A stretch of DNA of 64,000 nt from Alphaproteobacteria bacterium (GCA_964291215.2 OZ219790.1:1216001-1280000), one strand, 5' to 3'. Counted from the first letter of the stretch, positions 1-64,000 are shown. The notes: a model not told the origin generated them from the letters alone. Numbers and translations are program-made.

Positions 1-387
1 GCTCCTGCTCCCTGCCGACGCAATTCCCTACGGGCTTGCCGTCAACGGATCCGGGCTTGTCCTCGGTGCGATCATCCTTGTCAAGGATTACAACACGCAC
101 AGGCGCAAGCCGGCGGCCTGACCGGAACTGACCGTCGCACGGCCGGATACACGATCGGATTTGCGGAGACGTGTACGCAGGATGCCCGTCTCAGGCGCCT
201 CGACAGTTCAGCCCCCGGTCACCTGCCGAAAGCAAGGTGGTCCGGGGCCGACCCGGTGCCACGCGTACGTCGCCAAAGACCGAGGTAGACACGGAATAGC
301 CGGAATCCTGCCTCTCGCAACGGCCGATACCCCGACGAAAAGAGGCGGTCCAAAGACCGCCCCCCAAGTCCCGCAGTTCTGTTCGTC

Positions 388-1482
388 TTAGCTGCCCAGC
401 GGCTTGAACTGATACCGGTATGGCCACTTGTGCCCGGCCTCTTCCATGTACTTCATGTATTTCTCCATGATGGCCGGGCCGTCGATCTTGTAACCCTTAG
501 CAATGTCATGCGCCCGCTCGTTGGGCCAGTCCTTGAGCGCCTCGGCCCACTTGGCCTGCTGCGCAACCGGAAGGGTCGATACCTTGGCGCCCGCCTTGCG
601 AAGCTTGTCGAGCCCGATCGCCTCGCTCTTGTAGGCATCGAGCGTAGCTGCGGTCTCGTAGCCCTTTCCGGCATCGTCGATGATCTGGAGCACCTTCGCC
701 GGCAGCCCCTTCCTGGTCTTGTGGTTCATGGTCAGGATGGTCTGGGCCATCGCGCCAAGATTGGTCACCTTGAAGTAGGGTGCCGGCTCGTGAAACTTGA
801 AGCCGAAATAGACGCCCGGGAACATGATGAAGCCTTGGGCCACGCCAGTTGCAAGCGCATTGTAGGCTGTCGGCAGTGTGGTCGTCACTGGAATGGCCCC
901 GTAGCGTTCGACCCATGGCAAGTTCGGTCCGGCCGCAATGATCTTCTTGCCCTTGAGTGCGCTCACGTCGGTCCATTCAAACTTGGTGCCGAGCCCGTAA
1001 TTGTCGAAGCCGGTCATCGCGATGAGCTTCTGGTTGTATTTCTTGTCGAGCATGTCGTAGAGTTCAGGGTGTTCGTCCATCACCCGCTGCTTGACCTTGA
1101 CCTGACGGCGGATGTCGCCGGTCGTGAACGGGGTGAAGTAGTCGAAATTCATCGGTAGCATTTTGGCGCTCTCGAAACACACGCACCAGCCGCCGATGTC
1201 GAGAAGCCCCTTTTCCACGGCTTCCAGCGTTTCGTGCACCTTGGCGATCTTGCCGGCATAGGCGTGGATGATCCTTACCTTGTGCTCAGTCTCGCTCTCC
1301 ACGCGTTTCTTGATCTCGTCGGCAAGGTAGTGCTCCATGTTGCGAACATAGGGCGTGGGTTTGCTGGGATGACCCGAACCCAGCCGCAAGACGATGGTCT
1401 TGGCCTCGGCAACGGCGGAAACGGCAAGCGATGCCGCGACAGCAGCCGCCAGGACAGTCGCGGGTCCACGAAGGATTTGCAT
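388..1482 (-). CDS. dctP: TRAP transporter substrate-binding protein (DctP family)
   Basis: Signal peptide, 'LRLGSGHP' start, 'ETLEAVEKGLLDIG', 'ALKGKKI', 'AYNALATGVAQG'; downstream of DctQ/DctM genes. Confidence 0.85.
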   Translation of the reverse strand: MQILRGPATVLAAAVAASLAVSAVAEAKTIVLRLGSGHPSKPTPYVRNMEHYLADEIKKRVESETEHKVRIIHAYAGKIAKVHETLEAVEKGLLDIGGWCVCFESAKMLPMNFDYFTPFTTGDIRRQVKVKQRVMDEHPELYDMLDKKYNQKLIAMTGFDNYGLGTKFEWTDVSALKGKKIIAAGPNLPWVERYGAIPVTTTLPTAYNALATGVAQGFIMFPGVYFGFKFHEPAPYFKVTNLGAMAQTILTMNHKTRKGLPAKVLQIIDDAGKGYETAATLDAYKSEAIGLDKLRKAGAKVSTLPVAQQAKWAEALKDWPNERAHDIAKGYKIDGPAIMEKYMKYMEEAGHKWPYRYQFKPLGS

Positions 1483-1586
1483 GATTTACTCCTCAATCGG
1501 TTTTCGGGAGGGGTCGGTCTCGGACCAGATGAAGTGCGGGAAGCTAACACAAAGCTGCAAGCGGTCAAGGCAGCCGCGTCGTATCT

Positions 1587-1779
1587 CACGGTGATCCCTT
1601 GCTAATTCGGAGACGCGAAATCCGAGTGCGGCGGGGCTCGGGTCATCACAGATCGCCTCCCTGATCGCAATTTTCGTGCCGAGAAGGTCCCATCGAGCCT
1701 TGGCGACACGATTGCAGCACGACGCAAACTGAAAAAGTCTCGCCGGTCGTCGCCGGATTAGCAGCGTGGGGTCACCGTG
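1587..1779. mobile_element. MITE family A, copy 1 (~193 bp)
   Basis: Imperfect TIRs CACGGTGATCCC..GCTAAT / ATTAGC..GGGGTCACCGTG; close copy at 39625-39816; decayed flanking repeat GTCGTATCT/GCCCTATCT. Confidence 0.75.
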
Positions 1780-1876
1780 GCCCTATCTCGGACCACCTCA
1801 GATCCCGCACGGCTGTCCGCTCAAGGCCGAGGGCGGCGCCTGACACCCGTCCTCGGTGTCCTTCGTCCGACGGCGC

Positions 1877-3187
1877 TCAGATGAAGCGCGTAAGCCAGCT
1901 CGCTAGCGGCGGAAAGACCCAGATCAGCCCGGCGGTAACTAGCATCAGGATCCAGTAGGGTATCGAGCCCCGAAAAATCTCTGCAAGCGCCACGCTTGAG
2001 TCTGGTATCGCCCCCTTTACCACATAAACGACCAGTCCAAACGGTGGGGTCAGAAGTCCAGCCTCTATCAGGAGAATGCCAAAGATGGCGAACGCGAAAC
2101 TGTCCATGCCTATCAGCGGCGCAAAAATCGCGAATATCGGAACAGTCAGCAATATGATGGAGATCGAATCGAGGAGCATTCCGAGAAGGAGCCAGATAAC
2201 GATCATCATCAGCGTAAGCTCGAGCGCGCCAAAGCCGAACGAGAGCAGCGCATCCTTGATGATCGTCTGGATGTCAGCGAGGGCGAGAAACCTCGAATAC
2301 ATGCCTGCGGCAACCAGCAGGATCATGATCGGCGCCGAGGTCCGTCCGGCATCGACGACGGCTTCGACAATTCCCCGCAGACGCAACCCCTTCGCGATCG
2401 CGAACAGCATCGCGACGAGTGCACCGATTCCGGCCGCCTCCGTGGCCGTGAAAGCGCCGCCCCAGATTCCGCCAAGCACGATCACGACGATTGCCAGTAC
2501 ACCGCATGCCGAGGCGATTTCTCCGCCTGTCAGGGGTTCTTCCCTGACTTCCGGCGGCGCCGTCGGCGCCGTCGCCGGACGAATGAGCACCGCCGCCACG
2601 GTATAGGCGATAAACAGGAGCGAAAGGATGATTCCGGGTATGACGCCGGCAACGAACAGCTTACCGATTGATTGCTCGGTGATGATCCCCCAGACGATCA
2701 GAAGCACGCTCGGGGGAATCAGCATTCCGAGGCACGCCGAGCCGGCGATCGAACCGAGGGCGAACTCGCGCCTGTAGCGGAACCGGGTCATTTCGGGATA
2801 GGCGATGCGGCTGAAGGCTGCAGCCGACGCGATCGAGGTTCCGGTTACCGCGGCGAAGGCGGCGTTGCCGGTGACTGTCGCCACCGCCAGACGCCCGGGA
2901 ATGCGGCGAAGACAGCGGTTGATCACCTTGTAGAGATCACCGGCGGCACCGCATTTCGCAACGAAATCCCCCATCAGCACGAAGAGCGGGATCGTTGCGA
3001 AGACGTAGTGGCGGACAAGCTCGTAGGCCGCGCCGCCGACCTGCGCCGATGCGAGGTACCAGTCTTCGAAAATGAAATAGGTGCCGACCATCGCAGTCAG
3101 CCCCAAGGCCAGCGCAATGTGAATACCCGCGAATATGGCGATCAGCATGCCGCCAAGCGTAAGCGCCATCAGAATATTGAGATCCAT
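1877..3187 (-). CDS. dctM: TRAP transporter large permease
   Basis: 436 aa hydrophobic protein; 'IPLFVLMG', 'LGMLIPPS', 'GLLTPPFG' DctM motifs. Confidence 0.92.
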   Translation of the reverse strand: MDLNILMALTLGGMLIAIFAGIHIALALGLTAMVGTYFIFEDWYLASAQVGGAAYELVRHYVFATIPLFVLMGDFVAKCGAAGDLYKVINRCLRRIPGRLAVATVTGNAAFAAVTGTSIASAAAFSRIAYPEMTRFRYRREFALGSIAGSACLGMLIPPSVLLIVWGIITEQSIGKLFVAGVIPGIILSLLFIAYTVAAVLIRPATAPTAPPEVREEPLTGGEIASACGVLAIVVIVLGGIWGGAFTATEAAGIGALVAMLFAIAKGLRLRGIVEAVVDAGRTSAPIMILLVAAGMYSRFLALADIQTIIKDALLSFGFGALELTLMMIVIWLLLGMLLDSISIILLTVPIFAIFAPLIGMDSFAFAIFGILLIEAGLLTPPFGLVVYVVKGAIPDSSVALAEIFRGSIPYWILMLVTAGLIWVFPPLASWLTRFI

Positions 3188-3237
3188 CGCTCGGCCCCGT
3201 TAATCGCCGTACCTTGTCGTCCGGTTCGGGAGAGGTT

Positions 3238-3798
3238 TCAGATTCCGTCCGCCCGATCGGACCAGTCGGCCGCTTCGTCGGTGCCGATCGCCGTGCGAAC
3301 CAGCAGCATCAAATAGATCACAGTTATTTGGACCGCGGAAGCGATGATGATGGTTCGAACGGGATAGACAGGCACCTCAAGGGCGCCGATACCCTGATAT
3401 TCACCGATCTCCCAGCCCTTGACCATGTCGCTCCAGCCACCAACGGCAATGCCGACGAAGAGTGCCATTCCGAGCGTGTAGGCGACTGCATTCACAACGC
3501 GCCGCCAGCGGCGTCCCAGATGCTCGAAGACGATAGTCGTCCGCAGCATGCTGCCGGCAAGAATGGCGAGAGGAACCTGGAGAAAAACGATCGCAGGCAC
3601 CGAATTGGTGACGATCTCGTCGCCGCCAAGGAAAGTGTTGAAGACGCCACGGCCGGTCACCTCAACGAAGATGACCAGTGCGATCAGCATCAGCCAACCA
3701 GCCGCGATGTAGTTCAACCAGACACACAACCGTTCGAAGCTGCGAAAAATGAGCCTGTTCTCCTCGCTTGATGCCCGAGTCCCGAAATCGCCTTGCAT
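3238..3798 (-). CDS. dctQ: TRAP transporter small permease (start uncertain; ORF open to 3876)
   Basis: Four TM segments, 'EVTGRGVFN' motif, directly upstream of dctM. Confidence 0.8.
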   Translation of the reverse strand: MQGDFGTRASSEENRLIFRSFERLCVWLNYIAAGWLMLIALVIFVEVTGRGVFNTFLGGDEIVTNSVPAIVFLQVPLAILAGSMLRTTIVFEHLGRRWRRVVNAVAYTLGMALFVGIAVGGWSDMVKGWEIGEYQGIGALEVPVYPVRTIIIASAVQITVIYLMLLVRTAIGTDEAADWSDRADGI

Positions 3799-3955
3799 CT
3801 GACGACGGAAGCCCCTTCCCTTCATGCCGCCCACGCGGGCCCATTGCAGGACAGGGGCCTGTTCGGGGAAACCCATGGAGGCGGATCGCGACGCGACACG
3901 GACATGCGCGTATGCCTGAATTGTACAGAGCCTGCCGAGCGAAACAAGAAGTGCG

Positions 3956-4138
3956 CAGGACCATTCTGTTGTCGCGGTCGGCGGCGGACAACCGCGTCAG
4001 AGTGGCCGTTCTTGAAGTTGGTGGCACCGTCTCAAGGTCGGAACCGGCATATCGACAACGAAATCCGCTCCCGAATGGACCTCCAGATCTGCCTACAACG
4101 CCCCTCGTCGGACGAAACCGGACAAAAGAAGAGCCCTG
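3956..4138. mobile_element. MITE family B, copy 1 (183 bp; ISAs1-like CAGG ends)
   Basis: TIRs CAGGACCATTCTGTTGTC / GACAAAAGAAGAGCCCTG; perfect 10-bp TSD AAGAAGTGCG (3946-3955, 4139-4148); second copy at 20004-20184. Confidence 0.85.
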
Positions 4139-4151
4139 AAGAAGTGCGATA

Positions 4152-4610
4152 TCAGCCGGACAGTTCCGAGGCCATCACGTCAGCCCGGATATCACCCGCC
4201 TCTTCGGTTGCAAAATTCAACTCGATCTTGACGCCGTTGGGATCCACAAGAAAGAGCTGGAACAGACCCTGATCGTCGACCCGTCTGCGGGTGTAGACGA
4301 CGCCGCGCTCGTCAAGGTCGGCCATCATCTCGCGAAGGCCCGTCGCCCGGAAGGCAACATGATCGACAACACCCGAACCGTAGGTGGCCGTCGACTGCTG
4401 ACCGAGATATTTCTTGCGGTTGTTACTCACCGCATCCCCGCCGACGGTAAGATGCAGCACGGGTTCCTCGCCAAGATAGAGCCAGCAGACCGGAAACTTG
4501 AAGTCCGGGTGCGGCCCCTCTCTCATGCCGAGAACGTCCACGTACCAGTCCCTGGTGGCGTCCATGTCCCCGGTCTGGATCAGGAAGTGTTCAAGACGGG
4601 AAAGCGGCAT
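4152..4610 (-). CDS. VOC/glyoxalase family protein
   Basis: 'LEHFLI..D...TRDWYVDVLG', 'VDHVAF', 'DPNGVKIELNF' metal-binding VOC pattern. Confidence 0.85.
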   Translation of the reverse strand: MPLSRLEHFLIQTGDMDATRDWYVDVLGMREGPHPDFKFPVCWLYLGEEPVLHLTVGGDAVSNNRKKYLGQQSTATYGSGVVDHVAFRATGLREMMADLDERGVVYTRRRVDDQGLFQLFLVDPNGVKIELNFATEEAGDIRADVMASELSG

Positions 4611-4795
4611 CGCAGCCTCCTTGCATCACCGACGCGAAGCCGGGACCCTACACTGCCGGTATGTGGGAGAGCAATATCGCCTTGCCCGCTGCGGCACGGG
4701 GGCAGCCGCGTCTGCAGCGTTTGATTGCAGACGTGGATCGCGACACTATCCGTCCCGGCTAGGCCGAAAAACTCAGTCCACGGGGAGGGACGCCG

Positions 4796-5104
4796 ATGAC
4801 CGCCTACTGGCTGGCACGCGCCAGGATCAACGATTTTGACGAATACATGAAATACGCCAAGCGGGTCCCCGAAATCCTGCGGAAGTTCAACGGCAAGATC
4901 CTCACGAGGGGTGGGCATCACAGGACCTTGGAGGGTCCAGACCATTTCGAGCGATTTGTAGTCATCGAATTTCCCTCCATCGAGGATGCGGAAGCCTGCT
5001 TCAACTCCGACGAATATCGCGAGGCTGCCGCATTCAGGCGGCGCAACAATGTCGGCGAGAACGAGCTCACGATCGTTCAGGCCGGCGATTTTACGCCGAC
5101 GTGA
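4796..5104 (+). CDS. DUF1330 family protein
   Basis: 'GKILTRGG...LEG...RFVVIEFPS.EDAEACFNSDEY' signature. Confidence 0.88.
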   Translation: MTAYWLARARINDFDEYMKYAKRVPEILRKFNGKILTRGGHHRTLEGPDHFERFVVIEFPSIEDAEACFNSDEYREAAAFRRRNNVGENELTIVQAGDFTPT

Positions 5105-5184
5105 CGTCACGCCCGTGACTGTTGCACTCCACGTGCAGCGGTCTATGTTCAGCCGCACCAACCAGCCCAAGGGAGACCGCACAC

Positions 5185-5577
5185 ATGTCCGGACCTGAAA
5201 TCAGCAAACAGGACATTCTCAACGCCTGCGAAGGCATGCTCCAGAAGCAGCTCTATGTCGTCCATACCTTTCCGACCGATGGCCTCGGTCCGGTCATGCA
5301 GAATATCGAGCCCCACCTCAAGTTCCAGATAGAGCTCGAGGAAAAAGGAATTATGTTCGGCGCGGGTCCGTTCTGGGATGATGCCGAGGAAAAATGGGAA
5401 GGCGAGGGCATGGTCATCATCCGCGCCGGCTCCCTTGCGGAAGCCAAGGACATCGCGGCCAGCGATCCGATGCACAAATCGGGCGCACGAAGCTACACCG
5501 TCCGCCCCTGGCTCCTCAACGAAGGTGCAGTAACGGTCAAGGTCCGGTATTCGGACGGCAGTCGCGAGCTGCTCTGA
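5185..5577 (+). CDS. YciI/YCII family protein
   Basis: 'HLKFQ..LE..G....AGP', 'GMVIIRAGSL.EA..IAASDPMH' YciI pattern; GGGAG RBS before ATG 5185. Confidence 0.8.
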   Translation: MSGPEISKQDILNACEGMLQKQLYVVHTFPTDGLGPVMQNIEPHLKFQIELEEKGIMFGAGPFWDDAEEKWEGEGMVIIRAGSLAEAKDIAASDPMHKSGARSYTVRPWLLNEGAVTVKVRYSDGSRELL

Positions 5578-5636
5578 ACCCGGCCCTTCTGTCCGGCAAC
5601 GGCACCGAGCATCTGGCGCCGGTGCCGTCTTGCTGC

Positions 5637-7141
5637 TCATCCCGTATAGCGGTCCCGCAGCCGGTCGCGCAGGATCTTTCCAGTTGCGTTCTTCGGTACC
5701 TCATTCACGAAGATGATGCGGCGCGAACGCTTGTAACGGGCGATCCGCCCGGCGCAGTCGCCGAGCAGCGCTTCGGCGGTAATCTTCACCGACGGATCGG
5801 CGGCGACCACGGCAGCGACCGGCAGTTCGCCGAACACCGGATCCGATAATGCGAATACCGCGCAGTCATCGATCTCGGCCATTTCCAGCAATACGCGCTC
5901 GATTTCGGCGGGATGGATATTGAGACCGCCCGAATTGATCATGTCGCCGCTGCGCCCGACAAGGGTCAACAGCCCTTTTCGTCACGGATGGCCAGATCTC
6001 CCGTCCAGGCCCAACCATCGCCGCCGCGAAAGAACACCTGCGTCTGTTCCGGTCCCCCGACATAGCCCTGCATGAGGGTCTCGCCCCTGAAACAGAGCTC
6101 GCCGACTTCACCGGGCTCCGCTTCGCTGCCGGAGGCGGCATACACGGCGCATTCGATCTTGGGCGACCGAGCGCACCGGGATGCCTGTCCCGGTCTTCCC
6201 TGTACAGCGTTACCAATGGACCGATCTCGGTCATGCCGTAATTTTGTATGAACTCGTACCGCGGCAGCGGTTCCGCCGCCCGTTTGATCAGGCCGGGCGG
6301 CGGCGGCGCGCCGCCATAGACCATCTTGCGGAGACCCGACAGCCGGGCCGGCCCGAACGCCTCGTGATCCGGAAGAAGCGCTATCTGGGTCGGAACGAGA
6401 AATGTCGCCGTTATCCGACAACGTTCCGCGGCCGCAAGGAAGGAAGGCACGTCCCACTTCGGGAGGAGAACCTGGGTCGCCGCCACGCATACGCCAGGTT
6501 GAAACCATATGAAGCCGCCGGCCGCACGACTCATCGGCGCCGCAACCGCCATCACTTCGCCGGATTCGAGACCGAACCAATCCACGGCGATCTCGGCCCA
6601 ATTCAGGCGCGACCGGGCAGTATGGAGCCCTCCCTTCGGAAACCCCGTCGTGCCACTGGTATAGGCTGCCGAAGACGGCGCGTCCGGCGGCTGCTCGCGT
6701 CCCGGATCCTCTGGAGCGCCGGCTCCAAGAAACGCAGCCGCGCCCCGTGGAGACGACGGCAAGCCGCCTGCCGGTCGACGACACCGCGTCCGCCAGTTCC
6801 GGATCGCACAGCGCGGCCACCGCATCCCCCCTGCCAAGACAATGGGCGATCGCGTCGGGGGCAAGGCACGCCGACAGATGAAGCGACACGCCGCCAGCGC
6901 GCGCTATTCCGAAATACGTCACGGCATATTCGAGGCTGTTGTGCGCGATGACTGCCACGCGGTCTCCGCGCCCCACTCCACGATCGATCAGCGCATTGGC
7001 GAACCTGTTGGCGGCTTTGTCGGCTTCGCCATAAGTCAGTTCGCGTCCTTCGCAAATGAACGCGGTCTTCTTCGGGTTGCCGGCGGCGGCGGCCGCAAGG
7101 CTCGCACCCATGGTCATGCAGGGACGCCCCTGGTCCTGCAA
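5637..7141 (-). pseudogene. AMP-dependent acyl-CoA synthetase, frameshifted
   Basis: Motifs split over three frames: 'YTSGTTGFPKG', 'YGMTE', 'TGDL', 'GRSGDMINSGG', 'PKNATGKI'. Confidence 0.85.
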
Positions 7142-7199
7142 TCGCGCTCCGCTACGGCCACGCCGCCGCTTCCGGATCCATCACACCCACGCCGCCGCC

Positions 7200-8894
7200 T
7201 CACGGAGCATACCATCCCTCGCTCCCCGAGCCGTCGTCGACAACGACATCGAGCAGCGTCGGCCCGTCGCGCCGGGTCGACTCGACGATGGCAGGCCCGA
7301 TGTCGTCAGGGTCCTCGATTCGCACCGCCGCCACACCCATTGAGCGGGCGAGGCCGGTGAAGTCGATCGGCGGGTCCTTGAACTCCATGCCGGTGTAATC
7401 CTCAACGCCGTGGAATGCCTTCAGCCGCTCCCTGATGATGCGGTAGCCGCCATTGTTGGCGATGACGTAGGTGATCGGAAGTTTCGCGTTCGCCGCCGTC
7501 CAGAGCGCCTGGATGCTGTACATCGCGCTGCCGTCGCCGACGACGGCGACGACCGGCCGGTCCCTGAGTGCAAGCTGAACTCCCACCGCGCCCGCCATCG
7601 CAAACCCGATCCCGCCGCTGCCGAGCCCGAAAAGCGCCTTCGCATCGCGGAAGGGATAGAGCGCCGGAAGGGAGCGGCCGCTCAGGATGCCCTCCTCGAC
7701 GATGACCGCGTCTTCCGGCAGCGCGTCGACGATCCGAAGCATCGCAAGCTCAGGGGCGATCACCGCAGCGTCGGGACGCGCCAGTATCCTGGCGCGGAGG
7801 GCCTCGCGCTTGGCGGACCAGTTGGAAGTCTGGAGCACCGTCAGCGAGGCCGCTGCCTTCTCGGCCCCCTCGGCGCCACGTTTCCTCTCGATCATAACCG
7901 CTAGGGCGCCAAGCGTTTCCTTGACGTCGGCGCGCAAGGCGATCTCCGCCGGATAGTTCTTTCCCATCTCCCAATCCCGAAGTCCGACCTGGACCAGCGC
8001 CATGCCTTCGGGTAACGGGTCGGTTTCGCTGAACACCGACATGCGCAGCACATCGGAACCCATGCAGAACATCAGGTCATAGGGCGAGAGGGTATCGCGG
8101 ACATCCGGCTGTTCACGGCTGAGTCCGCCCATGAATGCGGGGTGTTCGGAGAGAAAATGGGCGCCGTCGCAGACCGTCTGCTGATAGACCGGCGCGCCCA
8201 GCGCCTCCGCAACCGCTGCCGCTTCTCTCAACGCGTCCGAGGTCGCGATTTCGTGCCCGGCAAGGAGCACCGGCCGCCTGGCCGCGAGCAGCCGGTCTGC
8301 GAGTCGATCGAGCGCCGCGTCGCTCGGCCGGCCGGCGGCATCGACCCGGGTGAGCCGGCCGAGTTCGAGCGCGTCCTGCTCGTTCAGGACATCGCCCGGC
8401 AGCGAGATGAACACCGGTCCGGTCGGCGGTGTCATTGCGACCTTCGCGGCCCGGCGCACGATGCGCGGCAGATCCTGGAGCCGGTTGACCTCCACCGCCC
8501 ATTTCACCAGCGGTTGGGCGATTGGCACCAGCGGCGCGTAGAGCATTGGTTCGGTCAGCCCGTGCCCCTGCTCCTGCTGCCCTGCAGTAACGATGATCGG
8601 CGAGCCCATCCAGTTGGCGTTGAAGAGCGAACCCATGGCGTTGCCGAGCCCGGGTGCGACATGAACGTTGCAGGCGCTGAGCTTGCCCGATGCACGCGAG
8701 AAGCCGTCCGCCATCGCCACCACCAGCGCCTCCTGCAGCGCCATGACATAGGTCATTGCCGACCGGTCGGGCAACGCGGCCATGATCGGGAGTTCCGTGG
8801 TGCCGGGATTGCCGAACAGATGGGTTACCCCTTCGCTCTCGAGCAGCGAAAGGAAAGCCTCCCGGCCGAAGATGGTGTTCAGGGTGTCAGGCAT
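7200..8894 (-). CDS. ThDP-dependent decarboxylase, benzoylformate decarboxylase (MdlC)-like
   Basis: 'FGNPGTTELP', 'HVAPGLGNAMG', ThDP motif 'GDGSAMY...NNGGY'. Confidence 0.85.
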   Translation of the reverse strand: MPDTLNTIFGREAFLSLLESEGVTHLFGNPGTTELPIMAALPDRSAMTYVMALQEALVVAMADGFSRASGKLSACNVHVAPGLGNAMGSLFNANWMGSPIIVTAGQQEQGHGLTEPMLYAPLVPIAQPLVKWAVEVNRLQDLPRIVRRAAKVAMTPPTGPVFISLPGDVLNEQDALELGRLTRVDAAGRPSDAALDRLADRLLAARRPVLLAGHEIATSDALREAAAVAEALGAPVYQQTVCDGAHFLSEHPAFMGGLSREQPDVRDTLSPYDLMFCMGSDVLRMSVFSETDPLPEGMALVQVGLRDWEMGKNYPAEIALRADVKETLGALAVMIERKRGAEGAEKAAASLTVLQTSNWSAKREALRARILARPDAAVIAPELAMLRIVDALPEDAVIVEEGILSGRSLPALYPFRDAKALFGLGSGGIGFAMAGAVGVQLALRDRPVVAVVGDGSAMYSIQALWTAANAKLPITYVIANNGGYRIIRERLKAFHGVEDYTGMEFKDPPIDFTGLARSMGVAAVRIEDPDDIGPAIVESTRRDGPTLLDVVVDDGSGSEGWYAP

Positions 8895-9269
8895 GGCGTT
8901 TCACGCGGGCAGGGTATGACATCCCCGAATGATACAGATTTCCTGTTCTGGCGGTAGACGACAAAGCCTCGTCCCTTCGGACCGACGATGGGCAGGCGGT
9001 CGGAGGGAAGCCTGCAGGCCAAGATCCAACCTTCGGGTTCGATGGGCACGGACGGCGCGGACGGTGGAGCGTTCTTCACTGACGGCCGGCACGGAACGCG
9101 GACCAGTTCCGGGGACAGCCGAGACCGGACACCGAAACGGAATCGCGAGCGCCGGAGAGGGATTGTTGCGTGCCGGCCGGTGTTGGCGCAGGATCGGTCA
9201 CCTGACTATCAGGATCGGTGTCCCGTCAGGACCGGGAGCCCAACCGGCTCGTGAATTCGGAAACAGGCT

Positions 9270-10091
9270 ATGGGCCTTGTACAAGTGAATGGCTGGTCGT
9301 TCGATTGCGAAGTCTCGGGCGAAGGGCCCGACCTGATCTTCATTCACGTAGAGATTCACGGGACGGAATACTGGGAACACCAGATAGCGAAATTCTCGCG
9401 CGACCATCGATGTCTCGTTTACCACAGGCGTGGCCACGGGCGGACCGGCGCACCGGGCCGCGGGTACGAACTTGAGAACCAGCGGAGGGATCTCGAGGCG
9501 CTCGTCGATCACTTCGGCATTGTTGATCCGATCATCATTGCGGTCGCGTTCGGAACCACGATCGCCGTCGATTTTGCGCTGGCGAACCCGGACAGGGTTC
9601 GCGGCATATTCATGGTCGCATGGAGCGAGCTTCACGAGGCGCGGAAATATCTCGACTGGTGGAAGGCAGCGAACGGAGAAGTGGTCCGGATCCTGAAGAG
9701 TGGCGGCCGCGAGCAACTGATAGACTATCTCAGGCGCGAAGCCGAGCGCACCCTCTATCTGGTCATCCCTCTCGATTCACATGTCCGGGAGCGATGCATT
9801 CAGATGTTCGCGCGTCATCCCGTGGAGGAATACGAACGCGGCATGCTTGAATTCGCGGAATCGGTGCCCGACCTCGTGACCCCGTTAGCCGGGCTCGACG
9901 TACCGGTCCGGGGCATCTGCGGATCGAATGACCCGTTCCCGGACCGGCCGGAGACACTGGCCGGCATGGCGGCATTTCAGGAACTTCCCCCGATCCCCGG
10001 AGCTTCGCGCTTCGTTCAATGGGAGCGTCCCGACGAGTTCAATGCCGCTCTCCGCAGCTTTCTCGCAACCTGTCCGGCCGGACGAGACTAG
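9270..10091 (+). CDS. Alpha/beta hydrolase-fold protein with atypical catalytic positions
   Basis: 'GEGPDLIFIH', 'RRGHGRT', 'ERPDEFNAALRSFL'; elbow reads AVAFG instead of GxSxG. Confidence 0.75.
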   Translation: MGLVQVNGWSFDCEVSGEGPDLIFIHVEIHGTEYWEHQIAKFSRDHRCLVYHRRGHGRTGAPGRGYELENQRRDLEALVDHFGIVDPIIIAVAFGTTIAVDFALANPDRVRGIFMVAWSELHEARKYLDWWKAANGEVVRILKSGGREQLIDYLRREAERTLYLVIPLDSHVRERCIQMFARHPVEEYERGMLEFAESVPDLVTPLAGLDVPVRGICGSNDPFPDRPETLAGMAAFQELPPIPGASRFVQWERPDEFNAALRSFLATCPAGRD

Positions 10092-11265
10092 TGTTATGTC
10101 AGCAATGATATGTCGTACATTTGGTGCTAGACTGTCCGTCCATTCGGGATGGAGGTCGGAGTATGAAACGCTACGTGGTGACCCTGGACGAGGCGGAACG
10201 GAAAGAACTTTCGGAGATCACGACCAAGGGCTCGCACCTGTCGCAAAAGGTAATCAACGCCCTGCTTAACTGCGACGAGGGCGCGTTCAATGAATGCCAG
10301 ATGACCGGGAAGGTCATTGCTGAGATTCTGCGCATCAGCATGCGCAAAGTAGACCGAGTGAAGAAGCGTTTCGTTGAAGAGGGGCTAGAGGCGGCATTGG
10401 GTGGCCGGCAAGGACGCCGTCCTACCTACATGCGAAAAGCCGACGGCACCTTCGAGGCGCGCTTGGTGGCCCTGAGTTGTGGTGAACCGCCCGAGGGTTA
10501 CGCGCAATGGTCGTTGCGGCTGCTGGCCGACCGCGTTGTCGAGCTTGGTTACATTGATACCGTGTCACACGAGACGGTGCGGCGTGTTCTAAAAAAAACT
10601 GCATCAAGCCATGGCAGCGGGTTGGGTGGGTAATTCCTCCTCAAGGGAATGCCGACTTCGCCGCGGCGATGGAGAAGGTGCTCGATGTCTATCGCCGTCC
10701 CGCCGCCTTCCCCGTGGTCTGCATGGACGAAACGCCCCGACCGGCGAGACACGGCAACCGATCGCCATGGCGCCGGGACGGTCAGCGCGTAACGACTACG
10801 AGTATCGACGTTGCGGCACCTGCAACGTCTTCACGGAACCCCTGGCCGGCAAGCGCATGACCAAGGTAACCGAGCGCAAGACCAAGATCGACTGGGCGCA
10901 GTTCCAGGCCGACATCGCCGAGCGCTACCAGGATGCTACCACCATCACCCTGGTGATGGACAATCTCAACACTCCCCGGCGCCTTCTATGAGGCCTACCC
11001 GCCGGACGAGGCCAAGGCCTTGTGGGACCGCTTCGAGTTCGTCTACACCCCCAAGCACGGCAGTTGGCTGAACGTGGTCGAACTCAACGTCATGATCCGC
11101 CAGTGCCTGAACCGCCGCATCGACTGCATCGAGGTGCTACGCCGGGAAGTTGCCGCCTGGCAGGCGACCGCATCCAGGCCAAGGTGGATTGGCAGTTCAC
11201 CACCGACGATGCCCGCGTGAAACTCAAACGTCTTTATCCGACATTTGACGAATGACAATACACTA
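10089..11265 (+). mobile_element. IS630-family element, degenerate copy 1
   Basis: TIRs CTAGTGTTATGTCA / TGACAATACACTAG; HTH ORF 'MKRYVVTL..', A8 slippery site ~10591, 'CMDE', 'VMDNLNT', 'TPKHGSWLN.E' fragments. Confidence 0.92.
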
Positions 11266-11276
11266 GAGAGGGGCCG

Positions 11277-12023
11277 ATGCGCATCGTCGATCTGAGCCTG
11301 CCGATCAACGGAAACATGGCAGGGCTTCCCGGGTTCGAGACCTATCGAAACAACCCGACAAGAACCTATCCGCTGTCGGTCATCAGCGATCGGCAGAAGG
11401 CCACGCTCGCTGAACGCGGACTTAAGACCGAGTCGGAGCCCGAGATTTCTAACCACATGCTGAGCAAGCTGAAAATCGTCACCCATGTGGGAACACATAT
11501 CGACGCACCGCTGCACATGCTCGAGGACACCTGGTCGGTGGACCAGATACCGCTGGAGCGCCTAGTGAAGAACGGCCGGATCATTCCGCTGACCGATGTT
11601 CCCGCGGGCGGCATGGTCACGGCCGCGGCGATGCTGAAAAGCGGCGTCGATTTCGACGAGACCGTCATTCCGATCCTGCACACAGGCTGGACCGAGAAGA
11701 CCTGGGGAACTCCCGAATTCTGGGATGAAACGGTCTACATGCACCGCGATGCCGCAGAACTGCTGGTCGAGCACGAGGTAAGCGCGGTCGCGATCGACTT
11801 CTTCCCCGAGTTCCCGTTCTGGCGTAACGGCATAGAACGGCCCGAAGGGCAGCCGCCGGGGCACAATCACCGGCTGCTCCTCGGCAACCGCATCATCATC
11901 ATTCAGATGGTTACCAACGTAGGCGCGATCGGTGCCGGCGACTTCACCCTGTCGGCCGTGCCGCTGCGGCTGGAGGGCCTGGACGGCTCCCCAGCCCGGG
12001 TCTTTGCGACTGTCGAAGACTGA
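11277..12023 (+). CDS. Cyclase family (kynurenine formamidase-like) metallohydrolase
   Basis: 'HVGTHIDAPLH' (HxGTHxDxPxH), 'DLSLPI', 'GLDGSPARVFA'. Confidence 0.9.
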   Translation: MRIVDLSLPINGNMAGLPGFETYRNNPTRTYPLSVISDRQKATLAERGLKTESEPEISNHMLSKLKIVTHVGTHIDAPLHMLEDTWSVDQIPLERLVKNGRIIPLTDVPAGGMVTAAAMLKSGVDFDETVIPILHTGWTEKTWGTPEFWDETVYMHRDAAELLVEHEVSAVAIDFFPEFPFWRNGIERPEGQPPGHNHRLLLGNRIIIIQMVTNVGAIGAGDFTLSAVPLRLEGLDGSPARVFATVED

Positions 12024-12057
12024 GATACCCGGCGCCGGACGGGCATCTGCCGGAGCG

Positions 12058-13122
12058 CTATTCGGCGGCAGCCGACCTGAATTCCGCAACGCGCATGCGA
12101 TGGAGCGCACGGCGCGCCAGCGCAACTGCCTCGTCATGCCGACGGTAGTGCAGCCCGCGTTCCCGATCACGCAGAATCGTAGCCTGTTGTGCCTCGATCA
12201 TGGCCTTGTCTTCCATGAACGCGTCGGCGATGTCCTTGTAGAACTGCTTCCCGGCGGCCGTTGTGGCCGGGCAGTTGCGGTTCGCTACCGACCAGAAATA
12301 ATGGCAGCTAGTTTCCGATTCCGGTGTCGCGTGATGGAACAGCCGCAATGACACGCCACCGTCCTGATTCCGGTTCTCTTTCGCTCCGCGGCCGACTTCC
12401 AGTGCGCCACCCCATTGCAGCACCGAGCCGGGAGCCACGTATTCGAAATCGGACCAACGATCGACGGGGCTCTGGAATCCGGCAGCGGCGACGAAGGACG
12501 GGGGAGGAGGCGAAGCCATCATCCACCTGATGAATCTGGCGCCGTTTTCCGTTGCAGCCGTCTCAAGCGTCGCATCGACATGCGACTGCGGAAATCCTCC
12601 GATGGTGGAACCATGGACATATCCGAGATGCGTCAGATCCATGAGGTTGTCGATCACGAACATAAAATTCGCGTCATAGTGGTAGTGACCGAACTGGAAC
12701 GGCCATTCCTCGCCCGCCTCGTGGAACGGATAGTTGATGATCGCGGACTCATCGGCGAGGCCGGGATCACCCATCCAGACCCAGACGAAACTCTGCCGCT
12801 CGACGGCAGGGAACGAGCGCACCCGATAGAGCGCCCGATCGTCTTCCTCTCCCGGATTTCCGATGCATGCACCGTCGCGGCCATAAATCATGCCGTGATA
12901 GCAGCACTGGATACCGTCTCCAACGACGCTGCCGAGGCTGAGCGGAGCAGCACGATGGCAGCACCTGTCTTCGAGAATGGCAGCGTCGCCAGAGGCATCA
13001 CGGAACAGAACGACATCTTCGCCGAGGAGTCTGCGCGCGAACGGCGCGTCCGTGACTTCATGCGACCAAGCGGCAATATACCATGCGTTGTGGACAAGAG
13101 GTTCGATCGGACAGTCAGGCAT
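12058..13122 (-). CDS. Rieske oxygenase alpha subunit (VanA-like O-demethylase family)
   Basis: 'DRCCHRAAPLS...CCYHG' Rieske motif, 'DNLMDLTHLGYVH' mononuclear Fe site, 'EDKAMIEAQQ'. Confidence 0.9.
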   Translation of the reverse strand: MPDCPIEPLVHNAWYIAAWSHEVTDAPFARRLLGEDVVLFRDASGDAAILEDRCCHRAAPLSLGSVVGDGIQCCYHGMIYGRDGACIGNPGEEDDRALYRVRSFPAVERQSFVWVWMGDPGLADESAIINYPFHEAGEEWPFQFGHYHYDANFMFVIDNLMDLTHLGYVHGSTIGGFPQSHVDATLETAATENGARFIRWMMASPPPPSFVAAAGFQSPVDRWSDFEYVAPGSVLQWGGALEVGRGAKENRNQDGGVSLRLFHHATPESETSCHYFWSVANRNCPATTAAGKQFYKDIADAFMEDKAMIEAQQATILRDRERGLHYRRHDEAVALARRALHRMRVAEFRSAAAE

Positions 13123-13399
13123 CGTCGCAAATCCCTGTGGTTCATCAGGAACGCATGACATCGGTCCTGCCCAACGCCAATGCAGTATCGCATGGCCGCG
13201 GCGAGAACCGCTGTCGCACGAATGACCCGCTTGAAGCACTCCAACTCCCTGCCTGACTGCCGATAACCGCCCGGATGTCAGCCACCGGCCAGTAGGCAAA
13301 ACCGCATATGCCGGATTTCTCCGCAACCGCGTGTTTCGTCAGGCTGCCAAGTGGCACAGAATAGTGTGGTTGTGACCCGACGGCAAACACGCGGCATGC

Positions 13400-13450
13400 C
13401 GCCTCAAAGCGCAAACCTCAGACAAATTTCCAGACATCAAGTTACAGTAC
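13400..13450. repeat. End of unidentified mobile element
   Basis: CGCCTCAAAGCGCAAACCTCAGACAAATTTCCAGACATCAAGTTACAGTAC matches 30221-30271 inverted and partly 31991-32015. Confidence 0.7.
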
Positions 13451-13961
13451 CGTCGCCCATCTGCCGGTTCGGCTTCGGGCCCTTGCCGTTGCTCCCGGCA
13501 CGCTCTCGTCCTTGTCCGTCTGTGACGGCGGCAGATCGGAGTTCCGGCTCGTTTTGCGCGTGGTCTTCTCCAGAAGGACGACGATGATGATGTCGAGCAG
13601 GATGACGAGGACGCGGATCACGGCCTCTTCCGCCACCTTGCCGGCCGCACGCAGCGCCGTGATCCGGGTCTTGGCCGCTTCGAACTCCTCGCGCGCCGCC
13701 CGTCGCCATCACCCGGCCTTGCGCTTCATCAGCGCGCCGCCTCCGAGATGCGTTTCCACATACAGATCATGCGGGGGCTGGAGCCCCGGAAGCAGCTGGC
13801 ACAGCCCGCTCGTCGCCTTCGATCCAAAGTAGCCCACTGGCGGTCCCTGTCGTTCTCGATTACCACCACTAAACGAATCGGCCTGCAGTGTCAAATCTCC
13901 ACAAAAACCCGTTCGTTGCTCTACCCCGACATCAAGCCGGAACCAGGGGGTGAGCAGTTAC
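13451..13961 (-). mobile_element. Truncated IS66-family (MTase-carrying) element, left part
   Basis: IR GTAACTGCTCACCCC at 13961; 'GYFGSKATSG..ETHLGGGA' fused to 'EKTTRKTSRNSDLPPSQ' transposase N-terminus. Confidence 0.85.
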
Positions 13962-14446
13962 AGAGAATCATCATAATTGGCGGCGCAGCCCTGATCTTCG
14001 GCCAGTTTCTGAATTTCGCCGGTCTGTCCGGTGCGCTGGTCGAGTTCACCGAGAGTTTCAATCTCGGCCCGTTGACCTTGCCGCTGGTGATCTGTGCAAT
14101 CTGCGTCGTTTTGGAAATGATATTCGAAAGCATCGGAATTCTGCTGCTTATCGTCCCGGTGTTCCTGCCCTCGCTGGAGGCGGTGGCCGGCGACGCCGCG
14201 ATCGACCCCGATTTTTATCTGGTCTGGTTCGGAATCGTCGTGATCATCGTTGTCGTACTCGGGCTGATCACGCCTCCAATCGGAATCAATGTCTTCACCG
14301 TCAAGTCGGTCATTCCCGATGTCGAACTGACCAAGATCTTCGCTGGCGTCGTGTCCTTCGTGTTCGCCGACCTCATCGTGCTTGCCCTGATCTTTCTCAT
14401 ACCCGGACTGGCGATCTTCCTGCCGTCGGTCATGCCATCCTTCTGA
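13962..14446 (+). pseudogene. DctM C-terminal fragment truncated by IS66 element
   Basis: 'WFGIVV..GLITPPIGINVF', 'PGLAIFLP' DctM C-terminus; no N-terminal half. Confidence 0.8.
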
Positions 14447-14602
14447 TCCCGGGCCGAACCCGGCAGAAGTTCATCGCCTTCGCCGACCGATCCGCCGCGG
14501 TGCCGGCCGGAATCGGCCCTTCTGCAGGGAAGTGGCCAATGCTCCTCTTCAACATTTTCCCGTCCAGCGGCAGCGATGCAGGGTGTCGCGCTCCCCGGGC
14601 TC

Positions 14603-15205
14603 TCACAATGCGGAGAACTCCCTGTGGACCTTCGCAATGAACCGCTCGCACTGTTCACGCGTTGCCCTGTCGAGTCCGTACATGGACAGCATGCGAAACG
14701 AGACCCTTTTGCCGCAAACCCCGACGATTCCGTTCCTGATCTGCCGGCGCACGGGATTGCGCATGTAGAGCTCCGTGATACGCCATGAGGAATTCGTGGT
14801 CGTCACGACATGGCAGCTCCGCAGCGTCGCGAGCCGGGGTTCAAGGGCTCGGGCACCGGGATTGACCGCAAAGGCACGACCAGGAACGAAGACACGATCG
14901 ATGAAACCCTTGAGAATTGCCGGCATTCCGAACCACCATTGCGGGAAGACGAGAACGAGGCCGTCGGCAGATGCCAGACGCTCGCAATACCCGGCGATCT
15001 CCAGCGGAGGCTCGTAATTGGGCATCGCGAAGACCGCGCGCTCCCGTCCGGACAGGCACGGATCAAAACCGTCCGCATAAAGGTCGACGAGGTCGGCTTG
15101 GTGCCCCGCCGTCGCAATTCCGTCGATGGCCGCGTCACGCAGCGCCGCCGCGAGGCTGTCGGGCAGCGGATGCCCATGGACGACCAAGAAACGCCGTGCG
15201 CCCAT
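14603..15205 (-). CDS. NAD(P)H dehydrogenase (quinone), flavodoxin-like fold
   Basis: 'VHGHP..DSL', 'DLYADGFDP', 'FPQWWFGMPAILKGFIDRV'; TAATG overlap with cysS stop. Confidence 0.88.
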   Translation of the reverse strand: MGARRFLVVHGHPLPDSLAAALRDAAIDGIATAGHQADLVDLYADGFDPCLSGRERAVFAMPNYEPPLEIAGYCERLASADGLVLVFPQWWFGMPAILKGFIDRVFVPGRAFAVNPGARALEPRLATLRSCHVVTTTNSSWRITELYMRNPVRRQIRNGIVGVCGKRVSFRMLSMYGLDRATREQCERFIAKVHREFSAL

Positions 15206-16578
15206 TACTGGATCCTGCGCCACCGCGTACCCTCCGCTCCGTCCTCAAGCATGATGCCGCGCGCTCCCAATTCGTCGCGGATACGGTCTGCATCGTCGAA
15301 GCGCCGTTCGGCGCGCGCGCGCGCGCGCTCCTCGACCATCTCTCCTATTCGCGCAGCGTCCACCGGGTCGGCACCGACAAACCATTGCTCGCAATCCTGC
15401 TGCAGGATACCCAGCAACGCTCCGGAGGCGAGAAGCGTTCCCTTTAGGCGCCGCCGCTCCGTCGGATCGGTCGCCAAATTGGCCTGCCGTCCGAGCCGGA
15501 ACAGGGCCGCAACGGCCCGCGGCGTGTTGATGTCATCGCCGAGCGCCGCGAGAAATTCTCCATCGGGCCGGAGGTGATCATCGGAATCGACGTCTGACAG
15601 AGCCCGGAGCGCTCCGTACAGGCGATCGAGCATGTCCCTGGCGTGGGCGAGGCTTTCGTCCAACCAGTCCAGAGGCTGCCGATAATGGGTGTTGAGAAGC
15701 GCCATCCGGATTGCCTCGCCGGGCACCCTGTCGAGCATCTCGTGAACCGTCACGACGTTGCCGACGGACTTGGCCATCTTCTCGCGATCAATATTCACGA
15801 AACCGTTGTGCAGCCAGAAACGCGCCAGCGGCTGCCCGCCATGAGCGCAGGTCGACTGTGCAATCTCGTTCTCGTGATGCGGAAAGACGAGGTCGCCGCC
15901 GCCGGCGTGAATGTCGATGGTCTCGCCGAGATGCTTCTCGATCATGCATGAGCATTCCAGATGCCAGCCCGGCCGGCCGCGGCCCCAAGGGCTCTCCCAG
16001 CCCGGCAGGTCCGGCGTCGACGGTTTCCACAGCACGAAATCCGCCGGATCGCGCTTGTAGGGCGCGACTTCGACACGGGCGCCCGCGATCATCTCCCTCC
16101 GGTCGCGCCGCGACAACCCGCCATAATCCGCAAAGCGCGGTACATGGAACAGGACATGCCCCTCGGCCGCGTAGGCAAAGCCGTCCTCGATCAGCCTCTG
16201 GGCCATGGCGATCATTTCGGGAATGTGGTCAGTCGCATGCGGCTCGATATCCGGCAGTTCCACGCCCAGCGCAGCCATGTCGTCGCGATACAGCCGCTCG
16301 TATTTTCCGGTGATCTCGCCGATCTTCACGCCCTGTTCCTGCGCCGCTGCGTTGATCTTGTCGTCAAGGTCCGTGATGTTGCGGGCATAGACCACCTTGG
16401 GCCACATGTGGCGCAGCAGCCGCACCAGCACATCGAACACGACGGCAGGCCGGGCGTTTCCGATATGGGCATAGGAATAGACCGTGGGACCGCACACATA
16501 GACGGTCACGCGGCAGGGATCAGCCGGAACGAACGCTTCCTTGCGGCGTGTCAGCGTATTGTAGAGATCGAGGCTCAT
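15205..16578 (-). CDS. cysS: Cysteine--tRNA ligase
   Basis: '[16 protein letters not shown]', 'GRPGWHLEC', 'FPHHENE', 'KMAKS'. Confidence 0.97.
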
Positions 16579-16644
16579 GGTATGGTGAACATAGGTGCTG
16601 GGGAGACGCTGGCAAACAGGAGATCAGATCGGAGGTATCGGGTG

Positions 16645-17505
16645 ATGGCAACCAGACTGGAGCTGGACGTGCGGGAACTTGATGCACCGCTTGGAGCAAA
16701 GATCACCGGACTTGACCTCCGCAAACCTCTCGACCGCGAGACCGTGGCGGAAATCCTCGCTGCCTGGTATCGCCACCAGGTGCTGGTTTTCCGGGACCAG
16801 GATCTGTCACCGCAGCAGATGGTGGATTTCACCGGCCAGTTGGGCGAACCCGGCAAGCCCCGCATGCCGTCGCGCACCGTGCGCGACATCCTGCCCGACC
16901 TGCCACCCGAGGTCATGATCGTATCGAACATTCGCGTGGACGGCAAACCCATGGGGTTGCCGCATGACGGGGAGATGTGGTTCCACAGCGACATGTGCTA
17001 TGTCGAAGTCCCGCACACTGCAACACTGCTCCATGCCGTTGAACTGCCGTCATGGGGCGGCAACACGCTCTTCGCCGACATGTATGCCGCCTATGACAGT
17101 CTTCCGGATTCACTCCGCAACAGGCTGGAAGATTGTCGGGCGCTTCACATCCATGACTACAAACGCACTGACCGGCCGAGCCTTGATGTCGATCTGGACA
17201 AGGTCGGGAACTTTGCCCATCCGGTCTTCATCACCCATCCCGAAACCGGACGAAAGGCGCTCTATGTCAATCGGTTGATGACAGCCCACATCGAAGGGCT
17301 CGATCCTGCGGAAAGCAACGCGCTTCTCGAGGAACTCTTTACGGCGTCGGAGGACCGGTCGCTGGTCTATGAACACGTCTGGAAACCGGGCGACCTCGTG
17401 ATGTGGGACAATCGCTGCATCACCCATGCGCGCACCGATTTTCCGGAGAACGAGCGCCGCCTGCTGCGGCGCACGACCATCGTGGGAAGCCAGGCACCCC
17501 GCTGA
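16645..17505 (+). CDS. TauD/TfdA family alpha-ketoglutarate-dependent dioxygenase
   Basis: 'WFHSD', 'GGNTLFAD', 'WDNRCITHAR'; GGAGG RBS. Confidence 0.92.
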   Translation: MATRLELDVRELDAPLGAKITGLDLRKPLDRETVAEILAAWYRHQVLVFRDQDLSPQQMVDFTGQLGEPGKPRMPSRTVRDILPDLPPEVMIVSNIRVDGKPMGLPHDGEMWFHSDMCYVEVPHTATLLHAVELPSWGGNTLFADMYAAYDSLPDSLRNRLEDCRALHIHDYKRTDRPSLDVDLDKVGNFAHPVFITHPETGRKALYVNRLMTAHIEGLDPAESNALLEELFTASEDRSLVYEHVWKPGDLVMWDNRCITHARTDFPENERRLLRRTTIVGSQAPR

Positions 17506-17536
17506 GGACTGCCGCGCCGAACGCCGGACAGTGGGG

Positions 17537-18529
17537 TCAGTTGGCTACCCACTCCCCCTTCCCGCGGCTTTCGAGCATTACGCCTTCGAAGAGTTCTTCC
17601 ACCGGAATCGGTGACGAGATCAGCCCGCCCTGATGCGAATAGCTGATCAGGCTTTCCAGATTTCGGCGATTGGCAGTGCCTAGACCGTATTCCCATGGAT
17701 CGCGCCCGAGCAGTTCCTGCTGCGCTTCCCATTCGTCCATGAACCAGGCGAGCGGCACCGTACGCGGGTTGGTGAGCCGGCGATAGGCCTCGACCTTCGC
17801 CTTTTCGAAGGCAAGCGCCAGATTGCTCGCGACCCACGGATGCTGCTCGACGATCTCGTGGCGAAGCGCCGTAACGTGCATGATGGGAAATATGCCGGTG
17901 CGCTCGAAATACGCCTTCTCTTCCGAACGATAGTCGCTGAAAAGGCGCACTACCCGCCGGTCTCCGCGCAGGATCGGAGCAATGATGTCGGGGTGCAGGG
18001 CCGCGTCCAGTTCGCCCTCGGCCAGCATCTCGGAAATATCGGAACCCTCGGGTGCGCGCGACAACCTGAGGCCCGTGGGCGGCTCGAACGGTATGTCCTC
18101 GTCAAGTTCGGTGATCCAGTCGATCGAAGTCAGATCGACGCCATATTCGTTGGCCAGCAACCCCCGCAGGTAGAGCGTTGCCGTCGTCTGGTAGGTTTTC
18201 AGGCCGACCCGCTTGCTCTCGAGATCCTTTGGTTCCGAAATCCCGCTTGACGCATTGACATAGATAAAGCCGTGACGAAAGCGACGGTGCAGAAATACCG
18301 GTATTGCGGTGAACGGCCGGCCGCGGTCCCTGGCCATCAGATAAGACGAACCCGACAGCTCGCATATGTCGAACTCCCGATTGCGGATCATGCGCCAGTG
18401 GCGGGAGGACGAATCCATGTCTGTAAGCACGTTGAGCGATATGCCGTCGGCCTCGATCGTGCCTTCCTTGAGAGCGCGTATGATCTCGTAGTCGCCACAG
18501 GCCAGAGTCAGTTCGAGTTTGCGTGCCAC
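17537..18529 (-). CDS. 4,5-dihydroxyphthalate decarboxylase-like / PBP-fold protein
   Basis: 'LTLACGDY', 'EFDICELS.SSYL', 'IPVFLHRRFRH', 'TGIFPIMH', 'DPWEYG'. Confidence 0.8.
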   Translation of the reverse strand: MARKLELTLACGDYEIIRALKEGTIEADGISLNVLTDMDSSSRHWRMIRNREFDICELSGSSYLMARDRGRPFTAIPVFLHRRFRHGFIYVNASSGISEPKDLESKRVGLKTYQTTATLYLRGLLANEYGVDLTSIDWITELDEDIPFEPPTGLRLSRAPEGSDISEMLAEGELDAALHPDIIAPILRGDRRVVRLFSDYRSEEKAYFERTGIFPIMHVTALRHEIVEQHPWVASNLALAFEKAKVEAYRRLTNPRTVPLAWFMDEWEAQQELLGRDPWEYGLGTANRRNLESLISYSHQGGLISSPIPVEELFEGVMLESRGKGEWVAN

Positions 18530-18605
18530 ATCGTCTCCATTTCGCGAAGTCAGACCGGTCGATGGCGAGTTGCGAGCGGGGTGCCGGAACCGCACCCGCC
18601 CGGAG

Positions 18606-19151
18606 TTATGTAGTGGTGCGCAGTTCAGCGTCCGGGTTGTCCTCCCGCTGCAGGCGCAGCAATTCGGGATCCGCATAGAGCGGGCGCGCGGGCTTCGGAT
18701 TCCCCAGCATGACCTGGAAGAAACAGTCCTCGTCACCGTCATTGCGGATGCAGTGGACCTGTCCCGGCGGATTGTAGACCATGTCCCAAGGCCCGAGTGT
18801 CCGCGTGATAATCTCACCATCCTTCTGCCAGACCACCGTGGGATGCCCCTTGAGGACGAAAAAGACCTCCTCCTCGTCCGGATGGTTGTGCATCGGCTGC
18901 TCATGGCCTGGAGGCATCTCCAGTATGCTGAGTGTGAAACTTGCCCCCATCAGCGCGTGCGGATCGTTGTGATCGACGTTGCCGCTGGTTCCGAGATAGC
19001 GGCGCTGGGACCGAGCGAACTTCTTGTCAACCCTGGTTTCAAATCCCCACACCCGCCAACTCGCGTTGCGCGTCGAGAACGTCTTGCAATGCCGGTCAAG
19101 GGCGGCTTCAAGCTCACCGTTGGCCCGGTTCTCCTGGATCACGGTTGCCAT
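18606..19151 (-). CDS. Cupin domain protein
   Basis: 'MPPGHEQPMHNHPDEEEVFFVLKG...PPGQVHCIRN'. Confidence 0.85.
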   Translation of the reverse strand: MATVIQENRANGELEAALDRHCKTFSTRNASWRVWGFETRVDKKFARSQRRYLGTSGNVDHNDPHALMGASFTLSILEMPPGHEQPMHNHPDEEEVFFVLKGHPTVVWQKDGEIITRTLGPWDMVYNPPGQVHCIRNDGDEDCFFQVMLGNPKPARPLYADPELLRLQREDNPDAELRTTT

Positions 19152-19158
19152 TTTCCCC

Positions 19159-19863
19159 TCATTCCGCCGCCTGCGCGGCACCGTAGGTTCTGCGAATATG
19201 TTCCACGATGTCGTCAAGAACCATGACATCGGCATATTTGTGATGCATGTCAAACAGATTGACCTTGTGCGAGAGTTCGAAGCGGTCGAACACGCACTCC
19301 TCGGCAATCGTGACGTGATAGCCATTGGAATAGGCGTCGACGACCGACGCGCGCACGCATCCCGAGGTGCTTTCACCGCACACGATCAGGCTGGAAACCC
19401 CGGCTTGGACCAGATGCGCGACCAGCGGCGTCGAGTGAAACGCGCTTGCGCGCTCCTTGCGAATGACGACCTCACCGGCCTCTGGCGCAAACGCCGGATG
19501 GATGTCCAGCATGTCCGCAGAGGTTCCGTTTCCGTGCTGTCGGAGGGTCGACTGGACGCGCCCTTTCCGGACGGAACCGGTGACGTGAAACACGGGGAGC
19601 CCGCCTTCCCTGCAGGCAGCGAAAAGCCGCTGGATCGGTCCGACCGCTTCCCAGGCGAACCGTCCGCAACTGTTGGGAAATTCCGCAACCAGCTCATGGG
19701 GCGCCTTATCGGGGTCGCCGCGAAACACGAGATTGTACAGATCGATAGCAAGAAGCGCCGGACGCGGCCCCACGAAGACTTCACGGCGATAGGGTTCGTA
19801 GATCTTCAGAATTTCTGCTGAAACGATGTCCTTCCAGCAGTGGTCTTCGAAATCTCGCGCCAT
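19159..19863 (-). CDS. Isochorismatase family cysteine hydrolase (maleamate amidohydrolase-like)
   Basis: 'PALLAID', 'KERASAF', 'GESTSGCVRASVVDA'. Confidence 0.9.
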   Translation of the reverse strand: MARDFEDHCWKDIVSAEILKIYEPYRREVFVGPRPALLAIDLYNLVFRGDPDKAPHELVAEFPNSCGRFAWEAVGPIQRLFAACREGGLPVFHVTGSVRKGRVQSTLRQHGNGTSADMLDIHPAFAPEAGEVVIRKERASAFHSTPLVAHLVQAGVSSLIVCGESTSGCVRASVVDAYSNGYHVTIAEECVFDRFELSHKVNLFDMHHKYADVMVLDDIVEHIRRTYGAAQAAE

Positions 19864-20003
19864 GCTCCACCTTCCCTCACATCCCGTTCCGCTTGCCGAC
19901 CACACCGGCGCTGGGAGGCGCGGCATCCTGTCGCAAGCGCCGATCGAGGATTTCGGAGCATGGCCGTTTTTGAGATCCGATGCAACAAGATTGCGTATCG
20001 ACG

Positions 20004-20184
20004 CAGGACCATTCTGTTGTCGCGATTGGCGGCGGACAACCGTGTCAGAGTGGCCGTTCATGAAGTTGGTGGCACCGTCTCAAGGTCGGAACCGACATAT
20101 CGACAACGAAATCCGCTCCCGAATGGACCTCCAGATCTGCCTACAACGCCCCCTCGTCGGACGAAACATGACAAAAGAGCCCTG
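20004..20184. mobile_element. MITE family B, copy 2
   Basis: Near-identical to 3956-4138; perfect 10-bp TSD CGTATCGACG (19994-20003, 20185-20194). Confidence 0.85.
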
Positions 20185-20257
20185 CGTATCGACGCATGGT
20201 GATCCCATGCCGGTCGGGGATGGGGAATTCGGAGTGCATCAAAGTTTGCGTTATCTC

Positions 20258-23058
20258 AGATCGATCTCCTCTCCTCCACGACCTCGGCATCACGGGCCGC
20301 GAAGGGCGTGTCGCGAGTGCGCTGATCTTCGCCAGGATGATCCGCCAGCGAGCGCTGGCTGCGCCATAACAGCGCGACCGCGGAGCTTCCGGATCCGGAG
20401 GGCAAGGCGCGCAAGACGCTGTACCGCATCGGCGACCTGCGCCACCGGGCGGCCATCCGGAAAGAACTGTTCAACCACGAACGCGCGCTGCATCCCCGAC
20501 ACCATCGCCTTTTGCAACCTCACCAATGTTCACAGCCGCGCCGACGGCAAGCTGCCCCGCTTCGGGCGCTCGAAGCAGAAGCGCAATGATTGCCCCACGC
20601 TGGCGCTCGACGGCGCGGGCTTTCGGCGCAGTTGCGAGGTCTTGCGGGGCAACGTGGCCGGGCACGGATGCGCTGGCGAGGCTGGAGGCGGGCCCGGCGG
20701 CGAAGCCGACGGTAGTCATGGACGCCGGCACCGAGGCGAACATCGCGTGGCGAGCACGGCTGGATCGCGGGCGGCGCCAGGCCGCCCGAGGGTGGGCCCG
20801 AGGCTCTGCTGATCGATCAGCACCAACCACGAGGTGCAGGCGCCTTGCCAGCGAGGATGGCGCGGCTCTGCGTGGTCAGCGAGAGCAGGAAGAGGGCCGA
20901 GGACGCCATTCCTGGCCGCAGGGCTTCGAGGCGGCAAAGCTCCACCTCTCAGCCAAGGGCCGGCTCCACGACAAGGTGCCGGAGAGCGGTCTCAGGCAGC
21001 GCTTCTCCACCGTCGCCCAGCACTACGAGATCACCGTCGAGAAGGCCGGCGCCAACGCAACGGCCGTGCGCTTCAGCCACAGACGACAAGACAACGCGGG
21101 CGCCTGTGTGCTGCGCACCAGCGACCGGGGTATCGAGACCGTCCTCAGGACATGGATCACGGATATCGAAGCCACCTTCCGTTCATTGAAATCCGAGCCC
21201 GGATTGCGCCCGGCCAGCGCATCGCCGCCCACCTGTTGATCGCCGTACTCGCCGCGGTGCATCTGATCCCCGCACGGGGCGTCCACAAGTGCTGGACATC
21301 AATCCGCGAGAGCATGCGGAACCAGGGTCACCACGCGCCTGCGCCAAGGCGCATTGATCGTCAAACGACAGGACACGCACCGCCGAGGTTGCCGAAATCT
21401 CCTCGGCGGCTGGTGTCGAACCCGCCGCACGAGGAGCCGCCTCACAAGCTGACAGAATTCGTATCTACTCACCCCTAGTTGGGTTCTGATTGGTCGTAGT
21501 GCTCGTTGATGATGTCTGCGACTTTTCCGTCAAGGGCGATCTGGGTTGCGACGTGATGATTGTAGCCGAGTGCGGCCATGGAGGTGAGGTAGCTTGAGCC
21601 CCGGCACCATGCTTTTGCGTGGAGCGGAAGCATCCGGACACCTTGACCTTTGCCATCCTGATCTTCTGTTCTCCGGCATTGTTGGTGAAGCTGACATCGG
21701 GGTCGTCTGTAAAGCGCAGGTTTTCGTGTGTCACGAGACGTTCGTGCAGGTTGTGCGCGTCGGACTTGCGTCCACGTTTTCCTTTCAGCGGGATGTCGGG
21801 CAGTTCCTTGGCGCCCTGATGGTGCGGTAGCGCTTGCGCCCGGCCTCGTTCAGGGTCTTGGATGCGCTCTTGTTGACCTTGTGGCAGATCTCGCGGAGCA
21901 GGCTCTTCATCAGTCGCGCCCAGCGGTAGCCTCGACGACAAAGGTCAGTTCGCGCAGCAGGTGGCTGCCGCACAGCTGGTGGCTATACTGGCCCATGTAC
22001 GAGGCCCAGGACGCCCTTGTAGCACGGGCCGATCTCTTGCCCGCGCTTGCGGTGCGGGAACTTGCACGTCAGGATCCCACGACATGGAGCCACTTACTGT
22101 TGATCCGAAATCGTCGACATCGGGCGTTGCAGGAGGTGCGCCACGGCGGCCTCCTCCCATGACGCATCGTGAAAGCATAGCCGAGGCAGGTTGCCTCGGA
22201 GAGCTTGATGCCGGAGATCGCCTGCACGAGCGCGACGGCACGGCGCAGGGACAGCATCTGGGCGACCAGCAGGTTGATGACGAGAGCCTGGATGCCGATG
22301 CCGTACTGCACGGGATGTTGTCGGGGAACCGGCCCCGGGCCTTGCACTTCGGACATTCCTTGATCTCGGCGTCGACGCTCGACGACCTCGAACACGATGT
22401 CGTGCGGCGCTCCCGATCGACGGGGCCGTCGGCGCCGCAGGCGTCGCAGGCCGCGACCGTTTCCTCGACGATGGCAGGTTGTCGCCCATCTGCCGGTTCG
22501 GCTTCGGGCCGTTGCTCCCGGCACGCTCTTGTCCGTCTGTGACGGCGGCAGACCGGAGTTCCGGCTCGTGCGTGGTCTTCTCCAGAAGGACGACGATGAT
22601 GATGTCGAGTAGGATGACGAGGACGCGGATGACGGCCTCTTCCGCCACCTTACCGGCAGCGCCGCGGTCTTGGCCGCTTCGAACTCCTCGCGCGCCGCCC
22701 GTCGCCATCACCCGGCCTTGCGCTTCATCAGCGCGCCGCCTCCGAGATGCGTTTCCACATACAGATCATGCGGAGGCTGGAGCCCCGGAAGCAGCTGGCA
22801 TAGCCCGCTCGTCGCCTTCGATCCAAAGTAGCCCACTGGCGGTCCCCGTCGTTCTCGATTACCACCACTAAACGAATCGGCCTGCAGTGTCAAATCTCCA
22901 CGAAAACCCGTTCGTTGCTCTACCCCGACATCAAGCCGGAACCAGGGGGTGAGCAGTTACCAGAATTCAACAGAATGTAGTGCCATGTTGAAATCGGCCG
23001 ACAAAAAATCGCGCAACGGGATAAAAATTCCAGGCCGCAAAAAGTGTCAACTTGGGTT
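20258..23058 (+). mobile_element. IS1634-family element, heavily degenerate, with IS66 derivative nested near its 3' end
   Basis: Fragments 'ALIFARMI', 'NLTN', 'FGRSKQKRNDCP', 'VVMDAG', 'DIEATFRSLKSE.GLRP'; terminal 'TGTAGTGCCA...AACTTGGG'. Confidence 0.8.
21461..22960 (-). mobile_element. IS66-family (ISBst12-like) derivative: MTase 5' stub plus degenerate transposase
   Basis: IRs GTAACTGCTCACCCC / GTATCTACTCACCCC; perfect 8-bp TSD CAGAATTC; 'HQLCGSHLLREL', 'FTNNAGEQKIRMAKVK.SGCFRS'. Confidence 0.92.
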
Positions 23059-23272
23059 AAGGTCGCAACCAACATTTGGTGACAGGGCGGCGTAGTCGAA
23101 AGGGCTGGCTTGGTTACATTGGTAGGGTGCGCTATAAGCCGTATTCGTTCAGGCGGGCATGGCGACGGTTGAGGGCAGGTGGCGGAGCGATGGTGACAAG
23201 CGCTTCACGGATACGACAGCCTTGGCTGAGCAGTTCTGAGCCTCCTGTTTAACCTGAAATGGGAATAGAGAC

Positions 23273-24472
23273 CCCACTTCCAGTCTGAAGTGCAACATCC
23301 GCCCCTCATCGCAGTGAGGGCGTAGCCCGAACGGAGATGAGGGCCGGATGTTGTGCAAATTTTTCCCCTCTGCCCCTCTCGATTCCGCCCGGGAACAGCT
23401 TCAGTTCCTTCAACATCGAGCTTATGCAACGCCTTTGTCGGCTTCAAGCCACTATTTCGCCGTCGCGCGGCATAGACCCTGCTGCACGTTGCGGCTTCGG
23501 AACGCAGATGGTCAGGGCGGTTTCACTTCAAGATTACCTCCGTCGGCGATCCCGGGACTTTCCGAGTGTTGAGCCGATCCTGCACCTTCTGAACATCTTC
23601 GTTGCATGTCGCGCGAAAGGCCTTGCCCTTCGGGAAGTACTCCCGCACCAGGCCGTTGGTGTGCTCATTCAAGCCGCGCTCCCGGGAATGGAAAGGCGAT
23701 GAAGAAATCTGCGTCAAGTGCGACACGCCTGTGGTCTGCGAACTCCGTTGTCTGACGTGATTGTGTGGACCAATAGCGCACCAGAGCCGAGCAGGCGGAT
23801 CATGACCGAACCGACCGTGTCTTTCTGTCCACCCGTCCCGGCAAGGTGTATTTCGTGGCACGAGCGACACGACAGCTCCACTGTGAGCTTTGCCGATGAT
23901 GGCTCCCGGTCGCCGACCCGTTCCTTTGCCTCCGCAGGGCGCTCGGAAATGTCCACCCGGCCGGAATGGCATCCGCCCTTCCGGTTCGGCTTCTTGCCGC
24001 GCCGCCGAAGCTTCTTCCACAAGACGCCCCCAGCTCTCCGATCTTCGGCGATCATGGATCCGTTGCCGACCCACGGCCTTCCAGTCGAAAACGGCCGCTG
24101 CTCGGGGCCCTCCCGCAGCTTTTTCTGAGCTTCAACCCGAGGCGTCAACCGCCAAGAAACAGACGAGGCGACCCTGCGGCGCATTTCTGCCATCCTTTGC
24201 GCCTGCTTGTGACGGTAACCCCGTCCCCCGGTGTTGCGCTTGATCTCCCGGAAAATTGTTGATCGGCCCAGCTGCCGAGCAATCGCACCTTGTGAAAGAC
24301 CGCTTTTCTGCCTCAATCTGACATCGCTCTTCGTAGGTGACGGTAGCCTTTGGACATGAACAAGCTCCCTTCATCTTGTACAGGAACTCTCGCCGCTACC
24401 GCTCCGCAACATCATGCGTCTAAAAACACATAGCCACAGCCCATCATGTGTTGCGCTTCACTATGGAACGGG
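23273..24472 (-). mobile_element. IS30-family element, degenerate copy 1
   Basis: 'IARQLGRSTIFREIKRN', 'TITSDNG', 'ERGLNEHTNGLVREYFPKG'; IRs ..TTCCA.(A/T).TGAAG(T/C)GCAACA. Confidence 0.9.
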
Positions 24473-27400
24473 GGCTTGCATTGGGGTCCGAAACATCGAT
24501 AACTCGAATCCTGATTTTCCTTCTCTCCTCGGCAGACAAGATCGACGACAAGCGGTCTTCCAGTTCAAGGGGAGCAACCACCGGTGATCCTATCGCGGGT
24601 GGCGTGGGTCGGCAGTCTTCCGTGTCTCCAAACCAGAATACAAGATAGATGCCATGCCCGTCGGTTCCTGGATCGACGACGTAGCAAGCCATCAACTGGG
24701 ATCGGATCGCACTCCAGAGATCGCGATGGCAGCTCCTTTTGATTTCCACGGGGACATTGAAACCCGCACAAGAAACTTGAATGTCTGCTCGTTTGTCGTT
24801 AGCGTAGCACCCCTCCGGTTGAACTTCGATATCGAGGCGCATCAACCTGTTCCGCAGATCCGATAAGAGAGCGTCTCGGCACGCGTCCTCCGGGCGAGGA
24901 TTCTGTGGGCGGCTGTAATGGTCCACATTCCAGTATTGTTTCCAATCGGACGTATTACCGGCGCGAATGGTGCGCGCAATCTCGTTCAGGTGTTCCAGGG
25001 TCAACGCGGCGAGGTCCGCCACGTTTGCGGGTGCACCGCTGGCGAGGGTCTCAAGAACCCGAGCAGTATTGCTATAGGCGAATTCGGCTTCGCGACGGGC
25101 CGCTTTTTGTCGATACGCGGCGTCCATGAGAAGGGAATGCCAGGGACGCAGGTCGTTGTCGGACGACAAAGCTTCAAGAGCGAACGAGGCGTCTCCCGTC
25201 GTGATGCTCGCCAGTTGTTCTATGCAGTCTTGGACCCGATCGGCCGCAGTCATTTCCGACGTGACCATGATGCCTTCATCGGAATCCGCGTCATGAGAAT
25301 AGGGCCGGTAGGAGGTGCCGACGAGTTGGATCAGAAGTCGAAGCGCAGGCGCGCTCTGCCGGTACTTCAGATCGGGTGAAGTGCTGAATTGCCCGGTCAC
25401 CGCTTCCGCCAGGAAACGAATGCGGCGTTCTTTGCCAGCGACATAGGATTCTAGCGGTTCGACGTAAGACTCCGGTGCGACGCACAAGCCGGCGACCAGC
25501 CAGTGGACGCGCTGTGCCACGCTCATTCGGTGATCGGCGTGCTTCTCGTCGATCAATTCCCGAAGCGGTTCAATGTCGCAGTGGCGCCTGGCAGCCAGCA
25601 GCAAGTGATTCAGGCTCGACAACTGCCCGGATGCACAACGGGCGGGGAATTGCCCGAGCAGAGACATCGTGGCCAGGCGCGCAACGCGGGCATGGTCCGG
25701 AGAATATGCCAATTCGTGGATGCCTGTAGGAGATTCCGCGCCCTTGCGCAGTTTAGAGAGAACGGACCGTACGAGCACTTCGGCGGCGATCTCGGGGCGG
25801 TCGGAAAGCGTCCAGGCAAACCAGCGAGGCGGACGATCGGCAGAGTGCCGGGCAGTGGGCCACATAGGCACGGTGTAGTGAACCGCTAGGGCGAGCCGCA
25901 AGCGCTGGCGATCTATGCCGATCTCGCCGGATGGCGCAATTTTCGCCATTTCCTCCAAGCCCGCCATGAATGGCAGCGCGAGATAGTGCGTCCGGTTCGC
26001 GATTCCGAGGCGTATGACCCTCGTGTCCGAAGGTAAATCGTCCCGGTCGATGGTATTGCGAAACCCGGACAGGACGGCGTCGACCAAGTTTTCGTCACCG
26101 GCGAGGAGAGCGTTCAGTCTGTCTCTCGGTGAATTGCCGCGAACGTTGAGGTATCCACCGAAATACACCTTGGCGAGTTCGTACAGAAGCTTGGGGTTTG
26201 CCATATTTCCGCGCAGTTCGTCCTCGTACGGCTTTACATGGTCGTGCCAGTCCGGCCGCTCGGTTCGCGACCGAGCCTGCGAGCGGGGTTTGAATCTGTC
26301 CCCGTCAAAAGTTGGGGCTTCAAGCTCAACCATTATCTTTTCAAACGCATCGCTGAGACGGGCGAAGCCGACCAGGCGTCTCGAGACAGCCTCGCGGGAA
26401 AGGCCCTCGTCGAAACGGCCGTAGTGCAGGCTTTCCGCAACTTCGCCGATCAGCCACTCGGTGATGATCCGGTTCTTGGCAGCGACTGCTTGGTCAAGGC
26501 ACCACATTCCGAAATCCCGGGGCCGTGCGGCACCCAAGAGCCTGCCACGTTCTTCTTCGCGCATGCATCTGTAGAACCAGTAGGGCTCCGTGCAGTCAGG
26601 CCGTTCGCCGCAACGCTCCAGGCTCATCTTCAGCAAGGTTTTCCACGCGTCGGGGCGGCTTTCAAGCCACCTGCGAATCTCTCGTGATTCTTCGCGGCCG
26701 ATATCCGGATCGTACGTCCAGTCGCCTGCCTTGGCGGCTGGTTCCAACCAATGGAACAAGCGGGTCAAGTCCACCTCGTCCCCCGATAGCAGAAGAAACC
26801 GGGCCAACAGGTTCGAGGGCAGGCAACCTATGAAGAAAGTGGGCAGTCCATGCGCCCTCTCATCCGCGAGCAAATCATCGTAGCGTTCCACGATTTGGTC
26901 GAGGAGCGTGGCGAGCTGGCGTCGTGTCGATCTCTTGGGAAGTTGTCCGTTCCAGAAATAGTCGTACTCGGGGCTGTGGTTGGGTCTTTGCGGGACCCTG
27001 AGATATCGAATGACCTCGGTTTCCGATATCGCTTCAGGGTATATCTTGGACAGCAGGCGGCCGAGCAGAGCGTCGTCGGAATCGGGCACCCTGCCGGCAT
27101 AAACGTCAGCAGTCAGCTCTTTCAGCTCGGTGAGAGCCTGGGTGTGATCCCGGTGATGCCGCACGAACAGGTACACGGCGCGATCCCGAATCCTTGGCCA
27201 ACGTGTGCCGTCACGGATTAGCTCTTTCAGCGGATCGACAAGGCGTGGAATCGGTTCGCCATGCCAAAGGGCTTCGAGCAAGATAACGACGAACGATTGC
27301 CACGAATCCTTCCGCGCCGGAGCGGTTAGAATCTTTAGAATCTGGTTCTCCATGTCGGAGGACACAAGATCGCCGAGCCGCGAATCCAGCTGGACGGTGG

Positions 27401-28610
27401 TAATCAAGCGGGGGTTCGCTGCAGTTTGCCGTTTGAGACCATCCAGAAGCAGGCGTTTTTCTTCTGGCGAGAAGTGTTGGGCGTCTCCGTAAAGGACAAT
27501 TCCAAGAGGATCGCGCGGAATTACCTCCGCTCGGCTGGATCTGCTGTGTGCTGCGAGCCATGCGGAAAGACCGCGCAGTTCGGAGACCACCACGCCATCG
27601 TATCCGGTGATTAGAGCGAGAATGCGCCCGATCGGCAGCCCGTTCTCGACAAGAGCGGCCAAGTACCTGGCGGCGAGAAACTCCGCGACCTGCCGGTGAA
27701 CGGGAACTATGCGGCGCTCTGTGGGAGATTCGAACAGTTTGGATTCCAGGCTTCGGCGGAGAATCTCCCGTTCGGTTCCCTGAAGCCGATCAAGTTCGAG
27801 GAAATGCTGATCGCTCTTCGCACCCGGCAGTGCGTACCCCGCGGCACCAGTCAGAAGCTGCACTGCGCAAAGCCTCCCGCTGGCCTCGATGAGATCGGCG
27901 ATGGCGCCCGGATCCAGACTGGATATGCGATGTTCTTCATTGTGCTCTGCAAGCAGAGTTCGGCATGCCATGTCGAATGCCTGCGTTCTGGTCTCGGGCC
28001 AGCCACTGGCGGCTCCGACCGCAACCGCGAGCATTTTGAGGCTCTGTGGATTGACCAGTAGTTCGTGGAGGCCCTTCTCTTGGGCCGCCGCGACAAAATC
28101 CTCCGGATCATCGATCCTCAGAACACCGCGTAGAAATTGGTGGATATCTTGTTCGGACAGCGGATCGAGGCGGAGCACCTTGACGGCTCCGCTGGGTGAT
28201 ACCTGTTTGAGATGATCCTTGTCATTGGCTCCGAACCAATCAGCCTCACGACACGACAGGCGAAAACGGGGACGGCCCATTCGGTCAAGTTTGGCACGGA
28301 TACGGTCGAATGGAGTACGCCCGTCGGTGGTTCCGGTCCGTGTCTCGTCGAGCCCATCGATGAAGAGAGTCGTATCGTGCCACTCGGCCCGGTCGTCGAA
28401 GGTGAGGAAATCGCGCGCAGTGACACAATGCCCGCCTTGGCGTTCCACCAGATGCTTGAAAATGGTGGTCTTGCCGGAGCCTGGAGGACCAAGAAGCACA
28501 TAGGCCGCCTCGTCCTTCCAATCCTCAACAGGTCGGGACGAAATATGCGTAGGGTCACGGGAGTCGCGCTCGCCGATGTCGTGGCATGTCCGTCGAACAG
28601 TGCACGTCAT
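24444..28610 (-). CDS. Large NACHT-like STAND NTPase with putative C-terminal PD-(D/E)xK nuclease domain
   Basis: Walker A GPPGSGKT, Walker B LFIDGLDE, 'SCR', 'HRQVAEFLAA', long helical region, C-terminal 'RADIQV...VPVEIK'. Confidence 0.8.
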   Translation of the reverse strand: MTCTVRRTCHDIGERDSRDPTHISSRPVEDWKDEAAYVLLGPPGSGKTTIFKHLVERQGGHCVTARDFLTFDDRAEWHDTTLFIDGLDETRTGTTDGRTPFDRIRAKLDRMGRPRFRLSCREADWFGANDKDHLKQVSPSGAVKVLRLDPLSEQDIHQFLRGVLRIDDPEDFVAAAQEKGLHELLVNPQSLKMLAVAVGAASGWPETRTQAFDMACRTLLAEHNEEHRISSLDPGAIADLIEASGRLCAVQLLTGAAGYALPGAKSDQHFLELDRLQGTEREILRRSLESKLFESPTERRIVPVHRQVAEFLAARYLAALVENGLPIGRILALITGYDGVVVSELRGLSAWLAAHSRSSRAEVIPRDPLGIVLYGDAQHFSPEEKRLLLDGLKRQTAANPRLITTVQLDSRLGDLVSSDMENQILKILTAPARKDSWQSFVVILLEALWHGEPIPRLVDPLKELIRDGTRWPRIRDRAVYLFVRHHRDHTQALTELKELTADVYAGRVPDSDDALLGRLLSKIYPEAISETEVIRYLRVPQRPNHSPEYDYFWNGQLPKRSTRRQLATLLDQIVERYDDLLADERAHGLPTFFIGCLPSNLLARFLLLSGDEVDLTRLFHWLEPAAKAGDWTYDPDIGREESREIRRWLESRPDAWKTLLKMSLERCGERPDCTEPYWFYRCMREEERGRLLGAARPRDFGMWCLDQAVAAKNRIITEWLIGEVAESLHYGRFDEGLSREAVSRRLVGFARLSDAFEKIMVELEAPTFDGDRFKPRSQARSRTERPDWHDHVKPYEDELRGNMANPKLLYELAKVYFGGYLNVRGNSPRDRLNALLAGDENLVDAVLSGFRNTIDRDDLPSDTRVIRLGIANRTHYLALPFMAGLEEMAKIAPSGEIGIDRQRLRLALAVHYTVPMWPTARHSADRPPRWFAWTLSDRPEIAAEVLVRSVLSKLRKGAESPTGIHELAYSPDHARVARLATMSLLGQFPARCASGQLSSLNHLLLAARRHCDIEPLRELIDEKHADHRMSVAQRVHWLVAGLCVAPESYVEPLESYVAGKERRIRFLAEAVTGQFSTSPDLKYRQSAPALRLLIQLVGTSYRPYSHDADSDEGIMVTSEMTAADRVQDCIEQLASITTGDASFALEALSSDNDLRPWHSLLMDAAYRQKAARREAEFAYSNTARVLETLASGAPANVADLAALTLEHLNEIARTIRAGNTSDWKQYWNVDHYSRPQNPRPEDACRDALLSDLRNRLMRLDIEVQPEGCYANDKRADIQVSCAGFNVPVEIKRSCHRDLWSAIRSQLMACYVVDPGTDGHGIYLVFWFGDTEDCRPTPPAIGSPVVAPLELEDRLSSILSAEERRKIRIRVIDVSDPNASPRSIVKRNT

Positions 28611-29883
28611 GGGTTGTCGAACCATTCCCATGCCTGTGTTGAAAGAAACTCGGAAACAGGAAGTCCTCCCTCGCCGATGACAATGGTTGCCTGGGCGTCG
28701 AAGCGCTCCGCAAATCGTTCGAGCCCGCTTGTCCTTGGCTTACGCGCGCCGCTCTTCACCTCGAAGGCAACCAGTCTGCGACCGCGTGTCAGAACGAAAT
28801 CCACTTCGGAGCCGTTCTCTCGCCAATAGTACAGACCGTGTGCTGGTGTGCCCGTATTGAACAGGTGCGCCCCCACCGCGCTTTCGACAAGGCGTCCCCA
28901 ATAGCTGCGGTCGGCCTTTGCTTCCTCGAACGTGTATCCCGATGCAACGGCCATGAGTGCGGTGTTGAGAACATTGAGCTTGGGGTTGGAGGATCTCCGC
29001 CGATGGGCCCCGGCGGCGTATTTGGTGAGACCAGCAATCAGACCTGCATTGGACAAAAGGTCCATGTAGCGCGCCAGGGTGGTCGTGTTGCCGGCGTCCT
29101 GAAGCTGGCCACGCATCTTGTTGTACGAAAGGATCTGCCCGGAATACTCGGCGCCGAGCTGGAACAGCCGCTTCAGCAAAGCCGGCTTGTCGACCCGCTG
29201 CAAGGCGAGAATGTCTCGCTCAATGTTGGGTTCGACCAGCGCCTCGGCTATGTAAGCGCGCCATCGGCTCTGCTCGGGAACGAACGGGGCGCCTCCCGGA
29301 TAACCCCGAAGTATACGTAGCGTTGGAGATCGAAGCCAAATGCTGCCGACATTTCGGCGAACGACCAATGCATCAGGCGTACGGTCTCGTACCTGCCGGC
29401 AAAGCTCTCGCTCATTCCCTGCTGCATGAGCAATGGGGCGGAGCCAAGTAGAATGACGTGTAGGGGCCGATCAAGCCGCCGATCGGCATCCCATAGCCCC
29501 TTGACCGTCTCCGACCAGTTCGGGATTTTCTGAATCTCATCGATCGCCAGAACGAGGCCCCGATCGGCACTTTCGGCCGCCAACCGAGCCTGTTCCCACT
29601 GCATGATCAGCCATCGCGCGTCTCTTGAGCCGTCCAGCGGGGCCGATTGCGGTTCCGCGAACTGGAGCTGAGAACTGCCCAAGTCTGGACTTGGGGGGAG
29701 AATCGCAGGATCCGGTTCATCGACAGACACATACCGAGAAGGAGCGTCCAGCTGTCTGAGGACTTGGTCAACCAGTGTGGTCTTGCCCGTTTGGCGCGGA
29801 CCGGTCACGATTGTGAGACGCTGAGGCTTTTCGCTCAGGCGATTGAATAGCGTGGAAATCTGGGCTCGTTCATAGGCTGGCAT
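28607..29883 (-). pseudogene. AAA_14 ATPase-DUF4143 protein, single frameshift near 29305
   Basis: 'GPRQTGKTT', 'IDEIQ', 'ESFAGR' in one frame; 'GYPG', 'GRLVESAVG', 'YYWR...EVDFV...AFEVK' in the next; frame change at TTCGGGGTTAT. Confidence 0.85.
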
Positions 29884-29889
29884 AGAGCC

Positions 29890-29919
29890 ATTCTACAGCA
29901 TTGAGTAAATTTACTCAAT
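29890..29919 (-). promoter_or_regulatory. Sigma70-type leaderless promoter with operator palindrome
   Basis: Minus strand TTGAGT-17 nt-TAGAAT-6 nt-ATG; perfect 20-bp palindrome ATTGAGTAAATTTACTCAAT at 29900-29919. Confidence 0.7.
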
Positions 29920-30280
29920 AAGTACGAGCATTGGTCGACTCAATGAATTTCGATGCTCGTGGCGACGCAAGCTACTCCATGGCATGGCCTTCCCGACAGG
30001 GCGGGCCATGTTCTTCTGGCCGAAGGCAGCGAACCGGTGCATCAGCGGTTGCGCACACCGCCTGTTGTTCGACCCGGCCGCCTGACCTCTCCGAACGAAA
30101 GCAAATCAACAGGCTGACGCGCCGGTCAGCAACGAATCTGTGTGCAGACCGACAGAGAGGCGGCGCATGCGCCACATACAGACGACTGAGCCTCTTGCAA
30201 AAATCGAATTTTTTGCGGGGGTACTGTAACTTGATGTCTGGAAATTTGTCTGAGGTTTGCGCTTTGAGGCGTTTCAGGCG

Positions 30281-30766
30281 ATGGTGGTGTGCAGGGCAAT
30301 CTCGCCCGATCTCGACTCCGTCCGGAGTTTTACCGTCACATCCGACGCGCTCACCGGCGACAGGAAGGACCGCGAAGATGGGACAACCCTCGGGAAGGAC
30401 GGCACGCTCGGGTGGCGGGACGGGAGACGGCCGGACGCGCTCGTCCTGCCCGCCGACCTCGACCGCTCGCTGCGCCATCTCGACGACGCGGACCTCGACC
30501 GGCTGGTCGAAGCGGCAACAGCCGAGGCCCGCAGGCGCGGGCGGCAGGCCGGCAAGACGTCTGGAGGAAGGGCGCATGCCAAGCCCGCGTCGGTGACGCA
30601 GGGGCAGGAAAAGCCGATTCTTGCCGCCTTCGAGGCTGGCCTCAAACCCGTGGCGATCGCGCGGGAGTTCCGCCTCTCGCGCATTCGGGTCGACAGCGTG
30701 CTGGCCGGCGTCGGACAAGGCCGCCGATCGAGCACCTTCGCTGCGGCGAAGTCGGCGTTCCCTTGA
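30281..30766 (+). CDS. Small HTH-like hypothetical protein; 3' end runs into IS630
   Basis: 'VLPADLDRSLRHLDDADLDRL', 'AAFEAGLKPVAIAREFRLSR' HTH-like; start uncertain. Confidence 0.5.
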   Translation: MVVCRAISPDLDSVRSFTVTSDALTGDRKDREDGTTLGKDGTLGWRDGRRPDALVLPADLDRSLRHLDDADLDRLVEAATAEARRRGRQAGKTSGGRAHAKPASVTQGQEKPILAAFEAGLKPVAIAREFRLSRIRVDSVLAGVGQGRRSSTFAAAKSAFP

Positions 30767-31284
30767 GGAGGAATCACCCACCCGCTGCCATGGCTTGAGG
30801 CAGTTTTTTTTAGAACACGCCGCACCGTCTCGTGTGACACGGTGTAACCAAGCTCGACAACGCGGTCGGCCAGCAGCCGCAACGACCATTGCGCGTAACC
30901 CTCAGGCGGTTCACCACAACTCAGGGCCACCAAGCGCGCCTCGAAGACGCCGTCGGCTTTTCGCATATAGGTAGGACGGCGCCGGCCACCCAATGCCGCC
31001 TCCAGCCCCTCGAAACGCTTCTTTACTCGGTCTACTTTGCGCATGCTGATGCGCAGAATCTCGGCAATGACCTTCCCGGTCATCTGGCATTCATTGAACG
31101 CGCCCTCGTCGCAGTTAAGCAGGGCGTTGATTACCTTTTGCGACAGGTGCGAGCCCTTGATCTCCGAAAGTTCTGCCCGTTCGTCCAGGGTCACCACGTA
31201 GCGTTTCATACTCCGACCTCCATCCCGAATGGACGGACAGTCTAGCACCAAATGTACGACATATCATTGCTGACATAACACTAG
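30728..31284 (-). mobile_element. IS630-family element, truncated copy 2 (5' half)
   Basis: Inverted match to 10089-10690 including left IR at CTAG 31281-31284. Confidence 0.9.
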
Positions 31285-31505
31285 CGTGGGATCGCCGTGC
31301 GTTCCCACATGACGGGGTTGCACTCGGCTGCTGTGCGAGCTATACGTACATGCGATATGGCAGGATTGTGGTCGGCGCATGTGGCCGCAAACCTGTTGTA
31401 CGGGAGGTTGAAGGCATGACCGAGACATCAGGGGATGTTGTGATGCGCGGACTGCCGTGGTCGTTCGGCTACAACGTGAGTGCCTCACGCGCGCGCGACC
31501 TTCGT

Positions 31506-31538
<33 letters not shown>

Positions 31539-31873
31539 ATTCGGACGCTGGACTGTATCGGCGGATGACCTTGGGAAGATATCCCGTCGCCTGAGCGCAA
31601 ACCTCTCGGTCAGGGAGCCGGCTACGCAGGCGCACCACTTCCCTGACCTGCTTCGACGGGAACACGGCGGCTCACGCCACGCCGTCGGGTGCCGTTGCTT
31701 CAGGACCGAAGCTCTTTACACCTCAGACAACCGGGGTCGCACGGCCCTCGGCGAGCATTCGTTCCCTGGCATTCAAGCCTATGGAGCGGGATGGTTCACG
31801 CCCGCGCTGCGTCGGAAGCCACTCCATGGCAAGCCCCCCCCCCCCGGCGGGTTCTGACACCCCCCCTCATCCA

Positions 31874-31932
31874 TCGTCTAAAAACACATGGTCACAGCCC
31901 ATCATGTGTTGCACTTCACTATGGAACGGGGG
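31874..31932 (-). mobile_element. Isolated IS30 left-end fragment
   Basis: Matches 24417-24472 and the reverse complement of 34402-34460. Confidence 0.8.
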
Positions 31933-32073
31933 TGGGAAACCGAAACCAAGGCATACATCAAATGAACAGCTCGATGACTGAGAGATTCACGACAATTTCC
32001 AGACATCAGGTTGCGTAATCGTCCACAACCTAAGGCCCCACTTCACTATGGAACGGGAGAGGAGAAAAGTTCG

Positions 32074-33810
32074 ATGGGAATTATGAAATATGTGACTTTG
32101 GCGGCGCTGGCCGCTGCGGGTCTGGCGCTCGCGGGCTGCGGTGGCGGGTCGAAGAAGCCGGTCGCGATGGGCAACCAGCAGATGGAGATGACGGACGCCC
32201 AGAAGGCGCAGGCGGCCTACGACGCCGCCGCGGCAGCCGAGACGGCGGCGATGACGGCCAGGAAGACAGCGGAAGCTCAGCTGGCCGCGGTCAAGAAGGC
32301 GGTCGAGCCGCCCCAATTCGCTCAGCAAATCTACTATACAGGCGGCGACAGTTCGGTGGTCCGGACCAACGCCGCGCTCGTGAAAGACGCGAAGGCGGCG
32401 GCCGACAAGGCGCTGGCGGACGCCAAGACGGCGCTGACGGCGGCCGAGAAGGCGCAGACGGACCTGAACGCCCTGCCGGCCGGCACGACCGGCCTTGCGG
32501 CGCAGAAGAAGGTGGTCATGGGTCAGATCGAAACAGTGAAAGCGGAGATCAAGGCCATCGAGAAGACCCTGACCGGGGCCGGCACGATCGGAGACTATTT
32601 CTCGAGGATGGATACCGAGGCGGAAATCAAGGACCGCGCCGGCGAAACCCTCGCTACCGCTGGCTTCGACAACGCTACATCGTCAAGGCCCGCGAGGCGG
32701 CTGCTTAATACCTTGTCGCCTGCGGACTCAGCTCGCCCCGGCTCGACCCGCACCGGCGGTTACGATGGCAGAGGCGGCGTGAATCAATACAATCGGAGGC
32801 CGACAAATAGCTACGGCGACTCCGATGGCGCTCGTCCGCCGACGAAGGTCATCGCCACCGGGGAGGTCGCCGATCGGAGATCCATGTTCTATCACAAGTA
32901 TGACGACGGCGAACTCCCGGCCGGCGTCATGACCTGGGAGCAGATCGCCGCCAAGGATGGGATGCTCGTGAAGAAGGCCTTCGGCACCGACAACATGGAT
33001 GTCGATGTCCTGCCCCTTGCCGGGATGCCCCTGTCCGCACTCACCAACTCGAGCGGAACGGGCCTGACGACGTATCCCACCGACATCTCCGAAGACCAGT
33101 ATTACAAGGGGGTCAAGGGGACGCTGTATTGCCAGGGCACCTGCTCTGCCCCTGGCGGCAAGCTGACCGGCAAGCTGTTCTTCAAGGCGGCCGACGAATT
33201 CGACGATGGCTACGCGGGCAACTATCGCTACTACTGGATAACGCCGAGGAACTCCCATTACACGACGTGGAATGCCTATGTCCGCTACGGGTACTGGCTG
33301 TATGGAACCGGCACCACCACCGGGGTCTCGGTCCTCGCAGACAGCCCTGCCGGCTATCGCGGGTTTACTGGTGTAAGCGTCACTGGTCTCCCCGCCACCG
33401 CCACCTACAAGGGCGAAGCCCTTGGCCTGTCGGCGCTGAAGCTCTACACCGCCGGCGAACACACGGGGCAGAAGTCCGCACGGTTCACGGCGGATGTGAC
33501 GCTCAACGCCAAGTTCGGGGCTGATCCCAAAATAGAAGGAAAGATCGACAACTTCAAGGGGAATGCCGTCGACGAGAAGTGGAGCGTCAAGCTCGCGCAG
33601 ACAAAGCATGCCGACTTCGATGCCGAGGGCTTGGCCACGGGTTCCAGCGGCAGCACCGCCTTCGACAAGCCCGGCAGTTGGCAGGGTAACCCCTTCAGCC
33701 AGGACGGCGTGGGGCGCCCGGCCGGCTACATGGGCGTCTTCAACACCCATTTCCCGAACGGGTCGGCTGCCGGCGCCTTCTCGACGAGGATACAGGCGCC
33801 GGCAGAGTAG
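32074..33810 (+). CDS. TbpB-like surface lipoprotein (probable Slam/T11SS cargo)
   Basis: Lipobox LAGC, Ala-rich coiled coil, C-terminal barrel motifs 'ATYKGEALG','FTADVTLNAKFG','GKIDNF','AAGAF'; adjacent Slam gene. Confidence 0.78.
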   Translation: MGIMKYVTLAALAAAGLALAGCGGGSKKPVAMGNQQMEMTDAQKAQAAYDAAAAAETAAMTARKTAEAQLAAVKKAVEPPQFAQQIYYTGGDSSVVRTNAALVKDAKAAADKALADAKTALTAAEKAQTDLNALPAGTTGLAAQKKVVMGQIETVKAEIKAIEKTLTGAGTIGDYFSRMDTEAEIKDRAGETLATAGFDNATSSRPARRLLNTLSPADSARPGSTRTGGYDGRGGVNQYNRRPTNSYGDSDGARPPTKVIATGEVADRRSMFYHKYDDGELPAGVMTWEQIAAKDGMLVKKAFGTDNMDVDVLPLAGMPLSALTNSSGTGLTTYPTDISEDQYYKGVKGTLYCQGTCSAPGGKLTGKLFFKAADEFDDGYAGNYRYYWITPRNSHYTTWNAYVRYGYWLYGTGTTTGVSVLADSPAGYRGFTGVSVTGLPATATYKGEALGLSALKLYTAGEHTGQKSARFTADVTLNAKFGADPKIEGKIDNFKGNAVDEKWSVKLAQTKHADFDAEGLATGSSGSTAFDKPGSWQGNPFSQDGVGRPAGYMGVFNTHFPNGSAAGAFSTRIQAPAE

Positions 33811-33837
33811 CCCGCTCCCGGAACATCCGCGTTCCCG

Positions 33838-33872
33838 GGCCCCGGCCGCTTCGCGCGGCCGGGGCCTTCTTT
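33838..33872 (+). terminator. GC-rich hairpin after lipoprotein gene
   Basis: GGCCCCGGCCGC-TTCGC-GCGGCCGGGGCC followed by TTCTTT. Confidence 0.6.
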
Positions 33873-33926
33873 CCTCCGGCGCCCTCCGGGCGGCCGGAGG
33901 TTCCCTTTGCACGGACAGGGGTTTTC

Positions 33927-34316
33927 ATGCGCATACCCGCTCTCGTCATTGCCGCCGGGCTGTGCCTGTTCGCCGCCGCCGCCCACGGCCAGGACGCGAC
34001 CGGCCCGCGGTTCCGGGCGGGCATGGAGGCGCTTGCCGCCGCGCAGGCCGCCGCGGACCGGGATGCCCGCGACGGGAAGCTCGACGAGGCGATTGCGGCG
34101 TTCCGGGCCATCTTGGTGGACCGCTCGGAACTGGTGCGGGTGCGTCTCGAACTCGCACACGCCTTCTTCCTGAAGGAGGAGGACAGCCTGGCGCGGCGGC
34201 ATTTCGAACAGGTGCTGGCGGGGACGCCGGCGGTGGCCGCCAACATCCGGCGCTTTCTCGACATCATGCGCGCGCGGCGGCGCTGGGAGGCGCATTTCGG
34301 CCTGGCGGCAGGGTAG
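33927..34316 (+). pseudogene. Slam (surface lipoprotein assembly modulator) N-terminal TPR fragment
   Basis: Signal peptide, 'LDEAIAAFRAILVDR.ELVRVRLELA.AFF', 'LARRHFEQVLAG', 'ANIRRFL...RARRRW'; beta-barrel missing. Confidence 0.78.
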
Positions 34317-34401
34317 TCTTACGCTAAATTCTGTCTGGTTTTTCAAGACAGTACCTGGGCTTTGCGGGGTTGCGGGTTGGTGCGGGAGATTTTTTTACAC
34401 C

Positions 34402-35591
34402 CCCGTTCCATAGTGAAGTGCAACACATGATGGGCTGTGGCCATGTGTTTTTAGACGCATGATGTTGCGGAGCTGTCCAGCAGCGGCGAGAGTTCCTGTA
34501 CAAGATGGAGGGAGCTTGTTCATGTCCAAAGGCTACCGTCACCTACGAAGAGCGATGCCAGATTGAGGCAGAAAAGCGGTCTTTCACAAGGTGCGATTGC
34601 TCGGCAGCTGGGCCGATCAACAATTTTCCGGGAGATCAAGCGCAACACCGGGGGACGGGGTTACCGTCACAAGCAGGCGCAAAGGATGGCAGAAACGCGC
34701 CGCAGGGCCGCCTCGTCTGTTTCCTGGCGGTTGACGCCTCAACGATGAGCTGAAGCTCAGAAAAAGCTGCGGGAGGGCCCCGAGCAGCGGCCGTTTTCGA
34801 CTGGAAGGCCGTGAACGGATCCATGATCGCCGAAGATCGGAGAGCCGGGGGCGTCTTGAAGCTTCGGCGGCGCGGCAAGAAGCCGAACTGGAAGGGCGGA
34901 TGCCATTCTGGCCGGGTGGACATTTCCGAGCGCCCTGCGGAGGCAAAGGAACGGATCGGCGACCGGGAGCCATAATCGGCAAAGCTCACAGTGGAGCTGT
35001 CGTGTCGCTCGTGCCACGAAATACACCTTGCTGGGTGGACAGAAAGACACGGTCGGTATGATCCGCCTGCTCGGCTCTGGTGCGCTATTGGTCCACACAA
35101 TCACAACGGCAAAGAGTTCGCAGACCACAGGCGTGTCGCTGAAGTACTTGACGCAGATTTCTTCTTCGCCTTTCCATTCCTGGGAGCGCGGCTTGAATGA
35201 GCACACCAACGGCCTGGTGCGGGAGTACTTCCCGAAGGGCACGGACTTTCGCGCGACATGCAACGAAGATGTTCAGAAGGTGCGGCTCAACACTCGGAAA
35301 GTCCCGGGATCGCCGACGGAGGTAATCTTGAAGTGAAACCGACCTGACCATCTGCGCCATGTTCCGCAGCCGCAACGTGCAGCAGGGTCCATGCCGCGCG
35401 ACGGCGAAATAGTGGCTTGAAGCCGACAAAGGCGTTGCATAAGCTCGATGTTGAAGGAACTGAAGCTGTTCCCAGGCGGAATCGAGAGGGGCAGAGGGGA
35501 AAAATTTGCGCAATACCCGGCCCTCATCTCCGTTCGGGCTACGCCCTCACTGCGATGAGGGCCGGGTGTTGCACTTCAGACTGGAAGTGGG
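34402..35591 (+). mobile_element. IS30-family element, degenerate copy 2
   Basis: Inverted homolog of 23273-24472 with different indels. Confidence 0.9.
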
Positions 35592-36011
35592 GCATTCATT
35601 GAACGCGCCCTCGTCGCAGTTAAGCAGGGCGTTGATTACCTTTTGCGACAGGTGCGAGCCCTTGATCTCCGAAAGTTCTGCCCGTTCGTCCAGGGTCACC
35701 ACGTAGCGTTTCATACTCCGACCTCCATCCCGAATGGACGGACAGTCTAGTCATCTGGAACTGAAGTAAGCATGATTGTATGATGGCGGTTGGAGTGTGA
35801 ACACGGAGGTCATGGCGATGCCACGCGGTATGGGACGGCCCTTGGCGGTGCTGGTCTTGAGTGGTCAAGGCCGCCAGCGGCCGTCCCGTACCGCGCCCCA
35901 TCGAGATAACCTCCATTGTCCGACTCGGGACACAACTTTACAATGAACCTTACTTCAGTGTCACGTGACTAGCACTAAATGTACGAAATATCATTGCTGA
36001 CATAACACTAG
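35592..36011 (-). mobile_element. IS630 left-end fragment interrupted by a MITE
   Basis: Matches 31088-31284; left IR ends at CTAG 36008-36011. Confidence 0.85.
35748..35971. mobile_element. Palindromic IS630-type MITE made of two diverged left ends
   Basis: CTAG at both ends; TIR core ACTGAAGTAAG; each arm has GGAGG RBS and ORF start (MPRGMGRPLA / MGRGTGRPLA). Confidence 0.75.
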
Positions 36012-37449
36012 TTGGGTTCTGATTGGTCGTAGTGCTCGTTGATGATGTCTGCGGCTTTTCCGTCGAGGGCGATCTGGGTGGCGACGAGTGGGTTGTAGCC
36101 GAGTGCGGCCATGGAGGTGAGGTAGCTTGAGCCCCGGCACCATGCTTTTGCGTGGAGCGGAAGCATCCGGACACCTTGACCTTTGCCATCCTGATTTTCT
36201 GTTCTCCGGCATTGTTGGTGAAGCTGACGTTGGGGTCGTCTGTGAAGCGCAGGTTTTCGTGTTTCACGAGACGTTCGTGCAGGTTGTGCGCGTCGGACTT
36301 GCGTCCACGTTTTCCTTTCGGCGGGATGTCGGGCAGTTCCCTGGCGCCCTGATGGTGCGGTAGCGCTTGCGCCCGGCGTCGTTCAGGGTCTTGGATGCGC
36401 TCTTGTTGACCTTGTGGCAGACCTCGCGGAGCAGGCTCTTCATCAGTCGCGCGGTAGCCTCGACGACAAAGGTCAGTTCGCGCAGCAGGTGGCTACCGCA
36501 CAGCTGGTGGCTACACTGGCCCATGTACGAGGCCCAGGACGCCCTTGTAGCACGGGCCGATCTCTTGCCCGCGCTTGCGGTGCGGGAACTTGCACGTCAG
36601 GGTCCCACGACATGAAGCCACTTACTGTTGATCCGAAATCGTCGACATCGGGCGTTGCAGGAGGTGCGCCACGGCGGCCTCCTCCCATGACGCATCGTGA
36701 AAGCATAGCCGAGGCAGGTTGCCTCGGAGAGCTTGATGCCGGAGATCGCCTGCACGAGCGCGACGGCGCAGGGACAGCATCTGGGCGACCAGCAGGTTGA
36801 TGACGAGGGCCTGGATGCCGATGCCGTACTGCACGGGATGTTGTCGGGGAACCGGGCCTTGCACTTCGGGCATTCCTCGGCGTCGACGCGGCGCGACCTC
36901 GAACACGATGTCGTGCGGCGCTCGACGGGGTCGGCGCCGCAGGCGTCGCAGGCCGCGACCGTCTCCTCGACGATGGCAGGTTGTCGCCCATCTGCCGGTT
37001 CGGCTTCGGGCCCTTGCTCCCGGCACGCTCTTGTCCGTCTGTGACGGCGGCAGACCGGAGTTCCGGCTCGTGCGTGGTCTTCTCCAGAAGGACGACGATG
37101 AGGATGTCGAGGATCACGGCCTCTTCCGACACCTTGCCGGCAGCGCCGCGGTCCTGGCCGCTTCGAACTCCTCGCGCGCCGCGTTGACCGTCGCCATCAC
37201 CCGGCCTTGCGCTTCATCAGCGCGCCGCTTCCGAGATGCGTTTCCACATACAGATCATGCGGGGGCTGGAGCCCCGGAAGCAGCTGGCACAGCCCGCTCG
37301 TCGCCTTCGATCCAAAGTAGCCCACTGGCGGTCCCCGTCGTTCTCGATGACCACCACTAAACGAATCGGCCTGCAGTGTCAAATCTCCACGAAAACCCGT
37401 TCGTTGCTCTACCCCGACATCAAGCCGGAACCAGGGGGTGAGCAGTTAC
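36008..37449 (-). mobile_element. IS66-family (MTase stub) derivative, copy lacking right IR
   Basis: Colinear with 21475-22960; left IR ends at 37449. Confidence 0.9.
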
Positions 37450-38175
37450 GAGCTTGGTTACATTGATACCGTGTCACACGAGACGGTGCGGCGTGTTCTA
37501 AAAAAAACTGCCTCAAGCCATGGCAGCGGGTGGGTGATTCCTCCTCAAGGGAACGCCGACTTCGCCGCGGCGATGGAGAAGGTGCTCGATGTCTATCGCC
37601 GTCCCTATGATGCCGCCTTCCCCGTGGTCTGCATGGACGAAACGCCCCGACCGGCGAGACACGGCAACCGATCGCCATGGCGCCGGGACGGCCAGCGCGT
37701 AACGACTACGAGTATCGACGTTGCGGTACCTGCAACGTCTTCATGGCCACGGAACCTCTGGCCGGCAAGCGCATGACCAAGGTAACCGAGCGCAAGATCG
37801 ACTGGGCGCAGTTCCTGGCCGACATCGCCGAGCGCTACCAGGATGCTACCACCATCACCCTGGTGATGGACAATCTCAACACTCATCGGCCCGGCGCCCT
37901 CTACGAGGCCTACCCGCCGGACGAGGCCAAGGCCCTGTAGGACCGCTTCGAGTTCGTCTACACCCCCAAGCACGGCAGTTGGCTGAACGTGGTCGAACTC
38001 AACGTCATGATCCGCCTGAACCGCCGCATCGACTGCATCGAGGTGTTACGCCGGGAAGTTGCCGCCTGGCAGGCGACCGCATTCAGGCCAAGGTGGATTG
38101 GCAGTTCACCACCGACGATGCCCGCGTGAAACTCAAACGCCTTTATTCGACATTTGACGAATGACAAGACACTAG
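37450..38175 (+). mobile_element. IS630-family element, 3' part (copy 3)
   Basis: Matches 10541-11266; right IR TGACAAGACACTAG. Confidence 0.9.
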
Positions 38176-38596
38176 GACGCCATCCGATGCCCGGACCCCA
38201 ACCACTGGAACGAATACGTCTTCCGCGCGTATACGGGCCATCGGGATGAGACGATCTTCCTGACCGACATCCCGGATATCCGATAAAGCTTTCCCCATGC
38301 CTCGTCCCTTCGGTAGCCCGACCATCGGGCATCTCCGGGGACCCGGGACGCTGGCTGTTGCCCGGCGCATCGCTTCGACGCCGGTCGGCGCCACAGGCGA
38401 TCGACCGCATTCGATCGTGAAGGGTCGGGGCCCGGCGCCTGACGGCAGCCGGCCCAGCCGGCAACCGGAGACGCGGTGAATGCGGCATCGACGCGGATTC
38501 GGGCGCGGAGCTTTGAAATCAACTGGTACCTATTCGATACCCGGAAGCCGAAAGTTCCCTGCGCCGGTTTCGGTCAATGCATATAGAAGATTGTTT

Positions 38597-39332
38597 GTAA
38601 CTGCTCACCCCCTGGTTCCGGCTTGATGTCGGGGTAGAGCAACGAACGGGTTTTCGTGGAGATTTGACACTGCAGGCCGATTCGTTTAGTGGTGGTTATC
38701 GAGAACGACGAGGACCGCCAGTGGTCTACTTTGGATCGAAGGCAACGAGCGGGCTGCGCCAGCTGCTTCCGGGGCTCCAGCCTCCGTATGATCTGTATGT
38801 GGAAACGTATCCGGGAGGCGGCGCGCTGATGAAGCGCAAGGCGCCGGCGCTCGATTGGGATCGACCGGGAGCGCTGGACGGGTTCGGGTGCGACTGTCCG
38901 GTGAAACTGATCCACAGCTGCGCCCACGCGTTCCTGGCCGGCTTTGCGTTCCGAGGCACGGAACTGGTCTACAGTGACCCCTGCTGGCGACGCGCCGATC
39001 GAAGCGGCGGTACCGCCACGACTACACCGAAGCCGACCATGTCGAACTCCTTGAACTGCTCAAGGGGCTGCCGTGTCAGGTGATGGTCTCGGGCCACCCC
39101 TCGGCGTTGTACGACGACCTGCTACGGGACTTCAGGATGGCAAAGGTCAAGGTGTCCGAATGCTTCCGCTCCACGCAAAAGCATGGTGCCGGGGCTCAAG
39201 CTACCTCACCTCCATGGCCGCACTCGGCTACAATCATCACGTTGCAACCCAGATCGCCCTCGACGGAAAAGCCGCAGACATCATCAACGAGCACTACGAC
39301 CAATCAGAACTCAACTAGGGGTGAGTAGATAC
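38597..39332 (+). mobile_element. Mini-IS66 derivative carrying most of the methyltransferase gene, transposase largely deleted
   Basis: Both IRs present; perfect 8-bp TSD GATTGTTT (38589-38596, 39333-39340). Confidence 0.9.
38721..39130 (+). pseudogene. Dam-like (D12 class) N6-adenine DNA methyltransferase, frameshifted and truncated
   Basis: GAGGA RBS + GTG; 'YFGSK', 'ETYPGGGA', 'LVYSDP' (DPPY broken), then 'YRHDYTEADHVELLELLKGLPCQVMVSGHPSALYD'. Confidence 0.75.
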
Positions 39333-39624
39333 GATTGTTTTTATTGTATAAATTTCGTGTCCAGATGTTTGCCCTCCGAATACAGGCCACCCCGACATAC
39401 TGCCGAGACGAACATCACGTCCAGGACTTTCCCACGCTGCGTTCAATCTTGCCGACTGGTGATGAACGTAGGTTGCACAGGCCCAACCCCGCTGAATTTT
39501 TTAGCTGCGACGACCCGCAGACAGCCCCGTAGTCAGAAAACCCGACAAGATACGAAAATTTGTGCTCCGTTCCGCGGTCATTCAAAACACCAGCCACAGC
39601 GTGGGAAAGTCTTGGAACCGAACT

Positions 39625-39816
39625 CACGACGATCCCATGCTAATTCGGAGACGCGAAATCCGAATGCGTTGGGGCTCGGCTCATCACAGATCGCCTCCTT
39701 GATCGCAATTTTCGTGCCAGAAGGTCCCATCAAGCCTTGGCGGCACGATTGCAGCGCGACGCAAACTGAGAAAATCTCGCCAGTCGTCGCCGGATTAGCA
39801 GCGTGGGATCACCGTG
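39625..39816. mobile_element. MITE family A, copy 2
   Basis: Homolog of 1587-1779; perfect 10-bp TSD GAACCGAACT (39615-39624, 39817-39826). Confidence 0.85.
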
Positions 39817-39899
39817 GAACCGAACTCTTCCGTTGTGGCGACTCCACGGGCGCCATGCTATGATCGGCTACGCTCCCTGACGCGAGCTAGGATGCTGGC

Positions 39900-40616
39900 A
39901 TGAACAGGCTGATCGAGACCATGCGCGATGTCGTGATCGCGAACCGCATTCTGGCGCGCGAAGAGGTCGTCGACGCCTATGGTCATGTCAGTATCCGCAA
40001 TCCGGAAGATCCCGGCCGCTATCTTCTCAGCCGGTCGCGCAGCCCGGAACTCGTGACCATCGACGACGTCATGGAATTCACACTTGATGGCGAGCCGATA
40101 GACGACGACCGCACGCCCTACGCCGAACGCTATATCCACGGCGCCATCTACGAAGCGCGTCCCGATGTGAATTCGGTGGTGCACAACCATTCCCACGCCG
40201 TCATACCCTTCAGTGTCACACCCAGCCGCCTGCGGGCGATAGCGCATGTCGGCGCCGCCATAGGCAAGGATATTCCGGTCTGGGACATCAGAACGCGATT
40301 CGGCGACACCAACCTCCTCGTGGTCAACATGGAACACGGCCGCGATCTCGCCGCCAAGCTTGGTGGAAACACGGTCGCCCTGATGCGTGGACATGGCTGC
40401 GCCGTGACCGGGCGAACGATCGAAGCCGCGGTCATGACCTCAATCTATCTGCAGGTGAATGCCCGCCTGCTGCAGGACACAATGCGGCTGCACGACGAAA
40501 TCGAGTACCTGTCCGACGGCGAGATCGAGAACTGTTCGCAGACGTTCCTGAGTGATTTCTCGGTCCAGCGAGCATGGGAGTATTTCCGCCGACGCGCCGG
40601 CGCCGATTCCCTGTAG
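39900..40616 (+). CDS. Class II aldolase/adducin family protein (decarboxylase-like)
   Basis: 'ANRIL...VVDAYGHVS.R', 'ERYIHGAIY..RPDVNSVVHNHS', 'LMRGHG'. Confidence 0.9.
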   Translation: MNRLIETMRDVVIANRILAREEVVDAYGHVSIRNPEDPGRYLLSRSRSPELVTIDDVMEFTLDGEPIDDDRTPYAERYIHGAIYEARPDVNSVVHNHSHAVIPFSVTPSRLRAIAHVGAAIGKDIPVWDIRTRFGDTNLLVVNMEHGRDLAAKLGGNTVALMRGHGCAVTGRTIEAAVMTSIYLQVNARLLQDTMRLHDEIEYLSDGEIENCSQTFLSDFSVQRAWEYFRRRAGADSL

Positions 40617-40748
40617 GCAATCGCGGCGGCGCCCGATCACCGCGGCAGCCGCACCGGAGAATGCCCCGAAAACCGCAGCCGGAAGCAGCCGCAACAGATG
40701 GTTCGGCCCGACTTGCCGACCCTTATCCGAATGGGATGCCCTAGCACC

Positions 40749-41999
40749 ATGAGCACACTCACAGATGACCTCGTACGCCCCTTCGCCGGCATCCGCGCAG
40801 CACCCGACAAAGCCGGTCAGATCGCGGCACCACCCTACGATGTCGTGACCACCGACGAGGCGCGCGCCCTCGCCGCTGGCCAGCCGCTCAACTTCCTGCA
40901 TGTCTCGCGCGCGGAAATCAACCTGCCGCCAGACACCGATCCCCATTCCGATCAGGTCTATGCAGCCGCACGTCATTACATGCGCGATCTGCTGGCTTCC
41001 GGCGCCCTGATCCGCGATCCCGAACCCTGCTACTACGCCTATCGCATGACCGGGCAGGATCGATCCCAGACGGGCATTGTGGTTTCGGCGTCGATCGACG
41101 CCTATAGAGCTAACCGCGTCCGCAGGCACGAATTGACCCGCCCCGACAAGGAAAACGACCGCGCCCGCCAGATCAGGGCCGTGAACGCGATTACCGGTCC
41201 GGTCCAGCTTGTTCACCGCGCAAATGCGCCGTTGTCGAGCCTGCTTGCGCTCGCGACATCGACCAGCCCGGATGCGGTCAAGCCCGATCTCGACGGGGTC
41301 CGTCACGAACTCTGGGTGATCGACGACCATTCGATGGTGAACGACGTCTCGCGGATCGTCAATGGGATGGACGCGCTTTACATCGCCGACGGGCATCACC
41401 GTTCCGCGGCCGCCGCCCAGGTTTTCGACACATCCCGCGAGGGAGGAATAGAGCGCCAGGATGACGCGTACCGCGGCTTTCTTGCCGTCAGCTTTTCCGA
41501 CGACGAGGTGGCGATTCTCGACTACAATCGCGTCGTGACCAACCTCGGCGACCGGTCTCCCGACGAGTTCGTCTCTGTTCTTTCCGAACGGTTCACGATC
41601 CGGTCGGCAGAGATGCCGGTGCGACCCGACAGGTCGGCGCTGTTCGGCATGTATCTGGCCGGAAGCTGGTATTTTCTGGAACCGAAGGTAGTCGCGGCGA
41701 GCGAAGACCCCATCGACGGACTCGACGTCAGCCGCCTGAGCCGCCTGGTTCTTGAGCCGGTACTCGGGATTGGCGACGTGCGCACCGACCCGCGGATCGA
41801 CTTCGTCGGTGGCGGACGCGGCATCGAAGCCGTTGCCGCGCGCGTCGACTCGGGAGAGATGGCGGTGGGTTTCACGATGTTTCCCACGCGGCTCGAGGAG
41901 TTGATGGCAGTCGCGGACGCCGGGCTCGTCATGCCTCCCAAATCCACATGGTTTGACCCCAAGCTCGCAGACGGGCTGATCTCCCAGCCACTTGACTGA
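40749..41999 (+). CDS. DUF1015 family protein
   Basis: 'APPYDVV', 'RRHELTRPDKE.DR', 'YIADGHHR', 'MPPKSTWFDPKL.DGL'. Confidence 0.92.
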   Translation: MSTLTDDLVRPFAGIRAAPDKAGQIAAPPYDVVTTDEARALAAGQPLNFLHVSRAEINLPPDTDPHSDQVYAAARHYMRDLLASGALIRDPEPCYYAYRMTGQDRSQTGIVVSASIDAYRANRVRRHELTRPDKENDRARQIRAVNAITGPVQLVHRANAPLSSLLALATSTSPDAVKPDLDGVRHELWVIDDHSMVNDVSRIVNGMDALYIADGHHRSAAAAQVFDTSREGGIERQDDAYRGFLAVSFSDDEVAILDYNRVVTNLGDRSPDEFVSVLSERFTIRSAEMPVRPDRSALFGMYLAGSWYFLEPKVVAASEDPIDGLDVSRLSRLVLEPVLGIGDVRTDPRIDFVGGGRGIEAVAARVDSGEMAVGFTMFPTRLEELMAVADAGLVMPPKSTWFDPKLADGLISQPLD

Positions 42000-43212
42000 G
42001 GAACGGCCGGTGGGATCCGCCGATCGTTCCGCCGGTACGGTCGCGATCGCCCTCGTCGCAACCACCGCCGTCCAGGCTCTGGTCACGATGGCCACGCTGA
42101 CGATGTCGATCCTGGCGCCGCGTGCGGCGCAGGATATCGGAATTCCCGCCGAGAATATCGGGTTCTACGCCTCGATCGTCTATGTCGGCGCCATGGTGGG
42201 CTCGCTGACCGCGGGCGGTTTCGTGCTTCGCTTCGGTGCTATCAGGTTTTCACAGATCGTCATGCTGACATGCGCAGTCGGACTGGTTATCGGCATCGGC
42301 GCGCATTGGAGCCTGCTGCTGGTTTCTGCTCTCGTCTGCGGGCTCGGCTACGGCCCGACGACACCGGCAAGCAGTCACATTCTTTCCCGCCACACGCCGC
42401 CCCGGTTCCTGTCGCTCGTATTCTCCATCAAGCAGACAGGAGTGCCGCTCGGCGGCCTGATCGCCGGACTGCTCATCCCGCTGTTCCTCGTATGGTTCGA
42501 TTGGCAGGGCGCCATGTGGGCGGTCACCGCCACCGTACTTCTCGGGCTGATTTGCCTGCAACCGACGCGACGGCGTTTCGACCGTAGTCTCGAAGCCGGC
42601 GCTCCGCTCCTGAGGGGAAATATCATCGGCCCCCTGCGCCTCGTGTTCTCGAGACGGGAACTCCGCATCCTGATAGCCGGATCGTTTCTGTTTGCCGCCC
42701 TGCAACAGTGCTACACTTATTTTCTGGTGACATTTCTTCAGACCGATATCGGCTGGTCCAACCAGAAAGCCGGGCTTGCGTTGTCCATTCTCGGCGCCTC
42801 CGGGGTAGTCGGCCGCGTCCTGTGGGGCGCCGTCGCCGATGCGACCGGCCGCAGCGACACCGTGCTCGCCTTCCTCGCCTTCGGCATGGCAGCGAGCGCG
42901 GCGATCACCGCAACGATCACGCCCGATTGGAGCGACTGGTCCGTTCTCGCCATCTGCGCGGCGTTCGGCCTCACAGGCATCGCATGGAACGGTGTCTATC
43001 TTGCCGAAGTGTCGCGACGTGTTGCGCCCGAAGAGGCGAGCCGGGCAACCGGTGGCGGACTCTTCATCACCTTTTCGGGGGTGGTCATCGGACCGGCGAT
43101 CTTCGGTCTGATCACGCAGGTCACGGGAGGATTTTCCGCCAGCTATCTCATCCTCGCCGCAGCCACCGCCACTGCCGGCCTGCCGTTGTTGCGGACAAGA
43201 GAAACTTCATGA
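41992..43212 (+). CDS. MFS transporter
   Basis: ~12 TM segments; 'SIKQTGVPLGG', 'GRVLWGAVAD'. Confidence 0.88.
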   Translation: MTEERPVGSADRSAGTVAIALVATTAVQALVTMATLTMSILAPRAAQDIGIPAENIGFYASIVYVGAMVGSLTAGGFVLRFGAIRFSQIVMLTCAVGLVIGIGAHWSLLLVSALVCGLGYGPTTPASSHILSRHTPPRFLSLVFSIKQTGVPLGGLIAGLLIPLFLVWFDWQGAMWAVTATVLLGLICLQPTRRRFDRSLEAGAPLLRGNIIGPLRLVFSRRELRILIAGSFLFAALQQCYTYFLVTFLQTDIGWSNQKAGLALSILGASGVVGRVLWGAVADATGRSDTVLAFLAFGMAASAAITATITPDWSDWSVLAICAAFGLTGIAWNGVYLAEVSRRVAPEEASRATGGGLFITFSGVVIGPAIFGLITQVTGGFSASYLILAAATATAGLPLLRTRETS

Positions 43213-43404
43213 ACGCGCGCATCGCGCTGGGGGTGCCATCCGCCCCGCAATCCGCGACGCAAGGATGGAACACGCGTCAACGCCATTTCTATCTGCGGTA
43301 GCGGGGTCGAGCCGCCGGTGTTCGCCACCGCCCGGCATCCCGAGAAGCGCGCCGACCTGATAAAGCAGACCAGGGCCGAACACCCGCTGTTTCACACGCA
43401 GGAC

Positions 43405-46182
43405 TTAGACAAGCCGGCCGTGACAGTGCTTGAACTTCCGCCCCGATCCGCAGGGGCACGGTGCGTTGCGCGGAACCTTGCCCCAGGTGCTGACATCCTC
43501 GGGATCGATCCAGCGTCCGAGGCGGTCGTCAAGAACCCAGCCTGAGGGCACCATGTCGTCGGCGACGCTGGCCGGAATCGCAACCGGTGCCGAATCGGGT
43601 CCTGCTCCCGCACCGGCATGCGCGAAAGCCGGATCCTCGCGGGTCATCATGCCCTCTGCCGGATCCGCATGCTCAAGCGCCGCGATCTCGTCGGCCGTGA
43701 TCGATATCTCAAGCCGCGTCATCATCGTGGTCACGTCGGAGCGCAGGCCCGAGAGCATGTCCTCGAACATGTCGAACGCTTCGCGCTTGTATTCGTTCAG
43801 CGGATCTTTCTGGCCGTATGCCCGCAGCCCGATGCCCTGCCGCAGATGGTCAAGCGAGAGCAGGTGCTCCTTCCATGCCTGGTCGAGGTGCTGCAGCAAT
43901 ATGCTCTTCTCGGCCAGGCGCATGATGGAGGGACCGTAGTTCGCCGTCTTCGCGGCCATGAGGTCCTCTGCCCGTTCGGTAATGCGAGACCGGATTTCCT
44001 CGTCCGCTATGCCCTCTTCCGATGCCCAGTCCCCGATCGGCAGATCGAGGTTGAGCAGATCCCGCACACCGTCGCGCAAGACGTCGGTATCCCACTGTTC
44101 CGGATAGGCCTTTTCCGGAATGCACGACGTCACCAAGCCATCGATCACCTGTTCGCGCATGTCGCTGATGGTGTCCGACACATCTTCCGTGACCATGAGG
44201 GTCTTGCGCTGTTCGTAGATCACCTTGCGCTGGTCGTTCATCACATTGTCGAATTTCAGGAGATTCTTTCGGATCTCGAAGTTGCGCTCCTCGACCTTGC
44301 GCTGCGCCTTTTCGATCGCTTTGTTGATCCACGGGTGCACGATCGCTTCCCCGGCCTCGAGGCCGAGGCGCTGAAGCATGTTGTCGATTCGCTCCGATCC
44401 GAAGATGCGCATGAGGTCATCCTCAAGCGACAGATAGAACTTCGAACGCCCGGGATCGCCCTGGCGTCCGGATCGGCCACGCAACTGGTTGTCGATGCGC
44501 CGCGCCTCGTGCCGTTCTGTACCCATCACGTAGAGCCCGCCAGCATCGATCACGATCTTCTTTGCGGCCGCCACTTCGGCCTCGATCTCGGTGCGCAGCG
44601 CCTCGGCACGGCTCTCGCGCTTGGCCGCGGGAAGCTTGGCCAGCTGCTGCTCAAACTGCATCTCGATGTTGCCGCCAAGCTGGATGTCGGTGCCCCGCCC
44701 CGCCATGTTGGTCGCGATCGTCACGGTTCCGGGCCGGCCAGCCTGGGCAATTATGTAGGCTTCCTGCTCGTGGAACCGGGCGTTGAGAACGTTGTGCTCG
44801 ATCTGGTTCTTCGTCAGCAGCTCCGACAGCTGCTCCGAACGCTCGATGGAAATGGTGCCGACGAGAATCGGTTGCTGTCGTCGCTGACATTCCCTGATCT
44901 CATCGAGGATGGCCGCGTACTTCTCGTCGGCGGTCCGGTAGACCTCGTCATCCTCGTCGGCGCGGATCATCAGCACATTGGTCGGAATCTCGACCACTTC
45001 GAGGCCGTAAATGTCTGCGAATTCCGGAGCTTCCGTCATTGCCGTTCCCGTCATGCCGGCAAGTTTGGGATAGAGACGAAAGTAGTTCTGGAACGTGATC
45101 GAAGCGAGGGTCTGGTTCTCCCGCTGGACCGAAACCCCCTCCTTGGCCTCGATCGCCTGATGCAGCCCCTCGGAATACCGCCGGCCCTCCATCATCCGGC
45201 CGGTGAATTCATCGATTATGACGATCGAGTCGTCCTTGACGATATATTCGGTGTCCCGCTCGAAGAGCTTGTGCGCCCTGAGGGCCTGATTGACGTGATG
45301 GACCAGCGCGACATTCGAGACGTCATAGAGCGACGCGCCGGCGAGCATGCCCATCCCTTCCAGGGTCCGCTCGACATGTTCCGTTCCCGATTCGGTCAGC
45401 GTCACGGCGCGCTGCTTCTCGTCTTTCTCGTAGTCTTCCGGAGCAAGCTGAGGAATGACCTTGTCGATGGCCAAATAGAGGTTCGCCGCATCTTCGACAG
45501 CCCCGGAGATGATCAGCGGGGTTCGCGCCTCGTCGATAAAGATGTTGTCGACCTCGTCGACGATCGCATAGTTGAACTCGCGCTGCACCATGTCCTCAAG
45601 ACTGAATTTCATGTTGTCGCGCAGGTAGTCGAAACCGAATTCGTTGTTGGTTCCGTACGTCACATCGCTGGCGTAGGCATCACGGCGGCCGGACTCGCTG
45701 AGCCCCTGCGTGATGCAACCCACCGTCAGACCGAGAAACCGGTAGATTGCCCCCATCCATTCGGCATCGCGCTGCGCAAGATAGTCATTGACGGTAACGA
45801 CATGGACGCCGCGGCCGGAAAGTGCATTCAGGTAGACCGGCAGCGTCGCCACCAACGTCTTGCCTTCCCCCGTCTTCATTTCCGCGATCTTGCCCTCGTG
45901 CAGCACCGTGCCGCCCATCAACTGCACATCGTAGTGGCGCTGGCCGAGCGTGCGTTTGGCCGCTTCGCGCACCGTCGCGAAGGCCTCGGTCAACAGGTCG
46001 CCAAGGTCTTCTCCCGCCGCGAGCCGTTCGCGAAACATGTCGGTTCGCGCGCGCAGGGCGTCGTCCGACAGCTTTTCAAACTCGGGTTCCAGGGCATTGA
46101 TTTTCGCAACCCCGTCCAGAAGCCTCTTAATTTCCCTGTCATTTGCGCTGCCAAACAGGCGGCGCGCCAATCCGTCGAGCAT
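43405..46182 (-). CDS. secA: Preprotein translocase subunit SecA
   Basis: 'EMKTGEGKT', 'IVDEVD', '[10 protein letters not shown]', 'RSGRQGDPG', SEC-C '[13 protein letters not shown]'. Confidence 0.98.
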
Positions 46183-46629
46183 GTTCTTTCGCGGCCCCGC
46201 GTCCGAAGTTCCGTGCTGTCCATAATGGTGTTGTGCAGCGGCACAGACCATATAGCACACCCGGCCGGAAAAGGACAGTTGCAACGCCCTTTGCCTGCCG
46301 TTTCCGCACCGCACACCACAACGGAAGAAGGCCAATCCGAGCCGTGCGCCGCGAGACCTGTTGCGTCAGCGCGCGGGCGCCAGGATCTTGTTTATGTAAA
46401 CCTGTCATGCTAGTGAATTCCGCCGTGGGGAAGCCGCCGCACCGCCAACTCGTGCTGCGCTTGACAGTGAGAACAGCCGCGACTGCCCTTCCTCCCGGCC
46501 TCGCCGCCCGCCTAGCAGCCTGCGTCGCCGGGACACGGTCCTGCCGCATGTCGGAACGGCATACATGTCCCTGATTGCGGCCACTGCGGTGACAGCTGCC
46601 GTGCCCGGCCCAACGTGAAGAGAAACCGG

Positions 46630-47859
46630 ATGACGACGATTTCGCCTCTGGCGCCGACCGAGTTTCCATCGCTGCCGGCGGTATCCGGTGTCTCAGTTGC
46701 CGCTGCCTGCAGTGGCGTCCGCTATTCCGGCAAGCCGGATGTCTTCCTGGCGTCGATGATCCCGGGCACGCAGGCAGCCGGCGTTCTCACCCGTTCGCAA
46801 ACCGCCGCCGCCCCGGTCGACTGGTGCCGCAAGGCCCTGCGACGTGGCCGCGCCAGGGCCGTCATCGTCAACTCCGGCAATGCGAATGCCTTTACGGGCC
46901 TCGAAGGGCGCAAGTCCGTCGAGAGAACCGTGGACAAGGTCGCGGACACGCTGAACTGTCCGAAATCCCAAGTGTTCGTGGCCTCAACAGGCGTCATCGG
47001 AGAGCCGCTCCCCGACGACCGCATCCGACGGTCGCTTGCCGGCCTCCGCGATGCCCTCTCTCCTGACGCCTGGAAGGACGCGGCGACCGCGATCATGACA
47101 ACCGACACCTTCCCGAAGGGCGCCTGGCGGCGAACCTCCATCGGCGATACCGAGGTCACCCTGACAGGCATCGCCAAGGGCTCCGGCATGATTGCACCGG
47201 ACATGGCAACCATGCTTGCCTTCATCTTCAGCGACGTGGCGGTCTCGGCGACGGTGCTGCAGAACATCCTGTCGCGCGGCATCGACCGGTCCTTCAATTC
47301 GATCACCGTGGACGGCGACACCTCGACAAGCGACACTGCTCTCCTGTTTGCCACCGGCGCCGCCGGAAACAGGCCGATCGTTGCCATGAACGATCGCAGG
47401 CTCCACGCTTTCCGCACCGCGCTCGACGGCATTCTCGTCGATCTTGCCCATCAGGTCGTCCGTGACGGAGAAGGCGCCAGCAAGTTCGTCAGCGTCAACG
47501 TCAGCGGAGCGCGGTCCGCGCGCGCAGCGAAGAGAATCGCCCTTTCGATCGCCAACTCACCGCTGGTCAAGACCGCAATCGCCGGCGAAGACGCCAATTG
47601 GGGCCGGATCGTGATGGCCGTCGGAAAGTCGGGAGAAAAGGCCGACCGCGACCGCCTCCGCATCAGCATCGGTGGCATTCGCGTGACTGACGGGGGGCGC
47701 GCCGTCCCGGACTATGACGAGGCGCCGGTAGCACGTCACATGCAGGGACGTGAGATAGACATCAATGTCGATCTGCAGATCGGCAAGGGCGCAGCCACCG
47801 TCTGGACTTGTGACCTTACCCATGACTACATCTCGATCAATGGGGACTACAGGTCTTGA
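46630..47859 (+). CDS. argJ: Bifunctional glutamate N-acetyltransferase/amino-acid acetyltransferase
   Basis: 'NSGNANAFTG', 'AKGSGMIAPDMATML', 'DGEGASK', 'WTCDLT..YISINGDYRS'. Confidence 0.97.
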   Translation: MTTISPLAPTEFPSLPAVSGVSVAAACSGVRYSGKPDVFLASMIPGTQAAGVLTRSQTAAAPVDWCRKALRRGRARAVIVNSGNANAFTGLEGRKSVERTVDKVADTLNCPKSQVFVASTGVIGEPLPDDRIRRSLAGLRDALSPDAWKDAATAIMTTDTFPKGAWRRTSIGDTEVTLTGIAKGSGMIAPDMATMLAFIFSDVAVSATVLQNILSRGIDRSFNSITVDGDTSTSDTALLFATGAAGNRPIVAMNDRRLHAFRTALDGILVDLAHQVVRDGEGASKFVSVNVSGARSARAAKRIALSIANSPLVKTAIAGEDANWGRIVMAVGKSGEKADRDRLRISIGGIRVTDGGRAVPDYDEAPVARHMQGREIDINVDLQIGKGAATVWTCDLTHDYISINGDYRS

Positions 47860-48001
47860 CGGGCGTCGCGGACAGGACGGCTTCGCAAACCGCTCCGGCG
47901 CGAGCCACCCGGAAGCCCGGTCAAACGCTCTTCTCCACTCCCCCTGATATCCAGCAGGAGCGTACGCGGTCAGGAACCTGTTGCGAACCGGCACCCCGAA
48001 C

Positions 48002-48409
48002 ATGACGGGGCTCCCCATCACGCTCGTCGTTGCGGTCGCACTGATCGATGTCGATGGCCGCGTGCTGATCAGCCGGCGCCCACCTGGAAAACACCTTGCC
48101 GGGCTGTGGGAATTTCCGGGCGGCAAGGTCGGCCGCAGCGAAGCGCCGGAACAGGCGCTGATCCGGGAACTTCACGAGGAGCTTGGAATCGAAACGGACG
48201 AGAGCTGCATCGCACCCCTGACATTTGCCTCGCACGCCTATGGCGAGTTTCATCTGCTGATGCCGCTCTATGTTTGTCGGAAATGGAAGGGTCGTGCGCA
48301 ACCGATGGAAGGACAAGAAATCAAATGGGTTCGAACCGACCAGATGGCTGCGTACCCGATGCCGCCCGCGGACCGACCGCTGGTTGCCATGCTTCGCGAC
48401 TTCCTTTGA
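48002..48409 (+). CDS. mutT: 8-oxo-dGTP diphosphatase
   Basis: Nudix box 'WEFPGGKV..SEAPEQALIRELHEELG'; follows argJ. Confidence 0.92.
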   Translation: MTGLPITLVVAVALIDVDGRVLISRRPPGKHLAGLWEFPGGKVGRSEAPEQALIRELHEELGIETDESCIAPLTFASHAYGEFHLLMPLYVCRKWKGRAQPMEGQEIKWVRTDQMAAYPMPPADRPLVAMLRDFL

Positions 48410-48510
48410 AGCAGCTGCCGCTTCGCGCTTCCGCCCGGACCAGAAAGGACAATGATGCCCGAGTCCGCGCTCGCTTTCGGATCGGCTGCTCGCGCGCAGC
48501 GGGGTAACGC

Positions 48511-49749
48511 ATGACCACCGTCGTCCGCAGCGATTCGCACCACTGCTGGATTGTCGTTGCGATTTCCTTCATCGCGCTCGCGTGCACGTTCGGCGCACGA
48601 TCTTCCGTCGGCATGGTGCTGCCGTCGTGGCGTACCGAACTTGGCTGGACAGGATCGGAATCGGCAACCGGGGCGGTGCTGGTTCTCGTCATGATGGCCA
48701 TCGGCTCGCCGGTTGCGGGCAATTTCATGGATCAGTATGGCGCACGGCGCATCTTCAGCGGCGGCCTCATCGCGCTCGCTCTCGGAATCGGAGGTACCGC
48801 CTTCGCCACTCAGCCTTTCCACTACTACATCCTGTTCGGATTGATCGGCGGCATCGGCTGGGCGTCCGTCTCGATCCCGCTCGTGACCGCGGCGGTATCA
48901 CGGTATTTCACTCGAATGCGCGGCCTCGCGGTTGGCATCGCGGTATCGGGAGCAAGCGGGGGCCAGCTTCCGGTGCTGTCCGCGCTCGGTATCCTGATCG
49001 CCACGGTCGGCTGGCGCGACACCTATCTGATCCTCGCGACAGTCATGGTGGCGCTCGCCGCCCTCGTCGCCCTGCGGTTCAGGCCCCCGGAAGACGCAAC
49101 CGCCGGTGAAGCGTCCGGCAACAAAACGGGGCCGCTATACGAACGGCTTGGCTCCCTCTTCGTCAACCGCACGTTCCTGCTTCTGTTCGCGGCGTTCTTT
49201 CTGTGCGGCTTCACAACCGCCGGGATTATCGATGTCTATTTCATTCCCTATGCCATTACCTGCGGCTACACCCTCGTCGAAGGATCAGCAGCCTATGGGG
49301 TCCACGGGATAGGGAACCTTGTCGGCGTCATATTCTTCTCCTGGCTGGCCGACCATGTCCACCGGCCACACCTGCTGGCCAGCATGTTCTTCCTTCGCGC
49401 CGCAAGTTTCGGGCTCCTCCTGCTGATCGCCGCGGACATCAGGTTGATGTTCGTGTTCGCGGCAGTGTTCGGCGTGTTGAATTTCGCGACCTTTCCCGTC
49501 ATCGCGAATATCGTGGTCACCCACATCGGCATTCGCATTCTCGGCCTCACCCTCGGTCTCCTGTTCGGCGGGCATTCGCTGGGCGCCGCCATCGGTGTTG
49601 CCAGCGGAGGCTGGCTATTCGATCTCACAGCGAGATATGAGTGGATCTGGTGGATGGCGATCCCGCTGGCGGCGCTTGCCGGCGTGTTCGCGATTCTTGT
49701 ACACGAGACCCGCACCCCCCGCACCGTGGCGCGTACCGCAGCAGCCTGA
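48511..49749 (+). CDS. MFS transporter (OFA/MCT-like)
   Basis: ~12 TM segments; 'DQYGARR', 'RGLAVGI'. Confidence 0.88.
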   Translation: MTTVVRSDSHHCWIVVAISFIALACTFGARSSVGMVLPSWRTELGWTGSESATGAVLVLVMMAIGSPVAGNFMDQYGARRIFSGGLIALALGIGGTAFATQPFHYYILFGLIGGIGWASVSIPLVTAAVSRYFTRMRGLAVGIAVSGASGGQLPVLSALGILIATVGWRDTYLILATVMVALAALVALRFRPPEDATAGEASGNKTGPLYERLGSLFVNRTFLLLFAAFFLCGFTTAGIIDVYFIPYAITCGYTLVEGSAAYGVHGIGNLVGVIFFSWLADHVHRPHLLASMFFLRAASFGLLLLIAADIRLMFVFAAVFGVLNFATFPVIANIVVTHIGIRILGLTLGLLFGGHSLGAAIGVASGGWLFDLTARYEWIWWMAIPLAALAGVFAILVHETRTPRTVARTAAA

Positions 49750-49755
49750 ATTCGC

Positions 49756-50667
49756 TCACTGTCGGGGGCCGGCAGGCTCCCCTGCGGGCCGTTCTTCAGT
49801 ACCGAGCACCGCAGCAAGCCGCTGACCGGCAGACCCCGGCTGCAAAGGCCGAGGCTGCGCGTCGTCAGGCGCCCAGCCCGTCATCCAGATGATCTGGAAG
49901 GTAGCCGGAATACGCCCGTCCCGACATCCATGAACGGCCCGGTAGCGGTCGGCTGCGGCGCCGAGCATGTCGCGCCGCAGGAAGCCGCGGCTGCGCTGGA
50001 GGACGGCATTGGTTTGACCCATCGCACGAAGATCACGCATCAGCGCCAGCAGATCAGCATAAGTGGCGGTGACAGTGTCGACATCAACAACCGGCAGTGA
50101 AAAACCCGCACGCTGCATCAACGCAACGGCATCGGGAGGCGCTGCCATCGGTGAGGTGCGCGGACGGGCGCCGCCTGTGATCTCGTATTCCGCGCCAAGA
50201 AAGGCGTCTCGCAACTCGATCAGCGTATCGCCGCCGAGCAGCGCACCGATGAAGAGGCCGTCTGGCCTCAGGCTGCGACGAATTTGGACAAGCGCACCCG
50301 GGACATCGTTCACCCAGTGCAGCGCAAGACGGGACAGGACGAGGTCAAACGCGCCCTCCGCAAAGGGCAGGAATTCGTCGTCGAACACCACTGCCGGACG
50401 GGCCCCGCGGCAGCGCAACATCCCTTCGGCAAGATCTCCGCGGACCAGGAGCGCCGACGGCGGATCCAGCCTGTGGTCCGCTGGCTCTCCGCCCCCCCTG
50501 CCGATGTCCAGGATTGCCCCGAAATTCCTGCCGGTATCCCGCAGGCGCTCGACCAGCTGCTCCGCGATCTCAAGGCGCAGAAAATCATCCGCCGCATTCG
50601 AGGCAGCCGCGCGGCTGCGGTGGCGGCGGACTGCGCGGCGATCGAAAATCATCGTGCTGTCAGCCAC
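49756..50667 (-). CDS. SAM-dependent methyltransferase (BioC/NDUFAF5-like)
   Basis: 'IFDRRAV', 'LPFAEGAFDLVLS.LALHWVND.PG.L.QIRR.L.PDG', 'GW.P...QP.PL.PGS'. Confidence 0.88.
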   Translation of the reverse strand: MADSTMIFDRRAVRRHRSRAAASNAADDFLRLEIAEQLVERLRDTGRNFGAILDIGRGGGEPADHRLDPPSALLVRGDLAEGMLRCRGARPAVVFDDEFLPFAEGAFDLVLSRLALHWVNDVPGALVQIRRSLRPDGLFIGALLGGDTLIELRDAFLGAEYEITGGARPRTSPMAAPPDAVALMQRAGFSLPVVDVDTVTATYADLLALMRDLRAMGQTNAVLQRSRGFLRRDMLGAAADRYRAVHGCRDGRIPATFQIIWMTGWAPDDAQPRPLQPGSAGQRLAAVLGTEERPAGEPAGPRQ

Positions 50668-50866
50668 TGAACGGCCTCCCGGGCCCTGCGGCCCGTTCTG
50701 CGCGGCCGAAGCCGCGCCGCCTCCTCCGGACACGCCACCACCATTGGCGAAACGACCATTTGGCTATACATATACACCAGCATGTCCGGCACCGACCATG
50801 CCCGGCTCGGCAATGCCTCAGGCGGGATGACACCGGATTTCTCCAACGGCAAGCAGGGACAACCCG

Positions 50867-51136
50867 ATGGCACACGTCGAGATCTATTCCAGCATGTTCT
50901 GTCCGTTCTGCTTTCGCGCCAAACGCCTCCTGTCGGCGAGAGGCGTCTCCTTTGATGAGATCGATGTCGACACTGATTCCGTCCGGCGCCGTGAAATGAC
51001 AGCCCGCGCAAACGGTCGGAAAACCGTGCCGCAGATATTCATTGATGGCACCCATGTCGGCGGCTCCGACGATCTCGCATCGCTCGACCGCTCCGGAGGC
51101 CTCGACGAACTCCTGGGCGTCGCCGGACAACCGTGA
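50867..51136 (+). CDS. grxC: Glutaredoxin 3
   Basis: 'CPFC', 'TVPQIFI', 'GGSDDL'. Confidence 0.95.
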   Translation: MAHVEIYSSMFCPFCFRAKRLLSARGVSFDEIDVDTDSVRRREMTARANGRKTVPQIFIDGTHVGGSDDLASLDRSGGLDELLGVAGQP

Positions 51137-51975
51137 TGACCGGCGTCCTGCGCCTCGCCTGTGTGCAACTTTGCACCGGAAACGACATCGCACGGAATAT
51201 TGCGCATGCTGAAGACCTCGTGCGCGAAGCGGCCGATGCAGGCGCGGATCTGGTCTCGCTTCCTGAGTGCGCCGCGCTCATCGAACCGGACCGTGCAGCC
51301 TTTCGCCGCAAGGCTGTTCTCGAGGAGGAGCACCTGGCGCTGAGCGCCTTCGCTTCGATGGCTCGTGAACTCGGAATCTGGATGCATGTCGGGTCGCTGG
51401 CGGTCCGCCGCGGAGATGGCGGCATTGCCAATCGCACATATCTCATCGATGCCGGCGGGCACGTGATTGCCAGATACGACAAGATTCACATGTTCGATGT
51501 CGACCTGACGAACGGCGAGACCTTTCGCGAATCGGACTCCTACCAGCCAGGCACAAAGGCGGTCTTCGCCGATCTCCCGTGGGGTCGGCTCGGGCTGACC
51601 ATCTGTTACGATGTCCGCTTTCCGGCCCTTTACGGGCATCTCGCTCGCTGCGGGGCGCTTTTCATTGCAGTGCCGTCGGCCTTCACCCGGCGAACCGGCA
51701 GCGTCCATTGGGAGATCCTCCTTCGTGCCCGGGCAATCGAGACCGGTTCCTGGATCTTTGCTGCCGCGCAGTGTGGCAGCCATGGCGGCGGGCGCGAAAG
51801 TTATGGACATTCCCTGATCGTAGATCCCTGGGGCCACGTGCTGGCCGACGGCGGCGAGAATGTCGGCGTCATCGTGGCCGACATCGATCCGGCCCGCACG
51901 GCCGAAGCGCGCGAGGCGATTCCGGTGCTCGCCAACGCCCGCGACTTCGCGCCCGCAGCCGTACAGGAGCGTTAG
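51133..51975 (+). CDS. Carbon-nitrogen hydrolase (Nit1-like)
   Basis: 'LPE', 'YDKIHMFDV', 'ICYDVRFP', 'RARAIE', 'YGHSLIVDPWG'. Confidence 0.93.
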   Translation: MMTGVLRLACVQLCTGNDIARNIAHAEDLVREAADAGADLVSLPECAALIEPDRAAFRRKAVLEEEHLALSAFASMARELGIWMHVGSLAVRRGDGGIANRTYLIDAGGHVIARYDKIHMFDVDLTNGETFRESDSYQPGTKAVFADLPWGRLGLTICYDVRFPALYGHLARCGALFIAVPSAFTRRTGSVHWEILLRARAIETGSWIFAAAQCGSHGGGRESYGHSLIVDPWGHVLADGGENVGVIVADIDPARTAEAREAIPVLANARDFAPAAVQER

Positions 51976-52210
51976 GAGGCAGCCGCGCGCAGTTCAGATC
52001 CGGCCAGCTGTCGCAGGCCGACAGCGCCCGGTGCCACACCATCGAGCGGTTTTCCGGCCCACCGGCAACTCGCGGATGGCTGTCGCATCATCCGCGGACG
52101 CCTTGAGAGGCAACAGTCTTCCCCCTTGCCGCGGATCACCGATTAACCTGTCGATCCGAAACAGGAAATTGCCGCTTGGCAAATGAAGATTTTGTTCTAA
52201 TCTAGAAGAC

Positions 52211-52702
52211 ATGATCGTATTTGATGTCACCTGCAAGAACGGCCATACCTTTGAAGGCTGGTTCAAGGACAGCGATACCTTTGACAGCCTCGTGTCAAAG
52301 GGCGAAGTCGCGTGCCCGATCTGTGGCGATACACATGTCAGAAAAGGCCTTGTCGCGCCCCGGCTCGGCGGGATGCGCAAGGGCAAGGACAGCCTCTCCG
52401 CGCCAGAGCCTGCAGAGGCCGTGCAGGCAGTGGATCACGGCAAGGCCGACGGCGACAAGAAAAAGGCGGATGCCGAAGAGTTCAGGGAATTCCTCTCTAC
52501 CGTCCACGAATTGAAGCGGCATGTGGAAGAGAACAGCACCTATGTCGGCGACCGGTTTCCCGAAGAAGCCCGCAAGATTCACTATGGCGAGACCGAGCCG
52601 CAGTCGATATACGGCGAGGCCACGTCGAAGGAAGCGGCAAAACTCAACGACGAGGGCATCGAGTTTCACCGCATCCCCTGGCCCGCAAAGCCCGACGCGT
52701 AA
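52211..52702 (+). CDS. DUF1178 family protein
   Basis: 'C..GH.FEGWF', 'CPICG', 'VGDRF.EEARKIHYGE'. Confidence 0.92.
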   Translation: MIVFDVTCKNGHTFEGWFKDSDTFDSLVSKGEVACPICGDTHVRKGLVAPRLGGMRKGKDSLSAPEPAEAVQAVDHGKADGDKKKADAEEFREFLSTVHELKRHVEENSTYVGDRFPEEARKIHYGETEPQSIYGEATSKEAAKLNDEGIEFHRIPWPAKPDA

Positions 52703-52738
52703 CCGACCAACGTGTCTCCGGGGACGGCCTCCGCGTGG

Positions 52739-53500
52739 TCACCGGCTCAAGCGCTCGGCCGTCAGGATGTAGTTTACCGAGACATTGGCACTCCGCCGCC
52801 ACTCACCCGCCAGCGGATCGAACGAGAGGCCCGAGAGGTCGCTGACCGCGAAGCCGTTCTGCCGCAATGCACGCGCGAGTTCGGAAGGACGAACGAACCT
52901 GCGCCAGTCATGCGTCCCGCGCGGCAACCAGCGCAAAAGGTACTCGGCAGCGACAATTCCCTCCAGAAATGCCCGCGGCGTCCGGTTCAGCGTCGCCGCT
53001 ATTATCGCCCCGCCATCGGCAACCGCAGACGTGCAGCACTCGATGAACAGACCAACATCCGCCACATGCTCCACAACCTCCATGCATAGCACGGCATCGA
53101 ACCGCTCACCGGCGTCCTGCATATCCTCGATAGTGACGCAACGGTAGTCGATATCGACGCCCTCCTCGCGTGCATGCGCCCGGGCGGCACCGACATTGGC
53201 GCCCGAAACGTCGATCCCGGTCACTGACGCGCCCATGCGCGCCAATGGCTCCGAAACCAGACCGCCTCCGCATCCGACATCGAGGATCCTGAGTCCGGCG
53301 AGCGCGTCGAACGAACGGCAGTTCCGGCCGAAAACCTTGCACAGGCGATCCCGGATATATTCAAGGCGGACGGGATTGAACCTGTGCAACGGCGCGAAAT
53401 CACCGCCGGAATCCCACCATTGGCTGGCAAGCGCCGAAAATCGGGCGATCTCCGCCGGATCGACTGTCGTCCGGCCGTCATCGCGTCCGGTTTCCACCAT
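52739..53500 (-). CDS. ubiG: Ubiquinone biosynthesis O-methyltransferase
   Basis: 'WWD..G.FAPLH..NP.R', 'LDVGCGGG', 'EVVEHV', 'LPRGTHDW'. Confidence 0.95.
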   Translation of the reverse strand: MVETGRDDGRTTVDPAEIARFSALASQWWDSGGDFAPLHRFNPVRLEYIRDRLCKVFGRNCRSFDALAGLRILDVGCGGGLVSEPLARMGASVTGIDVSGANVGAARAHAREEGVDIDYRCVTIEDMQDAGERFDAVLCMEVVEHVADVGLFIECCTSAVADGGAIIAATLNRTPRAFLEGIVAAEYLLRWLPRGTHDWRRFVRPSELARALRQNGFAVSDLSGLSFDPLAGEWRRSANVSVNYILTAERLSR

Positions 53501-53650
53501 CGCCCAGTCTCCTTGCCACAAAACCTGCCTGCGAGTATCTATGCGCCCGCACCGCTCGGGGCAAGCGCGAGATTCCCGCACTGTCTCCGAAACACCTGGT
53601 TCCCTGCCGGCATCGCTTCGCTGGCGGGCAGGGCCGGCTGGATCAGGATC

Positions 53651-54871
53651 ATGGCACGGATCGTACAAAAATTCGGCGGAACCTCGGTTGCCAATCTCGA
53701 CCGCATCCGTGCGGTCGCTGGACGAATTAAGGAGACCGTCGAGGCGGGCGATCAGGTCGCCGTCGTGGTCTCGGCAATGGCCGGCGCAACCGACCAGCTC
53801 GTCGCATGGACGAGGGAACTCTCCCCGATCCACGATGCCCGCGAATACGATGTCGTGGTGTCCTCGGGCGAACAGGTCACCGCCGGACTCGTCGCCCTCG
53901 CCCTCCAGGCGGAGGGTGTCGGCGCCCGATCATGGCTTGGCTGGCAGATCCCGATCGAAACCGACGATGTTCACGGCCGGGCCCGGATCTCTGCCGTCGA
54001 CGGCGATGAAATAGTCCAGCGGCTCGGCAGCGGACAGGTCGCGGTCATGGCAGGCTTCCAGGGACTCGGCTCCGACGGCCGGGTCACTACGCTGGGGCGC
54101 GGCGGCTCCGACACCTCGGCGGTAGCTCTCGCCGCCGCGATTCACGCCGACCGCTGCGACATCTTCACCGATGTCAACGGCATCTATACAAGCGACCCGC
54201 GTATCGTTGCGAAGGCCCGAAAGCTCGATAAGATCACTTATGAGGAGATGCTGGAGTTCGCGTCCCTGGGCGCCAAGGTGCTCCAGCCTCGATCCGTCGA
54301 ACTCGCAATGAACCACGGGGTGCGCCTGCAGGTTCGTTCAAGCTTCGATGATACACCCGGAACCCTGGTAGTCGATGAGGAAGAAGTCGTGGAACACGCA
54401 GTCGTCAGCGGAATCGCGCACAACGGCAACGAAGCGAAGATCACGCTGATCCGGGTTCCCGACAGGGTGGGCGTCGCCGCCAGCCTTTTCGGCTCGCTGG
54501 CCGCCGCCAACATCAATGTCGACATGATCGTCCAGAACGTCTCGGAAGACGGCAACACGACCGATCTCACCTTCACCGTGTCGCAACACGACATGGAGCG
54601 GACACTCCGGCTGGTCGAAGAACAACGGGGGGAGCTCGGATTCGAGCGTGTCGTCGGCGATGCGGATGTCGTGAAGATATCGGTGATCGGGGTAGGCATG
54701 CGCAGTCACGCCGGCGTGGCGACGACGATGTTCTCCGCACTGGCCGAGCGCGGAATTAATATCCAGGTTATTTCGACATCAGAAATCAAGATTAGCGTCC
54801 TCGTTGCCAGCACCTACACGGAACTGGCCCTTCGGTCGCTCCACAGCGCCTACGGGCTTGATGCGAAATGA
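53651..54871 (+). CDS. lysC: Aspartate kinase
   Basis: 'VQKFGGTSV', 'TLGRGGSDTSA', 'ISTSEIKIS'. Confidence 0.97.
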   Translation: MARIVQKFGGTSVANLDRIRAVAGRIKETVEAGDQVAVVVSAMAGATDQLVAWTRELSPIHDAREYDVVVSSGEQVTAGLVALALQAEGVGARSWLGWQIPIETDDVHGRARISAVDGDEIVQRLGSGQVAVMAGFQGLGSDGRVTTLGRGGSDTSAVALAAAIHADRCDIFTDVNGIYTSDPRIVAKARKLDKITYEEMLEFASLGAKVLQPRSVELAMNHGVRLQVRSSFDDTPGTLVVDEEEVVEHAVVSGIAHNGNEAKITLIRVPDRVGVAASLFGSLAAANINVDMIVQNVSEDGNTTDLTFTVSQHDMERTLRLVEEQRGELGFERVVGDADVVKISVIGVGMRSHAGVATTMFSALAERGINIQVISTSEIKISVLVASTYTELALRSLHSAYGLDAK

Positions 54872-55920
54872 GCTCGCAAGGCATCGACGCCAAGGCCTCG
54901 CGAGCGCAGCTGGATGCGCTGTGGAAATCCGGACAGGATTTCCTCGGCGTACCGCTCGCCATTCTCGGAGGCGCCATGACCTGGGTTTCGGAACGGAACC
55001 TCGTCTCGGCCCTATCCAACGCTGGCGGATTCGGCGTCATCGCCTGTGGCGCCATGACTCCCGAAATGCTGGCGGAGGAAATCTCCGAAACCTTCGAACG
55101 CACGGACAGGCCGTTCGGCGTCAACCTGATCACCATGCACCCCGAACTCGACCGGCTGATCGAGGTCTGCCTCGAACACAAGGTCACCCACATTATTCTC
55201 GCTGGCGGCCTCCCCGGCGCTCCGAGAATCGCGCAGGTCAAGGACGGCGGCGCACGGGTCATCTGCTTTGCCGCCACACTCGCAATTGCACGGCGCCTGG
55301 TACGCCAAGGTGCCGACGCCATCATTGTCGAGGGTGCCGAGGCCGGCGGTCATATCGGCCCAGTATCCACGACGGTTCTCGCTCAGGAGATATTGCCGCA
55401 TCTTCGCGACGTACCCGTGTTCGTGGCCGGCGGGATCGGGCGCGGTGACGCGATCGTAGCCTATCTCGAGATGGGCGCTGCCGGTTGTCAGCTTGGCACG
55501 CGCTTCGTCTGCGCCTGCGAATCCATCGCCCATGACCGTTTCAAGCAGGCTTTCATTCGTGCCGCCGCCCGCGACGCCGTACCATCCGTCCAGCTTGATC
55601 CGGGATTTCCGGTGATTCCTGTCCGAGCACTGCAAAACGCGGCGACCCGCGAATTCCAGGAGTTGCAGCGCGATGTCATTGCGGCCTTTCGGCGCGGAGA
55701 GATCGTTCAGGAGGAGGCCCAACTCCAAATCGAGCATTTCTGGGCGGGTGCACTTCGCCGTGCTGCGATCGACGGCGATGTCGAGACCGGTTCGATGATG
55801 GCCGGCCAGAGCGTGGGCATGGTGAACGGGATTCAGCCGGTGGCCAGTATCCTTGAGGAACTGGTGGACCAGGCGGTAGCGGCCTTGGCTGGCCGAGTGG
55901 TAGCCGAATCGTCCCACTGA
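54868..55920 (+). CDS. Nitronate monooxygenase/FabK-like flavin oxidoreductase
   Basis: 'GGAMTWVSE', 'PFGVNL', 'EG.EAGGHIG', 'AGGI', 'MAGQSVG'. Confidence 0.88.
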   Translation: MSSQGIDAKASRAQLDALWKSGQDFLGVPLAILGGAMTWVSERNLVSALSNAGGFGVIACGAMTPEMLAEEISETFERTDRPFGVNLITMHPELDRLIEVCLEHKVTHIILAGGLPGAPRIAQVKDGGARVICFAATLAIARRLVRQGADAIIVEGAEAGGHIGPVSTTVLAQEILPHLRDVPVFVAGGIGRGDAIVAYLEMGAAGCQLGTRFVCACESIAHDRFKQAFIRAAARDAVPSVQLDPGFPVIPVRALQNAATREFQELQRDVIAAFRRGEIVQEEAQLQIEHFWAGALRRAAIDGDVETGSMMAGQSVGMVNGIQPVASILEELVDQAVAALAGRVVAESSH

Positions 55921-56173
55921 CCCCCGGGAGGGGATCCGCGCGTCTGCAGAAAACCTGCCGCGGCGCCGACCGGATCACGGCCTGCCGCTTTCCTTGCGAA
56001 GCACTTGCACCAACGGGCCGCACACGACCTCTTCACGATACCATCGCTGGTGCGGAAGAAGGGCCCGCGTTCCTCCAGGATTTCGCGTCGATTGGGAGCA
56101 CGGCCGCTTACATGATATACTGCGGCGCGGTACGGTGCCCCAGCGAAACTCTCCGGGCGTCAGGAAATTCAGA

Positions 56174-57304
56174 ATGAACACTTCAGCGGCAACGGCAACC
56201 TTCGGTGACAAAGGAGAACTTGACGGCGCCGCAACGATTGGTTTCGAACTACGGCAACAACGTGAAACCCGTGGCTACACACTTGCCGATGTCGAGGCCT
56301 ACCTGCGGATCCGGTATAGCTATCTTGAGGCCATCGAGGCTGGGCAGTTCTCGGATCTGCCGGGACCGACCTATGTCATGGGTTTCATACGCAGCTACGC
56401 ACGGCTTCTCGAACTCGACGCAGACGATATTGTCGACCGTGTCCGAGCATGTCAGTCTCAGCAGAAACCAGCCCCATACAAGCTTGTGCCGTCAGGAACC
56501 GCCAAGTACGGGAAGCTGGCGGTCGTAGCGATCCCGCTCGTGGCCACAGGCGCGGTCGTGCTGGCCATTGCCGGCTGGTACTATTTCTCATCAAACAACC
56601 TGTCCATCACCGATCTCGGCGGGATATTCAAGGACAGCTCTTCTGCAATCCCCGAGGCCGCGGGCCCGAGGTCGCAAGAGGGCGAATCGGAGACCGCCAA
56701 TGTCGCGTCGTCGGCTGCCGAACCCGGCAGCAACCCGGTGACGTCCGCGACCAGTTCGCCAGAAACGGCCGGGCAGGCTGACGAACGGATTCAGGCGGAT
56801 GGAACCGGAGCGGCACCCGCCATCGATGCCGGCAAGGCACAGGTTGCGACGGTACCGCCGGACCCTGTCGGCAGCGGGACAACAGCGCCGCCCGTACCGC
56901 AACCGACAGACGGCATAGCCGCCGAATCGCCGACCGAGGTCCTGCCGAACACTGCGTCGCCTGCCGAGGCCCCATCGGCCGCTGCGTCGACATCGGAACC
57001 CGTTCCCGAACCTGCAGCACCAACGAATGACGGCACAACGCCGCGAGTCCTCTTGCAAGCCACTGGCGAGACCTTCATTGCGCTCAGAACTCCGGACGGA
57101 GAGATCTTCCTGTCACGACTCCTGCGGGCCGGCGAGATCTACAGAATTCCACCGGAGAACCCGGCACTAACTCTCGACACCGGGAACGCCGGTGCGCTCC
57201 AGATCGTTGTTGACGGTAGGACGCTTCCGCCGCTCGGCGCAGTCGGCACCGTAGTTCGGGACATCCCGCTTGATCCCCAGGGACTGCTGGAACGCAACCG
57301 GTGA
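56174..57304 (+). CDS. rodZ: RodZ-like HTH/DUF4115 membrane protein
   Basis: N-terminal HTH 'LRIRYSYLEAIE.G....LPG..Y..GFIRSYA', single TM, 'TGNAGAL.I.VDG'. Confidence 0.85.
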   Translation: MNTSAATATFGDKGELDGAATIGFELRQQRETRGYTLADVEAYLRIRYSYLEAIEAGQFSDLPGPTYVMGFIRSYARLLELDADDIVDRVRACQSQQKPAPYKLVPSGTAKYGKLAVVAIPLVATGAVVLAIAGWYYFSSNNLSITDLGGIFKDSSSAIPEAAGPRSQEGESETANVASSAAEPGSNPVTSATSSPETAGQADERIQADGTGAAPAIDAGKAQVATVPPDPVGSGTTAPPVPQPTDGIAAESPTEVLPNTASPAEAPSAAASTSEPVPEPAAPTNDGTTPRVLLQATGETFIALRTPDGEIFLSRLLRAGEIYRIPPENPALTLDTGNAGALQIVVDGRTLPPLGAVGTVVRDIPLDPQGLLERNR

Positions 57305-57344
57305 TAACATGTCTGCCGGCCGCAGTCGGCGAATACAACTTGCC

Positions 57345-58589
57345 ATGACCACTCTCAGACCTGTTCGCGGCACCCGCGATCTCCTCCCCGACGATGCGTT
57401 GGGCGCGCGGCACGTGATCGAAACCGGACGGATCATTGCCGACTGCTACGGCTACGACGAGGTTGCGACGCCCATCTTCGAAGCAACCGAGGTATTCTCG
57501 CGCACGCTGGGAGAGACTTCTGACATCGTCTCGAAGGAGATGTACACCTTCCAAGACAAGGGCGGCGGTTCTCTGACGCTTCGTCCCGAGGGCACTGCCG
57601 GCATCGCGCGAGCGCTGATCTCGGGCGGGCTCGGCCAGCACCTTCCCCTCAAGTTCTTTTATTCCGGACCGATGTTCCGATACGAACGCCCGCAGAAGGG
57701 CCGGCTGCGCCAGTTTCACCAGATCGGCGCAGAATTGCTCGGCGTCGCCGAGCCGATAGGCGATGTGGAGGTTATCGCTCTCGGATCAGCCATCCTCGAG
57801 GCGCTGGACATACGCCGGTCAACCACCCTCGAACTCAACACCTTGGGCAACGCCTTGAGCCGTGCCGCCTATCGCGCCGAGCTGGTGGAATATTTGAGTG
57901 ATCATGAAAACCGACTGTCCCACGACAGCCGCAGGCGGCTCACGCAGAACCCGCTGCGCATTCTGGATTCAAAGGACGAGAAGGATCGCGCGATCATTGC
58001 CGGCGCGCCAGACCTCGACGATAGCCTCGACAACGAATCGAGAGAGTTTTTCGACGCTGTGCAGTGCGGCCTCCAGGATCTCGGAATCGTCTTCAACCGC
58101 AATCCACGACTGGTTCGCGGTCTCGACTACTACTGTCACACCGCATTCGAGTTCACCACCGATGCCCTGGGCGCCCAGGGCGCGGTGCTTGCTGGCGGAC
58201 GATATGACGGCCTCGTCGCAGCCATGGGCGGCCCGCCGACACCCGGAGTCGGATGGGCATCGGGCATAGAAAGACTGTCGATGCTCATCAAGGCCGTGCC
58301 ACCGAGACGCGCGCCGGTCACCATCGTCCCGATCGGCGAACAGGCGGAAACCGTCGGAATGCAAATGGCGGACCGTTTGCGGAAAGCGGGCTTCAGAATC
58401 GACATCGGGTATCGCGGCCGGATCCGGCAACGTATGAAGAGGGCGAATGACATCGGCGCATCGGCGGCCATCCTCATCGGCGACGACGAGCTGGAGGAGA
58501 ATTCGGCGACCGTCCGGGATCTGCAGTCCGGAGAACAAACCTCGGTGCCGCTGAACGAACTGGAGACCTTCCTGCGAAAGTACGGATAG
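57345..58589 (+). CDS. hisS: Histidine--tRNA ligase
   Basis: 'RGTRD', 'LRPEGTA', '[16 protein letters not shown]', 'RGLDYY', 'GGRYD'. Confidence 0.97.
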
Positions 58590-58690
58590 GATGCCATGCA
58601 GTCATTGTCGGGCAGCAACTCCAGCGACACATGTCCTGCTGTGGCGGGGAGATCTCGGCATATGGCGCGAGAACCGGCGGGAACCGAAAC

Positions 58691-59767
58691 GTGAACCTCG
58701 AAAAACGACTCGATCAGATCGTCGCCCATCACAACAGGCTGTCCGAGCAGCTGTCCGAGGGCGCCGGCGCTGATCCGGAACAGTTTGTCCGCCTGTCCAA
58801 GGACTACGCAGAGCTCTCACCGGTGGTCGCGTGCATAGAGAAGTTGCATGCGGTCAGGCAGGAGGCCAGCAACCTCGACGCCCTGATTTCCGAACAGGAT
58901 TCCGATCCCGAAATCGTCGCGATGGCCACGGACGAGCTACAGCAACTCCATGCCCGCCTGCCCGAGCTGGAACAGAAGCTGCGGATCATGCTGCTGCCGA
59001 ACGACGCCGCCGACCGCAAGAGTGCCATTCTGGAAATTCGGGCAGGGACCGGAGGCGACGAAGCCGCGCTGTTCGCGGCCGACCTGCTCCGCATGTACCA
59101 GCGCTATGCGGAACGGCGCAGCTGGACCTTCAATATCCTGCACGGATCGGATACCGGACTCGGCGGCTTCAAGGAAGCTGCCGCGGAAATCGTTGGCGAA
59201 GGCGTGTTTGCGCGCATAAAGTTCGAATCGGGCGTTCACCGGGTGCAACGCGTACCTGACACCGAGTCGGGCGGACGCATCCATACCTCGGCCGCAACCG
59301 TCGCCGTGCTGCCGGAAGCCGAGGAGGTCGACATAGAGATCAATGAATCCGATCTGCGCATCGACACGTTCCGAGCCCAGGGCGCCGGTGGCCAACACGT
59401 CAACACCACCGACAGCGCCGTACGGATTACCCACATTCCCACGGGCATCGTGGTCTCGCAGCAGGATGAAAAGTCCCAGCACAAGAACCGCAGCAAGGCA
59501 CTCAAGATCCTCAGGGCCCGACTGTATGACGCCCAGCGCACGGCAATGGAGGCTGAACGCGCAGCCGAACGTCGAAGCCAAGTCGGCTCCGGCGACCGTT
59601 CCGAGCGAATCCGCACCTACAACTTTCCCCAGGGCAGGGTGTCCGATCACCGCATCAACCTGACGCTCCACAAGCTGAATTCGGTGCTTGAGGGCGAAGC
59701 ACTCGACGAGATAATAGATGCGCTGATCGCCGAGGACCAAGCCCGCCGGCTTGCCGCCGAACCATGA
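58691..59767 (+). CDS. prfA: Peptide chain release factor 1
   Basis: '[11 protein letters not shown]', 'RVPDTE' (PxT), 'GAGGQHVN', 'RIRTYNFPQ'. Confidence 0.97.
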
Positions 59768-60723
59768 TCGGCCAACCGGCGGCAACGCTGGCCACTGCCC
59801 TTCGCGATGCCGTCGACAGCTTGACCGCCGTCGGCATTGCCGGTGCGGCCCGCGATGCGCGGATACTGGCCTCCGAAGCGACCGGTCTCAGCCGGGAGGA
59901 GATGCTGCGCGTCCCCGACACCCGGCTTTCGCAAGAGGTTCTCGGGCACTTTGAGTCGCTGGTCGCCAAGCGCCGGCTGGGCGAACCGGTCTCCAGAATC
60001 GTCGGGCGGCGGGAATTCTGGGGGCTCGAATTCATGATTACTCCGGCAACTCTCGACCCTCGCCCGGACAGCGAAACTCTGGTCGAAGCGATCCTGAACC
60101 GAAAGGAAACGCTTGCGCGGATGCCCCGGATTCTCGATGTCGGCACTGGCAGCGGCTGCCTGCTCCTTGCCCTGCTCCATGGACTGCCGGCGGCCATGGG
60201 GGTCGGAATCGACATCTCTCCGGCAGCCTGCATGGTTGCGGCAGCCAATGCCAGACGCCTGGGTCTTGACGGCAGAGCGGCATTCGTTTCCGGGAATTGG
60301 ATTGAGCCGTTGGCAGGACGGTTCGACATCGTCGTTTCCAATCCTCCGTACATTCCATCGTCGGAAATCTCCGCGCTTGCACCGGAAGTGCGCGCGCACG
60401 ATCCCGCCGTCAGCCTAGATGGCGGCCGCGACGGTCTTGAGGGATTCCGAAAGCTCGCCGGTTCCCTCAGACCCCTGCTTCAACCGGACGGCCTTGTCGC
60501 CGTCGAAATCGGTCATTCACAGCAGCAGGAGGTCGACGATATCTTCGCCGACAACGGCTTCTCCGCCCGACACCTGTACCATGATCTCTCCGGACGCCCG
60601 CGTGTCCGGCTATACACCGCAGCGGTCTCCATGCAGAACGACAGACTCTGTCCTCCAGAACGTTCGATGCGCGGCTTCCGGGCACCGGACGCACCCGGTA
60701 TCGTACAACCAGGCAGCGCGTAG
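59764..60723 (+). CDS. prmC: Release factor glutamine methyltransferase
   Basis: '[10 protein letters not shown]', 'LDVGTGSGC', 'NPPY'; overlaps prfA stop. Confidence 0.95.
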
Positions 60724-60842
60724 TCACCCTGGATCCGTATCTGCTCCGCCACTCGGGGGCAGGACGGGAGTGCTGCCAGCGATTTCCTTGCCGGGAATAC
60801 GGTGGTGGCCTAGGATCGGAGCGCAATACGGGGAAACACGCA

Positions 60843-61724
60843 ATGTCGGAACCAGGTGTGCCGTCGGTCGTGGGAGTGTTCGGTGGCAGCGGCGTCTACA
60901 ATATCGAGGATATCGGCGATGCCACGGTGAAGCGCGTCGATACGCCTTTCGGCGACCCCTCAGGGGAACTGGTCTGCGGTACGATCGGCGGACAACAGGC
61001 CGTGTTCCTGCCGCGGCACGGTCCTGACCACCAACTCCCTCCCACCGCGATCAATTACCGCGCCAACATCGACGCCCTGAAGCGCCAGGGTGTCACCGAA
61101 ATCCTCTCAATCGGCGCCGTAGGCTCGCTCAAGCTGGAATACCCGCCCGGTCATTTCGTGATCGTCGACCAGTTCATCGACCGCACCCATGCCCGCGAAA
61201 AGAGCTTCTTCGGTGCCGGCTGCGTGGCTCATGTTTCCATGGCCGATCCCGTATGCTCCCGGCTCGCTGGCGCCGTAGCCGAATCACTCGCCGATCTCGG
61301 CGTTCCGCACAGCCTCGGCGGTACCTATGTGGCGATGGAGGGACCGCAGTTCTCCAGCCGGGCGGAGAGCGAACTATACCGCTCCTGGGGCTGCGACGTG
61401 GTCGGCATGACCAACATGCCGGAGGCCAAGCTCGCCCGCGAAGCCGAGATATGCTACGTCAGCGTCGCTATGGTTACCGACTATGACTGCTGGCATCAGG
61501 GTCACGAGGATGTGTCCGTGGAAACCATTCTCGAAGTGTTGCATGCTAACGCCGACAAGGCCAAGATGCTGGTGAAGAACCTCCTGCCGCACCTTTCGAA
61601 CCGGAAGGCGCGTTGCGGTGCAGGCTGTCACACGGCGCTCGACAGTGCCGTCGTCACGCCCCCCGAAGCACGTGACCCGGCGCTGCTGGCAAAGCTGGAC
61701 GCTGTGGCCGGACGCATCCTCTAG
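60843..61724 (+). CDS. mtnP: S-methyl-5'-thioadenosine phosphorylase
   Basis: 'GGSG.Y', 'FLPRHG', 'EGPQFS', 'GMTNMPEAKLAREAE', 'VTDYDCW'. Confidence 0.93.
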   Translation: MSEPGVPSVVGVFGGSGVYNIEDIGDATVKRVDTPFGDPSGELVCGTIGGQQAVFLPRHGPDHQLPPTAINYRANIDALKRQGVTEILSIGAVGSLKLEYPPGHFVIVDQFIDRTHAREKSFFGAGCVAHVSMADPVCSRLAGAVAESLADLGVPHSLGGTYVAMEGPQFSSRAESELYRSWGCDVVGMTNMPEAKLAREAEICYVSVAMVTDYDCWHQGHEDVSVETILEVLHANADKAKMLVKNLLPHLSNRKARCGAGCHTALDSAVVTPPEARDPALLAKLDAVAGRIL

Positions 61725-61735
61725 GAATCGACGCA

Positions 61736-62887
61736 ATGGTTTCGGACGATATTCCGATCACCCTTGGAATCGAGGAAGAGTTCTTCCTGATTGATCCCGA
61801 AACCCGGGATCTCCTTACCAACCCCGACCCAAGGATTTTCGAGGAATGCGAACGTACCAGGGGACCACACATGGTGGTGCCCGAAGCCTTGCGTGCGCAG
61901 ATCGAAACCAACACGAAAGTTTGCGGATCGATAGCCGAACTGCGAACGGCAGTCGAGGAGACCCGACGTCTGGTGATCGAGGCAGCGGCCAAATTTGACG
62001 CCGCGGTGCTCGCCTGCTCGATGCATCCCTTTGCGCGATGGCAAACGCAGATGACAACCCCGAAGAATCGCTACAGGGAGTTTGAGAACAGTTTTCAGGA
62101 GAATATGCGTCGGCTTCTCATCGGCGGCATGCACATTCACGCCGGCTTCGGGGATCCCGACACGCGCATCGAGGTGATGACGGCGATCCGCCGCTATCTG
62201 CCCTTGCTGCTGGCGGTGTCGACCTCGTCACCTTTCAATGCCGGCCGCACGACTGGATTCAAATCCTATCGCCTGAGCATTTTCGGCACGCTCCCGCGCA
62301 CCGGCTTGCCTGGACCACTGTCATCGTATGCCGAATACGACCGGCTGATCGAAAACTACCAGGACATGAATTTCATCGCTGACGGCAGCGAACTCTGGTG
62401 GGACATACGCCCCTCGCACAAGTACCCGACCATCGAAATGCGCATCTGTGACGTCTGTCCGCGGATTGAGGACGCGATCAGCATCGCCGCCCTTTACGCG
62501 AGCCTGCTCAGGAACCTCCTGCGACGGGCCCGGGACGGACGCCTTGAGGCGGAACCGCTGACGGAGCTCATATTCGAGAATCGATGGGTCGCGCAACGCT
62601 ATGGCGTCCTCGCCTTCCTCGGCGATCTGAACAACGGCGGCCGCATCGACATACAGGATTACGCAGAGCAATTGCTGGAGGGTCTTGACGAGGATGCCCA
62701 TGCGCTCGGATGCGACGCCGAGATTGGCCAGATACTTACCGTCATCCGTGAGGGAAGCGCTGCCGACCGCCAAGTCGACCACTATCGGCTGAGGCTTCTC
62801 GAAGGCGATTCGGACGAAGAGGCGCTACGTTCCGTGGTCGATCTCATGATTGCCGAGACCAAACACGGAAGCAGTGCAACCGCGTGA
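61736..62887 (+). CDS. Carboxylate-amine ligase (YbdK/GCS2 family)
   Basis: 'TLGIEEEF', 'GMHIH', 'SSPF', 'WWDIRP', 'TIEMRICD'. Confidence 0.92.
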   Translation: MVSDDIPITLGIEEEFFLIDPETRDLLTNPDPRIFEECERTRGPHMVVPEALRAQIETNTKVCGSIAELRTAVEETRRLVIEAAAKFDAAVLACSMHPFARWQTQMTTPKNRYREFENSFQENMRRLLIGGMHIHAGFGDPDTRIEVMTAIRRYLPLLLAVSTSSPFNAGRTTGFKSYRLSIFGTLPRTGLPGPLSSYAEYDRLIENYQDMNFIADGSELWWDIRPSHKYPTIEMRICDVCPRIEDAISIAALYASLLRNLLRRARDGRLEAEPLTELIFENRWVAQRYGVLAFLGDLNNGGRIDIQDYAEQLLEGLDEDAHALGCDAEIGQILTVIREGSAADRQVDHYRLRLLEGDSDEEALRSVVDLMIAETKHGSSATA

Positions 62888-62894
62888 AGCATCA

Positions 62895-63400
62895 CCATTC
62901 GCCTGCAGTGTAACATCGGCATGGGTCCGTTTTGGGCCCGTCACGAAACAATCGCGTCTGTGTCGGGCGTTGGCAAGAGTGAATAGTTCCAACCCGCCCT
63001 GGAATTTTGCGCGGTCGAGGGCCTTTATCTCGGCATCCTTGATTCCCTTCGGACAGGTGTTTTCGTCGACATCGCAATAGACCTTGAGGCCGGTTTCGGT
63101 GGTGGTTGCTCTGATTCAGGCTGACGATGGTCGCAAGGCTGCGCAGCGGCTTGCCGCGCCAGTTCTGGCTGATGAACGAGAACAGGCGATGCGGTTCCAT
63201 TTGCTGGTGCCGGGCGGCAGACCATGATCTCGAGTTCCCTGGCGAGCTTCTGCAGTTCGACCTTCCACAGCCGCGCCCCGTTCGACCCGCCGCAGTCGGC
63301 GGTGATCAGCAGCCGCCCCGGGGCAGCGCCCGAGGCGCCGCCACCGGGTGCTTTCCACCGCAAACGCCGCGGTGTCATGGCCGACATTGACCCGGCCGAT
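62895..63400 (-). mobile_element. ISAzo13-family transposase remnant
   Basis: 'HDTAAFAVES', 'LLITADCGGSNG', 'PPGTSKWN', 'HRLFSFISQNWRGKPL'. Confidence 0.85.
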
Positions 63401-63880
63401 GTTCAGATATCCTGACCTCGTGAGTTGACTTGATCAGTCCGGCCCCCCTTTTTCCACCACGAATGAACGATTTTACCGGTTCTTGCTTGGCAACATAGCC
63501 GCGTGATGGCCCGATATACCATGATGCCTGTAATTGGATACTCCCCGCCATGAACACGCTCGCGATGCACTCTCCTGAAGCCATCGGAACCTCGTACTTC
63601 TCCCTTGCGGATGTCGACGGACAGACCGTCTACTTCTCGAACATGGAGCCCTGCCACGACGAGGGCGACCGGCCGGCGATTCTGCTGCGGATCGCCAGGC
63701 ACGGCGTTCCTCAAAGAGACCTGCAGACGGCGTGAGCCGCGCGACCGTGCAGCGGGCGGTGAAGAAGCTCCGGAACCGGCCTCCGCATGATCTACGAACT
63801 GTCAGACAACACACGCAAACTCGGCCCAGAATCATCACCCTGATTGGAAGAAATCAAAGCCGAGGTCAGGATATCTGAAC
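63401..63880 (+). mobile_element. Internally deleted element with perfect 20-bp TIRs
   Basis: GTTCAGATATCCTGACCTCG (63401-63420) / CGAGGTCAGGATATCTGAAC (63861-63880); HTH-like fragment 'GVPQRDL...VSRATVQRAVKKLR'. Confidence 0.75.
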
Positions 63881-64000
63881 TTCGACGACGGCGAGCTGGC
63901 GGCCACCTCCTTGAGCGCACCGATGTCCGCGGCAAGGTGATCACCCGCGCTGCACACGACGCTGATCACCCGGCGCTGCGGCGCAGACCACGTCTTCCCG
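63881..64000 (+). mobile_element. ISAs1-family transposase fragment
   Basis: Frameshifted 'GELAA', 'DVRGKVIT', 'ALHT', 'GADHVF'. Confidence 0.55.

Follow-up and report, generated by a model that had tools for sequence, protein, structure and literature searches.

The window analysed here, a stretch of 64,000 nucleotides from the genome of an uncultured alphaproteobacterium (G000), carries copies of several repeat families alongside genes that a preliminary description had called intact, which largely held, as 29 of the 31 genes of the region that were aligned to the sister genome G001 have no net frameshift. The features of the window that bear on the analysis are as follows.

5966..7141, minus strand: acyl-CoA ligase pseudogene in single-copy DNA, lacking 7 bp (near 6167), 8 bp and 1 bp relative to its intact G001 orthologue
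10092..11263, plus strand: lightly affected IS630-family copy (family F10, ~50 copies; Pfam HTH_32/DDE_3) with 6 deletions (5 of 5–7 bp) and 19 substitutions
13452..13958, minus strand: IS66-family fragment (family F2, ~190 copies or fragments; Pfam DDE_Tnp_IS66 for the family) with 2 deletions and 5 substitutions, and the long allele at 13477
20314..21143, no strand assigned: copy of the F23 repeat (28 copies; no Pfam family name) with 8 deletions of 5–7 bp and 25 substitutions
21466..22957, minus strand: IS66-family copy (F2) with 25 deletions (23 of 5–7 bp) and 28 substitutions
23275..24470, minus strand: IS30-like copy (family F8, 77 copies; weak HTH_38 match on a sister copy) with 15 deletions (13 of 5–7 bp) and 25 substitutions
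30727..31280, minus strand: IS630 fragment (F10) with 8 deletions, all of 5–6 bp, and 4 substitutions
31991..34390, plus strand: eight-copy 2.4-kb repeat, internally repetitive, ending in a Slam TPR remnant (33690–34313)
34404..35589, plus strand: IS30-like copy (F8) with 16 deletions (14 of 5–7 bp) and 12 substitutions
36008..37446, minus strand: IS66-family copy (F2) with 29 deletions (24 of 5–7 bp) and 16 substitutions
37449..38172, plus strand: IS630 fragment (F10) with 4 deletions and 11 substitutions
38586..39334, no strand assigned: two short IS66-family end fragments (38586–38886 and 39132–39334)
62901..64000, minus strand: ISAzo13 remnant in two frames (62901–63402)
from 63876 past the window end, no strand assigned: initial part of a strongly deleted F24 copy, with 18 deletions in 576 aligned bp

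The preliminary description reported that IS copies in this window are riddled with short deletions; the deletions are real and more extensive than it described, its observations were otherwise confirmed in part and its interpretation found partial support. All five of the deletion sites that it quoted are present in the sequence at the positions given. Its labels IS630, IS66 and ISAzo13 agree with Pfam, IS30-like was matched by HTH_38 only and below the cut-off, IS1634 found no confirmation, and for ISAs1 there was only a weak DDE_Tnp_1_assoc match, on a family located elsewhere than in the window. The Slam pseudogene, which had been included in the pattern, sits in the eight-copy repeat, whose indels range from 1 to 36 bp without a 5–7-bp peak and which lies outside the pattern. 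Two losses at 13477 that had been read as independent are shared alleles rather than private ones: of the 181 copies in the genome, 81 carry one and 36 the other. The IS630 copy at 10092..11263 retains a 6-bp segment near 10877 that is absent from all other copies, and both alleles are present in contigs of the public sequencing runs.

Comparison of six pairs of copies within the window revealed 113 substitutions and 44 indels, 41 of which are 5–7 bp long. Between pairs, indels thus number ~0.4 per substitution. Genome-wide, 947 copies of 16 repeat families, counted against the longest-allele reference of each family, have 13.2 deletions of 5–7 bp and 20.7 substitutions per kb and have lost ~10% of their bases. 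With exact 12-mer anchors, length changes of −5 (n = 674), −6 (n = 1330) and −7 bp (n = 681) stood out against those of −4 (n = 7), −8 (n = 92) and −1 bp (n = 77), and the size peak is independent of the choice of aligner. In outgroups with intact elements, 106 of 106 polymorphic IS630 bases (G004) and 222 of 223 polymorphic IS66-family bases (G001) are present, which shows that the polarity of the length changes is deletion. No derived insertion was found at common frequency relative to the outgroups in these two sets, and many of their rare 5–7-bp "insertions" coincide with extra bases of the outgroups and are thus ancestral alleles that persist where a deletion is close to fixation.

The trait is limited to a lineage, since the IS630 copies of G004 have no indels over 116 substitutions. 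The same 5–7-bp peak is present in G002, a second species of the genus whose genome was assembled separately, and a young IS66 family in the G000 assembly (15 hits) has none of these deletions. Group II introns are affected as strongly as IS, and the process is therefore not IS-specific, contrary to the targeting of IS that had been considered.

The same breakpoints recur among copies in repeat families across the genome, with a frequency spectrum unlike those of SNPs and of shorter indels. Among 267 isolated 5–7-bp deletions in the 16 families, 210 (79%) are present in at least 20% of copies and 16 (6%) are private, whereas 131 isolated 1–4-bp deletions have a SNP-like spectrum, with 15 (11%) as common and 89 (68%) private; 57% of 3656 SNPs are private. 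The change is sharp between 4 bp (one of seven isolated events common) and 5 bp (57 of 72), and 10 of 16 isolated deletions of at least 10 bp are private and three common. Derived SNPs polarised by outgroups are mostly rare, with 101 of 157 and 201 of 260 below 5%. Frequency spectra and outgroups point indirectly to a bias towards the shorter allele in the one genome covered; a pattern scan of metagenomes gave 0 matches. Haplotypes are mosaic, and all four gametes were found for 3287 of 3665 deletion pairs, so that the distribution of length variants among paralogs fits no tree; breakpoints are also shared across subfamilies. SNPs are mosaic too, SNP–SNP r2 decaying from 0.53 (<10 bp) to 0.16 (>640 bp). 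Few deletion sites lie in the outermost 50 bp of elements (5 versus ~26 per 50 bp inside), and they are scarce near truncated ends too (−0.088 ± 0.032 within 30 bp).

Deletion density increases with copy number. For pairs at 2–6% divergence, which are not independent and whose low-copy classes may include functional genes, the 5–7-bp indels per substitution rose from 0.020 (two copies) through 0.064, 0.089, 0.168 and 0.230 to 0.312 (>90 copies), a 15-fold increase by which intensity depends on being repeated, as for fungal RIP; the 1–4-bp indels per substitution were flat at 0.04–0.07 from three copies up. Site density shows no scaling with copy number across the eight largest families, and the deletion load per copy does not track its private-SNP count (rho −0.43 to 0.18). 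The process also depends on homology, since the hit rate at major sites drops with divergence from ~0.57 to 0.29 (6–13%), then 0.12 and 0.04 (>18%, two copies).

Sister subfamilies that are 8–15% diverged have exact breakpoints in common, but mostly not the SNPs 1–10 bp away. The intron sister subfamily (~10% diverged, nine copies) has 34 exact breakpoints in common with the major subfamily, and its carriers had the diagnostic SNP of the latter in 6 of 27 cells at 1–3 bp, then in 4 of 35 and 4 of 38, and in 32 of 318 at 41–60 bp; IS66 sister carriers had a diagnostic SNP in 0 of 17, 1 of 5 and 0 of 34. Across subfamilies, conversion tracts of tens of bases or more that include flanking markers were thus not found, and linkage is partial and confined to families, within which carriers are fixed at 47% of polymorphic sites 1–3 bp away and at 9% of those 41–60 bp away. 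This travel of SNPs with deletions within families fits longer tracts as well.

Microhomology, which had been described as bounding the deletions, is secondary: 253 of 413 (61%) distinct 5–7-bp events in G000 have 0–1 nt, and at least 2 nt is found in 160 (39%) versus ~17–21% by chance, and in 21 of 112 events in G002. Microhomology-mediated or alternative end-joining was rejected on these counts, as most events do not have such junctions. Both deletion ends have a weak symmetric preference, [not C][C/T] at the 5′ side on either strand, which is present at both ends in 74 of 169 repeat events versus a background of 14%; single-copy events (5 of 32) have no clear preference.

Single-copy DNA is affected too, more than 10-fold less than repeats. 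Clean 5–9-bp losses in single-copy DNA number 96 in G000 and four in G001, and in-frame 6-bp losses in genes 29 and two, compared with 95 and 69 events of 1 bp, a weaker genome-wide excess in the lineage; the acyl-CoA ligase pseudogene at 5966..7141 is an example of this background process outside repeats. There are 0.6–1.2 events per kb in non-coding single-copy DNA, 0.8 in two-copy repeats and 0.27 in already frameshifted genes versus 13 in repeats. The private isolated 5–7-bp deletions in repeats (16 per 2076 private SNPs, ~0.008) compare with 38 single-copy non-coding deletions per ~3945 lineage substitutions (~0.010), which puts the supply of new deletions to repeats at approximately the single-copy rate. 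The single-copy events are slippage-like (52% in imperfect tandem repeats versus 7.6%) and 5–9 bp in size, and they may have arisen in another way than those in repeats.

Searches of G000, which is 99% complete, identified recA, ruvC, mutS, mutL, uvrC, recJ and xseA, with MutS (981 aa), MutL (670 aa), RecA and UvrC intact. Loss of mismatch repair, one of the causes first proposed, was rejected, as mutS and mutL are full-domain open frames and 1-bp indels are not dominant. Non-homologous end-joining by Ku/LigD was rejected because neither ku nor an ATP-dependent ligase was found in any of the five genomes of the genus, and CRISPR or Argonaute self-targeting because none of 112 CRISPR spacers had a real match to the repeats (best 12–18 nt) and no Piwi-domain gene was found in the five genomes. 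NucS, EndoV, TopIB and comEC were not found in searches. Candidate families for a dedicated enzyme were either absent or common to all five members of the genus, the candidate genes being equally present in G001, G003 and G004.

The preliminary description had offered a choice between a genome-wide short-deletion mutator, for which the lineage excess of 5–9-bp losses speaks but which is insufficient for the density in repeats, and a repeat-directed inactivation process, which fits the copy-number dose response but not the absence of RIP-like fresh mutagenesis of each copy. Neither is sufficient, and we regard it as the main feature that deletions already present spread one way from copy to copy. 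Probably, the 5–7-bp deletions that high-copy repeats share originate rarely, anywhere, and spread in one direction, from short to long copies, through a putative nuclease that clips loops in paired copies. The steps, which we infer from one genome and from contigs rather than locus-tied reads, are likely to be these. As MutS recognises loops of at least 5 nt poorly (PMC2504288), loops of this size left by slippage or mispairing could turn into deletions, at ~0.01 per substitution. RecA would pair two copies, the extra 5–7 nt of the long allele looping out, and the nuclease would cut both loop junctions, with the strand sealed on the short copy as splint and with little or no DNA synthesis, so that neighbouring SNPs would stay. 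Once the joint is undone, the loop would lie on the other strand and be clipped likewise or fixed by replication; a need for usable cuts on both strands would account for the two-ended preference. A lost segment could not be restored by loop clipping, so that each deletion would be its own guide and its frequency would grow with donor number. Larger heterologies, such as nested elements, would not fit, and ordinary longer conversions would run in parallel, shuffling SNPs. Dual incision of the UvrABC type, or else loop-directed "large loop repair", is the lead candidate for the loop cutting.

In a toy simulation, unbiased conversion gave 0.3–0.4 deletions per kb, at most 6% of them common, and one-way conversion 5–9 per kb with 45–65% common. 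The data are more extreme than the one-way simulation (6% private versus 13–17% simulated), and the supply may have fallen or sites may be saturating. More tentatively, a dedicated homology-guided editing activity could excise the 5–7-nt loops with the shorter copy as splint, each small deletion being a self-spreading guide, a proposal that we consider possible rather than probable. If true, it would represent a bacterial counterpart of RIP that erases ~1/10 of every mobile element present in many copies. It would also be a natural enzyme for micro-deletions that is guided by a template and works without DNA synthesis. Loop clipping would progressively destroy multicopy mobile DNA.

The deletions could instead be made recurrently by a repeat-directed nuclease with staggered cuts 5–7 nt apart at preferred sequences, trimming of the overhangs and Ku-free joining or, in a variant, with the cut copy mended from one already without the site. 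An end preference that acts independently at both ends, as for a two-fold symmetric enzyme, and that hairpins do not explain would suit such cutting, as would the lack of co-transfer of flanking SNPs, the few rare alleles, the spacing of sites more evenly than random, and the fall in carrier diversity only within 10 bp of a deletion (ratio 0.57 versus 0.96 for SNP controls), as a target match would give. We consider recurrent cutting unlikely, as a preference met by 14% of random segments is too loose for ~1 site per 45 bp at a penetrance of up to 95%, sites with several alleles are fewer than by chance (31 versus 59), long alleles are not enriched in SNPs within the deleted segments, and neither a guide system nor NucS, EndoV, TopIB, Ku or an ATP-dependent ligase was found.

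Under ordinary RecA gene conversion, in which tracts span tens to hundreds of bases and the shorter allele is generally favoured, the 5–7-bp peak would only mirror escape from MutS. This reading has precedents in eukaryotic paralogs and pneumococcal transformation (PMC3280953, PMC5850275) and would produce the mosaic SNPs, the decay of r2 and the hitchhiking of SNPs within families, but we judge it distinctly unlikely, since diagnostic SNPs 1–10 bp away are mostly not carried across subfamilies, neither the end preference nor the steep drop beyond 7 bp would follow from it, with most deletions of at least 10 bp private, and comEC was not found. A genome-wide mutator of 5–9-bp deletions, perhaps in a past burst, could have hit founder copies, with transposition and unbiased conversion spreading the deletions and selection cleaning the genes. 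The excess of losses in single-copy DNA and genes and the G004 IS630 copies are consistent with it, but the densities outside high-copy repeats fall far short, for each deletion a founder lineage should have ~100 SNPs of equal frequency, which is not the case, the same breakpoints are polymorphic in subfamilies that diverged separately, and the unbiased simulation fails; this reading is already largely refuted and retains little probability. Finally, an artefact of assembly or polishing confined to repeats is very unlikely since, although the pattern is concentrated in repeats and the three public runs come from one study, with library type not on record and two perhaps being the assembly source, short alleles at 10190, 10619 and 10877 are in contigs of all three runs and those at 10409 and 11099 in two, one run differs from the assembly by 59 substitutions in 6071 bp and is therefore another strain, the young IS66 family has no deletions, the separately assembled G002 has the peak, and errors would be private and mostly of 1 bp.

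One-way spread by loop clipping can be compared with several known systems. Fungal RIP is a homology- and copy-number-dependent destruction of mobile elements in which new C-to-T changes arise independently in each copy. The process here shares the dependence on repetition and copy number but, unlike RIP, consists of a limited set of deletions at identical breakpoints (16 of 267 isolated events private), and we know of no dedicated gene for it. In Wolbachia, gene conversion is reportedly found among non-functional IS copies, with homogenisation. Going by the title of Cordaux 2009, dead IS copies exchange sequence in that host-associated alphaproteobacterium as they do here; the cited part of PMC3205602 mentions no size-locked deletions. 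Pseudogenes of Burkholderia leaf symbionts have a 3n deletion bias attributed to alternative end-joining (Danneels et al. 2018, PMC6054270), and have in common with our repeats that small deletions in neutral bacterial DNA show a size bias, 6 bp being over-represented. In those single-copy pseudogenes the size distribution is a power law with bumps at 3, 6, 9 and 12, whereas here deletions of 5 and 7 bp occur about half as often as those of 6 bp, 3-bp deletions are rare, and copies have events in common. Transformation asymmetry in pneumococcus is a RecA-linked exchange that favours deletions (Apagyi et al., PMC5850275), and the microimports of H. pylori are very short patches (mean 28 bp) that need the UvrC protein but not its nuclease sites (PMC9426483), which counts against UvrABC-type incision. 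Both require DNA uptake and involve kilobase islands or SNP imports, whereas comEC was not found here. Large loop repair, as reported in E. coli extracts and yeast, is MutS-independent and removes loops above ~4 nt in a loop-directed manner, the bacterial proteins being unidentified as of PMC2504288. The process here likewise acts above the MutS limit of ~4 nt, given the change between 4 and 5 bp with MutS and MutL intact, but removal of loops of tens to hundreds of nt was not seen, whereas in vitro the substrates extend to hundreds of nt, with neither a limit near 8 nt nor genome-scale erosion of repeats in the cited part of PMC2504288. Nonallelic gene conversion in Drosophila and primates resolves length differences between paralogs to the shorter allele (Assis and Kondrashov 2012, PMC3280953), and there, as here, neutral paralogs shrink together. 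However, that bias is ~3.4-fold and grows for long indels, whereas the process described here is bacterial, nearly one-way and limited to ~5–9 nt, has an end preference and leaves flanking SNPs mostly in place.

Many copies of the repeat families in the source genome (G000) lack the same 5–7-bp segments, with identical breakpoints from copy to copy. The genome comprises 6.15 Mb in two contigs (C1 and C2; 64% GC), its SecA has 52–69% identity to mostly alphaproteobacterial records, and 25-mers occurring at least three times cover about 27% of it. Its repeats were sorted into 70 seed families, 16 of which, the eight largest and eight more, were studied in depth. Pfam domains in the families include IS66, IS256, IS630 (two families), ISAzo13 and group II intron reverse transcriptase, and only weak Pfam matches were obtained for IS30 and ISAs1. 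The frame of the ISAs1-like family at G000:C2:2439666-2441259 has a weak match to Druantia DruA followed by DDE_Tnp_1_assoc. The group II intron family is nested at one fixed site (~236) of an IS66-family element, as at G000:C1:24454-25970, and therefore both elements may have spread as a composite. Three pairs of IS copies have identical or near-identical haplotypes (G000:C2:163864 and C2:1241056; C2:161339 and C2:1238531; C1:2593282 and C1:1250404), which suggests that segments were recently duplicated or that the assembly is locally wrong close to the end of C1.

The five deletion sites quoted in the preliminary description were all found in the sequence, and the wider analysis revealed the extent to which the families are affected. 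In the eight largest families, no full-length copy is free of such deletions (median 13–43 per copy), and 9.7% of bases are missing across 947 copies. Our initial use of the majority consensus as ancestor gave equal numbers of 5–7-bp insertions and deletions because the majority itself already lacks many segments; a reference built from the longest alleles and checked against outgroups was used instead. Relative to that reference there were 0.1–0.9 insertions, 11–25 deletions and 15–29 substitutions per kb, and intact outgroup elements retain 106/106 and 222/223 of the polymorphic bases. The outgroups also revealed additional 5–7-bp segments that almost no G000 copy, or none at all, has kept. 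The same size peak was obtained in an aligner-free anchor test (674 differences of −5, 1330 of −6 and 681 of −7, with 7 of −4 and 92 of −8). Short alleles are present in contigs of three public sequencing runs, all from one study with library type unrecorded, and one of the runs represents a strain about 1% diverged. Microhomology, which had been proposed to bound the deletions, is about twice as frequent as chance but is not the rule, as 61% of 413 events have only 0–1 nt.

Within each family the deletions fall at a restricted number of sites (approximately one per 45 bp), the segment at each being missing from a large share of copies in a mosaic manner, and four gametes were found in 3287 of 3665 deletion pairs. 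Among isolated deletions (more than 6 bp from any other shared deletion, and in copies at most 4.5% diverged), those private to one copy numbered 3/72 at 5 bp, 10/128 at 6 bp and 3/67 at 7 bp, and 79, 76 and 84%, respectively, had reached 20% of copies. Private events made up 68/98 of 1-bp deletions, 21/33 of 2–4-bp deletions and 2076/3656 of SNPs, and outgroup polarisation of SNPs showed derived point mutations to be mostly rare. Deletions of 8–9 bp were intermediate, with 13/23 common, and those of at least 10 bp were mostly rare. At matched divergence, the number of 5–7-bp indels per substitution was 0.020 in two-copy repeats and rose with copy number to 0.312 in repeats with >90 copies, in a series of up to 150 non-independent pairs per class whose low-copy classes may include functional genes. 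Private SNP number, considered as a proxy for age, failed to predict deletion load.

Within families, SNPs near deletions are partly linked to them, and the diversity of carriers falls only within 10 bp of the deletion (0.57, versus 0.96 in SNP controls). Sister subfamilies provided a sharper test. In an intron subfamily that is ~10% diverged, 21 of 24 sites overlap with those of the major family (6.6 by chance), and the two have 34 exact breakpoints in common. The major family's diagnostic SNP was nevertheless rare among intron carriers, being present in 6/27, 4/35 and 4/38 cells for distances of 1–3, 4–6 and 7–10 bp, versus ~10% far off. At the same distances the counts were 0/17, 1/5 and 0/34 in an IS66 sister subfamily (~15% diverged) and 2/2, 0/8 and 0/10 in a third family; a fourth had a single minor copy and zero diagnostic SNPs. 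Deletion sharing decreases with greater divergence, few deletion sites lie near element ends, and multi-allele sites are rarer than chance. In a toy simulation, transfer had to be nearly one-way for the load to be reproduced, and private events then exceeded those observed. The explanation we favor, and consider probable on balance, is the clipping of a small loop in a long copy that is paired with a short copy. This would entail pairing of copies, cutting and sealing, and presumably an enzyme for the clipping itself. In one account (PMC2504288), bacterial mismatch repair is efficient on loops up to about 4 nt and loop removal is attributed to separate loop-directed repair, both of which accord with the lower size edge of the deletions.

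The main rival, staggered cutting that recurs at fixed sites, is in our estimation unlikely. A destroyed-k-mer test for a restriction-type motif gave nothing strong, and a breakpoint-anchored motif test identified a loose end preference only. Of the 169 segments lost without microhomology, 63% began with [not C][C/T] and 70% ended in [A/G][not G], each versus a background of 37%, and both preferences occurred together in 44% (background 14%), the product of the single rates. The preference was weaker in the genus member G002 (16/58 with both, 13 with neither) and not clear in single-copy events (5/32 with both, 6 with neither). Two other routes were rejected: mini-hairpin extrusion, as segment ends show no complementarity past base frequencies, and mismatch-centred cutting, as SNP diversity inside deleted segments has no consistent excess. 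As to how loop clipping would proceed, a double incision at the base of the loop with little DNA synthesis is suggested by three features: the upper size limit, the preference at both ends and the lack of marker co-transfer.

A genome-wide mutator, as previously proposed, accounts for part of the data. Comparison with G001, a sister genome of about 5 Mb (~92% identical; 1.08 Mb compared, 704 kb aligned), revealed 96 clean 5–9-bp losses in single-copy DNA of G000 versus 4 in G001, or 72 versus 4 without events having at least 4 nt of microhomology. In-frame 6-bp losses within genes numbered 29 versus 2, and 1-bp events in non-coding DNA 95 versus 69. Outgroup polarisation had low power, with 16 of 158 queried events (3–12 bp) having an outgroup match; the 11 testable 5–9-bp events comprised three G000 deletions, eight ambiguous cases and no G001 insertions. 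The asymmetry and the three outgroup calls indicate that a lineage-specific background exists in single-copy DNA. However, that background is just 0.6–1.2 events per kb of non-coding DNA, and its rate of about 0.010 per substitution is close to the private deletion rate in repeats (about 0.008 per private SNP); therefore, a plain mutator is ruled out as the whole story. Imperfect tandem repeats underlie 52% of the single-copy events versus 7.6% expected, and by their sequence these events look like slippage.

The repair gene inventory called for in the preliminary description confirmed that mutS, mutL and recA are present in G000, along with ruvC, uvrC, recJ, xseA and dinB, so that loss of any of these was rejected as a cause. 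UvrABC excision removes 12–13 nt, and RecA requires about 25 bp of homology. Searches of G000 for Argonaute/Piwi, Ku, LigD-type (ATP-dependent) ligase, NucS, EndoV, TopIB and comEC found none, and no tested gene separates G000 and G002 from the other genomes. One IMS-family gene was identified in G000 (C2:207279-207716) and two in each of the genus members G002, G003 and G004, the weak second match in which may be ImuB; none was found in G001 (93% complete). Two CRISPR arrays are present:

G000:C1:574173-581216, array of 96 spacers of 34–40 bp, beside cas1
G000:C2:2068487-2069571, array of 16 spacers of 30 bp, beside cas1

A 1046-aa frame precedes the second and, judged from its size and location, is a putative type II-C cas9. 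CRISPR self-targeting was rejected, as spacers of both arrays (96 and 16) gave no real match to repeats and no self-targets.

In G002 (same genus, SecA 76% identical), the pattern was seen in four intron copies, and a 400-kb sample, half of it selected around mobile-element matches, gave 386 indels of 5–7 bp versus 338 of 1–4 bp in 121 pairs. Four IS630 copies in G004 had 116 substitutions and no indels over three comparisons. In G030, an IS-rich genome of another family (58 kb, 48 pairs, 127 substitutions), there were 21 pairwise 5-bp indels, mostly at one tandem-repeat site, and its copies are too young for testing generality. A metagenome scan for relatives of an IS66-family site gave no matches. 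A young IS66 family in G000 (e.g., C1:476941-479300; 15 matches, 1.5 substitutions per kb) has zero polymorphic deletions and mostly full 463-aa frames, as well as intact 234-aa frames. Several 6–9-bp segments are absent from it relative to the G004 homologue, an unpolarised difference.

Other genes and repeats in the window include:

12058-13326, (−), oxygenase, partial match to 4beta-methylsterol monooxygenase
24444-28631, (−), intact 1395-aa NACHT protein, 955 bits to antiphage EruA (cut-off 1000)
28607-29883, AAA_14/DUF4143 gene upstream of the NACHT gene, broken into two frames
31991-34390, 2.4-kb repeat (eight copies, internally repetitive) comprising a ~600-aa frame and a Slam TPR remnant; its indels range from 1 to 36 bp

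The NACHT gene sits among dead IS copies, and positions 11668-13001 have nearly no contig cover in the diverged strain of public run X3. The Slam remnant had been offered as a further example of the deletions, but the pattern is not seen there.

The pattern represents a copy-number-dependent way for a bacterium to disable transposons and group II introns, and bears on the origin of bacterial deletional bias and on the processing of heteroduplex loops too big for MutS. The genome provides precise predictions, namely a loop size of 5–7, the end preference and flanking markers that are not transferred. Were one enzyme behind it, that enzyme would constitute a novel type of DNA editing activity. 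Our full-text search of mostly non-subscription literature found no bacterial description of the pattern. Deletion-biased nonallelic conversion (PMC3280953) works alike, whereas the G000 pattern is bacterial, size-locked and largely loop-only.
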